Assembly: GCA_038087875.1 (NCBI GenBank)
Contig: JAXLNO010002317.1
Coordinates: forward strand, 2,294,001-2,358,000
Direction: 5' to 3'
Origin: Malacoraja senta
Taxonomy: Eukaryota
DNA length: 64,000 nt
In this document: positions 1 through 64,000 of the stretch, piece by piece
How the letters are laid out: the number at the start of each line of letters is the position of its first letter
Position numbering within the stretch: the stretch's first letter is position 1
Made by a program: the position numbers and the translations under genes
The notes under the pieces: model-generated
What the model was told of the DNA's origin: nothing
The model's input: the letters and a program-made list of their open reading frames with translations, nothing else
The model's database searches: none

Positions 1-285
1 TTAATGGACTTGCCGTTAACTGTACACTCTCCTTGTGCCTTCAACCTCCCAAAGTGCAACACCGCACTCTTGCTCGGATTAAACTCTGTCTACCATTTCT
101 CCACCCCTTTCTGCAACTTATCTTCATCCCACAGTATCTTCCGACAGCTTCCTCACTGTCTGCAACTCCTCCAATCTTGGTGTCATCAGCAAACCCACTC
201 AGCCACAGATCGGCAGCATCTTCACACATGCGCTCTGACGGTGAGGGACAGCGCCCCTATGTGGTCCTGGACATTTTTGCCGCTG
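1..285 (-). mobile_element. CR1-clade LINE reverse transcriptase fragment
   Basis: Minus ORF 41..229 contains FADDTKIGGVADSEE, the CR1-type RT motif. Confidence 0.75.
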
Positions 286-953
286 TAAATAGAATAAAGC
301 CCCTGAGTTCACCGTGTTACTGTGAATGTCGGAGTGGTCACTGCCGAACCCGGCTCTCTCTCAGTTCCACGCACCCTATCTACTCGTGCTGCCTCCTTCA
401 GTGAGCTGTGAACCTGGACTCCTAGATCCCGCTGCACATCAATGCTGTCAATGTAGAAGGGTCTCGATCCGAAACGTCACCTATTCCTACTCAGTCCAGT
501 ATGAATATTGATTTCTCTAACTTCAAGTAACCCCTGCATTCCCTCCCTCTCCACCCCTCCCCCACCCAAGTCGCACCAGCTTCTCGTTCCCAGCTAGCAC
601 ACAGCCAACATTGTTTCCTTTATCATCGTTACTTTTTTTTGCATGTCTTTCATTCATTTGTTCTATCTCTCTCTACATCACCATCTATATCTTCGGTTTC
701 CTCCCACACCAGTTTTGTAGGTTAATTGGCTTGGTATAAATGTAAATTGGTACAATTGGCTTGATATAAATACAAAGGATAGCGCTGGGATGGATGATGG
801 TCAGTGCAGGCTCGATGGGCCGAAGGGCCTGTTTCCACGCTGTATCCTTAAACAAAACTAAATTTATAACATTAAATATGGGGGGTTTTTGGTGTTCATG
901 TATAAATGTGAGAGCAATTTGTTTATGTTATTTGTTAGTTTAATTTAGCTTAG

Positions 954-1178
954 AGATAGAGAGCTGGGGACAATTGTACATTTATACCAAGCCAATTAAC
1001 CCACAAACCTGTACGTCTTTGGAGTGTGGGAGGAAACCCAAGCACCGGGAGAAATCCCACGCAGTCACGGGGAGAACGTGCAAACTCTGTACAGACAGCG
1101 CCCGTAGCCAAGATCGAACCTGGGACTCTCGCGCGGTAAGGCAGTAGTTCAATCGCTACGCTACCATGCCGCCGCACT
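954..1178 (-). mobile_element. tRNA-derived V-SINE (HE1-like); further copies at ~4558-4862(+), 10110-10390(-), 11600-11875(+), 12560-12830(-), 22375-22505(-), 28645-28945(+), 41450-41750(+), 49833-50125(+), 59850-60100(+)
   Basis: tRNA-like head (GGCACGGTGGCGCAGCGGTAGAG...GGTTCGATCC), central V-domain (GTGGGTTTTCTCCGGG...CTCCCACACTCCAAAGAC), and 3' tail shared with the CR1 LINEs here. Confidence 0.8.
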
Positions 1179-1529
1179 AATGCAGAGAATCTTTGTTGAT
1201 CGGCGCAGACACGGTGGGCCAAAGGGCCTGTTTCTACGATGTATCTCTAAACTAAACACATACCTGGTGTGAACAGGTGATCGATGGTCGTTGCGGACTT
1301 GGTGGGCTGAAGGGCCTGTTTCCGCGCTGACCCTCTAAACTAAATTAAACTGACCCATTGAGTTACTCCAGATTTTTGTGTCTATCTTTGGTTTAAGCCA
1401 GCATCTGCGGTTCATTCTTCAACTAAATTTACCCTCTCAACCGTAAACCCTCGTGATAACAGACCACTTTATGATAGATTTTAGTTTTGTCGGACGGACC
1501 TCCCGACTAATGTCGATGCTTTTGCACCT

Positions 1530-1866
1530 CCCTTGCCGCCTCTCGGTATGATATAAATATTGATTTCTCTAACTTCAAGTAACCCCTGCGTTCCCTCTCT
1601 CTCCATCCCTCCCCCACCCAAGTCGCACCAGCTTCTCGTTCTCACATAGTAAACCGCTAACAACGGCCTGCTTCCTTTACCATTGTTACTTATCTTGCAT
1701 ATGTTTCATTCATTTGTTTTATATCTCTACATCACCGTCCATATCTCTCGTTTCTCTCTCCCCTGACTCTCAGCCTGATGAAGGGCCTTGACCCGAAACG
1801 TCACCCATTCCTTCTCTGCAGAGATGCTGCCCGTCCCGCTGAGTTACTCCAGCCCTTTGTGTCTAA
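1530..1866 (+). mobile_element. Penelope-like element 3' end (pseudo-LTR) with hammerhead motif
   Basis: Matches the 3' region of the GIY-YIG-coding copy at 63247-63690; CTGATGAAGGGCCTTGACCCGAAACGTC at 1775-1802. Confidence 0.7.
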
Positions 1867-1872
1867 CCCCCC

Positions 1873-3851
1873 CAGATCCGCTGAGTTCCTCCAGCATTTG
1901 TTTTCTCGATGAATAAAGGGAGTGTTTTGCACCCTCAGCTTTGGAGAACTCTGCGATACATTTCCCTTCATTCTGTGAAAGAACATTTTCATTTTTAGCA
2001 CTAAATTTCCTGTCACAACTTCTGTCTACTTCCTCATATATCAAGAGGTCGCTGAGCCTCTCGAGTCTCTGCCACTTCATAAGTTATAGTGATAATGGTA
2101 ATATAGACAGCAAACTCAATGCTAGCATATATGTCAATAGGGCTTGTGTACAAAAACGGGGATATAATGTTGAGGCTCTATAAGGTGCTGGTAAGGCAGT
2201 TTTTGGAATATGATGAATAATTTAGGGCACCGTATCTGAGGAAGGATGGCTCTGCGATGGTCCAGAGAAGGCTTACAAGAATGATCCCATGAATCAGTGC
2301 GTTAACCTATGATAAGCATTTGTTAGCACTGGGCCTGTACTCACTGGAGTTTAGAAGAATGAGGGGGGGACCTCATTCAAACGTACAGATTAGTGAAAGG
2401 CTTGGATAGAGTGGATGTGGAGAGGATGTTTCCACAAATGGGAGAGTCTAGGTCATACCCTCAGAATTAAAGAACATTCTACTACTATTCCTTGTGAGCT
2501 TATGATAGGAGCAGAATTAGGCCATTCGGCCCATCAACGTCATTCAATCATGGCTGGTCTATCTTTCCTTCTCAACCCCATTTTCCTGCCTTCTCCCCAT
2601 AACCCCTGACACCCGTACTAATCAAGGCCTCCACAGCGTTCTGTGGCAAAGAATTCCACAGATTTACCACCCTCTGACTAAAGAAACTCCTCATCGCCTT
2701 CCCAAAAGAACGTCCTTCCATTCTGAGGCTTTGCCTCTGGTTCTAGACACTCCCACCTAGTCTACTCATCCGCCGATCACCCCCTCACCTGTATCGACCT
2801 ATCACTTGCCAGGCTGTGACCCGTTCACACCTACTCACACAGTCCGCACAGTGTAGAGGTTGGGAGGTCATCTTGCAGTTGTATAAGACGTTGGTGTGGC
2901 CGCATTTAGAATATGTGCGTTCAGTTCTGGGCACCGTGTGATAGGAAAGATGTTTTCAGCTGGAAAGCGTACAGATAAGATTTATGAGGATGTTGCCAGG
3001 ACTCTATGGTCTGAGCTATAGGGAGAGGATGAGTATTCCTTGGAGTGCAGGAAGATGAGGGTGATCTTCTAGAGGTGTTCAAAATCATGAGAGGAATAGA
3101 TCGGGTAGCCACACAGAGTCTCTTGCCCAGAGTAGGTGAATTGAGGACCAGAGGTCATAGGTTTATGGTGAGAGGGGGCAAATATTTAGTAGGGATCTGA
3201 GGGGTAACTTAGTCACACAAAGGGTGGTGGGTATGCGGAACAAGCTGCCAGTGGAGGTCTTTGAGGCATTGACTGTCCCAACGTTTAAGAAACATACAGG
3301 TACATGGATAGGTCTGAAGAAGGGTCTCGACCCGAAACGTCACCCATTCCTTTTCTCCAGAGATGCTGCCTGTCCCGCTGAGTTACTCCAGCATTTTGAG
3401 TCTAGGTACATGGATAGGACAGGTTTGGAGGGATATGGACCAAACGTGGGCAGGTGGGATTAGTGTAGCTGGGACATGTTGGCCAGTGTGGGCAAGTTGG
3501 GCCAAAGGGCCTGTTTCCACACTGTATCACTCTATGAATATGAACAGTTTTCTACCCTCTGTTCCCCCAGTCTGAAGAAGTGACTCAATCTGAAATGTCA
3601 TTTGTAGAAACAAGGAACTGGTGATACTGGTCCACTCCCTCTGCAGATCAGCTGAGTTCCTCCAGCACTTTGCTTTCTTGATTAATAAAGGGACTGTTCT
3701 GCACGCTTAGCTTTGGGGAACTGTTGGATACATTTTCCCGCAATTCTGTAAAAAGGACTTTTTTATTTTTCGCACTAAATTCCTGTTACTACTTCTGTCC
3801 ACTTCCTCGTGAATCAAGAGGTCATTGGGCCTCTCAAGTCTCTGCCACTTC
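1873..3851 (+). repeat. Two diverged copies of a ~205 bp block (1873-2079 and 3644-3851) rich in ETS-like cores
   Basis: Colinear by eye at roughly 75-80% identity; both carry AATAAA, TTCCTG, ACTTCTG, ACTTCCTC and CCACTTCA. Confidence 0.7.
3314..3341 (+). ncRNA. Minimal type I hammerhead ribozyme motif (Penelope type); representative of ~20 copies
   Basis: CTGAAGA-A-GGGT(CTCG)ACCC-GAAA-CGTC: catalytic core boxes, stem II hairpin, palindromic ACGT in place of stem III, GUC triplet, short GGT/ACC stem I. Confidence 0.7.
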
Positions 3852-3870
3852 ACTGTTTCCATGACTCTTA

Positions 3871-4499
3871 AAGGCCGGTCTCACGAGTCTGCGGTCATTG
3901 GCGTCGAAACAGGAAGAATCTACCGATCCTGGGCCACCATAGACCACGCACTCGGTCAAACGCCCACCGCCGGGGCCGTGCGGCGTTGTTCCCAACACCG
4001 CACGGTGCTAAAATAAAACCAACACTGTCCAAAAATATGTTCCTACCGCACAGCCGCCGCCAATGAGGCACGAGTGCGGCACGGTCACCGCCACAGCCGC
4101 TGCCAGTGCGGCACGAGCGCCGTGCGTCGAACTTGCACCGCCACAGCCTCCGCCAGTGAGGCACGTGTGCGGCACGGCCGCCGCCGCCAGTGAGGCACGT
4201 GTGCAGCACGGCCGGCGCCAGTGAGGCACGTGTGCGGCACGGCCGCCACCACAGCCGGCGCTAGTGAGATACGTGTGCGGCACGGCCGCAGCCACAGCCC
4301 CGCGATCTAAAAGACGTCATCGCGTAGCGCGTCGCGTTGCGCGATGACATCATCACCCGACGCCGCAAGCTCGTGGAACCGGCCGTACTCGGCCCCCGCG
4401 CAGCATCCGTGCGGCGCTCTCGAGGTTGCCGTGCGGTCCCCTCTTCCGGCGACGCCGAGCTTCACCGCCAATGACCGCAAACCCATGGGACAGAGCCTT
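3871..4499. mobile_element. Non-autonomous TIR DNA transposon (PIF/Harbinger-like MITE) with internal GC-rich minisatellite
   Basis: Imperfect ~35 bp TIRs (TAAAGGCCGGTCTCACGAGTCTGCGGTCATTGGCG vs revcomp TAAAGGCTCTGTCCCATGGGTTTGCGGTCATTGGCG); TA/TWA flanks; ~30 bp repeats at ~4050-4300. Confidence 0.7.
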
Positions 4500-5276
4500 T
4501 ACTCATACACTAGGAACAACTTACGGGGGTAAATTAAGGTCAGCAGGGTAAGCTGAAGTGGGTGGCACAGTGGGGCAGTGGTAGAGTTGCTGCCTCACAG
4601 CGCCAGAGACACGGATTCGATCCCGACTACATGCGTTGTCTGTACAGAGCTTGCACGTTCTCCCCGTGACCTGCGTGGGTTTTCTCAAAGATCTTCGGTT
4701 TTGTCCCACACTCCAAAGACGTACATGTTTGTAGGATAATAGGCTTGGTATAAATGTAAAATTGTCCCAAGTGTGTCGGATGGTGTTAGTGTGCGGGGAT
4801 TGCAGGTTGGTGTGGACTCGCTGGGCCGAAGGGCCTGTTTCCGCCATGTATCTCTAAACTAAACATAGAACCAGTGTGTGAACGCATGATCGATGGTCGG
4901 AGCGGACTCGGTGGGCCGAAGGACCTGTTTCCGCGCTGTATCTCTAAACTTAATGAGATCTAAAATGTGTGTGGATCGTTTTTTACCCAGAGAGTGGTGG
5001 TGCCTAGGGGTGATGGTGGAGGCAGTGATGATAGTGGTGTTTTGGTGGCCTTTAGATAGGCACATGGACATGCAGGGAATGCAGAGTTCCAGATTATGTA
5101 CAGGCCAAAAAGAATAATTAGGCATGTTCGGCACGGACAATGTGGGCCGAAGGGCCTGTTCCCGTGCTGTGTTATTCTCTGTTCTAGATTTTCACTCTCT
5201 GCTAATTCATTAAAAAACTTTGCGGAGTTAGTTGGGCAAACTTGCCTTGCACAAATCCAGACATTCTTGAATCAGT

Positions 5277-5463
5277 AACTCAGCGGGTCAGGCAGCATCT
5301 CTGGAGAGAAGGAATGGGTGATGTTTTCGGGTCAAGACCCTTCTTCAGACCCGAAACGTCACCTATTCCTTCTCTCCAGAGATGCTCCCTGTCCTGCTGA
5401 GTTACTCCAGCATTTTATGTCTATCTTCCATTTAAGCCAGTATCTGCAATTCTTTCCTATACA
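5277..5463. mobile_element. Penelope tail insertion with inverted 5' segment
   Basis: Minus copy 5277-5348 abuts plus copy ~5348-5463; flanked by direct repeat ATTCTTGAATCAGT (5263-5276 and 5464-5477). Confidence 0.75.
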
Positions 5464-5730
5464 ATTCTTGAATCAGTGCAGAGTTGTCCAAATGAGCACC
5501 CTAACCATCGCACTGTGGAACAGGACCCTGTCACACCTGTTAGATTAAATACCTCCAATTTGACAAGGAGGGGTGTAGGGGCCGGTGGGGAGGGGGTTAC
5601 AGAGACCAGGAATAGGGTCAGAGCCAGAGTAGGTTTGGAGACATAGTGAGGGACTCTTGCCACATTACAGCACTCCCTCCACTAAGTCAAAGTCATGCCC
5701 CATCAGGGATGAAAGGGGTTAACCGTTTGC

Positions 5731-5769
5731 TGATAAAAGAATACTTCCTTATTTTACTTCCGTTTCCTG
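5731..5769 (+). promoter_or_regulatory. Candidate leukocyte-type promoter/enhancer: GATA site plus three clustered ETS cores
   Basis: TGATAA 5731-5736; ACTTCCT 5743-5749; ACTTCCG 5756-5762; TTTCCTG 5763-5769; non-repetitive island directly before a strong donor. Confidence 0.45.
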
Positions 5770-5810
5770 ATGTAAATTTTCCCCTCTACACATTCGTGTT
5801 CTCCACACAG

Positions 5811-5876
5811 TGACGGCCGCTGAGGACAAGAGTTTGTCAGTCGATACTCCAGAGACGAGCAGTGGACAGAACCCAG
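5811..5876 (+). other. Putative non-coding 5'UTR exon of the Siglec-like gene
   Basis: Unique sequence with no ATG; pyrimidine tract + CAG at 5808-5810; donor CCAG|GTACGT at 5877. Confidence 0.5.
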
Positions 5877-8310
5877 GTACGTAATTCTGTGTCTGTCGCA
5901 CAGAGTCTGATCATGGAAATACTTTGTGTATTAAGGTAACTGCAGATGCTGGCTTATATCGAAGATAGACACAAAGTGCCAGAGTAACTCAGCGGGACAG
6001 GCAGCATCTCTGGAGAGTTTAGTTTAGTTTTCTTGCTATTAAGGCAGTGCTGCGTAGGTTCACCAGTTCTGAAAAAGGGTCTCGAATCCGAAATCACCCA
6101 TTACTTCGCTCCAGAGATGCTGCCTGTCCCGCTGAGTTACTCCAGCATCTGCAGTTCTTTCCTACACATTTTCACTAGGTTAATTCCCGAGATGACAGGA
6201 CTGACATATGATGAAAGAATAGGTTGACTGGGCTTGTATTCACTGGAATTTAGAAGAATGAGAGGGGATATTATAGAAACGTATACAATTCTTAAGCGAT
6301 TGGACAGGCTAGATGCAGGAAAAATGTTCCGATGTTGGGGGAGTCCAGAACCAGGGGTCACAGTTTAAGTATTAGCGGTAGGCCATTTATGACTGAGACG
6401 AGGAAAAAAAATGTCATCAAGGGAGTTGTGAATCTGTGGAATTCTCTACCACAGGAGGCCAATTCACTGGATGTTTTCAAGAGAGAGTTAGATTTAGCTC
6501 TTAGGGCTAACGGTATTAAGGGATATGGAGAAAGCAGGAACGTGATACTGATTCTGGATGATCAGCCATGATCATATTGAATGTCGGTGCTAGCTGGAAG
6601 GGCTGAATGGCCTACTCCTGCACCTATTTTCTATTATTCTATGTTATCTATGTTTATTTTCGTGTGTACCGAGATACAGTGAAAAGCTTTTGTTGCGTGC
6701 AAACCAGTCAGCGGAAACACTACACTTGATTATAATCGAAGATAGACACAAAATGCTGGATTAACTCAGCGGGATAGGTAGCATCTGTGGATAAAAGAAG
6801 GGCCTTGACTCAAAATGTCACCCCTTCCTTCTATTCAGAGATGCTGCCTGTCCCGCTGAGTTACGCCAGCATTTTGTGTCTACGGTTTAAACCAGCATCT
6901 GCAGTTCCTTACTATGCATGATTACAATTGTTCCATTTACAGTGTACAGATACATGATAAGGGAATAACTTGTAGTGTAAGCTAAAACCAGCAAAGACCG
7001 ATCAAGGATAGTCTCATGATCATCAAAGAGGTAGTTAGTAGTTCAACACTGCTCTCTGATTGTTGTAGGATGATTCAGTCGCCTGATAATAGCTGGGAAG
7101 AAACTATCCCTGAATCTGAAAATCGGTGAGAAGGAATGGGTGACGTTTCGGGTCGAGACGCTTCTTCAGACTGAGAGTGAGGGGAGAGGGAGACAGAGAT
7201 AAGGAAGTGAAAGGTGTGAAAACGAGACAAAGGTTATGAAGTTCGATGAAAATGTAGAATAGATAATTGTTAGCTAGGAGAAGGTGACAACGAAGCAAAC
7301 AGAGATAAGATTTAATCAGGACAGTCAGACTGGTCCTAGAATAGGAAAGGGGAGGGATGGAGAGAGAGGGAAAGCAAGGGTTACTTGCTTATGTTATGAT
7401 ATTCATAATGCTGGGGTGTAAACTGCTCAAGTGAATTATGAGGTGCTGTTCCTCCAATTTGTGTTGGGCCTCACTCTAACAGTGGAGGAGGCCCAGGACA
7501 GAAAGGTCAGAAAGGTGTCTCTGTGTCTCCATCTCCCCTGACTTTTAGTCTTTATTGTACTCAATATTTTAGGCCCCGTATCTGAGGAAGTATGTGCTGG
7601 CTCCGGAGAGGGTCGAGAGGAGGTTTACATGAATGCTCCCAGGAATTAGATGATTAACATATGGTGAGCGTTTGACGGCACTGGGCCTGTACTTGCTGGA
7701 GTTTAGAATAGTGAGGGGGGAACCTCTTTGAAACGTACAGAATAGTGAATGGTTTGGATAGAGTGGATGTGGAGAGGATGTTTCCACTTGTGGGCGAATC
7801 AAGGACCAGAGGTTATAGCTTCAGAATTAAGGGACATTCTTTTAGGAAGAAGATGAGGAGGAATATCTGTAGTCAGAAGGTGATGAATCTGTGGAAGCAA
7901 AGTCAGTGGATGTATTTAAGACAGAGATAGATAGATTCTTGATTAGTGCGGGTGTCAGGGGTTATGGGGAGAAGGCAGGAGAATAGGGTTAGGAGGGAGA
8001 GATAGTTCGGCCATTATTGAATGGCAGAGTAGACTTGATGGGCCGAATGGCCTAATTCTGCTCCTATCATCATGACCTTATATAGTATGACTTGACTTGC
8101 CTGGGTTGCATGCAAAACACTGAAGTCTGGTACACATATCAATTATACAACCATACCAATAGATGGGCCGAAAATAGGTCTGGCATGGACATGGTGGACA
8201 TGTTCCCAAACGAAGCTGCGATGCATCCTGATAAAATGCAGGGGTGGAATGGGGAGACTGCTTTGTGTGATGGACTCGGCGATATCCACTTTAGGGGTGG
8301 CATAGTAGTG

Positions 8311-9095
8311 TAGCAATGTTACAAAATTTTGAGATTTTAAAAATCAAGTCTGCAATTTATCCCATCAGATAAAGCATAAAAAGAAGTTTAATTTGACACC
8401 TAATTCACTTTCATATCTTCAGTATTAAAGTTATGGCCATTTTCTTACTCGGAAATTAGCATCTTGTTCCCTATTGCTTTTCCATTGACTTAACACAAAA
8501 GCTGTGATCGAGGACAGTCAAAAGCCCATAACTTTCTTAAAAATTAAGAGACCTGAAAGAAATTTTCAGTTATTATAGATTGAAGCATTCTGAAACAAAT
8601 ATGAAACAATCTTACTTGGATGACCTGAAATTAAAGCATATAATTAGTTAGTTACCCCAATTGTAGCTAATTACAAAATTCAATTACTAGATCTAAACAT
8701 CTATCCATTTCTTAAGAAAAGATTTACAGTTTTTAATAGCCTAAGTGTCCAAATAACATTCACACAAGAATTCACAATATAACATGCTTTTTAAATCTCA
8801 TTATCATGAATTTATAGGCCAAATGGAAGGAATTTAGTGTTTAATTCCCGTAAATTAATGGCCATTTAAATCATCTTGCGAGTGGGTTTTTGTTGAATGC
8901 GCTGGTTTGGAACGTTGCATTTGCGGTGAATTTAAACCTCATATCGGCAGGAAAAATACTGCCGGTTCGTATATTTACAAAATTACATTTTCGCAACGTG
9001 AAATTTTGATTAAAGGCATCCTTAGAAGCAAGTTTATATATAAAATAAACAGCTTTCCTTTACCTGTCCCGTACATGAAATCCGTCCCATTGTCG
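8311..9095 (+). mobile_element. 3'-truncated copy of the AT-rich TIR element complete at 45328-46369
   Basis: Starts TAGCAATGTTACAAAA and is colinear with 45328-46110; cut off by a SINE/CR1 tail. Confidence 0.8.
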
Positions 9096-11599
9096 ACGCT
9101 GTATCTCAAAAACAAAACATAGAACTAGTGTGTGGACGGGTGATCGATGGCCGGCATGGACTCGGTGGGCCGAGGGGCCTGTTTCCATGCTGTATCTCTA
9201 AACTAAACTAAACTAAGCTCTCAGCAATTTCTTGTGGTCTTGGACAGAGCTGATCCCAAACCAAGGTGTGATTCAACCTAACAGTGTTCTTTCACAATTC
9301 ATGTGGAGAAGTTGGTGTGAGTCACTGGAGAAATGCCGAACATCCTTCATCTTTTGAGCAAGATCAGACATCAGTGTGCCTTATTGACCACAGCTTCAAT
9401 GTAGTTGATGCAGGGTATGCTGTTGGTGAGATTTACGGTCTTAAGGTCATAAGTGGTAGGAGCAGAATTAGCAGATTCCCCCCCATCAAGTCTACTCCGC
9501 CATTCAATCATGGCTGATCTATCACTCCCTCCTAACCCCATTCTCCTGCCTTCTCCCCATAACCCCTGACACCCGTACTATACAAGAAGCTATTTATCTC
9601 TGCCTTAAAAATATCCATTGACTTGTCCTCCACAGCCTGCTGTGGCAAATAATTCCACAGATTCACCACCCTCTGATTAAGGAAATTCCTCCTCATCTCC
9701 TTCGTAAAGGAATGTCCTTTCATTCTGAAGCTATGACCTCTAGTCCTGGACTCTCCCACTAGTGGAAACAATCTCTCTACATCCACTCTATCCAAGCCTT
9801 TCACTGTTCGGTAAGTGTCAATGAGGTTCCCCTCATTCTTCTAAACTCCAGCGAGTACAGGCCCAATGCTGACAAATGCTCATGTGTTAAAGCCATCATT
9901 CTCATAAACCTCCTCTGGACCCTCTCCAACGCCAGTACATACCTCCTCATATATAGGGCCCAAAACTACTCCCAATGCTCCATGTGCGGTCTGACCAGCA
10001 TGTTATAAAGCCTCAGCATTTTATCATTTTATGGTCACTACCTCTGGTTCTTCTTACCATAATCACCCTGATTAAATCTGGTTTGTTTCAAATAGTTTCA
10101 GTTCTTAGTTTTAGTTTTAGAGATACAGAGTGGAAACAGGCCCTTCAGCCCACCGAGTCCGCACTGACCAGCGATCCCCGCACACTAACAGTATCCTACA
10201 CACACAAGGGACAATTTGCTATTTTATACAAGCCAATTAACCTGCAAACCTGTAAGATCTTTGGAGTGTGGGAGGAAACCGGAGCATGGGGAGAACGTAC
10301 AAACTCTGTAAAGATAGCACCTAGTCAGGATCGAACCCGGGTCTCTGGCGCTGCGAGGCAGCAGCTCTACCGCTGTGCCACTATGCCGGGCATATAACAA
10401 TGCCAAACCAAATTGCCTAGTATGCTCGATTACAAGCTGCTCTTAGAAGCCATCTCAAAGACACTCTACAAATTGCTTCTCTTGGTATCCACTACCAACT
10501 TGAATTTCCCAGTACATGCATATTGATACCCACATGGCCTTTATCCTACTGCAACTTTACAGCACCTTCCTTGCCAACCACAACATCACAAATTTCATAT
10601 CACCTGAAAATTTGCAAATTATACTTTCTCCCACTGGAGACGCAATAGACTGCAGATGCTGGAATCTGCAGTGACATTCCATCTGCTGAGGGAACTCAGC
10701 GCGTCAGGCAGCATTTCATAAATTTGTAAGATACAGTAGCAGACTTAGGCCATTCGGCCCATCGAGTCCACTCCGCCATTCAATCATGGCTGATCTATCT
10801 TTCCCTCTCGACCCCATAATCCTGCCTGCTCCCCATAACCACTGACACCTGTACTAATCAAGAATCTGCCAATCTCCGCCTTGAAAACACATTGACTTGG
10901 CCTCCACAGCCATCTGTGGCAATGAATTCCACAGATTCACCACCTTCTGGCTAAAGAAAATGCCTCCTCGTCTCCTTCCTAAAACTACGTCCTTTTATTC
11001 TCAGGCAGTGCCTTCTGGTCCGAGACTCTCCAACTAAAATTATCCGCTGACGGCCTCCACAGCCTTCTGTGGCAAAGAATTCCACAGATTCACCACCCTC
11101 TGACTACAGAAATTCCTACTCATCTCCTTCGTAAAAGAACGTCCTTTAATTCCGAGGCTATGACCTCTCCCATTAGTGGAAACATCCTCTCCACATCCAC
11201 TCTTTCCAGGATTTTCACTATTCGGTACGTTTCAATGAGGTCTCCCCTCATCCTTCTAAACTCCAGCGAGTAAAGGCCCAGTGGCGTCAAACGCTCATCG
11301 TACGTTAACCCACTCATTCTCCAGGATCGTTCTCGTAAACCACCTCTGGGCCCTCTCCAACGCCAGCACATCCTTCCTCAGATATGGGGCCTAATACTCT
11401 TCACAATATTTTCTGGTGAGGTGGGGGGAGGAATTTCTGCAACCTCATCAAGTCATAGAGCAGGGAAACAGGCCTTTCGGCCCAACTCATCCATACTGAC
11501 CGAGAACCCCATTCAAACTAGTCCCATTTTCCTGCTTTTGGCCCTTATCCCACTGAACCTTTCCTCTCCATGTACCTGCGCAAGTGCCTTTTAAAGTGT

Positions 11600-12830
11600 A
11601 GCATGATAGCGCAGCGATAGAGTTGCTGCCTCACAGTGCCAGAGACCCGGGTTTGATCCTGACTACTGGTGCTTGTCTGTACGGAGTTTGTACATTCTCT
11701 CCGTGACCGGCGTGGCTTTCTCCGGGATCTCCAGTTTCCACCCACACTCTATATGGTGTCATTATAAATCGTCCCAAGCGTGTGTTGGGTAGCGTTAGTG
11801 TGCGGGGTGATTGATAGTCAGCGTGGACTCGGGGGGTCGAAGGGCTGTTTCCGTGCTGGATCTCTAAACTAAACACAGAACTAGTGTGTGAATGGGTGAT
11901 TGATAGTCAATGCGGACTCGGTGGGCCAAAGGGCCTGTTTCCACGCTGTATCGCCAAACTAAACATAGAACTAGTGTGTGAACGGGTGATCGATGGTCAG
12001 CATGGATTCAGTGAGCCTGTTTCCACGCTGTATCTCTGCACTAAACATAGAACTAGTGTGTGATTGGGTGATGGTTGGTCGGCATGGACTCGGTGGGCCG
12101 AAGGGCCTATTTTCGCGCTGTATCTCTTAACTGAACTGAACTAAACTATATGTTGTTATTGTACTTGCCTCAACTACTTCCACCGGCAGCTTGTTCCACA
12201 ACCCCTCATCAACCTCTGTATAAATAGCCTCTTACTTCAACTTTAGTAAAGATCAGCTTAGAGCCCTAGGCTGTTCCTCAGATACCTTCCCTAATTCTTG
12301 TACCAGGCACCTTGTGGGACGTAACCACATGGCAGAACAGTAGCTGTTGATGTCAATTTAGTTTAGTTTTACAGTTTAGAGATACAGCACGGCAACAGGC
12401 TCTTCGGCCCATCGAGTCCGCTCCGACAATCGATCACCCTTTCACAAACTAGTTCTGTGTTTAGTTTAGAGATACAGCACGGCAACAGGCCCATCATCCC
12501 ACCGAGTCCATGCCGACCAGCAATCACCCGTTCACAAACTAGTTCTGTGTTTAGTTTAGTGACACAGCGTGGAAACAGGCCCTTCGGCCCACACTGACCA
12601 GTGACCAACGCTGTCCTACACACACTTCGGACAAATTAAAACGTTTTTACAGAAGTCTAATTAACCTACAAACCTGTACGTCTTTGGAACGTGGAAGGAA
12701 CCGGAGATCCCAGAAAAAATCCATGCAGATCACAGGGAGAACGTACAAACTCCGTACAGACAGCACTTGTAGTCAGGATCGAAGTCGGGTCTCTGGCGCT
12801 GTGAGGCAGCAACTCTGCCGCTGCGCCACT
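11600..12830. repeat. Tail-to-tail SINE + tandem 3'-tail arrays forming an inverted repeat (11600-12145 +, 12360-12830 -)
   Basis: ~85 bp unit (AACTAGTGTGTGAACGGGTGATCGATGGTC...CTGTATCTCTAAACTAAA) repeated 4-5 times on + and 3 times on -. Confidence 0.7.
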
Positions 12831-13099
12831 GCACCATCATGTTACTTGGCAATGATTAGCGCGAAGTCTAACGATTGGGAAGCTTTTAAAAAACAAAATA
12901 AGGCAACTAGATTGGTCAAAAGGTCATAAGTGATAGTAGAATTAGGGCATTTGGCCTATCAAATCTACTCCACCATTTAAGCATGGCTGATCTATCACTC
13001 CCTCTTAACCCCATTCTCCTGCCTTCTCCCTATAACCCCTGACACCCGTACTAATTCATAATCTTTCTATCTCTGCCTTAACAATATCCACTGACTTAA

Positions 13100-13750
13100 C
13101 CACCAGGTGGCGCCAGCAATGGCTGCCTCGCCAACAGTCTGTCTGTCCCTTCCTTTTTTGTTGTCCGTTTGTGTGTTTTAAATGTATGTTTTTAGTGGTT
13201 TTTAGCTTGTTTTATGTGGGGAGTGGGGGGAACCTTTTCCTCATCACTTATCTCATGTGCGATTTTCTTCCGTATCATATCTCCGTCCGCACGGTGGTCC
13301 AACATCGAGGAGTTGGTGGCCTTTGCTGGAGACCGACTTCGAGAGCTGCACCCCGGGTGCCTGCATGACTTCCCATCACGGAGCTTGCGATCTCTGTCAG
13401 GGGTCGATTTTGGGGCTCCAACCGTGGGTGCCTGCGAACTTTAACATCACCGAACTTGTGGTCTCTGGTTAGAGACCGACTTCGGGAAACTGCAAGCCGC
13501 AGGAGTTTTGATTGCCCTGACGAGGGGTCTTCGACCGCCGGCTGCGGGAGCTTCAATCCCCCAGACTGCGGATGGTTCGATTGCCCCGACCGCAGGAGAA
13601 TAAAATACGTTATTGCCTTTTATCACAGTGAGGATCGTGGTGTGGTGGATGTTTGTTAACTTTTATGTAGTTATGTCTCATGTTGCTTTTTTTGGTAATT
13701 CGAATTTCACTGTACCTTAAATGGTACATGTGATAATAAACTGACCTTGA
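13100..13750 (+). mobile_element. Short non-autonomous retroelement with Rex-Babar-like 3' tail, inserted in a CR1 tail; starts with a CTCF-like motif
   Basis: CCACCAGGTGGCGCCA at 13100-13115; ends TTTCACTGTACC...GGTACATGTGATAATAAACTGA like the tail at 44960-45000; CR1 sequence resumes on both sides. Confidence 0.55.
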
Positions 13751-14264
13751 AAGCTTGAATTGGCCTCCACAGCCTTCTGTGGCAAAGAATTCCACAGATT
13801 CACCACCCTCTGACTAAATAAATTCCTCCTCATTTCCTTTCTAAAAGAATGTCCTTTAATTCTGAGGCTATGACCTCTCCCACCAGTGGAAATATCCTCT
13901 CCACATCCACTCTATCCAAGCCTTTCATTATTCGGTAAGTTTCATTGAGGTCCCCCCTCATTCTCGAAACTCCTGCGAGTACAGGCCCAGTGCCGTCAAA
14001 CGCTCATCATATGTAAACCCATTCATTCCTGGGACCATTCTTGTAAACCTCCTCTGGACCCTCTCCAGAGCCAGCACATCCTTCATCAGACATGGGGCTG
14101 ATAATTGCTCACAATATTCCAAGTGCGGCCTGACCAGCGCCTGAAAGAGTCTCAGCATTGCATCCATGTCGCTTAATGTATATTGGTGGCTGGAGTTTTA
14201 CTGCAATCACTTTCTCTTCCAGACCGGGAGATCGGGGCACTGACGGGATATCTGGGATCGGAAA

Positions 14265-14304
14265 ATGATCGGGAGATCGTTCTTCCTCCTCTCCCTTCTC
14301 CAAG
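14265..14304 (+). CDS. Siglec-like gene: signal peptide exon (exon 14223-14304)
   Basis: AAAATG start after in-frame upstream TGA; MIGRSFFLLSLLQ; acceptor TTTCTCTTCCAG|; donor CAAG|GTACCA in phase 1 joins V exon to give ...LLQAVMS-GQW. Confidence 0.8.
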
Positions 14305-15164
14305 GTACCATCAGCAGCAACTCAGAGGTGTTTACGGGCGAGGAGGGTTTTACTGGTTGGCTGCCAGTGACTAGCGGAGTTCCGCAGGGGTGGGTGCAGG
14401 GGCCGCTACGATCGTTTCGCTGAACACCTTTGCTCAGTCCGCCTGCACTTACCTGATCTCCCGGTTGACAAACACTTTAATTCCCCTTCCCATTCCCGCA
14501 CTGAACTTTCTGTCCTAGTTCTCCTCCACTGTCAGAGTGAGGCCAATGCAAATAAGAGGAACAGCATCTCACATTTTGCTTGGGCAGCAGACAACCCAGT
14601 GGTATGAATATTGATTTCTCTCACTTCAAGTAAACCCTGCATTCCTTCTCTCTCCATCCCTCCCCCACCCAAGTCACACCGGCTTCTCGTTCTCACCCAG
14701 CAAACAGCTAACAATGGCTTGTTTTTTTATCATCATTACTTTTTTGCAAATCTTTCATTCATTGGTTCTGTGTCTCTCTACATCATCGTCCGTCTCTCTC
14801 GTTTCCCTTTCCCGTGCCTTTCAGTCTGAAGATGGGTCTCGACCCGAAAACGTCACCCATTCCTTCTCTCTAGGGATGCTGCCTGTCGCGCTGAGTTACT
14901 CCAGATTTGTGTGTCAATCTTCAGTTTAAACCAGTATTCGCAGTTCCTTCCTGTACACCACTATTCTTCACGTTGTACATTAATGATTTGGACGAGGGGA
15001 TTGAAGGCTTTGTGGCCAAGTTTGCAGATGATACGGAAATAGGTGGAGGGGCAGGTAGTGTAGAGAAAGCAGGGACGCTGCAGAAGGATTTGGACAGGTT
15101 GGGAGAGTCGGCAGAGAAGTGGCAGATGGAATATACTGCAGCAAAGGAGGGAGCGCCGCACTGG

Positions 15165-15627
15165 TTTTTTTAATCAAAAATAATTTATTCAATTACGATT
15201 ACGATACAAAAACCAAAACAACAACAAAAACGTGGTGACACACCCTCCACCATATTACAAAATCACCAAATTATTCAGACACTAAATTTCCAAACAACTA
15301 TGGCTACAAATATACTAATAAACCACTATATAACCATGTCCCTCTCTAACACCACCCGGGCGCGGACGTAACCCTGGTAATGATGCAACCAACTGGCTCG
15401 GGCAAAGCCCTCTTCTGCCTGGCGCCGTGACTTGCAGATGGCCAGCTTGGCCAGGCCTAGGAGCAACCCAACCAGGCCATCTTCGGCCCTGCCCACTCCC
15501 TAGATCCTGTCACGAGTCCTTCAGTCGCTGACAGCAGAGTCACTCCTCCCCTACGGACCCTAGGTGGAGTGGCGATGCTCCTTGCCCTCTGGACCCTGGC
15601 TACAAGGGACGCTCTACTGGTCCCTGG
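15165..15627 (-). mobile_element. Tx1/L1-clade LINE 3' fragment
   Basis: Poly-T at ~15165 then sequence homologous to the 3' end of the element at 51180-51560. Confidence 0.75.
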
Positions 15628-16256
15628 GAGTGACGCACTGTGGGAGGGGCAGTGAGGAGGGAGTGACACACTGTGGGAGGGGCAGTAGTGGGGAGTGATG
15701 CACTGGGAGGGGCGGTGAGGAGGGAGTGACGCACTGGGAGGAGTAGTGAGGAGGGAGTGACACACTGTGGGAGGGGCGGTGAGGAGGGAGGGACGCACTG
15801 GGAGGAGTAGTGAGGAGGGAGTGATGCACTGGGAGGGGCGGTGAGGAGGGAGTGACGCACTGTGGGAGGGGCGGTGAGGAATGAGTGACACACTGGGAGG
15901 GGCGGTGAGGAGGGAGTGACGCACTGGGAGGGGCGGTGAGGAGGGAGTGACACACTGGGAGGGGCGGTGAGGAGGGAGTGACGCACTGTGGGAGGAGTAG
16001 TGAGGAGGGAGTGACGCACTGTGGGCGGGGCGGTGAGGAGGGAATGACACTGGGAAGGGCGGTGAGGGAGTGACACACTGGGAGGGGCGGTGAGGAGGGA
16101 GTGACACACTGGGAAGGGCGGTGAGGGAGTGACACACTGGGAGGGGCGGTGAGGAGGGAGTGACATACTGTGGGGGGGCGGTGAGGAGGGAGTAACGCAC
16201 TGGGAGGGACGGTGAGGAGGGAGTGACACACTGTGGGAGGGGCGGTGAGGAGGGAG
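15628..16256 (+). repeat. G-rich minisatellite, ~19 units of 30-35 bp
   Basis: Unit CACTG(TG)GGAGGGGCGGTGAGGAGGGAGTGAC(G/A); merges at its 3' end into a minus-strand SINE head (CTCTACCGCTACACCACCATGCCGC). Confidence 0.9.
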
Positions 16257-16394
16257 GCTCTACCGCTACACCACCATGCCGCTCTTCTCCGCTCTGTACA
16301 CACCAGGTCCACAGCGCAGGATAAAAGGTGTGGAAAGTGAGTCCAGTGAACTGACAGGGTGTTCACTGCTAAAGATTGTTCCTTCTCTCCTCAG

Positions 16395-16763
16395 CCGTGA
16401 TGTCGGGACAGTGGAGAGCGGACATTCCACGAGATGTGACAGCGCAGAATGGTTTGTGTGCACGGATTCCGTGTCACTACTGGTACCCGTCGCATCTGAA
16501 CAATGAATCACGGATTGGAATCTGGTTTAACAGTGGGACGCAGAACAACAAAGGTTCTGTAGCCTTCCACTCCAGGAAATCCAATCGAGAATCAACAAAG
16601 TTTCAGCATCGGACCCGGCTGTCAGGTGTCCTGAGAGACAACGACTGTTCCCTGGTTATAGACAACATCAAGCAGCAAGATGCAGGTCCTTATTATTTCA
16701 GAGTTCATTTTGGAGTGGGCGATCGTAACAGCTACCCCAATGTAACATGGCTCAGTGTTACTG
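16395..16763 (+). CDS. Siglec-like gene: N-terminal V-set Ig domain (sialic acid binding)
   Basis: 369 nt phase 1-1 exon; W near start, GLCARIPC, DCSLVI, DAGPYYFRV with essential Arg (AGA 16700-16702), NSY aromatic; CTCAG| and |GTAAGT. Confidence 0.93.
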
Positions 16764-17816
16764 GTAAGTGCTCTGTCTAATTCACTCAACAGTTTCTTCC
16801 CAGCTGTTATCAGGCAACTGAACCATCCTACCACAACCACAGAGCAATGCTGAACTACCATCAACCTCACTGGTGACCCTCGGACTATCCTTGATCGGAC
16901 TTTGGACTGTACACGTTCCCTATTCACACACAGACCACAGCATCAGCATCCTTCTGGTTCATTTCTGGATCATCGTGACACCTCCAGTTTTTACACTGTT
17001 ATTACCAGGTTTTCATTGGCCATAAATGCTCCTAATATCGACTCCATCTACACTTCACTCAGCCTGAACTAAACTAAACAATGACTGTCTTATCCTTACT
17101 GCCCTTAGTGGAGAACTCTGTCCCCATCTTCCCGATCACAGGTCATCATAACATCGCTGGTCCCCGACCTTTTCAACCTCCCCTGACCATTGTACCTCCT
17201 TGTTCAGGGATCATCCTTGTTTAGTTAGTTAATTTTATTGCCATGTGTACCGAGGTACAGTGAAAAGCTTTTTTGTTGCGTGCTAGCCAGTCAGCGGAAA
17301 GACAATACATGATTACAATCTAGCCGTTTACAGCATATAGCTGCATGATAAGGGAATAAAGTTTAGTGCAAGGTTAAGCCAGCAAAGTCCGATCAGGGAT
17401 AGTCTGAAGGTCACCAATGAGGTAGATAGTAGTTCAGGACTGCTCTCTGGTTGTGGTAGGATGGTTCATTTGCCTGATAACAGCTGGGAAGAAACTGTCC
17501 CTGAATCTGGAGGTGTGCGTTTTCAAACCTGTACCTTTTGCCTGGTGGGTGAGGGGAGAAGAGGGAGTGACCGGGGGTGAGACTCGTCCTTGATAATCTG
17601 GAGGTGTGCGTTTTCACACTTCTATACCTCTTGCCCAATGGGAGAGAGGAGAAGAGGGAGTGGCCGGGGTGAGACTGGTCCTTGATAATCTGGAGGTGTG
17701 TGTTTTCACACTTCTATACCTTGTAAAAACATCCTTCCTCGTGTGGCACTGGGATTACAATGTGAACCGATGTATCCAGTGATATTTAACTAACAGTATC
17801 TGTTTCTCTGTGTTAG

Positions 17817-18110
17817 ATTTCACAGATAAACCCACGATATTCCCTGCTGAAATGGTGGCAGGTCAGCCTGTGAACGTGACCTGCTCCTTCAACACCACGT
17901 GTGATGGAACGGCCCCCACCTTAACCTGGGTCACCCCCGCTGATGAACCACCATCAGCCTCACAAAGCGTAACACAGCGGGGAGACACTCTGACATATAC
18001 TTCTGTTCTGTCCCTGACCCCAGCGCTCAATCATCACGGGCAAAACCTCACCTGCAGAGTCACATACCCAACTGTCTCATCAGAGCAGATCCTCACAATG
18101 ACTGTGCAAT
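17817..18110 (+). CDS. Siglec-like gene: Ig domain 2 (C2-set) with inter-domain Cys
   Basis: 294 nt phase 1-1 exon; VTCSFNTTCDGTAPTLTW...HGQNLTCRV; TTAG| and |GTAAGT. Confidence 0.92.
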
Positions 18111-19165
18111 GTAAGTACGGAGATGGTTTATTGTGCAGGAACAGCAATAATCTATTAGCAGTGCTGGTACATAAGGTCATAGGCGATATGAGCAGAATTA
18201 GGCCATTCGGCCCATCATGTCTAATCTGCCATTCAAGCGTGGCTGATCTATCTCTCCTAACCCCTTCTGCCTTCTCCCCATAACCTCTGACATCCATACT
18301 AATCAAATCAACATCAAAAGCTGGAGTAACTCAGTGGGACAGGCAGCATCTCTGGAGAGAAGGAATGGGTGACGTTTCGGGTCAAGAGCGTTCTTCAGAG
18401 TGAAAGTCACGGGAAAGGGAAACGAGAGATATAGACGATGATGGAGGGAGATGTAGGACCTACCTGATCTCCCGGTTGCTAAACACTTGAATTATCCTTC
18501 CCATTCCCAAACTGACTTTTCTAGGACTCGTCCACTGTCAGAGGGAGGCTAAACCAAATTGGAGGATCAGCATCTCATATATTCGGCCGTTTACAGCCCA
18601 GTGGTATGAATATTGATTTTTCTAACTTCAGGTAGACCCGGCATTCCCTCTCTCTCCATCCCTCCTCCACCCAAGTCGCACCAGCTTCTTGTTCTCACCC
18701 AACAAACAGCTAACAATGACCTGTTTCCTTTATCATCGATAATTTTTTGCGTATCTTTCATTCTTTGTTCTATATCTCTCTACACCATTGGCTGTATCTC
18801 TCATTTCCTTAAAAATAGAAGTCGTTGCGGACTCGGTGGGCCAAAGGGTCTGTTTCCACACTGTATCTCTAAACTAACGTGTGAACGGGTGATCGATGGT
18901 CAGCGCAGACTGGGTGGGCCAAAGGGCCTGTTTCCACTCTGCATCTCTAAAGTCTAAACACTAAAGTCTTTTACAATCCAAGGGTCACGGAAGTGCCGCA
19001 AAACTGGTTGCTGAGTTTTATCTGTTTGCAGATGCCCCCCAGAATCTCTCAATGACTTCCCCCAACAACGTGAACAATTTCTGGGTCAGTATAAAGGAAG
19101 GAAACTCTGCAGCGATCCTCTGCTCCGTCCAGAGTTTCCCAACATCTAACCTGACGTGGAGACAT

Positions 19166-22053
19166 AGATACATAGATACATAGAAAATAGGTGCAGGAGT
19201 AGGGCATTCGGCCCTTCGAGCCTGCACCGCAATTCAATATGATCATGGCTGATCATCCAACTCAGTATCCCGTACCTGCCTTCTCTCCATACCCCCTGAT
19301 CCCTTTAGCCACAAGGGCCACATCTAACTCCCTCTTAAATATAGCCAATGAACTGGCTTCAACTACCCTCTGTGGCAGAGAGTTCCAGAGATTCACCACT
19401 CTCTGTGTGAAAAGGTTTTTTCTCATCTCGGTCTTAAAGTATTTCCCCCTTATCCTTAAGCTGTGACCCCTTGTCCTGGACTTCCCCAACATCGGGAACA
19501 ATCTTCCTGCATCTAGCCTGTCCAACCCCATAAGAATTTGTACGTTTCAATAAGATCCCCTCTCAATCTCCTAAATTCTAGCGAGTATAATAATAATATA
19601 ATAATAATAAGTTTATTTATATAGCACATTTTCCAATTGATTTAAATCAAAAGCCAAAGTGCTTTACAGTTACTAACCAAACAAATAATAAAAAGAGATA
19701 GAAAAAATGACAACACACTATAAGAGATTTTACACAACCACGAAGTCTATCCAGTATTTCTTCATATGAAAGTCCTGACATCCCAGAATTCAGTCTGGTG
19801 AACATTTTCTGCACTCCCTCTATGGCTATAATGTCCTTCCTCAGATTTGGAGACCAAAACTGTACGCAATACTCTAGGCGTGGTCTCACCAAGACCCTGT
19901 ACAACTGCAGTAGAACCTCCCTGCTCCTATACTCAAATCCTTTTGCTATGAAAGCTAACATACCATTTGCTTTCTTCACTGCCTGCTGCACATGCATGCC
20001 TACTTTCAATGGCTGGTGTACCATGACACCCAGGTCTCGCTGCATCTCCCCTTTTCCTAATCGGCCACCATTTAGATAATAGTCTGCTTTCCTGTTTTTG
20101 CCACCAAAGTGGATAACCTCACATTTATCCACATTATACTGCATCTGCCAAACATTTCCCCACTCACCCAGCCTATCCAAGTCACCTTGCAGTCTCCTAG
20201 CATCCTCCTCACAGCTAACACTGCCCCCCAGCTTAGTGTCATCCGCAAACTTGGAGATGTTGCCTTCAATTCCCTCATCCAGTTCATTAATATATATTGT
20301 AAATAGCTGGGGTCCCAGCACTGAGGCTTGCGGTACCCCACAGGAGCCTTGCTTCCTGTTTGCCAGCCAGTTCTCTATCCACATCAATACTGAACCCCCA
20401 ATACCGTGTGCTTTAAGTTTGTTTACTAATCTCTTATGTGGGACCTTGTCGAAAGCCTTCTGAAAGTCCAGATACAACACATCCACTGGTTCTCCCCTAT
20501 CCACTCTACTTGTTACATCCTCGAAAAATTCTATAAGATGCGTCAGACATGATTTACCTTTCGTAAATCCATGCTGACTTTGTCCAATGATTTCACCACT
20601 TTCCAAATGTGCTGCTATCCCATCTTTAATAACTGACTCTAGCAGTTTCCCCACTACCGATGTTAGACTAACTGGTCTGTAATTCCCCATTTTCTCTCTC
20701 CCTCCCTTCTTAAAAAGTAGGGTTACGTTTGCTACCCTCCAATCCTCAGGAACTACTCCAGAATCTAAAGAGTTTTGAAAAATTATCACTAATGCATCCA
20801 CTATTTCTGGAGCTACTTCCTTAAGTACTCTGGGATGCAGCCTATCTGGCCCTGGTGATTTATCGGCCTTTAATCCATTCAATTTACCCAATGCCACTTC
20901 CCGACTAACCTGGATTTCACTCAGTTCCTCCATCTCCTTTGACCCGCAGTTCCCTGCTATTTCCGGCAGATTATGTCTTCCTTAGTGAAGACGGAACCAA
21001 AGTAGTTATTCAATTGGTCCGCCATATCCTTGTTCCCCATGATCAATTCACCTGTTTCTGACTGCAAGGAACCTACATTTGTTTTAACTAATCTCTTTCT
21101 CTTCACATATCTATAAAAACTTTTGCAGTCAGTTTTTATGTTCCCTGCCAGTTTTCTTTCATAATCTATTTTCCCTTTCCTAATTAAGCCCTTTGTCCTC
21201 CTCTGCTGGTCTCTGAATTTCTCCCAGTGGTATGCTGCTTTTACTGGCTAATTTGTATGCATCATCTTTTGCTTTGATACTATCCCTGATTTCCCTTGTT
21301 ATCCACGGATGCACTACCTTCCCTGATTTATTCTTTTGCCAAACTGGGATGAACAATTTTTGTAGTTCATCCATGCAGTCTTTAAATGCCTTCCGTTGCA
21401 TATCCACCGTCAACTCTTTTAGAACTAATTGCCAGTCAATCTTGGCCAATTCACGTCTCATACCCTCAAAGTTACCTTTCTTTAAGTTCAGAACCGTTGT
21501 TTCTGAATTAACAATGTCTCACTCCATCCTAATGAAGAACTCAACCATATTATGGTCGCTCTTGCCCAAGGGGGCACGCACAACAAGACTGCTAACTAAC
21601 CCTTCCTCATTACTCAATACCCAGTCTAGAATAGCCTGCTCTCTCGTTGGTTCCTCTACATGTTGGTTTAGATAACTATCCCGCATACATTCCAAGAAAT
21701 CCTCTTCCTCAGCACCCCTGCCAATTTGATTCACCCAATCTATATGTAGATTGAAGTCACCCATTATAACTGTTTTGCCTTTGTTGCACGCATTTCTAAT
21801 TTCCTGTTTGATGCCATCCCCAACTTCACTACTACTGCTAGGTGGCCTGTACACAACACCCACCAACGTTTTCTGCCCCTTAGTGTTTCGCAGCTCTACC
21901 CATACCGATTCCACATCCTCCAAGCTAATGTCCTTCCTTTCCACTGCGTTAATCTCCTCACTAACCAGCAACGCTACCCCACCTCCTTTTCCTTTCTCTC
22001 TATCCCTCCTGAATATTGAATATCCCTGGATGTTACATCCCTGGATGTTACAT
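19166..22053 (-). mobile_element. 5'-truncated CR1 LINE (ORF2 APE + RT, frameshifted) inside exon A
   Basis: ORFs 21519..22088 (GDFNLHIDW endonuclease) and 19647..20933 (YLDFQKAFDKV, FADDTKL); tail ATCTATGT repeats; ACAT duplicated at 19162-19165 and 22050-22053. Confidence 0.93.
19590..19742 (-). mobile_element. L2-like 3' tail fragment nested in the CR1
   Basis: TAATAATAAGTTTATTTATATAGCAC...GTGCTTTACA resembles the L2 tail at 46610-46670; absent from the sister CR1 at 55720-55745. Confidence 0.6.
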
Positions 22054-24905
22054 CTCGGTATCACGCTGAACACAACACGTTCCAGCAACGAGCTGTGGAT
22101 GGTGTTCCCTCAGCTGACACGGCAGGATGCCGGGGTCTATCAGTGTGTGGCGGAGAATGAACACGGGACAGCAGAGAGGGATGTGACCCTCACTGTAGAA
22201 TGTGAGTAGACACACACTGAGACATCTCTATAAACGCAGATGGATTATTGGCCCATGAGAGATGCTGGAATTCACTACACACACTCACTCACACCTACAC
22301 ACAGTCTCCCTCTCTCACACGCACACACACACACTCTCTTACACGCACTCACTCAAACACACACACACATCAAGATCTCGGAGAAAACCCACGCAGGTCA
22401 TGGGGAGAACGTGCAAACTCCATACAGACAGGCACCGGTGGTCATGATCGAACCTGGGTCTCTAGCGCTGTAAGGCAGCAGCTCTACCCACTGCGCCACC
22501 GTGCAGCCCACATCTACAATCTTTTGTGTTCCCCACCTGTATGTAGCCCGTCTGACCTCTGCCTGACATTGTTGGATCATATTGGTCTTTCTACCCAGAA
22601 ACCCTCAATGCGTCTCAATGCTTCAAGGGAATAATGTTTAGTGCAAGAAAAAGCCAGTAAAGTCCTATCAAAGATAGCACCATAGTAATTCAGGACTGTG
22701 CTCTGGTTGTGGTGGGATGGTTCAGTTGCCTGATAACAGCTGGAAAGAAACTGTCCCTGAATCTGGAGGTGTGCGTTTTCACACTGCTGTACCTCTTGCT
22801 CGATGGGAGAGGGGAGAAGAGGGAGTGGCTGGGGAGCGACTCGTCCTTGATTTTGCTGCTGGCCTTGCCAAGGCAGCGTGAGGTGTAGATAGAGTCAACC
22901 AGCCAACATGCCCCATCTGTACTAATCCCACATGCCTGCGTTTGGCCTATATCCCTCATACCTATCCTATCCATGTACCTGTTCAACTATTTCTTAAATG
23001 CTGGGATAGTCCCAGCCTCAACTACCTCCTCCGGCAGCTTGTTCCATACACCCACCACCCTTTGTGTGGAAAAATGTTACCCCTCAGGTTCCATTAAATC
23101 TTTTCCCCTCTCCTCTTAAACATAAGTCCTCTGGTCCTCGAATCCCCTACTCTGGGCAAGAGACTTTGTGCATCTACCCGATCAATTGCTCCCAATAATT
23201 TTGCACACATCTATAAGATCACCCCTCATACGCCTGCCCTCCAAGAAATAGAGTCCCAGCCTGCCCCAATATCTCCCCGTAGCTCCTGCCTTCAATCCTG
23301 GAGAACAAGGGTAGGTGACAAAGGTCTTTTATTTACTGTTGCCCTCTTGAGTTTCATTGCCTGTATAACTTGTCATGACCTACCCCAGAGCCAACAATGG
23401 ACCATTGTGGGCTCAATGTTTTTCATGATCATCATTGCTTTTGCATATCTTTCATTCATTTGTGCCGTCGATATATCTCGTATCCCGCTCTCCGACTCTC
23501 AGTCTGAAGAAGGGTCTCGACGTGAAACGCCACCTATTATTTTTTTCCGGAGATGCTGCCTGACCCGCTGCGTTACTCCTACACTTTGTACCTGTCCGTG
23601 TTCTCCAGAGATGCTGCCTGACCCGTTGAGTTACTCCAGCACTTTGTGTCTGTCATGAATGTTTATATAGTATCTTGTTTCAATGAGAAGATAATATAGG
23701 ATCGCCTTTAGACTTCAAACAGGTAGTTCATGTTTACAAGATATAGGAATAGAATTAGGCCATTCGGCCCATCGAGTCTACTCCGCCATTCAATCATGGC
23801 TCTTTCTCCTAATCCCATTTTCCTGCCTTCTCCCCATAACCCTTGACACTTGTTCTAATCAAGAACTTGTTTATCTCTGCCTTAAAAATATCCAATGACT
23901 TGACTCCACAGCCCTTTGTGGCAATGAGTTCCACAGATTAACTACCCTCTGACTAAATAAGTTCCTTCTCACCTCCTTTCTATAAGAGCGCCATTTAATT
24001 CTGACGCTATGAGCTCTGGTGCTAGACTCTCCCACCAGTTGAAACAACCTTTCCACATCCACATGCCTTTCATTATTCTGTAAGTTTCAATGAGGTCCCC
24101 CATCCAACCTTCTAAATTCCAGTGAGTGGAGGCCCAGTGCTGTCAAGCGCTCATCATACGCTATCCCACTCATTCCTGGAATCATTCTTGTAAACCTCCT
24201 CTGGACCCTCTCCAGAGCCAGCACATCCTTCATCAGATATGGGGCCCAAATTTGCTCACAATATTCCAAATGCAGCCTGACCAGCGCCTTATGGGGCCTC
24301 AGCATTACATCTCTGTTTTTGTATTCCAGACCTCTTGATATAAATGCTAGCATTGGATTTGCCTTCCTTACTACCGATTCAACTTGCAAATTAACTTTTT
24401 GTGAGTCCTGCACCAGTACTCCCGAGTCCCTTTGCACCTCTGATTTCTGCATTCTCTCTCCATTTAGAAAATACTCTACGCCTTTACTCTTATTACCAAA
24501 ATGCATGACTCCATTCTTTGCAATACTGAATTTCATCTGCTACTTCTCTACCCACTCTCATAACCTGTCCAAAGTACTTCTGCAGAGTCCTTGCTTTCTC
24601 TATGCTATCTACCTCAGCATCATCTGCAAACTTGAGCACACAGTCTTCAATCCCCTTATCCAAATCATTAATATACAACATGAAGAGAAGTGGCCCCAGC
24701 ACCGACCCTTGAGGAACTCCACTGGACACTGGCAGCCAACATGAAAAAGCTCCTTTTATTGCAACTCTTTGCCTTCTGCCATCCAGCCAACCCGCTATCC
24801 ATGCTAGTATCTTCCCTTTAATACCATGGCCTCTCATCTTTCCCAGCAGCCTGACATACGGCACCTTATCGAGGGCCTTCTGAAAATCTAGGGAAAGAAA
24901 CATAG

Positions 24906-25196
24906 TGTAGCGTCAGCCTATACACGGGCCACTTATGCTCAAACCCTCGTCAGGAGGCACGAGGGCTGGCACGTGACGTCATGGGCTAGAGGGAGTGTCC
25001 TGGTACTTAAGGTCATCTCACCTCGAGACCTTAAGGTAGTCCACCGGTAGCTGAGCCCGAGTGAACAACCTCACTCAGCTACAGCAACAATGTTAATATA
25101 GTCAGCGCACCAACCTAACGTGTCGACCCCTGAATAAACAACTGTTTGAACTGGCCTGATGTCTCACCTTTATTCACCACGTTTGGTGCCGCTACA
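24906..25196 (+). mobile_element. Solo LTR (291 bp)
   Basis: TGTAGCG...CGCTACA termini; 4 bp TSD ATAG (24902-24905, 25197-25200); AATAAA 25133-25138; empty site at 35065-35080. Confidence 0.85.
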
Positions 25197-27517
25197 ATAG
25201 AAACATAAAAAATAGGTGCAGAAGTAGGCCATTCGGCCCTTCCAGCCAGCAACGCTATTCAATATGAACGAATACCTTAAGAATTTTATGTGTTTCTATA
25301 AGATACCCTCTCATCCTTCTAAATTCCAGTGAATGCAAGCCCAGCCATTCCATTCTTTCATCCTATGACAGTCCCGCCATCCTGGGAATTAATCTCGTGT
25401 ACCTACGCTGCCCTCCCACAATAGCAAGAATGTCCTTCCTCAAATTAGGAGACCAAAACTGCACATAATACTCCAGGTGCGGTCTCACCAGGGCCTGTAC
25501 AACTGCAATAGGAGCACCTTGCTCCTTTTCTCAAATCCTCTCGCTATGAAGGCCAACATGCCATTTGCTTTCTTCACTGCTTCATTTCATCCACAGCCAC
25601 CCCTCTGTCTGTCCTGCTATTAACTTCCTCAAAGATCTCCAGCAGATTCGTCAGGCAAGATCTTCCCTTCACAAAACCATGCTGACCGGCCCATTTTATC
25701 GTAAACATCTAAGTACTGCGTAACCTCTTCCTTTACAATTGACTCTAAAACCTTACCAACCACCGAAGTCAGGCTAACCGGCCTATAGTTTCCACTCTTC
25801 TGCTTCGCTCCCTTCTTGTTCAGCGGGACGATATTCGCAAATTTCCAATCAGCATGAACCACTCCTAACTCTAGTGATTCTTGAAATATCACAACTAATG
25901 CCTCCACAATCTCCGAGGCCACCTCCTTCAGAACCCTGGGGTGCAGTCCATCCAGTCCAGGTGACTTATCCACTCTCAGACCTTTCAGTTTTCCCAGCAC
26001 CTTCTGAGTAATCGCCACTCCACTAACTTCCACCCTGACTCTCTAGGATTGCAGGCACACTGCTGGTGTTCTCCACGGTGAGGACTGATGCAAAAAACGT
26101 TATTCAATTCCTCTTCCATTTCTTGATTTCTCCTGCACCATTCTCCCGACATCATTCGCCCAACATCCACTCTTGCCTCTATTTTTACTCTTTATATATC
26201 CGTAGAAACTCTTGCTACCCTCTTTTACATTATTGGCCAGCTTACATTCGTACTGAAGATAAGGTCGGAGAGCAGGAGGCATCACAGAGGGGGAGCAGTG
26301 AGAGAGGATGTGGCAGAACTGCATTGTTGTGAAAGATTGCATCAGGATCTTGATCGATTGGCCAGGTGAGCTGAGGAATGGTTGGTGGAGTTTAATACCG
26401 AGAAGTGTGAGATGTTGAATTTTGGGACATCTAACAAGAGCAGGACCAACACAGTTAATGGTAGGCCTCTGGGGAATGTTGAAGAGCAGAGGGATCTAGG
26501 AGTGCAGGTGCAAGGTTCCTTGAAGATCGAGTCGCAGGTAGATCAGGTGGTCAAAAAGGCTTTTGGCACATTGGCCTTCATCAGTCAGAGTATTGAATAT
26601 AGAAGTTGGGTGATCATGTTGTGTTGCATAAGACGTTGGTAAGACCGCATTTAGAATATTGTGTAAAATTCTGGGCACCATGTTATAGGAAAGATAGTGT
26701 CAAGCTTGAAATGGTTCAGAGATGATTTATGAGGATGCTGCTAGGACTAGAGGGTCTGAGCTATAGGGAGAGGTTGAGTCGGCTGGGTCTCCATTTCTTG
26801 GAGCGCAGGAGGATGAGGGGTGATCTTATAGAGGCGTGTAGATCATGAGGGGAATAGATCGGGTAGATGCACAAAATCTTTTCCCCTTCACCTTGAACCC
26901 ATGCCTAGAGTAGGGGAATCGAGGACCAGAGGACATAGATTCAAGGTGAAGGGGAAAAGATTTAATAGGAGGGGTAACTTTTTCATATAAAGGATAGTTG
27001 GTGTATGGAACAAACTGCCAGAGGAGGTAGTTGAGGCAGGGATTATCCCAGCGTTTAAGAAACAGTTAGACAGGTACATGGATAGGACAGGTTTGGAGGG
27101 ATATGGGCCATATGCGGGCAGGTGGCACTAGTGTATCTGGGACATGTTGGCCGGTGTGGGCAAATTAGGCCGAAGGACCTGTTTCCACACTATCACCCTA
27201 TGACTCCAACTCTCGTCGGAAAGAGGAAGAGAACCTCTTCAAAGTAGACATATCTTGAGGAGATTTTGCAGTGGAGCAGACGAAATGTGGAGGAAGGAAC
27301 TGCAGGTGCTGGTTTAAACCAATGATAGACACAAAGAGCTGGAGATACTCAGCTGGTCAGGCAGCATCTCTGGAGAGAAGGAATGGTTGACTTTTCGGGT
27401 CGAGACCCTTCTGCAGACTGGTTACATCCGTACTTCATCTTTTCTCTCTGTACTTTCCTGGTTGACACGTGGAATTCTGCTGTGTTAACTCACGTTTAAA
27501 CCTTTGTTTGTCTTTAG

Positions 27518-27799
27518 ATGCTCCACGGAATCTCTCAATCACTTCCCACGACGACGCGAACAGTTCCCGGGTCAGTGTAAAGGAAGGAAACTCTGCAGCG
27601 ATCCTCTGCTCCGTCCAGAGTTTCCCAACATCTAACCTGACGTGGAGACATCTCGGTGTCACGCTGAACACAACACGTTCCAGCAACGAGCTGTGGATGG
27701 AGTTCCCTCAGCTGACACGGCAGGATGCCGGGGTCTATCAGTGTGTGGCGGAGAATGAACACGGGACAGCAGAGAGGGATGTGACCCTCACTGTAGAAT
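27518..27799 (+). CDS. Siglec-like gene: C2/I-set exon B
   Basis: 282 nt phase 1-1 exon; AILCSVQSFPTSNLTW...QDAGVYQCVAENEHG; TTTAG| and |GTGAGT. Confidence 0.9.
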
Positions 27800-29307
27800 G
27801 TGAGTAGACACACACTGACACGTCCCTCAAAACACCATAAGGTCATAAGTGATAGGAGCAGAATTAGATTGCTGAATGACCAAGTCTACTCTGCCAATCA
27901 ATCATGGCTGATCTATCTCTCCCTCCTAACCCCATTCTCCTGCCTTCTCATTGAGCCATAGAGTCAGAGTCATAAAGTCTTAGAGTGATACAGCGTGGAA
28001 ACAGGCCCTTTGGCTCAACTTGCTTTCAACGGCCTACATGTCCCAGCTACATTAGTCCCACCTGCCCACGTTTGGCCCTTATCCCTCCAAATTTGTCATA
28101 TCCATGTACCTATCCACGTCTGTTTCTTAAACGGTGGGATAGTTCCTGCCTCAACTACCTCCTCTGGCAGTTGAAAAAGGAGGTCATACTATATCCTCTG
28201 TATGAAAAAATCACCACCTAGATTCCTATTTAATCTTTTCCCCTTCACCTTGAACCAATGTCCTCTGGTCCTCGATTAACCTTATCTGTGCAAGAGACTC
28301 GGTGCGTCTTCCCGATCTATTCCCATCATGATTTTATACACCTCTGTAAGATCACCCCTCATCCTCCAGCGCTCCAAGGAATAGAGTCCCAGCCTGCTCA
28401 ACCTCTCCCTATAGCTCAGGGCCTCGAGTCCTGGCCACATATTCGTAAATCTTCTCTGTACCCTTTCCTGCTTGACAACATCTTTCCTATATTTCCTCTC
28501 CCCTCTTCTAAGAAGAGGAAGATTAAATAAAGTTATTTGAAGCATTGTGTGCAGTTCTGGTCACCACATTACAGGAAGGATGTGGCCAGGGTGCAGAATG
28601 CTGCCTGGATTAGAGAGTATTAGCAATAAGGAGTTTAAAGGAGGCCACAGTGGTTCAACGGTAGAGTTGCTGCCTCACAGCACCAGAGAGCCGGGTTCGA
28701 TCCTGACCACAGGTACTTGTCTCTTGGGAGTTTGTAAGTTCACCTCATGACCTGTGTGGGTTTTCTCCAGGTGCTCCGGTTTCCTCCCACACTCAAGTCG
28801 TACAGGTTTGTAGGTTAATTGACTTGGTATATTTGTAAATTATCCCTAGTGTGAGTGGGATAGTGTGAGTGTGCGGGGATCGCTGGTCGGCATGGACAAG
28901 GTGGGCCGAAGGGACTCTTTCCGCTCTGTATCTCTAAACTAAATGAAACTAAAGAAGAGGTTGGAAAGATTTGGATTGTTTTCCATGGAGTTCATAAGGT
29001 CATAAGTGATAGGAGCAGAATTAGGCCATTTGGCCCATCAAGTCTAGAATTAGGCCATTCGGCCCATCAAGTCAGAATTAGGCCATTCGCCCCATTCAAT
29101 CATGGCTGATCTATCTCTCTCTCCTAACCCCATTCTACTGCCTTCTCCCCATAACCTCTGACACCTGTACTAATCAAGAATCTATCTACCTCTGCCTTAA
29201 ATATATCCACTGACTTGGCCTCCACCGCCATTTGTGGCAATGAATTCCACAGATTCACCACCCAGTTCAAAGGCTGAGGTGAGACCTGATATAAATATAT
29301 AAAACTA

Positions 29308-29665
29308 CTAGACTAAGTGACAAGGGAGACCTGGTCCCCCAACGCAATATTCCACCACTCACCCATAGCCCCCAACTGCACAGGCGCGGCTGAGGGGTTC
29401 CTGTTGTGATGCTCCTGATACCCCCTCACCCCCCCCCCCCACTCTGCCTCTTGCCCTTCCACCCCGCTCCCACACCCTCCCATCCATTCTTAGCAGCTCC
29501 CCGGCGGCACAACCATTCCCGCCCATTGAGTTCCCATTGTGACGTAGAATACGCAGGCATTACTGCACAGGCACAGCTGACGGGCATGGCAAGCGGAAAA
29601 GGAATATATTAATGCTTAAAATGTGAATAACTCTTAAAATACAACAACAATTTGAACGTTAAAGA
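29308..29665 (-). mobile_element. Non-autonomous Helitron (358 bp)
   Basis: Minus strand 5'-TC...CTAG-3'; subterminal hairpin GGGAGACCTGGTCCC 12 nt from the CTAG; inserted at A|T with no TSD relative to empty site AAAACTA|TGAGAT at 42061-42073. Confidence 0.8.
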
Positions 29666-30469
29666 TGAGATTTATTCAGTTCAGTTCTTTCTTGTTGCGT
29701 CTCTTGTTGCATTCTGCTGCTAACTGCGTCTCGATGTCTATTTGCTGTTGATGAAAACAAGTCATCTTCTTCCTAAGGAAACTCCATTTAATTCCGAGAC
29801 TGTGACCTCTGGTCCTTGACTCTCCCACTAGTGGAAGCATCCACTCTATCCAGGCCTCTGCCTGCACGTGATCCATATCCCTCCAGCATCTGCAGTTCCT
29901 CCCTAATCAAATCAATGGTACACTGACAAGCTCATCTGTCCTTCATTGATGAGACACTGCTTTGGATACAGGTACAAAACACACAAAGTGCTGGAGGAAC
30001 TCAGAGTCATAGTGTCTTACAGCATGGAAACAGGCCCTTCGGCCCAAGTAGCCCACACCGGCCAACATGTCCCATCTACACTAGTCTCACCTGCCTTTGT
30101 TTGGCCACTATCCAAAATGTCACCCATTTGTTCTCCAGAGCGGCTGCCTGTTCCACTGAGTTACTCCAGCATTCTGTGTCCATCTTCCAATTCCCTCTAA
30201 ACCCCTGTCCTATCCGTGTACCTGTCTAAATATTTCTTAAACGTTGCGGTAGTACCTGCCTTAGCTACCTCCTCTGGCAACTCGTTCCATACACCCACAT
30301 CCATTGTGTGAAAAAATTACCCCTCAGGTCCCTATTAAATCTTTCCCCCCCTCACCTTAAACCCATGTCCTCTTGTTCTCATTTCCTCCCACACTGCAAA
30401 GACGTACAGGCTTGTTGGTTAATCGGCTTCGTATAATTGTAAATTGTCCCCAGTGTGTGTAGGGGGCTG

Positions 30470-30860
30470 ATGTGAGGGGTGATCGTGGTCTACGCGGACT
30501 TGGTGGGCCGCTGGTCCTGTTTCCGCGCTGTATCTCTAAACAACATAGAAATCGCGTGAACGGGTGATCGGTGGTCAGCGTGGACACGATGGGCCGAAGG
30601 TCCTGTTTCCGCGCTGTATCTCTAACTAAACAAAGAACTATTGTGTGAACAGATGATCGATGGTCGGTGCGGACTCGGTGGGCCTGTTTCCGCGCTGTAT
30701 CTCTTAAAAAAAGCCTCTGTTTCTTTAGAACACAGACTGTCCCGTGGGTATCTCTAAACTAAACAGAACTAGCGTGTGAACGGGTGATCGATGGTCGGTG
30801 CGGACTGGGTGGACCGAAGGGCCTGTTTCCGCGCTGTATCTCTAAAGTCTAAAGACTAAA
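30470..30860 (+). repeat. Tandem array of SINE/CR1 3' tails at the duplication junction
   Basis: About five ~85 bp units directly upstream of the exon A' acceptor region; a shorter array lies upstream of exon A. Confidence 0.7.
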
Positions 30861-30927
30861 GTGTTTTACAATCCAAGGATCACCGAAAGTGCCACAAAAC
30901 ATGTTGCTGAATTTTATCTGTTTGCAG

Positions 30928-31209
30928 ACGCTCCCCAGAATCTCTCAATCACTTCCCCCAACAACGTGAACAATTCCTGGGTCAGTCTAAAGGAAGGAAA
31001 CTCTGCAGCGATCCTCTGCTCCGTCCAGAGTTTCCCAGCGTCTAACCTGACGTGGAGACATCTTGGTATCACGCTGAACACAACACGTTCCAGCAACGAG
31101 CTGTGGATGGAGTTCCCTCAGCTGACACGGCAGGAAGCCGGGGTCTATCAGTGTGTGGCGGAGAATGAACACGGGACAGCAGAGAGGGATGTGACCCTCA
31201 CTGTAGAAT
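30928..31209 (+). CDS. Siglec-like gene: C2/I-set exon A'
   Basis: 282 nt intact phase 1-1 exon; TTTGCAG| and |GTGAGT; QEAGVYQC. Confidence 0.9.
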
Positions 31210-31541
31210 GTGAGTAGACACACACTGACACATCTCTATAAACGCAGATGGATTATTCTCTATAGAGGCAGATGACAAGTGCATATCCTCTCTTATTCAT
31301 TCTCACCTAGCAAAGAGCTACCAATTACCTGTTTCCTTTCTCATCATTACATTTTTGCCTATCTTTAATTCATTTGTTCTATATCTCTCTACGCCATTGT
31401 CTATATCTCTCATTTTCCTTACCCGTGACATTCAATCTGAAGAAAGGTCTCAACCCAAAACGTCACCCATTCCTTCTCTCCAGAGATGTTGCCTGTCCCG
31501 CTATGTTGCTCCAGCATTTTGTGTCTATCTTCTGTTTAAAC

Positions 31542-31670
31542 NNNNNNNNNNNNNNNNNNNNNNNNNNNNNNNNNNNNNNNNNNNNNNNNNNNNNNNNNNN
31601 NNNNNNNNNNNNNNNNNNNNNNNNNNNNNNNNNNNNNNNNNNNNNNNNNNNNNNNNNNNNNNNNNNNNNN
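31542..31670. other. Assembly gap (129 N)
   Basis: Run of N in the sequence. Confidence 1.
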
Positions 31671-34600
31671 TCTTTAGTTTATGTGTGAGAAAGAACTGCA
31701 GATGCTGGATATAATCGAAGGTAGACACAAAACGCTGGAGTAAATCAACGGGTGAGGCAGCATCTATAGAGAGAAGGAAAGGGTGACCTTTCTGGTCGAG
31801 ATCCTTCTTCAGACTGATGTCGGGCGGGGCGGCGGGAAAAAGATAGGAAGTGGGCGGAGACAGTAGGACGTAGGAGAACTGGGAAGGCGGAGGGGAATGA
31901 GTGAGAAAGCAAGAGCAATCTGAAATTGGAGAAGTCAATCTTCATACCACCAGGGGCTCTGCACGATGAGACAATAGACAATAGGTGCAGGAGTAGGCCA
32001 TTCGGCCCTTTCAGCCAGCACCGCCATTCAATGTAATCATGGCTGATCATCCACAATCAGTACCCCGTTCCTGCCTTCTCCTCATATCCCCATGTCTCCG
32101 CTATCTTTAAGAGCTCTATCTAAATTCTCTTCAAACCAGTCCAACTGTTTTTTAAACGTTGCAATGGTTCCAGCCTCAACTACCTCCTCCGGCAGCTCGT
32201 TCCATACACCCACCACCATCTGCATGAAAAAAAGTTACCCGTCAGGATCCATTAAATCTTCTCCCCTCTCATCTTAAACCTAGCGTGCTCAACCTCTCCC
32301 TATAGTCTGAAGAAGGGTCTCGACCCGAAACGTCATCCATTCCTTCTCTCCAGAAATGCTGCCTGTCCCACTGAGTTGCTGCAGCTTTTTGTGTCTATGC
32401 GATTACAATAGTGCCACCCACTGTGTACACATACAAGATAAGGGAATAATGTTTAGTGCAAGAAAAAGCCAGTAAAGTCCTATCAAAGATAGCACCATAG
32501 TAATTCAGGACTGTGCTCTGGTTGTGGTGGGATGGTTCAGTTGCCTGATAACAGCTGGAAAGAAACTGTCCCTGAATCTGGAGGTGTGCGTCTTCACACC
32601 TGTATCTCTTGTCCGATGGGAGAGGGGAGAAGAGGGAATGGCTGGGGAGCAACTCGTCCTTGATTATGCTGCTGGCCTTGCCAAGGCAGGGTGAGGTGTA
32701 GATAGAGTCAACCAGCCAACATGCCCCATCTGTACTAGTCCCACCCACCTGCGTTTGGCCCATATCCCTCCAAACCTATCCTATCCATGTATCTGTTCAA
32801 CTATTTCTTAAACGCTGGGATAGTCCCAGCCTCAACTACCTCCTCCGGCAGCTTGTTCCATACACCCACCACCCTTTGTGTGGAAAAATGGTACCCCTCA
32901 GGTTCCCTTAAATCTTTTCCCCTCTCCTCTTAAACATAATTCCTCTGGTCCTCGAATCCCCTACTCTGGGCAAGAGACTTTGTGCGTCTACCCGATCAAT
33001 TCCTCCCAATAATTTTGCACACCTCTATAAGATCACCCCTCATACGCCTGCCCTCCAAGAAATAGAGTCCCAGCCTACCCCAACATCTCCCCGTAGCTCA
33101 TGCCTTCAATCCTGGAGAACAAGGGTAGGTGACAAGGGTCTTTTATTTACTGTTGCCCTCTTGAGTTTCATTGCGTGTATAACTCATTATGACCTACCCC
33201 AGAGCCAACAATGGACCATTGTGGGCTCGAAGTTTTTCCTGATGATCGTTGCTTTTGCATATCTTTCATTCATTTGTGCCGTTGATATCTCTCGTTTCCC
33301 GCTCTCCGACTCTCAGTCTGAAGAAGGGTCTCGACGTGAAACGCCACGTATTCTTTTTTTCCAGAGATGCTGCCTGACCCGTTGAGTTACTCCAGCACTT
33401 TGTGTCTGTCATGAATGTTTATGTAGTATCTTGTTTCAATGAGAAGGTAATATAGGATCGCTTTTAGACTTCAAACAGGTGGTTCATGTTTACAAGATCA
33501 CAAGTTATAGGAATAGAATTAGGCCATTCGGCCCATCGAGTCTACTCCGCCATTCAATCATGGCTCTGCCTCCTAATCCCATTTTCCTGCCTTCTCCCCA
33601 TAACCCTTGACACTTGTTCTAATCAAGAACTTGTTTATCTCTGCCTTAAAAATATCCATTGACTTGGCCTCCACAGCCCTCTGTGGCAATGAGTTCCACA
33701 GATTAACTACCCACTGACTAAAGAAGTTCCTTCTCACATCCTTTCTAAAAGAGCGCCATTTAATTCTGAGGCTATGAGCTCTGGTGCTGGACTCTCCCAC
33801 CAGTTGAAACAACCTTTCCACATCCACATGCCTTTCATTATTCTGTAAGTTTCAATGAGGTCCACCCCCCCTCAACCTAAATTCCAGTGAGTGGAGGCCC
33901 AGTGCTGTCAAGCGCTCATCATATGCTATCCCACTCATTCCTGGAATCATTCTTGTAAACCTCCTCTGGACCCTCTCCAGAGCCAGCACATCCTTCATCA
34001 GATATGGGGCCCAAATTTGCTCACAATATTCCAAACGCTGCCTGACCAGCGCCTTATGGGGCCTCAGCATTACATCTCTGTTTTTGTATTCCAGACCTCT
34101 TGATATAAATGCTAGCATTGAATTTGCCTTCCTTACTACCGATTCAACTTGCAAATTAACTTTTTGGGAGTCCTGCACCAGTACTCCCAAGTCCCTTTGC
34201 ACCTCTGATTTCTGCATTCTCTCTCCATTTAGAAAATACTCTACGCCTTTACTCTTATTACCAAAATGCATGACTCCATACTTTGCAAATCTGAATTTCA
34301 TCTGCTACTTCTCAGCCCACTCTCCCAACCTGTCCAAAGTCCTTCTGCAGAGTCCTTGCTTTCTCTACACTACCTACCTCAGCATCATCTGCAAACTTGG
34401 CCACAAAGCCTTCAATCCCCTTATCCAAATCATTAATATACAACATGAAGAGAAGTGGCCCCAGCACCGACCCTTGAGGAACTCCACTAGTCACTGGCAG
34501 CCAACATGAAAAAGCTCCTTTTATTGCAACTCTTCTGCCATCCAGCCAATCCGCTATCATAGAAACATAGAAACATAGAAAATAGGTGCAGGAGTAGGCA

Positions 34601-37600
34601 ATTCGGTCCTTTGAGCCTGCACCGCCATTCAATATGATCATGGCTGATCATCCAATTCAGTATCCTGTACCTGCCTTCTCTCCATACCCCCTGATCTCTT
34701 TAGCCACAAGGGCCACATCTAACTCCCTCTTAAATATAGCCAATGAACTGGCCTCAACCACCTCCTGTGGCAGAGAATTCCACAGTTTCACCACTCTCTG
34801 TGTGAAAAATGATTTTCTCATATCGGTCCTAAATGACTTCCCCCTTATCCTTAAACTGTGACCCCTTGTTCTGGACTTCCCCAACATCGGGAACAATCTT
34901 CCTGCATCTAGCCTGTCCAACCCCTTAAGAATTTTGTAAGTTTCTATAAGATCCCCCCTCCATATCCATGCTAGTATCTTCCCTTTAATACCATGGCCTC
35001 TCATCTTCCCTAGCAGCCTGACATACGGCACCTTATCAACGACCTTCTGAAAATCTAGGGAAAGAAACATAGAAACATAAAAAATAGGTGCAGGAGTAGG
35101 CCATTTGGCCCTTCCAGCCAGCACAGCCATTCAATGTGGTCACGGTTATTTTTCCAAAATCAGTGCCCCGTTCCTGCTTTCTCCCCATATCCCTTGATTC
35201 CGTTAGCCCTAAGAGCTAAATTTAACTCTCTTGAAAGCATCCAGCGAATTCGCCTCCACTGCCTTCTGTGACAGAGATTTCCACAGATTCACAACTCTCT
35301 GGGTGAAAAGGTTTTTCATCTCAGTCCTAAATGGCTGACCCCTTATTCTTAAACTGTGACCCCTGGTTCTGGACCCCCACCAACATCAGGAATATTTTTC
35401 CTGCATCTAGCCTGTCCAATCCCTTAAGAGTTTTATATGTTTCTATAAGATCCCCTCTCATCCTTCTAAATTCCAGTGAATACAAGCCCAGTCGATCCAT
35501 TCTTTCATCCTATGACAGTCCTCCATCCAGGGAATTAACCTGGTGAACCTACGCTGCACTCCCTCAATAGCAAGAATGTCCTTCCTCAAATTAGGTGACC
35601 ATAACTGCACACAAGACTCCAGATGCGGTCTCACCAGGGCCCTGTACAACTGCAATAGGACCACCTTGCTCCTTTTCTCAAATCCTCTCGCTATGAAGGC
35701 CAACATGCCATTTGCTTTCTTCACTGCTTTCTTTCATCCACAGCCACCAGGACATTGTCAATACCAGTACATTGTCAAGCGATGTCCTGGTATTAACTTC
35801 CTCAAAGAACTCCAGCAGATTCATCAGGCAAGATCTTCCCTTCACAAAACCATGCTGACCGGCCATTTTATCGTGAACATCTAAGTACTGCGTAACCTCT
35901 TCCTTTACAATTGACTCTAAAATCTTACCAACCACCGAAGTCAGGCTAACCATCCTACAATTTCCGCTCTTCTGCTTCGCTCCCTTCTTGTTCAGCGGGA
36001 CGATATTCGCAAATTTCCAATCATCATGAACCACTCCTGACTCTAGTGATTCTTGAAATATCACAACTAATGCCTCCACAAGCTCCGAGGCCAACTCCTT
36101 CAGAACCCTGGGGTGCAGTCCATCCAGTCCAGGTGACTTATCTGCTCTCAGACCTTTCAGTTTTCCCAGCACCTTCTCCTTAGTAATCACCACTCCACTA
36201 ACTTCCACCCCTGGCTCTCTAGGATTGCAGGCACACTGCTGGTGTCCCCACGGTGAGGACTGATGCAAAAAAGTTATTCAATTCCTCTTCCATTTCTTGA
36301 TTTCTCCTGCACCATTCTCCGACATAATTCGCCCAACATCCACTCTTGCCTCCTTTTTTACTCTTTATATATCCGTAGAAACTCTTGCTATCCTCTTTTA
36401 CATTATTGGCCAGCTTACATTCGTACTGAAGATAGACACAAAAAAGCTGAACTAATTCAACGGGACAGGCAGCATCTCTGGAGAGAAGGAACAGGCGACG
36501 TTTCGGATCGAGACCCTTCTTCAGACTGGTTAGGGATAAGGTAAACAATGGATACAGACGATGATGTCGAGAGATAAAGAACAATGAATGTAAAGTCCGA
36601 GAGCAGGAGGCATCACAGAGGGGGAGCAGTGAGAGAGGATGTGGCAGAACTGCATTGTTGTGAAAGATTGCATCAGGATCTTGATCGATTGGCCAGATGA
36701 GCTGAGAATGGTTGGTGGAGTTTAATACCGAGAAGTGTGAGATTTTGGACTTCTAACAAGAGCAGGACCTACACAGTTAATGGTAGGCTTCTGGGGGATG
36801 TTGAAGAGCAGAGGGATCTAGGAGTGCAGGTGCAAGGTTCCTTGAAGATCGAGTCACAGGTAGATCAGGTGGTCAAAAAGGCTTTTGGCACATTGGCCTT
36901 CATCAGTCAGAGTATTGAGTATAGAAGTTGGGTGATCATGTTGCAGTTGTATCAGACGATGGTAAGACCATATTTAGAATATTGTGTAAAGTCTGGGCAC
37001 CATGTTATAGGAAAGATATTGTTAAGCGTGAAATGGTTCAGAGAAGATTTATGAGGATGCTGCCAAGACTAGAGGGTCTGAGCTATAGGGAGAGGTTGAG
37101 TAGGCTGGGTCTCTATTCCTTGGAGCACAGGAGGATGAGGGGTGATCTTATAGAGGTGTATAGATCATGAGGGGAATAGATCGGATAGATGCACAGAGTC
37201 TCTTGCCCAGAGTAGGGGAATCGAGGACCAGAGGACATAGGTTCAAGGTGAAGGGGAAAAGATTTAATAGGAATCTGAGGGGTGACTTTTTCATACAAAG
37301 GATAGTTGGTGTATGGAACAAGCTGCCAGAGGAGGTAGTTGAGGCAGGGACTATCCCAATGTTTAAGAAACAGTTTAACAGGTACATGGATAGGACAAGT
37401 TTGGAGGGATATGGGCCAATGCGGGCAGGTAGGACTAGTGTATCTGGGACATGTTGGCCAGTGAGGGCAAGTTGGGCAGAAGGGCCTGTTTCCACACTAT
37501 CACCCTATGACTCTAACTCTTGCCAGAGAGAGGAGGAGAACTTCTTCAAAGTAGATATACCTTGAGTAGATTTTGCAGTGGAGCAGACAAAATGTGTAGG

Positions 37601-37729
37601 AAGGAACTGCAGATGCTGGTTTAAACCGAAGATAGACACAAAAAGCTGGAGTAACTCAGTGGGCCAGACAGCATCTCTGGAGTTAACCTCATTTACTTGA
37701 GGTTAATGAGCCATTAGGAGGCAGTCAGG

Positions 37730-40140
37730 TCAGGTTTAATCTACAATTGGAGAGGGAGGAGGATAGATTGGAGGTGTCAGTGTTATAGTTGAATAAAGGG
37801 GACTGGGGCCATGAGGGAGGAGCTGGCTAAAGTTGACTGGAAAGATACCCGAGCAGGGATGACAGTGGAGCAACAATGGCAGGTATTTCTCAGAATAATA
37901 CAGAAGGTGCAGGATCAGTTCATTCCTAGGAGGAAGAAAGATTCCAAGGGGAGGAACGGGCGACCGTGACTGACAAGGGACGTCAGGGACAGTATAAAAA
38001 TTAAAGAGAAGAAGTACAATGTAGCAAAGATGAGCGGGAAGCAAGAGGATTGGGTAATGTTTAAAGAGCAACAGAAGATAACTAAAAAGACAATACGGGG
38101 AGAAAAGATGAGATACGAAGGTAAGCTAGCCAAGTATATAAAGCAGGATAGTAAAAGCTTCTTTAGGTATGTGAAGAGGAAAAAATTAGTTAAGACCAAA
38201 ATTGGACCCTTGAAGACCGAAAAAGGTGAATTTGTTATGGGGAACAAGGAAATGGCAGATGAGTTGAGCAGGTACTTTGGATCCGTCTTCCCTAAGGAGG
38301 ACACAAACAATCTTCCTGATATAGTAGTGGCCAGAGGATCTGGGGTGACGGAGGAACTGAAGGAAATCCACATTAGGCAGAAATGGTGTTGGATAGACTG
38401 ATGGGACTGAAGGCTGATAAATCCCCAGGACCTGATGGTCTGCATCCCAGGGTACTTAAGGAAATGGCTCCAGAAATCATTGGTGATAATTTTCCAATGT
38501 TCTATAGACTCAGGATCAGTTCCTGTGGATTGAAGGGTAGCTAATGTTATCCCACTTTTAAGAAAGGCGCGAGAGAGAAACATGGTATTATAGACCAGTT
38601 AGCCTGACATCCCTGCCACAGAGGGCAGTGGAGGCTAAGTCACTGGATGGATTTAAGAGAGAGTTACTGTAGATAGAGCTCTAGGGGCTAGTGGAATCAA
38701 GGGATATGGGGAGAAGGCAGGCACGGGTTATTGATAGGGGACGATCAGCCATGATCACAATGAATGGCGGTGCTGGCTCAAGGGCCGAATGGCCTCCTGC
38801 ACCTATTTTCTATGTTTCTATGACATCGGTGGTGGGGAAGATGCTGGAGTCAATTATAAAAGATGAAATAGCCGCACATTTGGATAGCAGTAACAGGATT
38901 CAGCATGGATTTATGAAGGGGAAATCATGCTTGACTAATCTTCTGCAAACTTTTGAGGATGTAACTAGGAAAATGGACAAGGGAGAGCCAGTGGATGTAG
39001 TGTACCTGGACTTTCAGAAAGCGTTTGATAAGGTCCCACATAGGAGATTAGTGGGCACAATTAGGGCACATGGTATTGGGGGTAGAGTGCAGACATGGAT
39101 AGAAAATTGGTTGGCAGACAGGAAACAAAGAGTAGGGATTAACGGGTCCCTTTCAGAATGGCAGGCAGTAACTAGTGGGGTACCGCAAGGCTCGGTGCTG
39201 GGACCGCAGCTATTTACAATGTACATCAATGATTTGGATGAAGGGATTCAAAGTAACATTAGCAAGTTTGCAGATGACACAAAGCTGGGTGGCAGTGTGA
39301 ACTGTGTGGAGGATGCTATGAGAATGCAAGGTGACTTGGACTGGTTGGGGGTGTGGGCAGATGCATGGCAGATACAGTTTAATGTGGATAAATATGAGGT
39401 TATCCACTTTGGTATCAAAAACAGGAAGGCAGATTACTATCTAAATGGTGTCAATTTGGGACAAGGGGAAGTACAACGGGATCTGGGGGTCCTTGTACAT
39501 CAGTCTATGAAAGTAAGCATGAAGGTACAGCAGGCCGTGAAGAAAGCGAATGGCATGTTGGCCTTTATAACAAGAGGAGTCGAGTATAGGAGCAAAGAGG
39601 TCCTTCTGCAGTTGTACAGGGCCCTAGTGAGACCACACCTGGAGTATTGTGTGCAATTTTGCTCCCCTAATTTGAGAAAGGATATTCTTGCTATTGAGGG
39701 AGTGCAGCGTAGGTTTACAAGGTTAATTCCCGGGGTGGCGGGACAGTCATGCTGAGAGAATGGAGTGGCTGGGCTTGTACACTCTGGAGTTTAGAAGGAT
39801 GAGAGGGTATCTTATTGAAACATTAGATTGTTAAGGGTTTGGACACGCTAGAGGCAGGAAACATGTTCCCGATGTTGTGGGTGTCCAGAACCAGGAGCCA
39901 CAGTTTAAGAATAAGGGGTAAGCCATTTAGAACGGAGACGAGGAAACACTTTTTCTCACAGAGAGTTATGAGTGTGGAATTCTTTGCCTCAGAGGGCGGT
40001 GGAGGCCAGTTCTCTGGATACTTTCAAGAGAGAGCTAGATAGGGCTCTTAAAGATAGCGGAGTCAGGGGATATGGGGAGAAGGCAGGAATGGGGTACTGT
40101 TTGGGGATGATCAACCATGATCACATTGAATGGCCAACTT
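37730..40140 (+). mobile_element. Decayed CR1 LINE ORF2 with a CR1 3' tail inserted at ~38600-38820
   Basis: ORFs 38030..38401 and 38691..39755 (YLDFQKAFDKVPH, FADDTKLGG); absent from unit 1. Confidence 0.85.
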
Positions 40141-40315
40141 CTGCACCTGTTGTCTATTGACTATTGTCTATTGAGAGTAGGAATGGGTGACGTTTCAGGT
40201 TGAGACCCTTCTTCAGGCTGGTTACATTCGTACTTCATCTTTTCTCTCCGTATTGTCCTGTTTGAAACGTGGAATTCTGCCGTGTGAACACGTTTAAACA
40301 TTTGTTTGTCTTTAG

Positions 40316-40597
40316 ATGCTCCACAGAATCTCTCAATCACTTTCCACGACGACGCGAACAGTTCCCGGGTCAGTATAAAGGAAGGAAACTCTGCGGCGAT
40401 CCTCTGCTCCATCCAGAGTTTCCCAACATCTAACCTGACGTGGAGACATCTCGGTTTCACGCTGAACACAACACGTTCCACCAACGAGCTGTGGATGGAG
40501 TTCCCTCAGCTGACACGGCAGGAAGCCGGGGTCTATCAGTGTGTGGCGGAGAATGAACACGGGACAGCAGAGAGGGATGTGACCCTCACTGTAGAAT
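40316..40597 (+). CDS. Siglec-like gene: C2/I-set exon B'
   Basis: 282 nt intact phase 1-1 exon; 8 nt differences from exon B. Confidence 0.9.
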
Positions 40598-42189
40598 GTG
40601 AGTAGACACACACTGACACATCCCTCAAAACACCATAAGGTCATAAGTGATAGGAGCAGAATTAGATTGCCGAATGACCAAGTCTACTCCGCCATTCAAT
40701 CATGGCTGATCTATCTCTCCCTCCTAACCCCATTCTCCTGCCTTCTCATTGAGCCATAGAGTTATAGAGCCATAAAGTCATAGTGATAGAGAGTCGTAGA
40801 GTGATACAGTGTGGAAACAAGCCCTTCGGCTCAACTTACTTTCAACAGCCTACATGTCTCAGGTATATTAGTCCCACCTGCCCACATTTGGCCCATATCC
40901 CTCCAAACCTGTCCTATCCATGTACCTGTCTGTTTCTTAAACACTGGGTAGACCCTGCCTCAACTACCTCCTCTGGCAGCTCGTTTCATACACCAACTAC
41001 CCTTTGTATGAAAACGCCACCACCTATATACCTATTAAATGTTTTCCCCTTTACCTTAAACCTATGTCCTCTGGTCCTCGATTCACTTACTCTGGGCAAG
41101 GGACTCTGTGCGTCTACCCGATCTATTCCTCTCATGATTTTATACACCTCTATAAGATCACCCCTCATCCTCCTGCGCTGCAAGGAATAGAGTCCCAGCC
41201 TGCTCAACCTCTCCCTATTGCTCAGGGCCTCAATTTCTGGCTACATCCTCGTAAATCTTCTCTGTACCCTTTCCTGCTTGACAACATCTTTCCTATATTT
41301 CCTCTCTCCTCTTCTAAGATGAGGAAGATTAGATCAAGTTATTTGAAGCATTGTGTGCAGTTCTGGTCACCCCATTACAGGAAGGATGTGGCCAGGGTGC
41401 AGAATGCTGCCTGGATTAGAGAGTATTAGCAATAAGGAGTTTTAAGGAGGGCTCAGTGGTTCAACGGTAGAGTTGCTGCCTCACAGCACCAGAGAGCCGG
41501 GTTCGATCATGACTACTGGTGCTTGTCTGTCGGGAGTTTGTAAGTTCACCTCATGACCTGTGTGGGTTTTCTCCAGATGCTCCGGTTTCCTCCCACACTC
41601 AAATCGGACAGGTTTGTAGGTTAATTGACTTGGTATATTTGTAAATTGTCCCTAGTGTGTGTGGGATAGTGTAAGTGTGCGGGGATCGTTGGTCGGCGCG
41701 GACATGGTGGGCCGAAGGGCATATTTACTTGCTTTATCTCTAAACTAAACTAAACTAAAGAGGTTGGAAAGATTTGTATTGTTTTCTATGGAGTTCATAA
41801 GGTCATAAGTAAAAGGAGCAGAATTAGGCCATTCGGCCCATCATGTCTACTCCGCCATTCAATCATGGCTGATCTATCTCTCCCTCCTAACCCCATTCTC
41901 CTATCTTCCCATAACCCTTGACACCCGTACTAATCAATAATCTATCTATCTCTGCCTTAAATATATCCACTGACTTGGTCTCTGCCGCCGTCTGTGGCAA
42001 TGAATTCCACAGATTCACCACCCAGTTCAAAGGCTGAGGGGAGACCTGATAGAAATATATAAAACTATGAGATGCATAGAGAAGGTAGACAGTCAGAATC
42101 TTTTTCCCATGGTGCAAATGTCAAAGTTGAGAGGGCAGAGCTTTAAGGTGAGAGGGGAAAACCGTAAAGGTGATGTGTGGGGCAAGTTT

Positions 42190-42790
42190 TACAATATGAT
42201 ACGACACGATAGAACTTTATTTAACCCAGGAGGAAATTGATTTGCCAACAGTCATAAAAACACAAAACACATGAAACATGAAATTAAAGTGACGAGTGGA
42301 GAGGCTTGGGGGATGTGCAAAGATTACGTGGGAGGTGGGTGGGGAGGGGAGTCAGTCTCAGTCTACCCCACCACAGAAGGCGGAGGAGTTGTACAGTTTG
42401 ATAGCCACAGGGAAGAAGGATATCCTGTGGCATTCTGTGCTGCATCTTGGTGAGACCAGTCTGTTGCTGAAGGTGCTCCTCAGGTTGATCAGTGTGTCAC
42501 GGAGAGGGTGAGCTGTATTGTCCAGGATGCTCCACAGATTGAGGAACATCCTCCCCTCCAAGACCACCACCGGTGAATCCAAGTCTGCCTCCAGGATGGA
42601 GCCGGCCTTCCTGATGAGCTTGTTAATCCCGTTGGTGCCCGCGGCCTTCGCCCTGCTGCCCCAGCATACGGCAGCGAAGAAGACGGCACTGGCCACCACC
42701 GATTGGTAGAACATCTGTAGCATCTTGCTGCAGATGTTGAAGGAGCAGAGCCTTCTCGGAAAGCTCTGTCCCTTCTTGTACAGGGCCTCT
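42190..42790 (-). mobile_element. Rex1/Babar LINE C-terminal fragment; related tails at 6655-7120, 17220-17720, 22630-22890, 32400-32700, 44200-45000
   Basis: ORF 42358..42810: MLQMFYQSVVASAVFFAAVCWG...SFFPVAIKLYN. Confidence 0.75.
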
Positions 42791-43291
42791 GGTTCTTGGA
42801 CCAGTCCCATTTACTGAAGATAGACACCAAATGCTGGAGTAACTCAGCGGGACAGGCAGCATCTCTGGAGAGAAGGAATGGATGAGGTTTCAGGTCGAGA
42901 CCCTTCTCCAGACTGATGGTATTTGTACAAGGTATTTGTACTCCGTGGTAAACAGCAACACGCATCTGCAACACGCTGCCAACGGCGGAGATGGAGGCAG
43001 ATAGGACAGTTCCTTCTCTCCAGAGATGCTGCCTGTCCCGCTGAGTTTACTCCAGCATTTTGCATTTGATCTCCAAGAAACATAGAAAAATAGATGCAGG
43101 AGTTGGCCATTCGGCCCTTCAAGCCAGCACCGCCATTCAATATGATCATGGCTGATCTACTAAAATCAGTACCACCGTTCCTGCTTTTTCCCCCATAATC
43201 CCTTGATTCCTTTAACCCTAAGAGCTAAATCTAACTCTCTTGAAGGTTCACAGATTCACAACTCTCTCGTGTCTTGTTCCTCCCTCTCCAG

Positions 43292-43585
43292 ATGCGCCAG
43301 AGATTTCCTGGGATTCGGGATGCACTCGCACACCTGAGAGTGTCACCTGTGTGTGTGCGGCCAGGTGCAACCCACCCGGAGAGCTCACCTGGCGCCTCCC
43401 CCTCGCCAACCTCAGCGGAAACCAAACCCGCGGACGTCCCCACACATGGCAGGTGGCCGGCGGGCATCTGGTGAATGGCTCCTTCACCCTGAGAGGGGGT
43501 GATGGAGGGGAAGACGTGACGGCCTTGTGCTCAGTCCGAAACCGACACGGGGAAGCCTTGTTCACGGTGTATCTGTCGATGGAAG
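43292..43585 (+). CDS. Siglec-like gene: membrane-proximal MAG-domain-5-like Ig domain
   Basis: 294 nt phase 1-1 exon; YAPEISWDSGC...VTCVCAARCNPPGELTW...LTLRG...ALCSVRNRHG has the C-x8-CxC-x4-NP pattern of MAG D5; TCTCCAG| and |GTGAGG. Confidence 0.88.
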
Positions 43586-45039
43586 GTGAGGACATCTCTG
43601 GGGGAGGGAAGTCATCGAGCCATAGTCATGGTCATAGTGTGTAGGAAAGAACTGCAGATGCCTCGGTTTAAATCGAAGATAGACACAAAATGCTGGAGTA
43701 ACTCAGTGGGAAAGGCAGCATCTCTGGAGAGAAGGAATGGGTGATGTTTTGGGTCGGTCTGAAGAAGGGTCTCGTCCTGAAACATAACCCATTCCATCTC
43801 TCCAGGGATGCTGCCTGTCCCTGCTGAGTTACTCCAGCAGTTGGTGTCTGACATAGTCATAGTCAGAATCATTCAGCGTGGAAACAGGCCCTTCGGCCCA
43901 ATTTGCCCACACCAGCCAACGTGCCCCATCTACACTAGTCCCACCTGCCTGCACTTGGTCCATATCCCTCCAAATCTGACCTATCCATGTACCTGTCTAA
44001 CTGCTTCATAAATGTTGGAATAGTCCCTGCCTCAACTACCTCGTCTGGCAGCATGTTCCATACACCCATGTGTGAAAAGGTTACCCCTCAGATTCCTATT
44101 AAATCTTTTCCCCCTCACCTTAAACCTATATCCTCTGCTGTCCGATTCTGTGCATCTACCCGATCTAATCCTCTCATGACTTTATACACCTCTATAAGAC
44201 CACGTTACAGTTTAGTTATTGTCATGTGTACCGAGGTACAGTGAAAAGCATTTGTTGCATGCTAACCAGTCAGCGGAAAGACTATACATGATTACAATCG
44301 AGCCATTTACAGTGTTTAGGTACATGATATGGGAATAATGTTTAATGCAAGGTAAAGCCAGCAATGTTCGGTCATGGGTAGTCCGAGGGTCACCAATGAG
44401 GTCGATAGTTCAGCACTGCTCTCTGGTTGTGGTAGGATGGTTCAAGGTGTATCTGTGGTTAGTTTAGTTTAGTTCAGTTTAATGTCACGTGTACCAAGGT
44501 ACAGTGAAAAGCTTTTGTCGCATGCTAACCGCAAGAAATTGCAGAAAGTTGTGGACGCAGCCCAGACCATCACATAAACCAACCTCCCTACCATCGACTC
44601 CATCTGTACCTCACACTGCCTCGGCAAGGCCAGCAGCATAATCAAGGACCAGTCTCACCCCGGCCACTCCGTCTTCTCCCCTCTCCCATCGGGCAAAAGG
44701 TACAGAAGTGTGAAAATGCACACCTCCAGATTCAGGGAGTTACTTTCCAGCTGTTATCAGGCAACTGAAGCATCCTACTACAACTGGAGAGCAGTCCTGA
44801 ACTACTATCTACCTCATTGGAGACCCTCGGACTACTTTGATTGGACTTTGCTGGCTTTAACTTGCACTAAATGTTATTCCCTTATCATGTATCTGTACAC
44901 TGGACGGCTCGATTGTAATCATGTATTGCCTTTCTGCTGACTGGATAGCATGCAACAAAAGCTTTTCACTGTACCTCGGTACACGTGACAATAAACTAAA
45001 CTTTAAAAACTGAAAACACACCTCTGGTTGTTCTTACAG

Positions 45040-45136
45040 GTAAGAGCTTCAGTATTTGGATCGTAGTTTTGCTTACAGCAGGGATAATACTGATCGCTGA
45101 GCTTGCTGGATTCTTCATCTACAAGTATATACAGCG
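45040..45136 (+). CDS. Siglec-like gene: transmembrane exon
   Basis: GKSFSIWIVVLLTAGIILIAELAGFFIYKYIQR; TTCTTACAG| and CG|GTAAGT (phase 1 in, phase 2 out). Confidence 0.88.
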
Positions 45137-45327
45137 GTAAGTGTAAATAAATCCACATTTATATTTTCAAATCCATCCCTTTGTCATCTGCTTCTTATGA
45201 CTGCTTCTGCCAGGCTAACTCCTGTTCATAGACACAAAGTGCTGAGGTAACTCAGCGGGTCAGGCAGCATCTCTGGAGATTAAGGAATAGGTGACATTTT
45301 GCATTGGCACATTCTTCAGACTGAAAG

Positions 45328-46369
45328 TAGCAATGTTACAAAATTTTGAGATTTAAAAAATAAAGTCTGCAATTTATCCCATCAGATAAAGCATAAAAAG
45401 AAGTTTAATTTGACACTTAATTCACTTTCATATCTTCAGTATTAAAAACGTTATGGCCATTATCATACTCAGAAATTAGCATCTAGTTCCCTATTGCTTT
45501 TCCATTGACTTAACACAAAAGCTGTGATCGAGGACAGTTAAAAGCCCATAACTTTCTTAAAAATTATGGTAACTGAAAGAAATTTTCAGGTATTATAGAT
45601 TGAAGCATTCTGAAACAAATATGAAACAATCTTACTTCGAAGACATGAAAGTAAAGCATATAATTAGTTAGTTACCTAATTGTAGCTAATTACAAAATTC
45701 AATTACTAGATCTAAACATCTATCAATTTCTTAAGAATAGATTAACATTTTTAAATAGCCTAAGTGTCCAAATAACATTCACACAATAATTCACAATATA
45801 ACATAATTTTTAATTCTAATTTTCATGAATTTACAGGCCAAATGGAAGGAATTGAATGTTTAATACCTGTAAATTAATGGGCATTTAATTCATCTTGCGA
45901 GTGAGGATTTGCTGGAACGCGATCTTTTGGAACGTTCATTTGCGGTGAATTTAACCCCGTATTGGCATGAAAAATACTGCCGTTAATTCGGGGAATAAAA
46001 TCACCGTGTCGCATGACAAAATGTGAATTAAAGGCTTCTTAAGAAGCACTTTTATACATTTAAAGAAAGCACTTTTGTTTACCTGTCCATTGTGTGAAAT
46101 CCGTCCCCGTTATTGGCGTTGACGCTTCAGGAGCTGCTTTTAAAATGACTCTAGCGCTGACATTGACGATTTAATTTTTTTTTAAAATTCACAAATCGCC
46201 GGTAGGAACGATTTTGTCAGCGAAGTTTTGTACTCCAACAAAATATTTCCAGGACAAGGGAGGAGAAACCGCGTTTTAACCCCGCCCCCCCCTTAAAGGC
46301 GCCAAAATCGCGCACACGGCCAGTGGCAGAATTACAGCGCGACTGAAGGTAAGTTTTGTAACATACCTA
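45328..46369 (+). mobile_element. Complete non-autonomous TIR DNA element (~1.04 kb)
   Basis: TIRs TAGCAATGTTACAAAA / revcomp TAGGTATGTTACAAAA; flanking direct repeat CTGAAAG (45321-45327, 46370-46376); no ORF. Confidence 0.8.
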
Positions 46370-46607
46370 CTGAAAGGTTGAGAAAGCCAGAACAAAACAG
46401 CCGGCAACAGATGACCTTTGGAGCATTGTGAGCCCTTTTGGGCCCCTATCTGAGGAATTATGTATTGGCTCTGGAGAGGGTCCAGAGGAGGTTTACGAGA
46501 ATGATCCCGGGAATGATTGGGTTAACATATGATGAGCATTCGACAGCACTGGGCCTGTACTCACTGGAGTTTAGAAGGTTGAGGGGGGACCTAATTGAAA
46601 TTTAATG

Positions 46608-47410
46608 AATAATAATAATAATACATTTTATTTATATAGCGCTTTTCAGGACTCAAAGTCGCTTTACATTGAGAGTCAAGAATAAACAAAACAAAATAGA
46701 GCAGTAAGACAGAGATGCAAAGGGGAGGGGAACATGGGACTAAGGGTATGCAGAGGTGAAGAGATGGGTCTTGAGGCGGGACTGGAAGATGGTGAGGGAC
46801 TCAGAATTTCGGATCAGTTGTGGGAGGGAATTCCAGAGCCTGGGAGCTGCCCTGGAGAAGGCTCTGCCTCCAAAAGTGCAGAGGTTTGATTTCGGAGTGG
46901 ATAGGAGACCAGCTGATGTGGATCTGAGGGACCGTGAGGGTTGGTAGGGGGAGAGGAGGTCAGTGAGATAAGGGGGGGCCAAGTGGTTGAGGGCTTTGTA
47001 GGTGAGGACCAGGATTTTGTAGATGATCCGGTGGGAAATGGGAAGCCAGTGGAGTTCTTTGAGAACTGGGGTGATGTGGTGCCAGGATTTGGTGTGGGTA
47101 ATGAGTCGGGCAGCTGCATTCTGGACCAGTTGGAGTCGGTTGATGTTGCTGGAATTGATGCCAAAGAGAAGAGAGTTACAGTAGTCCAGTCGGGAGGAGA
47201 TGAAGGCATGGATGAGTCTTTCAGCAGCGGGGGGTGTGAGAGAGGATCTGATTTTGGCAATGTTGCGGAGGTGAAAAAATGATGTTTTGACAACATGGCG
47301 GATGTGAGGCTCAAGGGAGAGTGTTGAGTCAAAGATCACGCCAAGGTTGCGTGCCTGACGAGATGGGGAGACAGTGGTGCCGTCAATAGTGAGAGTGGGG
47401 TTGTTAATTT
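46608..47410 (-). mobile_element. L2-clade LINE 3' portion inserted in a CR1 remnant
   Basis: ORF 46740..47339: HAFISSRLDYCNSLL, LQLVQNAAARL, LHWLPI, AFSRAAPRLWNSLP. Confidence 0.9.
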
Positions 47411-47890
47411 TAGTGAGTTGATTTGGAGAGTGAAAGGCTTTGAGAGAGTGGATGTAGAGAGGATGTTTCCACTAGTGGGAGAGTCTCGGACCAGAGGTCA
47501 TAGCCTCAGAATTAATGATCCTTCCTTTTGGAAGCAGATGAGAGGAATTTCTTTAGTCAGAGGGTGGTGAATCTGTGGAATTCTTTGCCGCAGAAGGCTG
47601 TCGATGCCAAGTCAATGGATATTTTTAAGGCAGAGATAGATATATTCTTGATTAGTACGGGTTTCAGGGTTTATGGGGAGATGGCAGGAGAATGGGGTTA
47701 GGAGGGAGAGTTAGATCAGCCATGATTGAATGGTGGAGTAGACTTGATGGGCCGAATGGCTTAATTCTACTCCCATCATTAATGACCGCATGATCTTATG
47801 ACCAACGTCTAATACAACTGCAACTTTGTACTTGGACTTTGCTGATGTGCAGATGTGCTGTAAATTTGGTGTGATCTTCTGTTGCTCCAG

Positions 47891-47972
47891 GAGGGAAGAT
47901 GTGACAACGGAGAAGGCTTCAGGAAACCAAGATACAAATGTGATCTACTGCCCACACTCTGCCACCAATCAG
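47891..47972 (+). CDS. Siglec-like gene: first cytoplasmic exon
   Basis: Unique island; CTCCAG| acceptor; phase 2 in, phase 0 out; (R)REDVTTEKASGNQDTNVIYCPHSATNQ; donor CAG|GTAGTG is fairly weak. Confidence 0.7.
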
Positions 47973-48529
47973 GTAGTGGAACTCTGCATTTAATCTCAAC
48001 TACAGATACAAAAGTGGGCACAAAAAGCTGGAGTAACTCAGCAGGACAGGCAGCATCTCTGGAGGTACATGGATAGGACGGGTTTGGAGGGATATGGACC
48101 AAGCGCAGGCAGGTGGGACCAGTGCAGCTGGGACATGTTGGCCGGTGTGGGCAAGTTGGGCCGAAGGACTTGTTTCCACACTGTATCACTATGACTCTAT
48201 ATGGACGATAATGTAGAGAGATAAAGAACAATGAATGAAAGATATGCAAATATAGTAACGATAATAAAGGAAGCAGGCCACTGTTAGCGGTTTGTTGGTT
48301 GAAAATGAGAAGCTAGTGCGGCTTGGGTGGGGGAGGGATGGAAAGAGAGAGAAATCAATGTGCATATCACTGGGCTGTAAGCTGCACAAGTGAAATATGA
48401 GATGCTGTTCCTCCAATTTGCATTTAGGCCTCACTCTGACAATGGAAGAGACCGAGGACAGAAAGGTCAGTGTGAGAATGGGAAGGAGAATTAAAGTGTA
48501 CAGCAACCGGGGTATGAATATTGATTTCT

Positions 48530-48690
48530 CTGTGTGAGTGGGAGAGAGAGAGAGAGTGGGTGTGAGTGTGAGAGAAAGTTTGAGAGAGGGAGACAGTGCG
48601 AGAGGGGGAGAGAGTGTGAAACTGCAAGTGTGAGAGAGTGTGTGAGTGTGTGAGAGAAAGAGAGGAGAGAGAGAGAGTGTGAGAGGAGAA
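48530..48690. repeat. (GA)n/(GT)n mixed microsatellite; a (CA)/(CT) tract also at 22275-22370
   Basis: Direct reading. Confidence 0.9.
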
Positions 48691-48832
48691 CATAAACAAC
48701 ATGCCTGAACCTGGGTGTGTGGGAGTTCAGGAGTTGTGAACCTTGTCGCTGATGGTAATTAAATGTCAGGCCACACCGTGCACTGCTCTGTACTAAACCC
48801 ACAACTGCCCGTCTGCTTCCCTTTCCTTCCAG

Positions 48833-49023
48833 AGCGCGGGGAGTGGAGAGGACGGGCCGGCCCCAGAGGAGCTGAAAGGAGGAGGGGAACCGGAGAGGGG
48901 GAAGAGCGAGCGGTCGTGTACGCCAGCCTGCGGGAGTTGCCGAGCAGCGGAGACACTGTGCACAACGGCGAGGGGGTGGAATACGCTGAGCTCTGGTTCC
49001 AGTCCAAGCAGGGGGAGGGGTAG
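48833..49023 (+). CDS. Siglec-like gene: terminal cytoplasmic exon with two ITIMs (VVYASL, VEYAEL); frame conflict at G5 run 48897-48901
   Basis: TACTAAAC branch-like motif, CTTTCCTTCCAG| acceptor; Tyr codons 48919-48921 and 48982-48984; stop TAG 49021-49023. Confidence 0.75.
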
Positions 49024-52000
49024 GAGGGAGGGGCGTGAGGAGGGAGGGCCGTGCTGTGGCAGGGGTGATGGGGAGGGAGGGGCGATGGGGAGGGAGCGCT
49101 GCACCAGCCTTAACTACCTTGGGTTTCATAGATTAATTAACCCTCTGTATAGGAGATAGTGGGATAGCATAGAACTAATGTGTGAACGAATGATCGATGG
49201 TCGGTGGGCTGAAGGGCCTGTTTCCACACTGTATCTCTAAACTAAACATAGAACTAATTTAAGAGATTTAAGATAGTTAGATAGAGCTCTAGGGGCTAAT
49301 GGATTCAAGGGATATGGGAAGAAGGAAGGCACGGGTTATTGATTGTGGACGATCAGCCATGATCACAATGAATGGCGGTGCTGGCTCGAAGGGCCGAATG
49401 GCCTCCTCCTTCACCTATTTTCTATGTAACTATTGTGCGAACGGATGATCGATGGTCGGTGCAGACATGGTGGGCCGAAGGGCCTGTTTCCGTGCTGTAT
49501 CTCTTAAAAAAGCCTTTGTTTCTTTAGAACAGACTGTTCCGGGTAACTATTGACATTGACAATAATTGCTTCTATTGACACTGGTCAAATGATAGTCTGT
49601 TAAACATACAGTCTTTACCTGCAGTTACAAAATAGACTTGTAGCTATTAAATGAAGACCTTTAGTTTTTGAAAATCCGGTGGGATTTTTGCTAATGCTCT
49701 TGTGAAACTCTGAAGCCCCCTCTTGCTCTTGTAGCGCCATGTTCTATAACAAGTTTCATAGCAAGCAGCTCTCTGTGCGGCATTGGTGAGTAATAATAAT
49801 AATGAAATACAGACGCTGGAAATCTGACAAAGGGCAGCACGGTGGCACAGTGGTAGAGTTGCTGCCTCACATGCGCCAGAGACCCGGGTTTGATCCTGAC
49901 CATGGGTGCTGTCTGTGCGGAGTTTGTACGTTCTCCGCGTGGATTTTCTCCGGGATCTTCGGTTTCCCCCCACACTCCAAAGACAGGCAGGTTTGTAGGT
50001 TAATTGGCTTGGTGTAAATGTAAATGGTCCCTGGTGTGTGTAGTGTGCGGGGATCACTGGTCGGTGCTGACTCAGTGGGCCGAAGGTCCTGTTTCAGCAC
50101 TGTGTCTCTAAACTACACTAAACTAAAACTAATCAGTCATGGTCATCCAATAGTGGAGCAGGTGTAAGATTAATCCTGATACTATTTTTATATCATTACA
50201 TGTTTTCTGCAGAGGATTTGGATTTGTTGCATTTGTAAACAAAGAGATTAAAATGCTAAACCATCACATGTCTCAGAATTATGTTTTAAACATCTCTTTT
50301 ATTTGATTTTTGGTCTGCTAATTTGAGGAAGGACATTCTTGCTATTGAGGGAGTGCAGCGTAGGTTCACCAGATTAATGCCCGGGATGGCGGGACTGACA
50401 TATGATGAAAGAATGGATCAACTGGGCTTGTATTCACTGGAATTTAGAAGGATGAGAGGATATCTTATAAAACATATAAAATCCTTAAGGGATTGGACAG
50501 GCTAGATGTAGGAAAAAAGTTCCCGATGTTGGGGGGAGTCCAGAACCAGGGGTCACAGTTAGGTCATTTGGGACTGAGATGGGGAAAATCATTTTCACCC
50601 AGGGAGATGTGAATCTGGGAATTCTCTGCCACAGAAGGCAGTGGGGGCCAATTCACTGGATGTTTTCAAGAGATAGATTTAGCTCTTTGGGCTAACGGAA
50701 TTAAGGGATATGGGGAGAAAGCAGGAATGGGATACTGATTTTGGATGATCAGCCGTGATCATATTGAATGGCGGTGCTGGCTGGAAGGGCAGAATGGCCT
50801 ACTCCTGCACCTATTTTCTATGTTTCCGCGCTGTATCTCAACTAAACTAAAGCCTTCCTATTACATTCCCATCTGAATATCTTGTAAAAGTCACGATTGT
50901 GTCCTTTCTAGAGCTTTTTTTAAAATTTCAAAATATACTTTATTTGAGAAATAAATATATCCAATACATGATCCTTACAAGACTCCATCCAACAATCTCG
51001 GAGGCTATACATACATTCAATAATGTTTACACAAATTACACAAATTTATCCCCCATCCTTGCCACTCATGTGGCCCACTGGCGTGGAATCCCTTCCCTTA
51101 TTTTTGAGGGGCATCTCCACCACACCCTGCCCCCCATGTCCAGCAGCGGAAGGACCCTAGGCTGTGGTCCCCATCGTCTTTTTTTAAATTATCAAAAAAT
51201 TTAATCAATTATTAAAAATAATATTTACAATACAATGAAACAAAACAGAACCCACCACCATAATACAAGACCAACAAATATACTAAATAAACTACTGTAC
51301 ACCTATGTTACACTCCTTGTCAAGGATGCATTCAACCCACCGCGGTGCCCAGTGGTCCTGGAAATCTCCCAGGGTGCCCGTGGACAGGGCGTACTCCCTC
51401 TCTAACACCACCCGGGCAAGGACGTAACCCCTGAAAAGGGGCAGGCATCTGGCTCGGGCAGAGCCCTCTTCCGCCTGGCACCGTGACTCGCGGATGGCCA
51501 GCTTGGCCAGGCCCAGGAGCAACCCAACCAGGACATCTTCAGCCCTACCCTCTCCCTTACGCACAGGGTGTCCAAAGATGAAGATGGTGGGTGAGAAATG
51601 CAGCCAGAAGGCAAGGAGCAGCCCCTTTAGATATTGGAACAGACTGCAGCCTCACACACTCCATATAAACATGGTACACAGATTCTTCCTGCCCGCAAAA
51701 GTGGCAGGCGGCTGGCGAGTCTGTGAACCGCGAGAGAAACAGGTTGCAGGGGACTCCTCGGTGCAATACCCTCCACCCCAGCTCCCCGATGTAGAGGGGG
51801 AGAATCCCTGTGTAGAGGGACCCCCCCCCCCCACCCCCACCGAGCCTTGGCGTTTGCTGCACCAAGCTTCAGTGCATCCCTCAGCATGTACTCCTGCAGT
51901 CTGCAGCAGGCCAGTCGGCAACATTCCCCAACGGACATCTCACTCCGCTGGGAGGTCAACAAAGCTCGGGCAGCCCAAAGAGCGTCTTTCACCGCCTTTC

Positions 52001-53288
52001 ACCGAGTTGATGACCTTCTAGCAGCACTCGATGTCAGTATCTGAATGCGTCGCTGGGACCCTTGCAGACCTCTCCAGGCTGTCTTTGCAAATCCACACAC
52101 TGCAAAGAGGTGGGCAAACATAGCAGCCATCCCGAGGGCAGCGTGCGCTGGTAGAGGTTCCGACGGTGAAGGAAGGATCTGACTGGGAGGGCTCCCCTCA
52201 CCGCCAACCAAACCAGATCGTGGTGCTTGTTGGTGAGTTGTGGCGATGAGGCATTTCGCCAGACAAGCTGGGCAGTCTGCTCTGGGATCCACGCCACAGG
52301 TTCCATGGAGTTATTTCCCTGCAGTGCCTGCAGGACGTTCCGTGCTGACCACTGCCTGTTGGACTTGTGGTCAAAGGTGTTGGTCCAGAAGAACCTTTCC
52401 ATGAACGATAGATGTCCAGCTGACTGGCACATTACGTGGCATCTGCGCCAGGCCCATCCTTCGCAACACCGGGGACAGGTAGAACCTCAGCAGGTAGTGA
52501 CACTTGGTGCCCACGTGCCTTGGCTCTACGCTCTGCCTGATGCAGCCACACATGAAGGTGGCCATCAGGGTGAGGGTGACGTTGGGCACACTTTTACCCC
52601 CGTGTCTGCCGACTTGTGCATTGTGGCCCGTCGCACCCGGTCTATCCTCGACCCCCAGATGAACTGGAATTCGGCCTTGGTGATCCCTGTGGCGTAGGAG
52701 GGAGGGACAGGCCACACTTGCGCCACGTACAGCAACCCCGAGAGCACCTCACACCTGATGACCAAGTTCTTTCTCGTTATAGAGAGGGAGCGTTGCTTCC
52801 ACAGCTCCAGTTTATTCCCCACCCTTGGCTATCCGCACCAGCCAATTCTTGTCACATGCCTCAGCCCCCCGAACCAGATCCCCAGCACCTTCAAGAAGTC
52901 AGGCTTGATGGTGAAGGGGACGGAAGATCGGTCGGGCCAGTTGCCAAAGAGCAAGGCCTCGCTCTTCCTGCGGTTCACCCTGGCTCCTGTGGCCGACTCA
53001 AACTGGTCGCAGATGCTAATCAATCTGCGGACCGACCCTGGATCCGAGCAGAAGACGGCGACATCGTCCATGTACAGGGAGGTTTTGACCCGAGTGCCCC
53101 CACTGCCTGGCAATGTCACTCCTCTTATGCTCGTGTCCTTCCTGATGGACTCGGCAAAAGGTTCAATACAACAGACAAACAAGACAGGGGAGAGAGGGCA
53201 ACCCTGCCTGACTCCAGACCTGACGGGGAAGCTGTCTGATTCCCACCCATTGATTTGGACTGCGCTACAGATATCAGTGTAGAGCAGT

Positions 53289-53395
53289 CTGAACCTTCAG
53301 TCTGAGGAAGGGTTTCGGCCCGAAACGTTGCCTATTTCCTTCGCTCCATAGATGCTGCTGCACCCGCTGAGTTTCTCCAGCATTTTTGTGTACCT
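53289..53395 (+). mobile_element. 107 bp Penelope-tail insert with hammerhead motif inside Tx1 ORF2
   Basis: 15 bp TSD TCAGTGTAGAGCAGT (53274-53288, 53396-53410); CTGAGGA-A-GGGT(TTCG)GCCC-GAAA-CGTT at 53302-53329. Confidence 0.8.
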
Positions 53396-55307
53396 TCAGT
53401 GTAGAGCAGTTGGATCCAATTCCTGATTCCCTCCCCAAAGCCCATTTTGGAGAGCACGTCCCTCATGTACGTGTGCGATATCCTGTTGAAGGGCTTCTCC
53501 TGGTCCTAACTGACTAGGCAGGCATCCACCTGTCTGTCCTGCACATAGGCAATGGTATCTGTCAGCAGCGTCAGGCTGTCTGAGATATTTCTGCAAGATA
53601 CAGGAACAGGTGGATCACCCGTCCCAGAGCAGACTTGACCCGGTTGGCGATGGCCTTGGACAGGATCTTGTAATCAACATTCAACAATGTGATAGGTCTC
53701 CAATTCCTTATGTCATTCATCTCCCCCTTCTGCTTGTAGATTAGGGTGATGCTGCCCTTCCTCATAGAGTCTGACATGCTGCCGGCTAGAAGCATGTCAT
53801 TGTACACTTCCAGCAGGTCCGGGCCCACCCAGTCCCACTGAGCCGAATACAACTCGGCCGGTAAGCCATCGCTTCTGGGAGTTTTACTCAACTCAAAGGA
53901 ATGGATGGAGCCAGTCAGCTCCTCTAGGGTCAGTGGTTGGTCCAGACTCTCCCGCTTGCTGTTCTCCAAGACCTCCGTGGTAGAGGACAGGAAGTTCTGG
54001 GAGGCGGTGCTGTCTGTGGCCTTTCTGTCGTACAAATCCGTATAAAAGGATGTGCAGATCCTCAGCATGTCCGTCTGCAAGGATGTTACCGAGCCGTCCT
54101 CCTCCCTAAGGCTGTTGGTCACAGAGCTCCCCCTGTGAACCTTATGGAAGAAGAAGCGTGAGCACGTCTCATCCTGCTCCACGTGGCGGACCCTGGATCG
54201 GAAGATGGTCTTGGAGGATATGGAGGTAAAGAGCCGAGTTTGCCGGCCCTTCAACTCTCAAAGTTCCTCCCTCACATCCACCCCTCTCGACTGCAGAAGG
54301 AGCAGAAGTTGCTACAAATCTGTCTGGAGTTGACACAATTCCCTCTGACTCTGTCTTGCTCTCTGAACCCCTTTAGATATGAAGAACCTCTTGATGTTCT
54401 CATTGGTTGATTCCCACCAGTGTGTCGGGGAGTCAAAGAGGGGCCTCACCGATCTCCAACATGCGTAGTCCCTCTTTAACTCCTCAATGTTCTCTGGGGT
54501 CAACAGCTTCACATTGAACTTCCACGTCCCCCTGCCTGCCTTCCGGTCCTCCTGTAGGTGACAGGAAGCCTGAAGGAGGCAGTGGTCAGAGAAGAACACC
54601 GGCGTGAGGTCGGTGTGTCTCACCGTGACGGCCTTCGATGTGAAGAGGAAGTCTATCCGGGACCGGGCTGAACCGTCCGATCTCGACCAGGTGAACCGCG
54701 ACTGGGACCCGCCTGCAGGGTGGCTGAAGGCGTCGCGCAACTTTGCGTCTTTGACCGTCTCCATCAGGAGCTTGGAGGTGCTGTCCAGTCTGTGATCGGC
54801 ACTGCCCGATCGTCCAGCCGCATCGATGATGCAGTTGAAGTCACCGGTCAGAACGAGCGACCGGGACGTGGCCAGCAGTGGTGGGAGCTGCTGGAGAACG
54901 GCCAGCCGCTCGCTCTGCACGGGTGAGGCGTACACATTAATCAGCCGGAGCGGAGAGCCACGTTACATTACATCCACCACCAGGTGACGGCCCCTTCCCC
55001 CCAACCACCTCCCTGACCTCAGTGATGGCGAAGCTCCCTCCCGCAGCAAGATCCCCAGACCGGAAGCGCGACAGTCATTGCCCCCCGACCACACCGACAG
55101 TCCGTGGGGCCACCATCGCGACCACCTCTGATAGCCGTGGAGGTGTGGCAGCCCGCACTCCTGCAGAATAGTCACATCTGCCTCGACCTTGGGCAGGTAC
55201 TGCAAGGTGTTTACACATCGCGCAGTGTTCTTCACACTGCGCACGTTTAGCGATGCCAGTTTTAGCTCCATTGTCCTTAAAAAGTCACTGATCGTCATCT
55301 TGTCCTA

Positions 55308-56425
55308 GATACATAGATACATAGAAAATAGGTGCAGGAGTAGGCCATTCGGCCCTTCGAGCCTGCACCGCCATTCAATATGATCATGGCTGATCATCCA
55401 ACTCAGTATCCCGTACCTGCCTTCTCTCCATACCCCCTGATCCCTTTAGCCACAAGGGCCACATCTAACTCCCTCTTAAATATAGCCAATGAACTGGCGT
55501 CAACTACCCTCTGTGGCAGAGAGTTCCAGAGATTCACCACTCTCTGTGTGAAAAAGTTTTTCCTCATCTCGGTCTTAAAGGATTTCCCCCTTATCCTTAA
55601 GCTGTGACCCCTTGTCCTGGACTTCCCCAACATCGGGAACAATCTTCCTGCATCTAGCCTGTCCAACCCCATAAGAATTTTGTACGTTTCTATAAGATCC
55701 CCTCTCAATCTCCTAAATTCTAGCGAGTATAAGCCAAGTCTATCCAGTCTTTCTTCATATGAAAGTCCTGACATCCCAGGAATCAGTCTGGTGAACCTTC
55801 TCTGCACTCCCTCTATGGCTATAATGTCCTTCCTCAGATTTGGAGACCAAAACTGTACGCAATACTCCAGGTGTGGTCTCACCAAGACCCTGTACAACTG
55901 CAGTAGAACCTCCCTGCTCCTATACTCAAATCCTCTTGCTATGAAGGCCAACATACCATTCGCTTTCTTCACTGCCTGCTGCACCTGCATGCCTACTTTC
56001 AATGACTGGTGTACCATGACACCCAGGTCTCGCTGCACCTCCCCATTTCCTAATCGGCCACCATTTAGATAATAGTCTGCCTTCCCGTTTTTGCCACCAA
56101 AGTGGATAACCTCACATTTATCCACATTATACTGCATCTGCCAAACATTTGCCCACTCACCCAGCCTATCCAAGTCACCTTGCAGTCTCCTAGCATCCTC
56201 CTCACAGCTAACACTGCCCCCCAGCTTAGTGTCATCCGCAAACTTGGAGATGTTGCTTTCAATTCCCTCGTCCAGATCATTAATATAAATTGTAAATAGC
56301 TGGGGTCCCAGCACTGAGCCTTGCGGTACCCCACTAGTCACTGCCTGCCATTGTGAAAAGGACCCGTTTACTCCTACTCTTTGCTTCCTGTTTGCCAGCC
56401 AGTTCTCTATCCACATCAATACTCT
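55308..56425 (-). mobile_element. 5'-truncated CR1 LINE nested between Tx1 ORF1 and ORF2
   Basis: Uninterrupted ORF 55403..56428 (RT C-terminal half); same tail and subfamily as the CR1 at 19166. Confidence 0.92.
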
Positions 56426-56577
56426 CATGCCACCGCTTTGGTGAATTGTAGCATCGTTTCTGGGCTCAGGTACTGGGTGCCGGCATCCTCAAGGAGGGGG
56501 TCTCCTCTGGCATGGCTGGAGTTGTTGTCAGAGGGACCCTCCTTGTTCCACCCTCTTCCGGGCGCACCGCCCCCTCC

Positions 56578-56970
56578 GTCTCCTGTAGCTGGGGTACGGT
56601 GGCTGGTTCATTGCTCCCGGTCTCCCGGAGCTGGGGCACATTGGCCGCTGCACTGCTCCCGGTCTCCCGGAGCTGGGGCCCATTGGCCGCTGCACTGCTC
56701 CCGGTCTCCCGGAGCTGTGGCCCATTGGCCGCTGCACTGCTCCCGGTCTCCCGGAGCTGGGGCCCATTGGACGCTGCATTGCTCCCGGTCTCCCGGAGCT
56801 GTGGCCCATTGGCCGCTGCACTGCTCCCGGTCTCCCGGAGCTGGGGCCCATTGGACGCTGCACTGCTCCCGGTCTCCCGGGGCTGTGGCCCATTGGCCGC
56901 TGCACTGTTCCCGGTCTCCTGGAGCTGGGGCCCATTGGCCGCTGCACTGTTCCCGGTCTCCTGGAGCTTG
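56578..56970 (-). repeat. 42 bp coding minisatellite in Tx1 ORF1 (8 full + 1 degenerate units)
   Basis: ORF 56466..57362 reads (RETGSSAAANGPQL)n. Confidence 0.9.
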
Positions 56971-59900
56971 GGGACAACAGGCGTGTCCTTTCCCTTTCCG
57001 ATCTCCTCACCCGTTTTCTTCCTCTGCCTCCAACGTGGGGTCCTCGATGTCGCCTCATCCTCTGACGAGGAGAGGTTGCTGCCGTCGGTCTGGGAGAGGA
57101 CTCTTTTCTTGGACTTTCCCGTTCCCTCCGGCCTTGGCTCTTTGGGCAGAGCCCTCTGGTCTTTCCTACTTTTCACCACCTGCCATTGCCTCCTCCTGTT
57201 CCCCTTCTTCCATCGACTCTCCCTCCTGGACAGGGGGCTGGGGGTCTCTGTCCGGCGGTTGGGGGCTGGAGGTGGTCGGGCTGTCCTCATCCCTGTTCTC
57301 TCTTTCTGCTGGGGTCTAGGCAGTGGTGGCAAGCGTCTCGCCCACCCTGGGGGTGTTGGCATCAGCTCCTCTTATTGCCTGTGTTTAGGTGCAGGCTCTT
57401 TTAGAGCAGGCCCTGTAGAGGTGGCCTGCCTCCCCGCACAGGCTGCAGTTCTTGCTGACTTGGCAGTCCTTTGTCTCGTGAGCTTCGTTCCCCTTCTCCC
57501 GGAAGTCTTGCATTAGCTTCTGCCATCCCGTTGGATACTTGAAAGTGACATCAAAGTATCCGTTACAAGGGAAGTCCTGGAGACAGTACATGTCTTCGGC
57601 CTCAAATTTGCAGGCCTCCAGCAAGACCTTCCTGACGAACTGGTCCCGTGAGAAAGGAGTCCCCTCGCTGAGGTCCTTCATGCTCACTCGCAGGGTATTG
57701 CAATTCCCTGTCAATAGACAATAAACAAAAGGCAATAGACAATAGACAATAGACAATAGGTGCAGGAGTTGGCCCTTCGTCCCTTCGAGCCAGCACCGCC
57801 ATTCAATGTGATCATGGCTGATCATCCACAATCAATACCCCGTTCCTGCCTTCTCCCCATATCCCCTGACTCCGCTATCTTTAAGAGCTCCATCTAACTC
57901 TCTCTTGAAAGCATCCAGAGAATCAGCCTCCACTGCCTTATGAGGCAGGGAATATGACAGATTCACAACTCTCTGGCTGAAAACATTTTTCCTCATCTCA
58001 GTTCTAATTGGCCTACCTTTATTCTTAAACTGTGGCCCCTGGTTCTGGACTCCCAAAACATCTGGAACTTGCTGCCTGCATCTAGCGTGTCCAATCCCCT
58101 AATAATCTTTTATGTCTCAATAAGATCCCTTCTCATCCTACCCAATTCCAGAGTATACAAGCTCAGCCGCTCCATTCACTCAACATATAACAGTTCCGCC
58201 ATACCGGGAATTAACATCGTGAACCTACGCTGCACTCCCTCAATAGCAAAAATGTCCTTCCTCAAATTAGGAGACCAAAACTATGTCCCCTGGTCCTCGA
58301 TTCCCCTACTCTGGGCAAGAGATTCTGTGCGTCTACCTGATCTATTCCTCTCATGATTGTGTACACCACTATAAGATGACCCCTCATCCTCCTGCAATCC
58401 AAGGAGTAGAGTCCCGGCCTACTCAACCTGTCCCCACAGCTCACACCCTCGAGTCCTGGCAACATCCTCGTAAACATTTGATATTTTCCCAACGTAGCCC
58501 GGTCCCATCACACAAACCAACCTCACCACCCCTATCGACTCTAATTGGGCCCCATATCTGACGAAGTATGTGCCCGCTCTGGAGAGGGTCCAAGGAGATT
58601 TACAAAAATGATTCCAGGAATGAGTTGGTTAGCGTATGATGAGCATTTTTGACGGCACTGGGCCTGTACCCACTGGCGTTTAGAAGGTTGAGGGGGGGAC
58701 CACATTTAAATGTACAGAATAGTGAAAGGCCTGCATAGAGTGGATGTGGAAAGGATGTTTCCACTTGTGGGAGAGTCTAGGACCAAGCTCAAGTTCAAGT
58801 GAGTTTATTGTCGTGTGTCCCTGATAGGACAATGAAATTCTTGCTTTGCTTCAGCACACAGAACATAGTAGGCATTGCCTCAGAATTAAAGGGCGCTCTT
58901 TTAGAAAGGAGATGAGGAGCAATTTCTTTAGTCAGAGTGTAGTGAAAATGGAATTATTTACGGCAGAGGGCAAGTCAGTGGATATTTTTTAGGCAGAGAT
59001 AGACAAAATCTTCATTAGAACGGGTGTCAAGGGTTATGGGGAGAAGGCAGGAAAATGGGATTGGGAGGCCGAGATCGGCCATGATTCAATGGGGGAATAG
59101 GCTCGATGGGCCGAATGGCCTAATTCTACTCCTATAACGTGAACTTGCAACTCCATCTCCACTTCACGCTGCCTCGGGAAAACTACCAACATACTCAAGG
59201 ACCGCTCACACCACAGCCATTCCCCCTTCTCCCCTCTCCCATCGGGAGGCATGTTGGTGCAGCGGTAGAGTTGCTGCCTTACAGCGAATGCAGCACCGAA
59301 GACCCAGGTTCGATCCCGACTACGGGTGACAATAGACGATAGACAACAGGTGCAGGAGTAGGCCATTCGGCCCTTCGAGCCAGCACCACCATTCAATGTG
59401 ATCATGGCTGATCATCCCCAATCAGTACCCCGTTCCTGCCTTCTCCCCATATCCCCTAACTCCATATCTTTAAGAGCCCTATCTAGCTCTCTCTTGAAAG
59501 TATCCAGAGAACCTGCCTCCACCGCCCTCTGAGGCAGAGAATTCCACAAACTCACAACTCTCTGTGAGAAAATGTGTTTCCTCGTCTCTATTCTAAATGG
59601 CTTACCCCTTATTCTTAAACTGTGGCCCCTGGTTCTGGAATCCCCCAACATCGGGAACATGTTTCCTGCCTCTAGAGTGTCCAAATCCTTAATAATCTTA
59701 TATGTTTCAAAAAGATCCCCTCTCATCCTTCTAAACTCCAGACTACACAAACCCAGCCGCTCCATTTTCTCAGCATATGACAGTCCCACCCATCCTGGGA
59801 ATTAACCTTGTAAACCTACGCTGCACTCCCTCAGCGTAGGACTGAGTATAGGTGCTGACTATACGGAACTTGTACGTTCTTCCCGTGACCGGCATGGGTT

Positions 59901-61354
59901 TTCTCCGAGATCTTTGGTTTCCTCCCACACTCCAAAGACGTACAGGTATGTAGATTAATTGGCTTGGTGTAAATGTTTCAAACAAAATGTCCCTAATGTG
60001 TGTAGGATAGTGTTAGTGTGCGGGGATTGCTGGTCGGCGCTGACCCGGTGGGCCGAAGGGCCTGTTTCCGCGCTGTATCTCTAAACTAAACTAAACTAAA
60101 CTAAATACAAAAGCTTGAAAGAGCGTACCACCAGATTCAGGAAAGGATTCTTCCCCTCTGTTATCAGAATACTGGAGCGCAGGAGGATGAGGAGTGATCT
60201 TATAGAGGTGTATAAAATAATGAGAGGAATAGATCGGGTAGATGCACAGAGTCTCTTGCCCAGAGTAGGGGAATCGAGGACCAGAGGACATTGGTTCAAG
60301 GTGAAGGGGAAAAGATTTAATAGGAATCTGATGGGTAACTTTTTCACACAGAGGGTGGTGGGTGTATGGAACGAGCTGCCGGAGGAGGTAGTTGAGGAGT
60401 GACTATTCCAACATTTAAGAAACAGTTAGACAGGTACATGGATAAGACAGGTTTGGAGGGATGTAGACCAAACGCAGGCAGCTGGGACTAGTGCAGATGG
60501 GACATGTTGGCCCGTGTGGGCAAGTTGGGCCAAAGGGCCTGTTTCCACACCGTATCACTCTATGTTCCTTTCATAAGTTAGAGATGAATTTCTCAACCTT
60601 CCAATCTACCTCATTGTAGTCCCTTTTGTGTTAGAGTCACACAGCGTGGAAACAGGCCCTTCGGCCCAACTTGCCCACACCGACCAACATGTCCCAGCTA
60701 CACCAGTCCCACCTGCCTGCGTTTGGCCCATATCCCTCCAAACCTGTCATATTCATGTATCTGTCCAATTATTAATGTTATAGTCCCTGCCTCAATCACC
60801 TCCACCACCGGCAGCTTGTTCCATACACCCACCACCCTCTGAATGAAAATGTTGCCCAAAAGTTCCTATTAAATCTTTCCCCCCTCACATTAAACCCATG
60901 TCCTCAGGTTCTTCATTCCCCAAATTTCGAGTTGTGACCCTTCTGAAACATCACCTCTCCATCCAGAGATGCTGCCTGTCCTGCTGTCACTCCAGCACTT
61001 TGTACCTGTCCACGTTCCAGAGATGCTGCCTGACCCGCTGAGTTACTCCAGCACTTTGTACCTGTCCATGTTCTCCAGAGATGCTGCCTGACCCGCTGAG
61101 TTACTCCAGCACTTTGTGTCTATTGAAGGCAGCAAAGGCTTGTGTTTACTTACCAAGTGAAAACATGAAGGGGTAAATCAAATCCATGAGCTTCTGAAAG
61201 GTATAAACCATGGTCTCTGTATAGACTAATGGAAGGGAGGGAGAGATACAGAGTCAATGCTGATAAAGGCTGGAGCGTGGGGTTATCTGAACACAATTAG
61301 CTTCTTCCCCACTAAACCCAAACATGTCCACTCTGTTTAATAACCCGATGTTCC

Positions 61355-61660
61355 CCTCCTCACCGCCCCTCCCTCCCCCTCTCCCCTCCTCCCTCCCTCA
61401 GTCCCTCCTTCCCTCCACTCTGTCCATCCCTCCCATTCTACCCTCCCCCTCCCTCTCCCTACCAGCCTACTCACCCGACCTCTCTTCATCTGCCCCTCTC
61501 TCTCTCCTTCCCTCCCTCCCTCCTTACCTCTCCCTCCCTTCCACCATCACTCTCCCCTCCCTCCCTCCCTCCTCTCCCTGCCCTCCCTGTCTCCCTCCTC
61601 TCCCCTCCCTCCCTCTGTCCCTCCCTCCTTTTCCTCCCTCCCTCTCTCCCTCCCTCATCC
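61355..61660 (+). repeat. Polypyrimidine (CCCT/CT-rich) low-complexity tract
   Basis: Direct reading. Confidence 0.85.
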
Positions 61661-61661
61661 G

Positions 61662-62290
61662 CAGGGCCGGATTTAGATGAAGAGAGGCCCTAGGCTGTTC
61701 CACTTGTGAGGCCCCTCCCAATCCCCCACCCCCACGACTAGAGGAAGATGGCCCACCAGATTGACACCGATTTGCAGCCGAGCGTGGCCAATGAGATAAG
61801 GGGCTTTTTATTTATTTATTTATTGCCAGTGCTAGTGTCGAGTTATCGGCTTAAAACACTATTATTCTGAAATGGAGGGCAAGGAAAATTACTGAAGGGT
61901 TGTTTAGAGACTACAGTGTGTTGTGACAGCATATGTAAGAAAGGCCTATGACAGTGTCAAAAATATTATACACCTTGCAGGGCTCTCAATTAATTTTTTT
62001 TCTTTGTTGTCAGCCGGGCAACCTTGGCAGCTTTTTAAGTTGCCAAATGACAGTTGAGATGGTCATTTAAGACGGCTTGCAGGACGCGTGCGATAATGTG
62101 CTCGGTCGAAGTGCGTAGTTACCAGTCGGAATTAATGCTCAATGAAGCATTCACATATTATTTCTGCTTCAATAAAGTCACAAACTAAACATATTCACCA
62201 ATCAAGACATGATATATACCACAATGACATGCAGCAAAATTATAATACAGTATCTCAACTCTTTTTACATGTTGCAATGAATGCAATTTC
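61662..62290 (+). mobile_element. Possible hAT-like element left end
   Basis: Begins CAGGGCCGGATTTAG; no matching right TIR found before a CR1 fragment starts. Confidence 0.35.
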
Positions 62291-63190
62291 TATATACATC
62301 CATGATTTGGATGAAGGGATTCAAAGTAACATTAGCAAATTTGCAGACGACACAAAGCTGGGTGGCAGTGTGAACTGTGAGGAGGATGCTATGAGAATGC
62401 AGGGTGACTGGGGGAGTGAGCAGATGCATGGCAGATGAAGTTTAATGCGGATAAATGTGAGGTTATCCACTTTGGTAGCAAAAACAGGAAGGCAGATTAC
62501 TATATAAATGGCGTCAAGTTGGAAAAGGGGGAAGTACAACATGATCTGGGGGTCCTTGTTCATCAGTCAATGCAGGTACAGCAGGCAGTGAAGAATGCGA
62601 ATGGCATCTTGGCCTTTATAACAAGAGGAATCAAATATAGGAGCAAAGAGATCCTTCTGCAGTTGTACAGGGCCCTAGTGAGACCACACCTGGAGTATTG
62701 TGTACAGTTATGGTCCCCTAATTTGAGGAAGGACATTCTTGCTATTGAGGGAGTGCAGCGTATGTTTACAAGGTTAATTCCCGGGATGGCGGGACTGTCA
62801 TATGCTGAGAGAATGGAGCAGCTGGGCTTGTACACTCTGGAGTTTAGAAGGATGAGAGGGTATCTCATTGAAACATATAAGATTGTTAAGGGTTTGGACA
62901 CACTAGAGGCAGGAAACATGTTCCCAATGTTGGGGGAGTCCACAACCAGGGGTCACAGTTTAAGAATAAGGAGTAAGCCATTTAGAACGGAGACGAGGAA
63001 ACACTTTTCTCACAGAGAGTGGTGAGTCTGTGGAATTCTCTGCCTGAGAGGGCGGTGGAGGCAGGTTCTCTGGATGCTTTCAAGAGAGAGCTAGATAGGC
63101 CTCTTAAAAATAGCAGAGTCAGGGGATATGGGGAGAAGGCAGGAACGGGGTACTGATTGGGGATGATCAGTCTATTGTCTATTGTCTATT
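62290..63190 (+). mobile_element. CR1 LINE 3' fragment
   Basis: ORF 62435..63025 ([21 protein letters not shown]) followed by the CR1 tail. Confidence 0.85.
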
Positions 63191-63246
63191 ATTTCTTTCC
63201 ACTTCCAAACAAAAAGGTGGTTGGATTATTCAGCGTATGATCAACC

Positions 63247-64000
63247 TCAGCGAGACCAAGTGCAGGCTTGGCGATCGCTTCGCACAACACCTCCACTCAG
63301 TTTGCAATAACCAACCTGATGTCCCGGTGGCTCAACACTTCAACTCCCCCTCCCACTCCGAATCTGACCTTTCTGTCCTGGGCCTCCTCCATGGCCAGAG
63401 TGAGGCCCACCGCATATTGGAGGAGCAGCACCTCATATTTGCTTGGGTAGTTTACACCCCAGCGGTATGAACATTGGCGTCTCTAATTTCAGGTAGCCCT
63501 TGCTTTCTCCCTCCTTCCCCTCCCATTCCCAGCTCTCCCACAGCCTACTGTCTCCGCCTCTTCCTTTCTTTTTCATGTTTACCCCCCCCCCCGACATCAA
63601 TCTGAAGAATGGTCTCGACCTGAAACGTCGCCTATTCCTTCGCTCCATAGATGCTGCCTTACCCGCTGATTTTCTCCAGTTTTATTTTGTCTACCAATGG
63701 GATCCCACCACTGGCCACATCTTCCCATCTCCTCCCCTGTTGGCTTTCCGCAGAGACCGCTCCCTCCGTAACTCCCTGGTCAATTCGTCCCTTCCCACCC
63801 AAACAATCCCCTCTCCTGGCATTTTCCCTTGCAACCGCAGGAAATGCCACACTTGTCGTTTTACCTCCCCCCTAGACTCCATCCAAGGACCCAAGCAGTC
63901 TTTCCAGGTGAGGCAGAGGTACACCTGCACCTCCTCCAACCTCATCTATTGCATCCGCTGCTCTAGATGTCAGCTGATCTACATCGGTGAGACCAAGCGT
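63247..64000 (+). mobile_element. Penelope-like element in partial tandem: GIY-YIG C-terminus, 3' tail with hammerhead (63602-63629), then a second copy from ~63694
   Basis: ETKCRLGDRFAQH...VAQHFN (63237..63470); the open frame from 63696 reads ...NLIYCIRCSRCQLIYIGETKR (GIY-YIG) to the window end. Confidence 0.88.

Follow-up and report, generated by a model that had tools for sequence, protein, structure and literature searches.

We asked whether a Siglec-like receptor gene of the skate Malacoraja senta has been lengthened by internal duplication of a pair of immunoglobulin (Ig) exons, and, if so, how old the duplication is and what condition the gene is now in. The window, the whole stretch of DNA that we analysed, spans 64,000 nucleotides (contig JAXLNO010002317.1, positions 2,294,001 to 2,358,000), and all coordinates refer to it. 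It contains one + strand gene with the exon order leader, V, C2, A, B, A', B', D5, TM, cyt, cyt:

14265..14304, + strand: leader exon, opening with the ATG and closing at a phase-1 donor, encoding MIGRSFFLLSLLQ
16395..16763, + strand: V-set exon (Pfam V-set 1.5e-11, Ig_CD22 1.7e-7), with YYFR and the C..IPC / DCSL cysteines
17817..18110, + strand: C2-set exon (domain 2), phase 1-1 (Pfam C2-set_2 2.9e-10; 88.5% amino acid identity to the Amblyraja orthologue)
19032..19165, + strand: 5' half of exon A (I-set, A type), with an intact acceptor and a frame open up to the insertion point
22054..22201, + strand: 3' half of exon A, with an intact donor
27518..27799, + strand: exon B (I-set, B type), 282 nt, phase 1-1 (Pfam I-set 3.1e-13)
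30928..31209, + strand: exon A' (I-set, A type), intact
40316..40597, + strand: exon B' (I-set, B type), intact
43292..43585, + strand: D5, the membrane-proximal Ig exon (MAG domain 5 at 8e-9; 92% amino acid identity to the orthologue)
45040..45136, + strand: TM exon, phase 2 at its end (84% amino acid identity to the orthologue)
47891..47972, + strand: cyt1, the first cytoplasmic exon, phase 2 in and phase 0 out (found by tblastn with homologue tails; 89% amino acid identity to the orthologue)
48833..49023, + strand: last exon, with VVYASL (ITIM) and VEYAEL (second motif) in the DNA, one base out of frame

Every splice site in this model is a canonical AG or GT and all Ig exons are phase 1-1, which bears out the exon order and phases claimed in the initial annotation. 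Each of the four I-set exons (A, B, A' and B') is 282 nt long, so that any number of them would splice in frame and the length of the stalk becomes a free variable. The first 60 nt tell the A and B types apart; A groups with A' (96.5% nucleotide identity, 10 differing sites) and B with B' (97.2%, 8 sites). The leader peptide, MIGRSFFLLSLLQ, is identical to the N-termini of three annotated skate paralogues (P0267, P0276 and P0203), and the DNA of its exon is 95% alike to the Amblyraja locus. D5 has a second phase-1 donor at 43630, and it is the downstream donor that the Amblyraja model uses. The predicted TM helix contains a glutamate that is retained in the Amblyraja orthologue.

The domains identify the gene as a member of the Siglec family. 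When the V domain was compared with PDB sequences, the top 17 were all Siglecs (MAG, CD33, Siglec-5, -10, -8, -7 and sialoadhesin), with MAG the best match (1.2e-13) and JAML (2e-7) and pIgR (3e-5) the next non-Siglecs. Siglecs bind the carboxylate of sialic acid through an essential arginine on strand F (Y-x-F-R). The YYFR of the skate V domain aligns column for column with YYFR of MAG and YFFR of CD33, and the orthologue has YFFR. The Siglec cysteine pattern (C-x-x-I-P-C on strand B, a cysteine on strand E and one more in domain 2) is also present, as GLCARIPC and DCSL align with GTCVSIPC and NCTL of MAG, and domain 2 carries its extra cysteine (NVTC...TTC), the disulfide bonds being predicted from sequence. 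Exon B matches MAG domains 3/4 and Siglec-8 domain 3, and for D5 only MAG domain 5 (8e-9) among PDB sequences fell below an E value of 0.001, the next match being axonin-1 at 0.008. Relative to the Amblyraja orthologue, dN/dS is 1.68 in V and 0.29-0.42 in C2, D5 and TM+cyt1, a combination that shows a long working history.

The likeness to MAG (Siglec-4, structure 5LF5) runs from the V domain, with its aligned arginine, through the I-set exons, which match MAG domains 3 and 4, to D5, and the five-domain layout is common to MAG and the inferred ancestral skate form. We considered whether the gene is a MAG/Siglec-4 orthologue and rejected this assignment: its family counts dozens of paralogues in each species, there are ITIM motifs in its tail, and separate shark MAG/SMP-like genes fall outside its clade. 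Unlike MAG, a single conserved five-domain gene lacking an ITIM, that clade is a large multigene family in which the tails have ITIMs, the V domain evolves fast and the number of domains varies. In a V+C2 tree, which was quick, has long branches and includes no human sequences, the chondrichthyan clade is recovered with an SH-aLRT of 99, apart from the shark MAG/SMP-like genes; this clade, a tetrapod group (95) and the shark SMP/MAG-like pair meet in a trichotomy. On this placement we assign the gene to a large Siglec clade specific to sharks and rays that is known only from automatic annotation; our search of the open-access literature found no paper describing it. The earlier description of a chondrichthyan immune Siglec therefore stands as regards a skate gene of the Siglec family, whereas the inhibitory, "immune" function of this copy is uncertain because a one-base loss puts its ITIMs out of frame.

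Self-comparison of the window confirms the proposed arrangement of A-B and A'-B' as two units in colinear order. The features that bear on the duplication are as follows:

18872..29307, + strand: duplication unit 1 (exons A and B), aligned colinearly with unit 2 by blastn (88-95% identity)
30767..42067, + strand: duplication unit 2 (exons A' and B'), from the self-comparison with unit 1
37683..40166, + strand: LINE fragment (RVT_1 2.1e-26), private to unit 2, within the intron that immediately precedes B'
31542..31670, no strand: assembly gap (Ns), intronic, flanked by SINE-like arms in inverted orientation (31432-31532 and 31717-31817)

A and A' are 11.9 kb apart and B and B' 12.8 kb apart. 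The LINE at 37683..40166 breaks the alignment of the units; a LINE of about 2.5-2.9 kb is private to each unit, and further indels distinguish the two. The breakpoints are not definable, the junction between the units (29307-30767) being a mosaic of interspersed repeats. The gap begins 333 nt beyond the A' donor, in the intron, its SINE-like arms measure 101 nt each, its flanks are colinear with both unit 1 and the Amblyraja orthologue on both sides, and the matching Amblyraja interval contains no Ig exon; the gap therefore leaves exon order and reading frame untouched.

An assembly artefact, in which two haplotypes were joined or scaffolding went wrong across the gap, could in principle produce such a pattern: the gap sits inside unit 2, and the contigs of DNA run X1 are too short to bridge the unit junction. 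However, the units diverge by 5-12% and carry private LINEs and other indels, 10 sites separate exon A from A' and 8 separate B from B', and the flanks of the gap follow both unit 1 and the orthologue. We consider an artefact very improbable and regard the duplication as real.

Transcript data across the junction are sparse. The splice joint from B to A' was not among the joints listed for three RNA runs over 27300-31500, where coverage was thin and repeats dominated the table of joints; over the same interval, reads derived from transposable elements dominated in the three RNA runs and in DNA run X1. Read depth on exons B and A' was ~2-8 in two runs and zero in the third, and the reads were strand-biased. 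These few reads could stem from paralogues. Logan RNA contigs contain only ~6% of the words of the V exon, and among short transcript-derived proteins containing exon A' only a white-shark fragment was found. That no observed transcript joins B to A' would fit two separate genes, a truncated V-C2-A-B and a headless A'-B'-D5-TM, but the interval between B and A' holds no leader, V, TM or terminal exon, its 29307-30767 portion consists of repeat fragments only, and homologues with four I-set domains in a single protein exist. We give this arrangement even less credence than an artefact, and treat the locus as one gene with an internally duplicated exon pair.

The age of the duplication was assessed against the positional orthologue in Amblyraja radiata (locus L001, annotated as the "Siglec-12" XP model P0213). 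The introns of the two loci are 88-91% alike, and the same leader and the same minisatellite before V are found at both. Amino acid identity is 88% in C2, 92% in D5, 84% in TM and 87% over the 38 conserved residues that end the tail at its C-terminus, but drops to 69% in the V domain. In Amblyraja, by contrast, exon A is uninterrupted and both ITIMs can be read in frame. The arrays also differ: Amblyraja has three I-set exons, A-B1-B2, compared with A-B-A'-B' here, and the annotated protein P0213 includes just one of its three genomic I-set exons.

Jukes-Cantor (JC) distances between introns were 0.106 for B-B', 0.11-0.12 between the species and 0.071 for Amblyraja B1-B2, and informative intron sites were distributed 34 : 5 : 3, favouring grouping by species. 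As the units are ~10% apart in their introns, which nearly matches the divergence of the two species, these comparisons indicate an old event rather than a fresh polymorphism: the A-B duplication dates from roughly the time at which this lineage and Amblyraja separated, and is probably not a young polymorphism. The same distances bear on whether the four-exon array was ancestral to both skates, Amblyraja having lost A' by contraction in place of two expansions. The B-B' distance nearly reaches that between species, so the duplication could slightly predate the skate split. Against an ancestral array stand the 34 : 5 : 3 grouping by species, the B1-B2 distance of only 0.071 and the finding that no remnant of an A-type exon or of A flanks lies between Amblyraja B1 and B2. 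We judge it improbable and favour, with good though not full confidence, independent duplications in the two skates, of the A-B pair here and of B alone in Amblyraja. Gene conversion acting across whole introns could give the same pattern. Within-species gene conversion was not adopted as the only reason why the I-set exons are nearly identical, because these exons are just as similar between species. Since both skates have exons of the A and the B type, each with flanks of its own, the Amblyraja comparison also supports the suggestion that five Ig domains were the likely starting state.

The assembled gene carries two lesions. The first is a LINE within exon A:

19166..22053, - strand: antisense LINE, 2888 nt (Pfam RVT_1 1.9e-29, Exo_endo_phos_2 2e-12)

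Its endonuclease and reverse-transcriptase ORFs are interrupted by frame breaks, and its 3' end resembles a microsatellite. Four nucleotides (ACAT) may represent a target duplication, and the element is 96-98% alike to a copy at 55306-56334. The split exon leaves six usable Ig exons, in agreement with the six domains after exon loss that had been proposed. The second lesion is in the last exon, where a GGG run of the orthologue is GG here (~48891). With this loss of one base, neither the ITIM nor the membrane-distal motif is in frame as assembled; both are in frame in the Amblyraja orthologue. The missing base could be an assembly error.

A copy with two damaging lesions may be decaying. It is also conceivable, though on balance unlikely, that the gene makes a fully working six-Ig inhibitory receptor, exon A being skipped and the base loss either erroneous or bypassed by a second AG lying two bases further downstream (48833-48834); use of that AG would bring the ITIMs back into frame, for a product of 736 aa. 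The remaining exons are all open with canonical sites, C2, D5 and TM are under purifying selection, exons B and A' have strand-biased RNA reads, the ORF from the alternative AG reaches the conserved stop after both motifs, and the difference is a single G in a short run of G. On the other hand, the orthologue takes the first AG and reads SAGSG..., as does the skate copy up to the loss; the second AG is a weak GAG acceptor; and searches with Mobula and Amblyraja homologues as queries found no protein of the skate gene in the databases searched. As assembled, the copy represents either early decay or a six-domain protein with a changed tail.

Taking these observations together, we propose the following history, which we consider the best overall explanation and probably correct: a member of the chondrichthyan clade underwent an old A-B duplication and acquired its lesions later. 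The clade layout comprises a V-set lectin domain with the canonical arginine, C2, a run of I-set spacers, a MAG-d5-like domain, TM, and a tail with an ITIM and an ITIM-type motif, as in the orthologue, and the ancestral form was probably V-C2-A-B-D5, with five domains. In the lineage of this skate, a tandem duplication of ~11 kb copied the A-B exon pair, presumably by unequal recombination in the repeat-rich introns, and Amblyraja would independently have duplicated the B exon only. A later LINE insertion split exon A, which would leave at most six Ig exons through in-frame skipping, and one base before the ITIMs was lost as well. The sequence comparisons establish the structure of the gene, the duplication and its timing against the species split, the two lesions and the pattern across the family; the recombination mechanism, the skipping of exon A and the function are inferred from them.

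Changes in stalk length recur among the relatives, in line with the expanding and contracting stalk that the initial annotation proposed for this gene. Besides the A-B-B array of Amblyraja, two Mobula species differ in domain number (4 versus 5), one bamboo-shark (Chiloscyllium) protein has the same pair pattern (d1=d3, d2=d4), and the count of I-set-type domains ranges from 1 to 8. A parallel is offered by 4Ig-B7-H3, which arose by tandem duplication of an IgV-IgC exon pair (PMC3172298); like the skate gene, it is an immune Ig receptor with an in-frame, lineage-restricted tandem cassette of two Ig exons, but it belongs to the B7 family, its cassette is V-C rather than two I-set spacers, and it has no lectin domain. 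CD33-related Siglecs of tetrapods share with the skate gene's family its many paralogues, frequent pseudogenes and gene conversion (PMC6288428). Members such as CD33, Siglec-5 and Siglec-10 resemble the skate gene in their V-set domain with the essential arginine (PDB matches of 1e-11 to 1e-12), in the ITIM and membrane-distal motif of the tail, which on the skate side are seen in the orthologue, and in rapid change of the V domain (skate dN/dS 1.68). They differ in that the chondrichthyan clade is separate from the tetrapod group in the V+C2 tree, its membrane-proximal domain is MAG-d5-like and repetition of a near-identical I-set exon makes its domain number variable.

The damage to this particular copy and its unproven expression lower its own value. 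As a locus, it provides a clean, dated example of ectodomain length change in an Ig-superfamily lectin, in which a symmetric-phase exon cassette was copied within a gene and two related skates differ, A-B-A'-B' versus A-B-B. The two skates and the range of 1 to 8 domains suggest that stalk length is labile in the chondrichthyan Siglec clade. We tentatively advance, as a possibility that we hold at somewhat less than even, that the cartilaginous-fish clade evolves like the CD33-related Siglecs of primates, with positive selection on the V domain, genes that often die and a stalk repeatedly retuned as a nearly invariant I-set exon (282 nt, phase 1-1), or a pair of such exons, is duplicated or lost, so that receptor reach would be evolving and possibly copy-number variable within species. 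If this is true, receptor reach, and with it cis versus trans binding, would be an evolving trait in chondrichthyan Siglecs.

The exons on the + strand of the window make up one coherent gene, with AG/GT splice sites at all exons, phase 1-1 in all Ig exons and a length of 282 nt in all four I-set exons (A, B, A' and B'). The gene model and its immediate surroundings contain the following features:

14265-14304, + strand: leader exon
16395-16763, + strand: V exon
17817-18110, + strand: C2 exon
19032-19165 plus 22054-22201, + strand: exon A, two halves around a 2888-nt insert
27518-27799, + strand: exon B, I-set, 282 nt
30928-31209, + strand: exon A', I-set, 282 nt
31542-31670: assembly gap (N run), intronic, 333 nt past the A' donor
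37683-40166, sense (+): private LINE of unit 2 (self-comparison, domain search)
40316-40597, + strand: exon B', I-set, 282 nt
43292-43585, + strand: D5 exon
45040-45136, + strand: TM exon
47891-47972, + strand: cyt1 exon, located by tblastn with homologue tails and inconspicuous from sequence alone
from 48833, + strand: last exon

A G-rich minisatellite (15626-16256; 31-nt unit, ~20 copies) occupies the intron directly 5' of the V exon, and the Amblyraja radiata locus L001 has one at the same position (~8243-9857) that is longer. A further phase-1 donor lies 45 nt 3' of the D5 donor (43586-43630), use of which would lengthen the stalk by 15 residues (EDISGGGKSSSHSHG); the Amblyraja gene model takes its counterpart. 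The predicted TM helix contains a Glu (IAELAG, 45088-45096) that is kept in the orthologue and is odd for an ITIM-type receptor. Downstream of the gene, a 42-nt tandem repeat array within long overlapping ORFs (56578-56973) appears to be repetitive and not coding.

Comparing the window with itself, we observed colinear matches of 88-95% identity between unit 1 (18872-29307) and unit 2 (30767-42067). The I-set exons are mutually 94-97% alike, with A and B types told apart by the first 60 nt of the exon. The duplication is not an artefact of two joined haplotypes, because the introns surrounding B and B' diverge by JC 0.106 over 1362 sites and each unit holds a private LINE, that of unit 1 being antisense, with endonuclease and RT domains, within exon A. 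The assembly gap is flanked by inverted 101-nt SINE-like arms and is irrelevant to exon order and frame, since both of its flanks align colinearly to unit 1 as well as to the Amblyraja orthologue, whose matching interval holds no Ig exon. The exon order, phases and A-B/A'-B' pair duplication described in the initial annotation are thus real and were correctly read.

The window copy of the gene is damaged. The unit 1 LINE, 96-98% alike to another copy within the window, splits exon A at the junction of an H codon and an L codon, and exon A of the orthologue is intact. The window last exon tracks that of the orthologue (SAGSG...KGGGES-GEGEE..VYANL) and is then one G short (GGG to GG) at ~48891 (within 48885-48895), a difference that puts both ITIM-type tyrosine motifs out of frame. 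With exon A skipped, the ORF extends to 782 aa; a candidate alternative acceptor, an AG two bases downstream (48833-48834), would if used restore the frame and yield 736 aa. Among RNA reads mapped to 27300-31500, run X34 gave a depth of ~8 on exon B and ~2.6 on A', with the first mate mainly on the - strand; depth on these exons was lower in run X31 and zero in run X27, and was close to zero in unique intron bins. No B-to-A' joint was among the joints listed for the three runs.

The closest protein to the window gene is P0213, an Amblyraja 'Siglec-12' model (amino acid identity 92% in D5 and 84% in TM, with a near-identical tail), whose sole I-set domain is 88-90% identical to window B and A'. 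Its locus, L001, has introns 86-92% alike to those of the window and an array of V, C2, three I-set exons (one of A type, at 14949, and two of B type, at 19217 and 24054), D5, TM, cyt1 and tail. As A and B types, each with type-specific flanks, are present in both skates, this comparison points to a five-domain ancestor, V-C2-A-B-D5, after which the window lineage probably duplicated the A-B pair and Amblyraja B only. Intron distances (B-B' 0.106; window to Amblyraja 0.11-0.12; AmbB1-B2 0.071), informative intron sites of 34 : 5 : 3 favouring grouping by species, and the lack of an A-type remnant between B1 and B2 of L001 indicate that the window duplication is old, dating back almost to the divergence of the two skate lineages.

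Against the orthologue, dN/dS is 0.29-0.42 for C2, D5 and TM+cyt1, a pattern indicating that the gene was functional through most of its history. The V exon has only 69% protein identity to L001 9998-10360 (other exons, 84-97%) and a dN/dS of 1.68, with a dS (0.106) about equal to intron divergence, which suggests diversifying selection on the V lectin domain. The I-set exons combine pN/pS near 1 with low pS (0.015-0.09), both within and between species, in contrast to intron divergence of 0.07-0.12. Within-species gene conversion as sole cause fails to account for the between-species identity. The final ~200 nt are almost invariant in all seven I-set exon copies of both skates.

The V exon matches Pfam V-set and Ig_CD22, and the solved structures closest to it are Siglecs throughout (MAG at 1.2e-13, followed by CD33, Siglec-5, -10, sialoadhesin, -8 and -7), with which its YYFR arginine and Siglec cysteines align. 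The I-set exons match solved MAG d3/d4 and Siglec-8 d3; for D5, MAG d5 (8e-9) was the only solved structure below E 0.001. On sequence, the window gene is thus a member of the Siglec family. An exhaustive protein search with V returned 23 cluster representatives below 1e-30, and those looked up were without exception from sharks, rays and skates, under pipeline names from NCBI such as Siglec-5/8/10/12/13, MAG-like and CD22-like. Annotated skate paralogues have the very same leader peptide. A tree built on V+C2 places the chondrichthyan proteins in a single clade (99), with skates nested in batoids and separate shark MAG/SMP-like genes outside it; this clade, the tetrapod CD33-type Siglecs and those shark genes part in a three-way split. 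In primates, CD33-related Siglecs typically show gene conversion and pseudogenes (PMC6288428). In the open-access literature we found no paper describing chondrichthyan Siglecs, and passing mention at most.

Annotated relatives carry 1, 2, 3, 4, 5 or 8 such I-set domains, counts that come from gene models and are lower bounds, as the P0213 model uses just one of three genomic I-set exons. The domains group by lineage. Mobula birostris has four and M. hypostoma five, the final two identical, and a Chiloscyllium protein pairs d1-d3 and d2-d4, the same pattern of pair duplication as in the window gene. Besides two of the three I-set exons, the NCBI model P0213 lacks the leader and 41 residues encoded by a C2 exon that looks intact (L001 13682-13969), and protein-based domain counts in the chondrichthyan Siglec family are therefore unreliable. 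Internal exon-pair duplication, documented for Ig exons in B7-H3 (PMC3172298), is an ordinary mechanism, seen here in a poorly described yet already annotated family.

Follow-up and report, generated by a model that had tools for sequence, protein, structure and literature searches.

The window, i.e. the whole 64,000-nt stretch of Malacoraja senta DNA that we analysed, carries on its plus strand a gene whose exons are laid out as V, C2, A, B, A′, B′, membrane-proximal Ig, transmembrane segment and tail (Table 1). Judged by its sequence, it is a CD22/Siglec-10-like skate Siglec and, by family, a putative sialic-acid binder; its V domain shares 60–69% identity with skate Siglec V domains, and the closest proteins, from skates, rays and sharks, are named Siglec-10, -12 or -13, MAG-like or CD22-like. 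The gene shares with the CD22/Siglec-10-type inhibitory Siglecs an N-terminal, arginine-bearing V-set domain, C2/I-set domains strung together with one phase-1 exon each, a transmembrane segment and ITIM-like tyrosine motifs in the tail, but differs in that the ITIM motifs of this copy are out of frame and in that the transmembrane helix holds a glutamate. Human CD22 has a shorter isoform without two Ig domains. Exon 1 and the V, C2, B, A′, B′, membrane-proximal, transmembrane and first cytoplasmic exons are all open with canonical splice sites, and each of the four repeat exons (A, B, A′ and B′) comprises 282 bp in phase 1-1 with intact splice sites. These repeats lie in two tandem units, the second of which contains a run of Ns (31542–31670). 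The nearest loci, L002 of Amblyraja radiata and L001 of L. erinacea, have introns approx. 88–91% identical to the window, so that L002 may be either orthologous or closely paralogous to the window locus.

Table 1. Positions of the exons, of the inserted element and of its junctions in the window
Feature	Position	Strand	Evidence or remark
Exon 1, signal peptide MIGRSFFLLSLLQ	14265–14304	+	Donor AAG/gtacca; tblastn with Mobula P0020 and sequence reading
V-set exon with YYFRV arginine motif	16395–16763	+	Pfam V-set 1.4e-11, Ig_CD22 1.7e-7
First C2-set exon (C2)	17817–18110	+	Pfam C2-set_2 3e-10; phase 1 end (GTG CAA T/gtaagt)
Two tandem ~12-kb units (A+B, A′+B′)	18872–42067	+	Self-megablast: 90–95% identical outside unit-specific repeats
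Exon A, left half	19032–19165	+	134 bp; acceptor intact (ctgtttgcag/AT)
ACAT copy 1	19162–19165	+	Target site, or last ATGT of CR1 tail octamer on opposite strand
CR1 3′ end	19166–19245	-	Octamer tail TTTCTATG TATCTATG TATCT after hairpin GGUGCAGG...CCUGCACC
Nested insertion in CR1	19593–19742	-	~150 bp, ends in (ATT)n-type run; missing from three sister CR1 copies
CR1 ORF2 reverse-transcriptase segment	19650–20933	-	428-aa open stretch; RVT_1
CR1 AP-endonuclease, C-terminal half	21522–22023	-	Exo_endo_phos_2 profile positions 3–116; Exo_endo_phos profile positions 65–225 only
Open frame through antisense CR1, joined to right half	21751–22209	+	Candidate phase-1 acceptor at 21884
5′ junction	22024–22053	+	Twice the unit CCCTGGATGTT (first 11 nt of truncated CR1) plus ACAT
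Exon A, right half	22054–22201	+	148 bp; begins CTCGGT; donor intact (GAAT/gtgagt)
Exon B, intact I-set	27518–27799	+	I-set 2.8e-13; phase 1-1
Exon A′, intact sister of A, empty site	30928–31209	+	96.8% to A across coding part
Exon B′, intact	40316–40597	+	282 bp, phase 1-1
Membrane-proximal Ig exon	43292–43630	+	92% to A. radiata P0208
Transmembrane exon	45040–45136	+	IILIAELAG; Glu conserved in A. radiata
Cytoplasmic exon	47891–47972	+	Sequence reading and A. radiata comparison
Last exon	48833–49159	+	1-bp deletion at ~48891 vs A. radiata

The initial annotation had described a coding Ig exon cut in two by an antisense CR1, and the exon halves, together with the endonuclease and reverse transcriptase domains on the minus strand between them, bear this out. 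Exon A is an I-set Ig exon of the plus strand, and its two halves add up to 282 bp, the length of the intact paralogous exons B, A′ and B′, and when rejoined give a 93-codon frame without interruption. As had been reported, the exon stops at GACGTGGAGACAT (19165) and picks up at CTCGGT some 2.9 kb further on, the exact length of the insert being 2,884 bp (2,888 bp if one ACAT is counted). The sequence GGAGACATCTCGGT, with one ACAT, was found in all six intact exon copies, i.e. the paralogues B, A′ and B′ of the window plus three homologous exons of A. radiata; A′, which had been named as the intact empty site, indeed reads through, and in the collinear A. radiata locus L002 the ACAT of the empty site lies at 15077–15080. 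The filled site equals the empty site plus the element, with ACAT on both sides, the tail of the element abutting the left junction and zero target bases lost. Translation that runs past the left half meets a TAG at 19181, five codons beyond the break, so that only transcripts that skip exon A could encode a receptor.

The insert itself is a 5′-truncated LINE of CR1 type, antisense to the gene. Its minus strand carries, in this order, an endonuclease (Pfam Exo_endo_phos_2, 1.6e-12) and a reverse transcriptase (RVT_1, 1.8e-29), and the 5′ truncation point falls within the former. At the 3′ end, an 8-bp stem (GGUGCAGG/CCUGCACC) and an inner stem form a predicted hairpin (MFE -27.7 kcal/mol, z -4.2, 0/200 shuffles as good), followed by an octamer tail that is identical in more than ten copies within the window. 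CR1 elements are characterized at this end by a hairpin and an 8-nt microsatellite, which in birds is ATTCTRTG (PMC8665684), and the insert accordingly shows hairpin and octamers and has no poly(A). Domains and 3′ end together identify the element as CR1-type, at the level of the CR1 group, which does not separate CR1 proper from L2 or Rex1. It is like amniote CR1 (chicken repeat 1) in its ORF2 with AP-endonuclease and reverse transcriptase, its severe 5′ truncation and its poly(A)-free end with hairpin and 8-nt microsatellite, but it resides in a skate, its octamers (TTTCTATG and TATCTATG) differ from the avian ATTCTRTG at one or two positions, and its 5′ junction holds a doubled unit of element end and target. 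An Atlas search with the reverse-transcriptase segment as query returned generic reverse-transcriptase clusters only, which carry no clade information, and Rfam gave zero matches over 18000–23000. No second copy of the nested piece was found in the window or in the sequences of the comparison loci. This piece contains the one AATAAA present on the gene strand within the insert (at 19687), which we dropped as a telling poly(A) signal, since introns carry many.

With regard to the junctions, ACAT had been reported as repeated on both sides. It does flank both, but the count is three rather than two (19162–19165, 22035–22038 and 22050–22053), the additional copy at 22035–22038 arising because ACAT belongs to a 15-bp tandem; moreover, as a 4-bp target site duplication it is ambiguous. 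Read on the opposite strand, ACAT also matches the four bases with which the tail octamer would continue (TATCTATG T...), and sister copies likewise run on with ATG after the tail. Since it is not distinguishable from the CR1 tail repeat, the target duplication amounts to 0–4 bp; a longer one is ruled out, as the bases preceding the two ACATs differ. The tandem itself (ATCCCTGGATGTTAC), which the annotation had placed at the truncation point, is present there, with copies at 22022–22036 and 22037–22051, but what is doubled is the junction of CR1 and target and not a piece of CR1. Across the truncation point a longer CR1 copy from L. erinacea reads ...GGGAGCTG/AACATCCAGGGATATTC, and because this copy has other sequence at that place, the ATGT between the tandem copies is not CR1. 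A native CR1 repeat with microhomology was also rejected, on the grounds that GCTG, and not ATGT, precedes AACATCC (in a single reference copy of 91% identity). In our model the CR1 copy would have entered the first of the four tandem 282-bp I-set exons by target-primed reverse transcription: the plus strand would have been nicked after ...GGAGACAT, the 3′ end thus exposed would have served as primer for copying the CR1 tail, an octamer repeat containing AUGU, into cDNA, and the target would have suffered zero loss and a duplication of 0–4 bp (ACAT). The doubled unit of 11 nt of CR1 and ACAT may then reflect either a repeated template jump during integration or later slippage.

Given the 90–95% identity of the tandem duplication and the run of Ns, we considered whether the split might not be species-wide, but either an assembly chimera in the duplicated region or a rare null allele of the sequenced individual. 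This we regard as highly improbable: compared with the six empty sites, both junctions fit to the base and the target is complete, a 3′ tail typical of LINEs adjoins the nick, the CR1 copy has acquired its own divergence and a nested insertion, and the 5–10% divergence between the units rules out that they are haplotypes. A polymorphic allele is possible, and would still be compatible with our main explanation. As to age, the insert has 20 private substitutions in ~1,025 bp relative to two sister copies (~2%) and an insert-specific stop and indels relative to the copy in L001, and the lesions gained since insertion comprise a stop, two frameshifts and the nested 150-bp insertion; from the private divergence and the nested insertion it follows that the copy is not brand new. 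The insertion postdates the duplication that gave A and A′, and the CR1 is missing from L002, the collinear locus of A. radiata; the hit is most likely fairly young and lineage-specific. Compared with its A. radiata counterpart, the window gene has a dS of 0.116 and a dN/dS of 0.43. Across the seven exon copies dN/dS ranges from 0.3 to 2.6, a spread that rests on too few changes to tell anything.

It had also been proposed that the gene could be rescued by skipping from C2 to B. The arithmetic holds, in that phases, 282-bp lengths and intact sites all agree: as each repeat exon is symmetric, with phase 1 at either end, joining the C2 donor (18110) to the B acceptor (27518) is in frame, and the predicted junction product, ...TVQ-Y-APRNLS, matches relatives and leaves three repeats. 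The term ‘rescuable’ takes no account of the second lesion described below, which leaves the ITIM motifs out of frame. If the gene were alive, the 3.17-kb split exon would go unrecognized, C2 would be spliced to B, and B, A′ and B′ would keep the spacer function, so that the insertion was tolerated. We consider this rather unlikely, even though a good deal speaks for it. In addition to the symmetric exons, the intact neighbouring splice sites, the open remaining exons and the dN/dS of 0.43, the split exon contains no cryptic donor at ≥8/9 consensus positions, which leaves its left half without a partner donor. Domain number is, moreover, flexible among skate relatives, as seen from the layouts of P0264, which has a C2-to-B-type junction, and P0266, which has no I-set repeat; repeat number varies from 1 to 4 among the relatives P0208 and P0020, and the A. 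radiata model P0208 omits two intact B-type exons. Skipping after exonic retroelement insertion is documented in the mouse, where an antisense IAP lies in exon 36 of Reln (rl-Alb2) and whole-exon skipping is among the outcomes (PMC6466679), and a further report describes L1 insertions that lead to skipping of MET exon 14 (PMC12934576). These cases share with ours a retroelement within a coding exon, but their alleles come from mutants or tumours and their transcripts were measured, whereas in the skate the outcome is predicted only, the exon has three near-identical tandem sisters and the allele belongs to a reference genome. Against a living gene, several antisense CR1 acceptors out-score the real one in pyrimidines (14–15/19 versus 12/19), so that clean skipping is not assured, and even a skipped transcript would carry approx. 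100 out-of-frame tail residues.

We are more doubtful still about a gene in use with constitutive (predicted) skipping of the split exon and, in addition, a doubled junction left by a CR1 reverse transcriptase that on two occasions ran off the end of the RNA template and then jumped to the target. Were this true, tandem exon duplication would have buffered a coding-exon hit, the receptor having lost one of four repeats, and the truncation point would coincide with the physical 5′ terminus of the template RNA.

Partial exonization would start from ccccttag/TG at 21884 (phase 1, 14/19 pyrimidines), which with the natural donor at 22201 would define a 318-nt in-frame exon, predicted to consist of 56 codons of antisense CR1 and the C-terminal half of the Ig domain, and would give an aberrant receptor segment. 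That such an exon is used strikes us as scarcely probable: the acceptor score is a crude consensus count and not the output of a trained model, and an Ig domain reduced to one half would probably not fold.

The second lesion lies in the last exon, which is otherwise 93% identical to that of A. radiata. After the 1-bp deletion, both ITIM-type motifs, VVYASL and VEYAEL, are readable only in the other frame. The deletion could be an assembly or sequencing error, although a change from GGG to GG is not a typical one. As it lies ahead of the ITIMs, a skipped transcript would at best give an ITIM-less receptor, and it is the combination, in the same copy, of the stop in exon A and the out-of-frame motifs that leads us to read the locus as recently disabled. 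Our preferred explanation, to which we assign a probability of roughly 0.55, is therefore that a young antisense CR1 inserted by target-primed reverse transcription, and that the locus has recently been disabled within a fast-turnover family or yields, at best, a shorter ITIM-less receptor. Against a disabled locus speak the open frames of all other exons, the uninterrupted frame of the rejoined exon A and the dN/dS of 0.43. Loss of the ITIMs need not end all function, and the contrast between one frameshift in the host coding sequence and at least four disabling lesions in the 2.9-kb CR1 copy hints weakly at continued constraint after insertion, the numbers being small and the contrast not significant.

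Searches with the V exon, full-length Mobula P0020 and the C2 exon as queries yielded only relatives of ≤92% identity, and none of the 119 + 8 relatives obtained with the latter two was a protein model of this locus; such an absence would be in keeping with a locus for which no protein was modelled, lengths of 290–460 aa lying outside the search. When public assemblies were searched with the 72-aa left-half ORF for an intact or allelic exon A, zero candidates were obtained, a result that is uninformative. LINE-broken exons also occur in related skate loci (L001; XP_032870539.1). Siglec families undergo rapid birth and death of their members, and primate Siglec clusters are a parallel. The present locus is like the Siglec pseudogenes of fast-evolving clusters in belonging to a large, lineage-specifically expanded family and in having independent disabling lesions, but differs from them in that its status is deduced from two lesions only, the remaining exons being clean.

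That retroelements insert into exons and that exons are skipped is textbook knowledge, and the damage done to this gene by the CR1 is of a common sort that opens no new question. What the locus provides is a clean, base-exact case of a coding exon hit by a CR1 in a cartilaginous fish. As there are six empty sites to compare, it is a record of CR1 integration in this lineage, in which synthesis was apparently primed at microhomology in the tail, the target lost no bases and the 5′ junction was doubled. The locus is also an example of how, in repeat-domain immune receptors, domains may be gained and lost via exon duplication and transposon hits.

The stretch carries a single Siglec gene on the plus strand, which we traced with guide proteins from Mobula (P0020) and Amblyraja radiata (P0208, Siglec-12). 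The closest proteins are skate Siglecs labelled Siglec-10/-12/-13, MAG-like or CD33-like, from A. radiata, Leucoraja erinacea and Rhinoraja longicauda, with per-exon identities of 80–92%; no protein model of the locus itself was found in our searches of proteins outside the length range 290–460 amino acids. Together with their introns, exons A and B make up a unit of ~12 kb, which is followed in tandem by a second unit (A′ and B′) at 90–95% identity, containing a run of Ns at 31542–31670. The glutamate in the transmembrane helix (IILIAELAG) is also present in P0208 and is therefore a family feature rather than a lesion specific to this copy. The intron that separates the signal-peptide exon from the V exon holds an array of tandem ~32-bp units (15626–16256), which occurs at the same place in the related L. 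erinacea locus (L001) and the collinear A. radiata locus (L002), at 73–81% identity.

Features of the Siglec gene and of its CR1 insertion
Feature	Position	Strand	Evidence or remark
Signal peptide exon	14265–14304	+	guide proteins P0020/P0208
V-set exon	16395–16763	+	V-set and Ig_CD22 matches
C2-set exon	17817–18110	+	guide proteins P0020/P0208
Exon A, split	19032–19165 and 22054–22201	+	two halves
CR1 insert	19166–22049	−	coding strand
Doubled junction unit	22024–22038 and 22039–22053		11 nt CR1 + 4 nt target each
Exon B	27518–27799	+	intact, 282 bp
Exon A′	30928–31209	+	intact, 282 bp
Exon B′	40316–40597	+	intact, 282 bp
Membrane-proximal Ig exon	43292–43630	+	guide proteins P0020/P0208
TM exon	45040–45136	+	guide proteins P0020/P0208
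Cytoplasmic exon	47891–47972	+	guide proteins P0020/P0208
Last exon	from 48833	+	guide proteins P0020/P0208

The initial annotation had described a coding Ig exon broken ~2.9 kb apart by an antisense CR1, with A′ as the intact empty site, and our data bear this out. The left half of exon A, with an intact acceptor, runs from APQNLSMTSPNNVNNFWVSIKEGNSAAILCSVQSFPTSNLTWRH to ...GGAGACAT and then continues into AGATACATAGATACATAGAAAATAGG...; the right half resumes with CTCGGT and ends at the donor GAAT/gtgagt. Together the halves (134 and 148 bp) give 282 bp, the length of the intact copies B, A′ and B′, which are 90–98% identical to them and all three of which, A′ included, read GGAGACATCTCGGT uninterrupted. 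The intact repeat exon encodes an I-set Ig domain (Pfam, 2.8e-13). On its minus strand the insert encodes the C-terminal half of an AP-endonuclease (Exo_endo_phos_2, 1.6e-12; Exo_endo_phos covered at profile positions 65–225 only), a linker, a reverse transcriptase (RVT_1, 1.8e-29) and a C-terminal segment, and ends 3′ in a hairpin, GGUGCAGG...CCUGCACC (MFE −27.7 kcal/mol, z −4.2), with the octamer tail TTTCTATG TATCTATG TATCT behind it; more than ten further copies in the window share this 3′ ending. CR1 elements are defined by a 3′ hairpin and an 8-nt microsatellite, ATTCTRTG in birds (PMC8665684), and the insert has the same arrangement. At the level of these hallmarks its identification as an antisense, 5′-truncated CR1 holds; a reverse transcriptase search of the Atlas was uninformative on the clade as against L2/Rex1. 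Nested within the CR1 at 19593–19742 is a stretch of ~150 bp with an (ATT)n-like run at its minus-strand end; it is missing from three sister copies, and no other copy of it was found among the sequences compared.

L002 (GCA_010909765.2, the locus of P0208) is collinear with the window from 11 to 52 kb at 86–91% identity, and here the CR1 is absent: window position 19165 corresponds to L002 15080 and 22050 to 15077, a 4-bp overlap, and the homologous exons read GGAGACATCTCGGT in three of three. With these exons and the window paralogues as empty sites, the filled site contains the whole empty site, with zero bases lost, and in addition the element and ACAT. ACAT is indeed present at both junctions, as first annotated, but its reading as a duplication needs qualification, since the tail octamer runs on as ...TATCTATG T, so that the ATGT (ACAT on the plus strand) beside the tail can be assigned to tail or target; ATG likewise follows the tail in sister copies. 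The target duplication is thus put at 0–4 bp, which fits a nicked 3′ end pairing with the tail repeat to prime. At the 5′ junction the window sequence, taken in element sense, is ATGT-AACATCCAGGG-ATGT-AACATCCAGGG-ATATTC. A longer L. erinacea copy of the same CR1 (L001 2660–2700) differs at that point (...GGGAGCTG/AACATCCAGGGATATTC), so the ATGT that separates the 11-mers is not CR1 sequence, and from this one reference copy it would follow that the 15-bp tandem noted at the truncation point, although real, is not CR1 alone but the junction twice (11 nt of CR1 end and 4 nt of target). Either the reverse transcriptase ran off its template, copied the 4-nt overhang, went back and reached the template end a second time, or the doubling arose through later slippage of 15 bp. 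This doubling is the sole slightly unusual detail of an event otherwise of a well-known kind.

Over ~1,025 bp, the insert has 20 private substitutions and its sister copies (window 55307–56334 and L002 21749–22779) have 11 and 25; in comparison with the L001 copy, a stop (directly after FFIRME) and frame-shifting gaps of 5 bp and 4 bp are peculiar to the insert. Set against the synonymous divergence of 0.116 between the window and A. radiata genes, these changes suggest an insertion that is young relative to the split of the two genes, yet not brand new. It is later than the A/A′ duplication, as A′ is empty. The converse is seen in L002, where a CR1 of this subfamily, ~1.1 kb long (21749–22853, 96% to window 55306–56384), has an empty site as its window counterpart (41911–41915, 5-bp overlap), so this subfamily was active in both lineages or loci. 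A SINE-like insertion right past ...GATGGATTATT in the downstream intron is common to A′ and the L. erinacea exon (window 31215–31541, L001 13375–13700) and lacking after exon A of the window and its A. radiata equivalent (window 22215–22600, L002 15260–15700); by this pattern A and A′ may predate the divergence of these skates. Alternatively, the loci may be paralogous.

Read-through of the left half meets a TAG at 19181, five codons on. The C2 exon ends in phase 1 and all repeat exons are 282 bp and phase 1-1, so a C2-to-B junction would be in frame and restore the usual ...VQ-Y-AP... join; the initial proposal is upheld as arithmetic on the sequence. By a crude consensus count, no cryptic donor matching at least 8/9 positions lies inside the split exon, which favours the left half being ignored. 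By the same count, the pyrimidine-rich antisense CR1 offers several acceptors stronger than the real one. The candidate acceptor at 21884 has phase 1, and from 21751 onwards an open frame leads into the right half, so partial exonisation as a predicted 318-nt in-frame pseudo-exon is conceivable. Protein models of relatives have no repeat (P0266), one (P0208) or four (P0020), and in P0264 a B-type exon is joined directly to C2; these models show that the repeat number is flexible. P0208 omits two intact B-type I-set exons of its own locus (L002 19200–19517 and 24037–24367) and 41 residues of its C2 exon, either because these parts are genuinely used in alternative forms or because the automatic model is incomplete. 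In mouse mutants, exonic retroelement insertion has been followed by exon skipping (PMC6466679). Taken with the phases, the absence of such donors and the flexible relatives, this makes skipping of exon A plausible.

A second lesion lies in the last exon, which shares 93% identity with its A. radiata counterpart and lacks one G at about 48891 (48884–48898; GGGGAATCGGGAGAGG versus GGGGAACC-GGAGAGG). The spliced frame from the acceptor reads SAGSGEDGPAPEELKGGGE and then ~90 unrelated residues, and the ITIM-type motifs VVYASL and VEYAEL are readable in the other frame only. Even a transcript skipping exon A would therefore be without inhibitory motifs, unless the missing base is a sequencing error.

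Other skate Siglec exons are similarly broken. In L. erinacea (JAMYXN010000818.1, L001 12331–13366) an independent sense CR1 of ~750 bp interrupts the first I-set exon that follows C2, directly behind ...CGGCAGGA; eight bases of the exon, TGCCGGGG where it is intact, are unrecognisable, and the RefSeq model P0263 continues into this CR1 (..TRQDYYLNGI). The automatic A. radiata model XP_032870539.1 (P0008) joins a V exon and a C2 exon that is cut short to a stretch like the terminal part of a LINE endonuclease (..GISDHNMV..), with a weak match to the window's CR1 (46% over 35 amino acids, E 0.001), and may represent a third case.

That the gene still works with exon A skipped is unlikely, although the joined halves of exon A remain an open frame, dN/dS is 0.43, lesions are fewer in the host coding sequence than in the CR1 insert of the same age (small numbers) and every exon outside A is clean, save for the deletion in the last. 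Partial exonisation and an artefact or rare allele jointly take up what probability remains. As this one copy has two independent lesions, our searches gave no protein model of its locus and related skate loci have LINE-broken Siglec exons, we favour, at a probability of roughly 0.55, a recently disabled copy in a quickly expanding and contracting family.

What the first reader, a model, noticed from the sequence alone, without database searches (positions are those of the whole stretch)
48833..49159. Both ITIMs are one base out of frame at a G homopolymer
Seen: the preceding exon ends in phase 0, and from the strong acceptor (48833) the frame reads SAGSGEDGPAPEELKGGGEPERG. It then misses VVYASL and VEYAEL and runs ~108 codons to TAG 49157-49159. 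One extra G in the run 48897-48901 gives PERGEERAVVYASL...VEYAEL*. Known: CD33-related Siglecs use the same 2-then-0 cytoplasmic phase pattern (from recall). Options: homopolymer assembly error, a real ITIM-null allele, a tandem acceptor 2 nt downstream (CAG-AG, 48835) acting as a splice switch, or a missed micro-exon.
Basis: partly seen in the sequence, partly recalled or inferred. Interest (0 to 1): 0.7.

Follow-up and report, generated by a model that had tools for sequence, protein, structure and literature searches.

The report
Skate Siglec tail: ITIMs frameshifted
The last exon of a skate sialic-acid receptor (Siglec) gene lacks one G compared with its closest relative, so as assembled the receptor loses both inhibitory (ITIM) motifs; this is either a recent real loss or a one-base assembly error, and sequencing reads are needed to tell which.

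Summary
The gene is a Siglec: V-set exon with the sialic-acid arginine, C2 and repeated Ig exons, TM exon 45040-45136, 82-nt cytoplasmic exon 47891-47972 ending in phase 0, last exon from 48833. From that acceptor the frame misses VVYASL (48913-48930) and VEYAEL (48976-48993) and stops at 49157-49159. The ITIM frame is open from the acceptor to TAG 49021-49023 and matches the conserved tail of 18 stingray Siglecs.

The closest copy, in Amblyraja radiata, has GGG where the window has GG (48892-48893), and G5 at 48897-48901 in both. With GGG the acceptor frame runs straight into the conserved GEGEE-x3-VYAxL. A stingray profile also favours a shift at or before 48892 by about 4-5 bits.

The same exon order and phases (2, then 0) occur in the sawfish gene and in the NCBI A. 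radiata model, so no micro-exon is needed. The AG at 48833-34 would restore the frame, but GAG is a poor acceptor.

The A. radiata copy has lost its ITIMs by other lesions: a TAA stop, at which its NCBI model ends, and its own 1-nt deletion.

Real deletion versus assembly error cannot be settled here: about 0.48 versus 0.40. This is of modest interest and a known kind of event in Siglecs.

The parts
16373..16777 (+). V-set exon of the Siglec gene (open frame that contains it); holds GPYYFRV with the sialic-acid arginine
   Evidence: Pfam V-set 44.5 bits and Ig_CD22 31.7 bits, both above cut-off.
43292..43585 (+). Membrane-proximal Ig exon, phase 1/1
   Evidence: It was the query, which recovered the batoid Siglec homologues.
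45040..45136 (+). Transmembrane exon, 97 nt, ends in phase 2; derived Glu codon GAG at 45099-45101
   Evidence: A. radiata has GTG and the sawfish GTA at the Glu codon.
47891..47972 (+). Cytoplasmic exon, 82 nt, REDVTTEKASGNQDTNVIYCPHSATNQ, ends CAG|GT in phase 0
   Evidence: The sawfish has the same 82-nt exon and donor. The A. radiata model uses it too, with an in-frame 15-nt deletion.
48833..48892 (+). Start of the last exon, read in the acceptor frame (SAGSGEDGPAPEELKGGGEP)
   Evidence: The NCBI A. radiata model XP_032870579.1 reads the same frame (SAGSGENGPAPVEQKGGG*).
48833..48834 (+). Second AG of CAGAG; if used as acceptor (exon from 48835) the ITIM frame is restored
   Evidence: the frame from 48835 is open to 49020. 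The -3 base would be G, a disfavoured acceptor context (established splice-site consensus).
48892..48893 (+). Inferred site of the missing base: GG here, GGG in A. radiata
   Evidence: alignment A1; HMM score falls from 47.7-49.1 to 42.8-44.5 bits for shifts placed after 48892.
48897..48901 (+).
48913..48930 (+). ITIM 1, VVYASL, out of frame with the acceptor
   Evidence: stingray homologues: PVYASL/PVYANL.
48976..48993 (+). ITIM 2, VEYAEL, same frame as ITIM 1, 21 residues Tyr to Tyr as in the stingrays
49021..49023 (+). Stop codon of the ITIM frame (ancestral stop)
   Evidence: conserved TAG in A. radiata.
49157..49159 (+). Stop codon of the frame as assembled
   Evidence: The equivalent frame in A. 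radiata is closed much earlier.

Best explanation
The window carries a batoid Siglec gene whose ancestral last exon was read from the CAG acceptor (48833) straight through GEGEE, ITIM 1 and ITIM 2 to TAG 49021-23. In this sequence one G is missing from an ancestral GGG (now GG, 48892-93).

Read as a real germline change, fixed or polymorphic, it has these consequences. The mRNA would splice normally. It should escape nonsense-mediated decay because the change lies in the last exon. The product would be a receptor with an intact ectodomain and membrane anchor. Its tail would switch after 20 codons of the last exon into an unconserved 88-residue reading without ITIMs, so it could not recruit SHP phosphatases through them.

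Shown here: the frame break, its position relative to the closest copy, the homology of the ITIM frame, and the exon phases. Inferred: that the base is missing in the animal, the fate of the transcript, and the loss of signalling. The loss would be recent, because the ITIM frame is still intact.
For: - Frame break and phases.
- Alignment with the collinear A. radiata locus L003: GG versus GGG, G5 equal in both.
- In A. radiata the acceptor frame is continuous with GEGEEQAAVYANL.
- Stingray profile: best scores for a shift at 48872-48892, 4-5 bits lower inside the G5 run.
- The sawfish gene has the same exon structure and phase-0 junction.
- Signs that this gene lineage tolerates ITIM loss: the A. 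radiata copy has an independent TAA stop, a substitution at which its NCBI model ends, plus its own 1-nt deletion between the ITIMs.
- Tail dN/dS between the two copies is 0.98.
- The window's TM carries a derived Glu caused by a substitution.
- The missing base lies in a 3-base run, which is short for a homopolymer error.
Against: - Both ITIMs, their spacing and the ancestral stop are intact.
- The three tail differences that can be polarised against stingrays (L, P, G) are all ancestral in the window. The tail therefore looks constrained until very recently, as an assembly error would also predict.
- The exon is 47% G.
- Other first-stage notes on this genome report several homopolymer-linked frameshifts in otherwise conserved genes (unchecked).
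- No reads, no transcripts and no second skate orthologue with this tail could be reached.
Confidence: 0.48

Rival explanations
1. Assembly error. The animal has GGG at 48892-93, and the gene encodes a normal inhibitory Siglec with two ITIMs. The consensus dropped one G in a very G-rich stretch.
For: - The ITIM frame is fully open and scores 47.3 bits against the stingray tail profile.
- The ITIMs, the Tyr-Tyr spacing and the stop are all conserved.
- All other coding exons of the gene that I checked are open.
- The exon is 47% G with many G runs.
- First-stage notes elsewhere in this genome list homopolymer frameshifts in conserved genes (unchecked).
Against: - The affected run is only 2-3 bases, while the neighbouring G5 run is unchanged.
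- The sister copy in A. radiata shows that ITIM loss does happen in this gene (a nonsense substitution).
- The derived intramembrane Glu points to altered constraint in this copy.
Confidence: 0.4
2. Splice rescue. The base is really missing, but some or most transcripts use the AG at 48833-34 (exon from 48835). That reads RGEWRGRAGPRGAERRRGTGEGEERAVVYASL... and keeps both ITIMs.
For: - The frame from 48835 is open from the acceptor to the ancestral stop.
- The 20 residues it would replace are poorly conserved among skate, stingray and sawfish, so a changed linker might be tolerated.
Against: - The second AG sits 2 nt after a CAG with an excellent pyrimidine tract and would have G at -3, the least used acceptor context (established consensus).
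- The same CAGAG exists in A. radiata, where the first AG gives the ITIM-1 frame and is the one used in the NCBI model.
- The stingray profile slightly prefers the acceptor frame up to PEEL (49.1 versus 47.3 bits).
Confidence: 0.08
3. Missed micro-exon or a different upstream exon that changes the phase entering the last exon.
For: None found; it is only arithmetically possible.
Against: - The sawfish gene (DNA checked) joins the 82-nt exon directly to the last exon in phase 0. So do the A. radiata model and all 18 stingray proteins (...TTPQ|DTERQR...).
- Joining the TM exon directly to 48833 gives a frame with an early stop (frame from 48834).
Confidence: 0.03

Closest known systems
Batoid Siglec genes with a two-ITIM tail, known from automatic annotation only (for example Mobula birostris 'myelin-associated glycoprotein-like' P0006, Mobula hypostoma 'Siglec-10' P0084, Pristis pectinata XP model P0008)
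   Same: The V-set/C2/Ig ectodomain and the AGFFIYKYI membrane anchor are shared. So are the 82-nt cytoplasmic exon ending ...Q in phase 0, and a last exon with GEGEE-x3-VYA(S/N)LRELP...Y(A/S)EL.FQS.
   Different: In those proteins the tail is in one frame. Here one base is missing between the acceptor and GEGEE.
Amblyraja radiata XP_032870579.1 'sialic acid-binding Ig-like lectin 6' (P0100, locus L003)
   Same: It is the closest copy. It is collinear with the window over about 18 kb, from window 40314 to 58000, at 82-91% identity. It has the same TM, cytoplasmic and last exons, and the same CAGAG acceptor.
   Different: It is ITIM-less by other lesions: TAA at the position of window 48887-89, G4 instead of G5 at the position of 48972-76, and a 15-nt in-frame deletion in the 82-nt exon. 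It keeps GGG where the window has GG.
Polymorphic frameshift and pseudogene alleles of primate CD33-related Siglecs (SIGLEC12 frameshift; SIGLEC11/SIGLEC16 inhibitory/activating pair with SIGLEC16P)
   Same: Small lesions remove full-length or inhibitory signalling from a Siglec while the gene stays recognisable. This is described as typical of the fast turnover of these genes (abstracts of PMC7876704 and PMC5701461).
   Different: Those are mammalian genes with population and expression data. Here there is one assembled sequence of a skate, no reads, and orthology to the CD33-related group is untested.
Short-tailed activating partners of inhibitory Ig receptors (for example activating KIR; from my own knowledge, not tested here)
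   Same: The ITIM-coding sequence survives downstream of a stop or frameshift, and there is a charged residue in or at the membrane span.
   Different: No basic TM residue in the window: it has Glu, and the A. radiata Lys lies at the outer edge of the span. No adaptor is known, and the out-of-frame tail is long rather than short.

Membership tests
Siglec (sialic acid-binding Ig-like lectin) | N-terminal V-set domain with the conserved arginine on strand F (Y-F/Y-F-R) in place of the usual Y-x-C | tested here: met
   Exon 16373-16777 encodes ...DAGPYYFRVHF. Pfam V-set scores 44.5 bits and Ig_CD22 31.7 bits, both above cut-off.
Siglec (sialic acid-binding Ig-like lectin) | Three-cysteine pattern in the V-set (B-E intrasheet pair plus one interdomain Cys), followed by C2-set domains | tested here: met
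   The V exon has GLC, IPC and NDC and no Cys after YYF. The next exon hits Pfam C2-set_2 at 40.1 bits. The assignment of the disulfides themselves is inferred.
Siglec (sialic acid-binding Ig-like lectin) | Binds sialylated glycans | not testable with these tools
   Needs recombinant ectodomain and a glycan array.
ITIM-bearing inhibitory receptor | (I/V/L/S)-x-Y-x-x-(L/V/I) in the cytoplasmic tail, in frame with the transmembrane segment | tested here: not met
   VVYASL and VEYAEL fit the consensus. However, as assembled and with the strong acceptor, they lie in the +2 frame relative to the TM and cytoplasmic exons.
ITIM-bearing inhibitory receptor | Ancestral tail homologous to functional ITIM tails of relatives | tested here: met
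   The ITIM frame scores 47.3 bits against an HMM of 18 stingray tails. The 21-residue Tyr-Tyr spacing is the same.
CD33-related Siglec subgroup | Orthology or phylogenetic grouping with the mammalian CD33-related genes; proximal ITIM plus distal ITIM-like motif | not tested
   No tree was built and no mammalian sequences were used. Database names of the relatives vary (MAG-like, Siglec-5/6/7/10/13, CD22-like) and are automatic.
Activating paired receptor | Basic residue (K/R) inside the TM that pairs with an ITAM adaptor, and a short tail without ITIM | tested here: not met
   The window's TM has Glu, not Lys or Arg. The out-of-frame tail has 88 residues. Adaptor pairing cannot be tested here.

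The most novel reading that the evidence does not exclude
The missing G is real and is part of a recurrent pattern. One batoid inhibitory Siglec has been turned into an ITIM-less receptor independently in two skate lineages: by a frameshift here, and by a nonsense codon plus a frameshift in A. radiata. Each copy also gained a charged residue in or at the membrane span (Glu 45099-45101 here; Lys in A. radiata). That would be an early-vertebrate example of inhibitory receptors being converted into decoy or activating partners.
Probability: 0.18. Interest if true: 0.55.

Novelty: new member of a known kind. Interest (0 to 1): 0.3.

Why it matters
If the deletion is real, this skate has a Siglec that still binds its ligand but has lost its inhibitory signalling motifs. 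Its counterpart in another skate lost the same motifs in a different way. That would place the birth-and-death and tail-swapping dynamics known from mammalian Siglecs and KIRs in cartilaginous fish as well.

If it is an assembly error, the practical lesson concerns annotation. The gene should be annotated as an ordinary two-ITIM inhibitory Siglec, and G-rich exons in this assembly need read-level checking before any pseudogene is called.

Tried and rejected
- Paralogues in the window: the tail and the 82-nt exon are unique there, so there is no internal comparison.
- A. radiata locus L002 (P0002): it shares the V, C2 and Ig exons but has no TM or tail within 10 kb downstream, so it gave nothing for the tail.
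- Rhinoraja longicauda locus L004: it has a different tail type and no match to this exon.
- Protein search with the 86-aa open frame around the ITIMs: blank. This is uninformative because of the length window.
- Search with the sawfish tail: found only itself.
- Stingray DNA as a nucleotide outgroup: the Mobula file is too large, and the Hypanus protein is not on record. Polarisation therefore rests on protein alignments only.
- Micro-exon hypothesis: rejected on homologue structure.
- A conserved new tail in the shifted frame: rejected, because the equivalent frame in A. radiata is closed early.
- Lys in the A. radiata TM as a clear activating signature: downgraded, because the sawfish has Arg at the same juxtamembrane position in an ITIM-bearing protein.
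- Literature on elasmobranch Siglecs: none found in the library.

Full report
**What is there**

The window is vertebrate DNA rich in CR1/LINE and SINE remnants. Its closest matches are skate and ray genomes. On the + strand lies one long Siglec gene, with these parts:
- A V-set exon inside the open frame 16373-16777. It encodes GPYYFRVHF, the Siglec arginine motif, and hits Pfam V-set and Ig_CD22 above cut-off.
- A C2-set exon near 17783-18100.
- Several near-identical Ig exons: 27490-27804, 30918-31214 and 40288-40602, plus one split copy at 19022-19165 / 22051-22206.
- A unique membrane-proximal Ig exon, 43292-43585, phase 1/1.
- A transmembrane exon, 45040-45136, 97 nt, ending in phase 2.
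- An 82-nt cytoplasmic exon, 47891-47972, which therefore ends in phase 0 at CAG|GT.
- A last exon behind a strong pyrimidine tract, with acceptor AG at 48831-32.

**Check of the observation**

- The frame from 48833 reads SAGSGEDGPAPEELKGGGEPERGKSERSC... and runs 108 codons to TAG 49157-59.
- The run at 48897-48901 is G5.
- The +2 frame reads RGEWRGRAGPRGAERRRGTGEGEERAVVYASLRELPSSGDTVHNGEGVEYAELWFQSKQGEG and stops at 49021-23.

The two motifs are VVYASL at 48913-48930 and VEYAEL at 48976-48993. Both fit the ITIM consensus.

**Are the ITIMs real remnants?**

A search of protein representatives with the membrane-proximal Ig exon was followed by a tail-directed search. Together they gave 18 stingray and manta Siglec models with one conserved tail:
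...TTPQ|DTERQRTSQIPQEVSPVMPVGEGEECGPVYASLRELPGGGGPVRRGETVIYAELHFQSIGPA

An HMM of their last exons scores the window's ITIM frame at 47.3 bits. The other two frames score 0.9 and 0.3 bits. The Tyr-Tyr spacing of 21 residues is the same. The homology is therefore beyond doubt.

**Is the gene model right?**

For the sawfish homologue (P0008, locus L001) I checked the DNA. The TM exon ends in phase 2. An 82-nt exon ends ...CAT CAG|GT in phase 0. The last exon starts at TTTACAG|GAT GGG in phase 0. The stingray proteins show the same junction. So the 2-then-0 pattern and the direct junction are conserved in batoids, and no micro-exon is called for.

**Where is the base missing?**

The decisive comparison is locus L003 of Amblyraja radiata, the gene of XP_032870579.1 (P0100). 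It is collinear with the window from 40314 to 58000 at 82-91% identity. It contains the TM exon, the 82-nt exon and the last exon.

In the alignment of the last exon, the 43 intron bases before the acceptor and the CAGAG are identical. The window reads GAACC-GGAGAGGGGG where A. radiata reads TAATCGGGAGAGGGGG. The G5 run has five G's in both. The difference is GG (48892-93) against GGG.

With GGG the acceptor frame runs directly into GEGEEQAAVYANL. The conserved GEGEE of the stingrays is thus encoded across the G5 run in the ITIM frame (GGA GAG GGG GAA GAG).

As an independent test, I placed an N at every position of the exon and scored each reading against the stingray HMM. Positions 48872-48892 give 47.7-49.1 bits. 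Positions after 48892 give 44.5 bits. Positions within the G5 run give 42.8-43.9 bits.

**Polarity**

The ITIM tail is conserved between skates and stingrays, so the skate ancestor must have had a continuous frame. Two arrangements would give one:
- the CAG acceptor with GGG, as in A. radiata;
- the AG at 48833-34 with GG.

The second needs a GAG acceptor 2 nt behind a perfect CAG. That context is strongly disfavoured (established splice-site consensus). It is not the site used in the A. radiata or sawfish models. I therefore take GG as the derived state, or as an error.

**The sister copy has also lost its ITIMs, but differently**

The A. radiata copy carries three lesions in this region:
- TAA where the window has GAA (48887-89). 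The NCBI model ends there...SATNQSAGSGENGPAPVEQKGGG.
- G4 where the window has G5 (48972-76). This puts ITIM 2 out of frame with ITIM 1.
- A 15-nt in-frame deletion in the 82-nt exon.

None of these lesions is shared with the window.

Between the two copies the tail has 13 non-synonymous and 4 synonymous differences, giving dN/dS of 0.98. The membrane-proximal Ig exon gives 0.69.

Three tail differences can be polarised against the stingrays (L, P and G in RELP...NGEG). All three are ancestral in the window. Most of the decay therefore seems to lie on the A. radiata side, and the window's tail looks constrained until recently.

**Real or artefact?**

In favour of a real change:
- The run is short (2-3 bases).
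- The neighbouring G5 run is unchanged.
- The sister gene shows that ITIM loss is tolerated in this lineage.
- The window's TM has a derived intramembrane Glu, GAG at 45099-45101. A. radiata has GTG and the sawfish GTA. A base substitution of this kind is not a typical assembly artefact.

In favour of an assembly error:
- The ITIM frame is untouched.
- The exon is 47% G.
- Other first-stage notes on this genome list several homopolymer-linked frameshifts in conserved genes (unchecked).

I cannot reach reads or transcripts. My odds are about 0.48 for a real deletion, 0.40 for an assembly error, 0.08 for rescue by the second AG as the main route, and the rest for other explanations.

**Consequences if real**

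The change lies in the last exon, so the message should escape nonsense-mediated decay (inference). The protein would keep its ectodomain and membrane anchor. After 20 residues of the last exon it would carry 88 unconserved residues.

The equivalent frame in A. radiata is closed early, so there is no sign that the new tail is selected. The receptor would lack ITIM-dependent inhibition and might act as a decoy. An activating role is speculative, because the TM charge is acidic rather than basic.

**Comparison with what is known**

Small frameshifts and pseudogene alleles are well known in primate Siglecs. Examples are the polymorphic SIGLEC12 frameshift (PMC7876704) and the SIGLEC11/16 pair with SIGLEC16P (PMC5701461), both from abstracts listed. 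Activating receptors with ITIM remnants behind a stop are known from KIRs (my own knowledge).

I found no paper on elasmobranch Siglecs in the library. The batoid genes exist only as automatic models with inconsistent names.

This is therefore at most a new member of a known kind of event, and possibly no biological event at all.

Noticed in passing
window 45099-45101: Glu codon (GAG) inside the membrane span (IILIAELAGFF). It is derived: A. radiata has GTG (Val), the sawfish GTA (Val) and the stingrays Leu at this position.
   Followed up: partly
L003:22374-22571 (A. radiata): The closest copy of the tail exon has its own ITIM-disabling lesions: a TAA stop used by the NCBI model, and a 1-nt deletion between the ITIMs. 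There is also a 15-nt in-frame deletion in the preceding exon (L003 about 21018) and a Lys at the outer edge of the TM (SIWKAVLL).
   Followed up: yes
window 19022-19165 and 22051-22206; L003:11168-11358 and 11802-11919: The first repeated Ig exon of the window is split at about codon 54 by about 2.9 kb of inserted DNA. In A. radiata the homologous exon is split at a different place, about codon 71, by about 440 nt. These phase-1/1 exons seem to be hit repeatedly, and they can be skipped without a change of frame.
   Followed up: partly
window 49020-49100; L002:7100-9000: A G-rich GGGAGGG-type repeat lies directly 3' of the ancestral stop. The out-of-frame tail reads through it. A long tandem array of the same kind lies upstream of the A. 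radiata paralogue L002.
   Followed up: no
window 15575-15629: Candidate leader exon (MLLALWTLATRDALLVPG, donor GGA|GTGACG, phase 1) about 750 nt upstream of the V-set exon. It was found by pattern only.
   Followed up: no
L002 (A. radiata CM021408.1:6648974-6688645): A second A. radiata paralogue has V, C2 and Ig exons 84-93% identical to the window's at the DNA level, but no TM or tail exon within 10 kb downstream. Its NCBI model (193 aa) ends by reading into the intron.
   Followed up: partly
window 53571-56428 (- strand) and 38685-39752 (+ strand): Long reverse-transcriptase and endonuclease open frames of LINE elements flank the gene. No conserved host gene was seen in 50-64 kb that could serve as a check on assembly quality.
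   Followed up: no
window 31542-31670: A run of 129 N in the intron after Ig exon 30918-31214.
   Followed up: no
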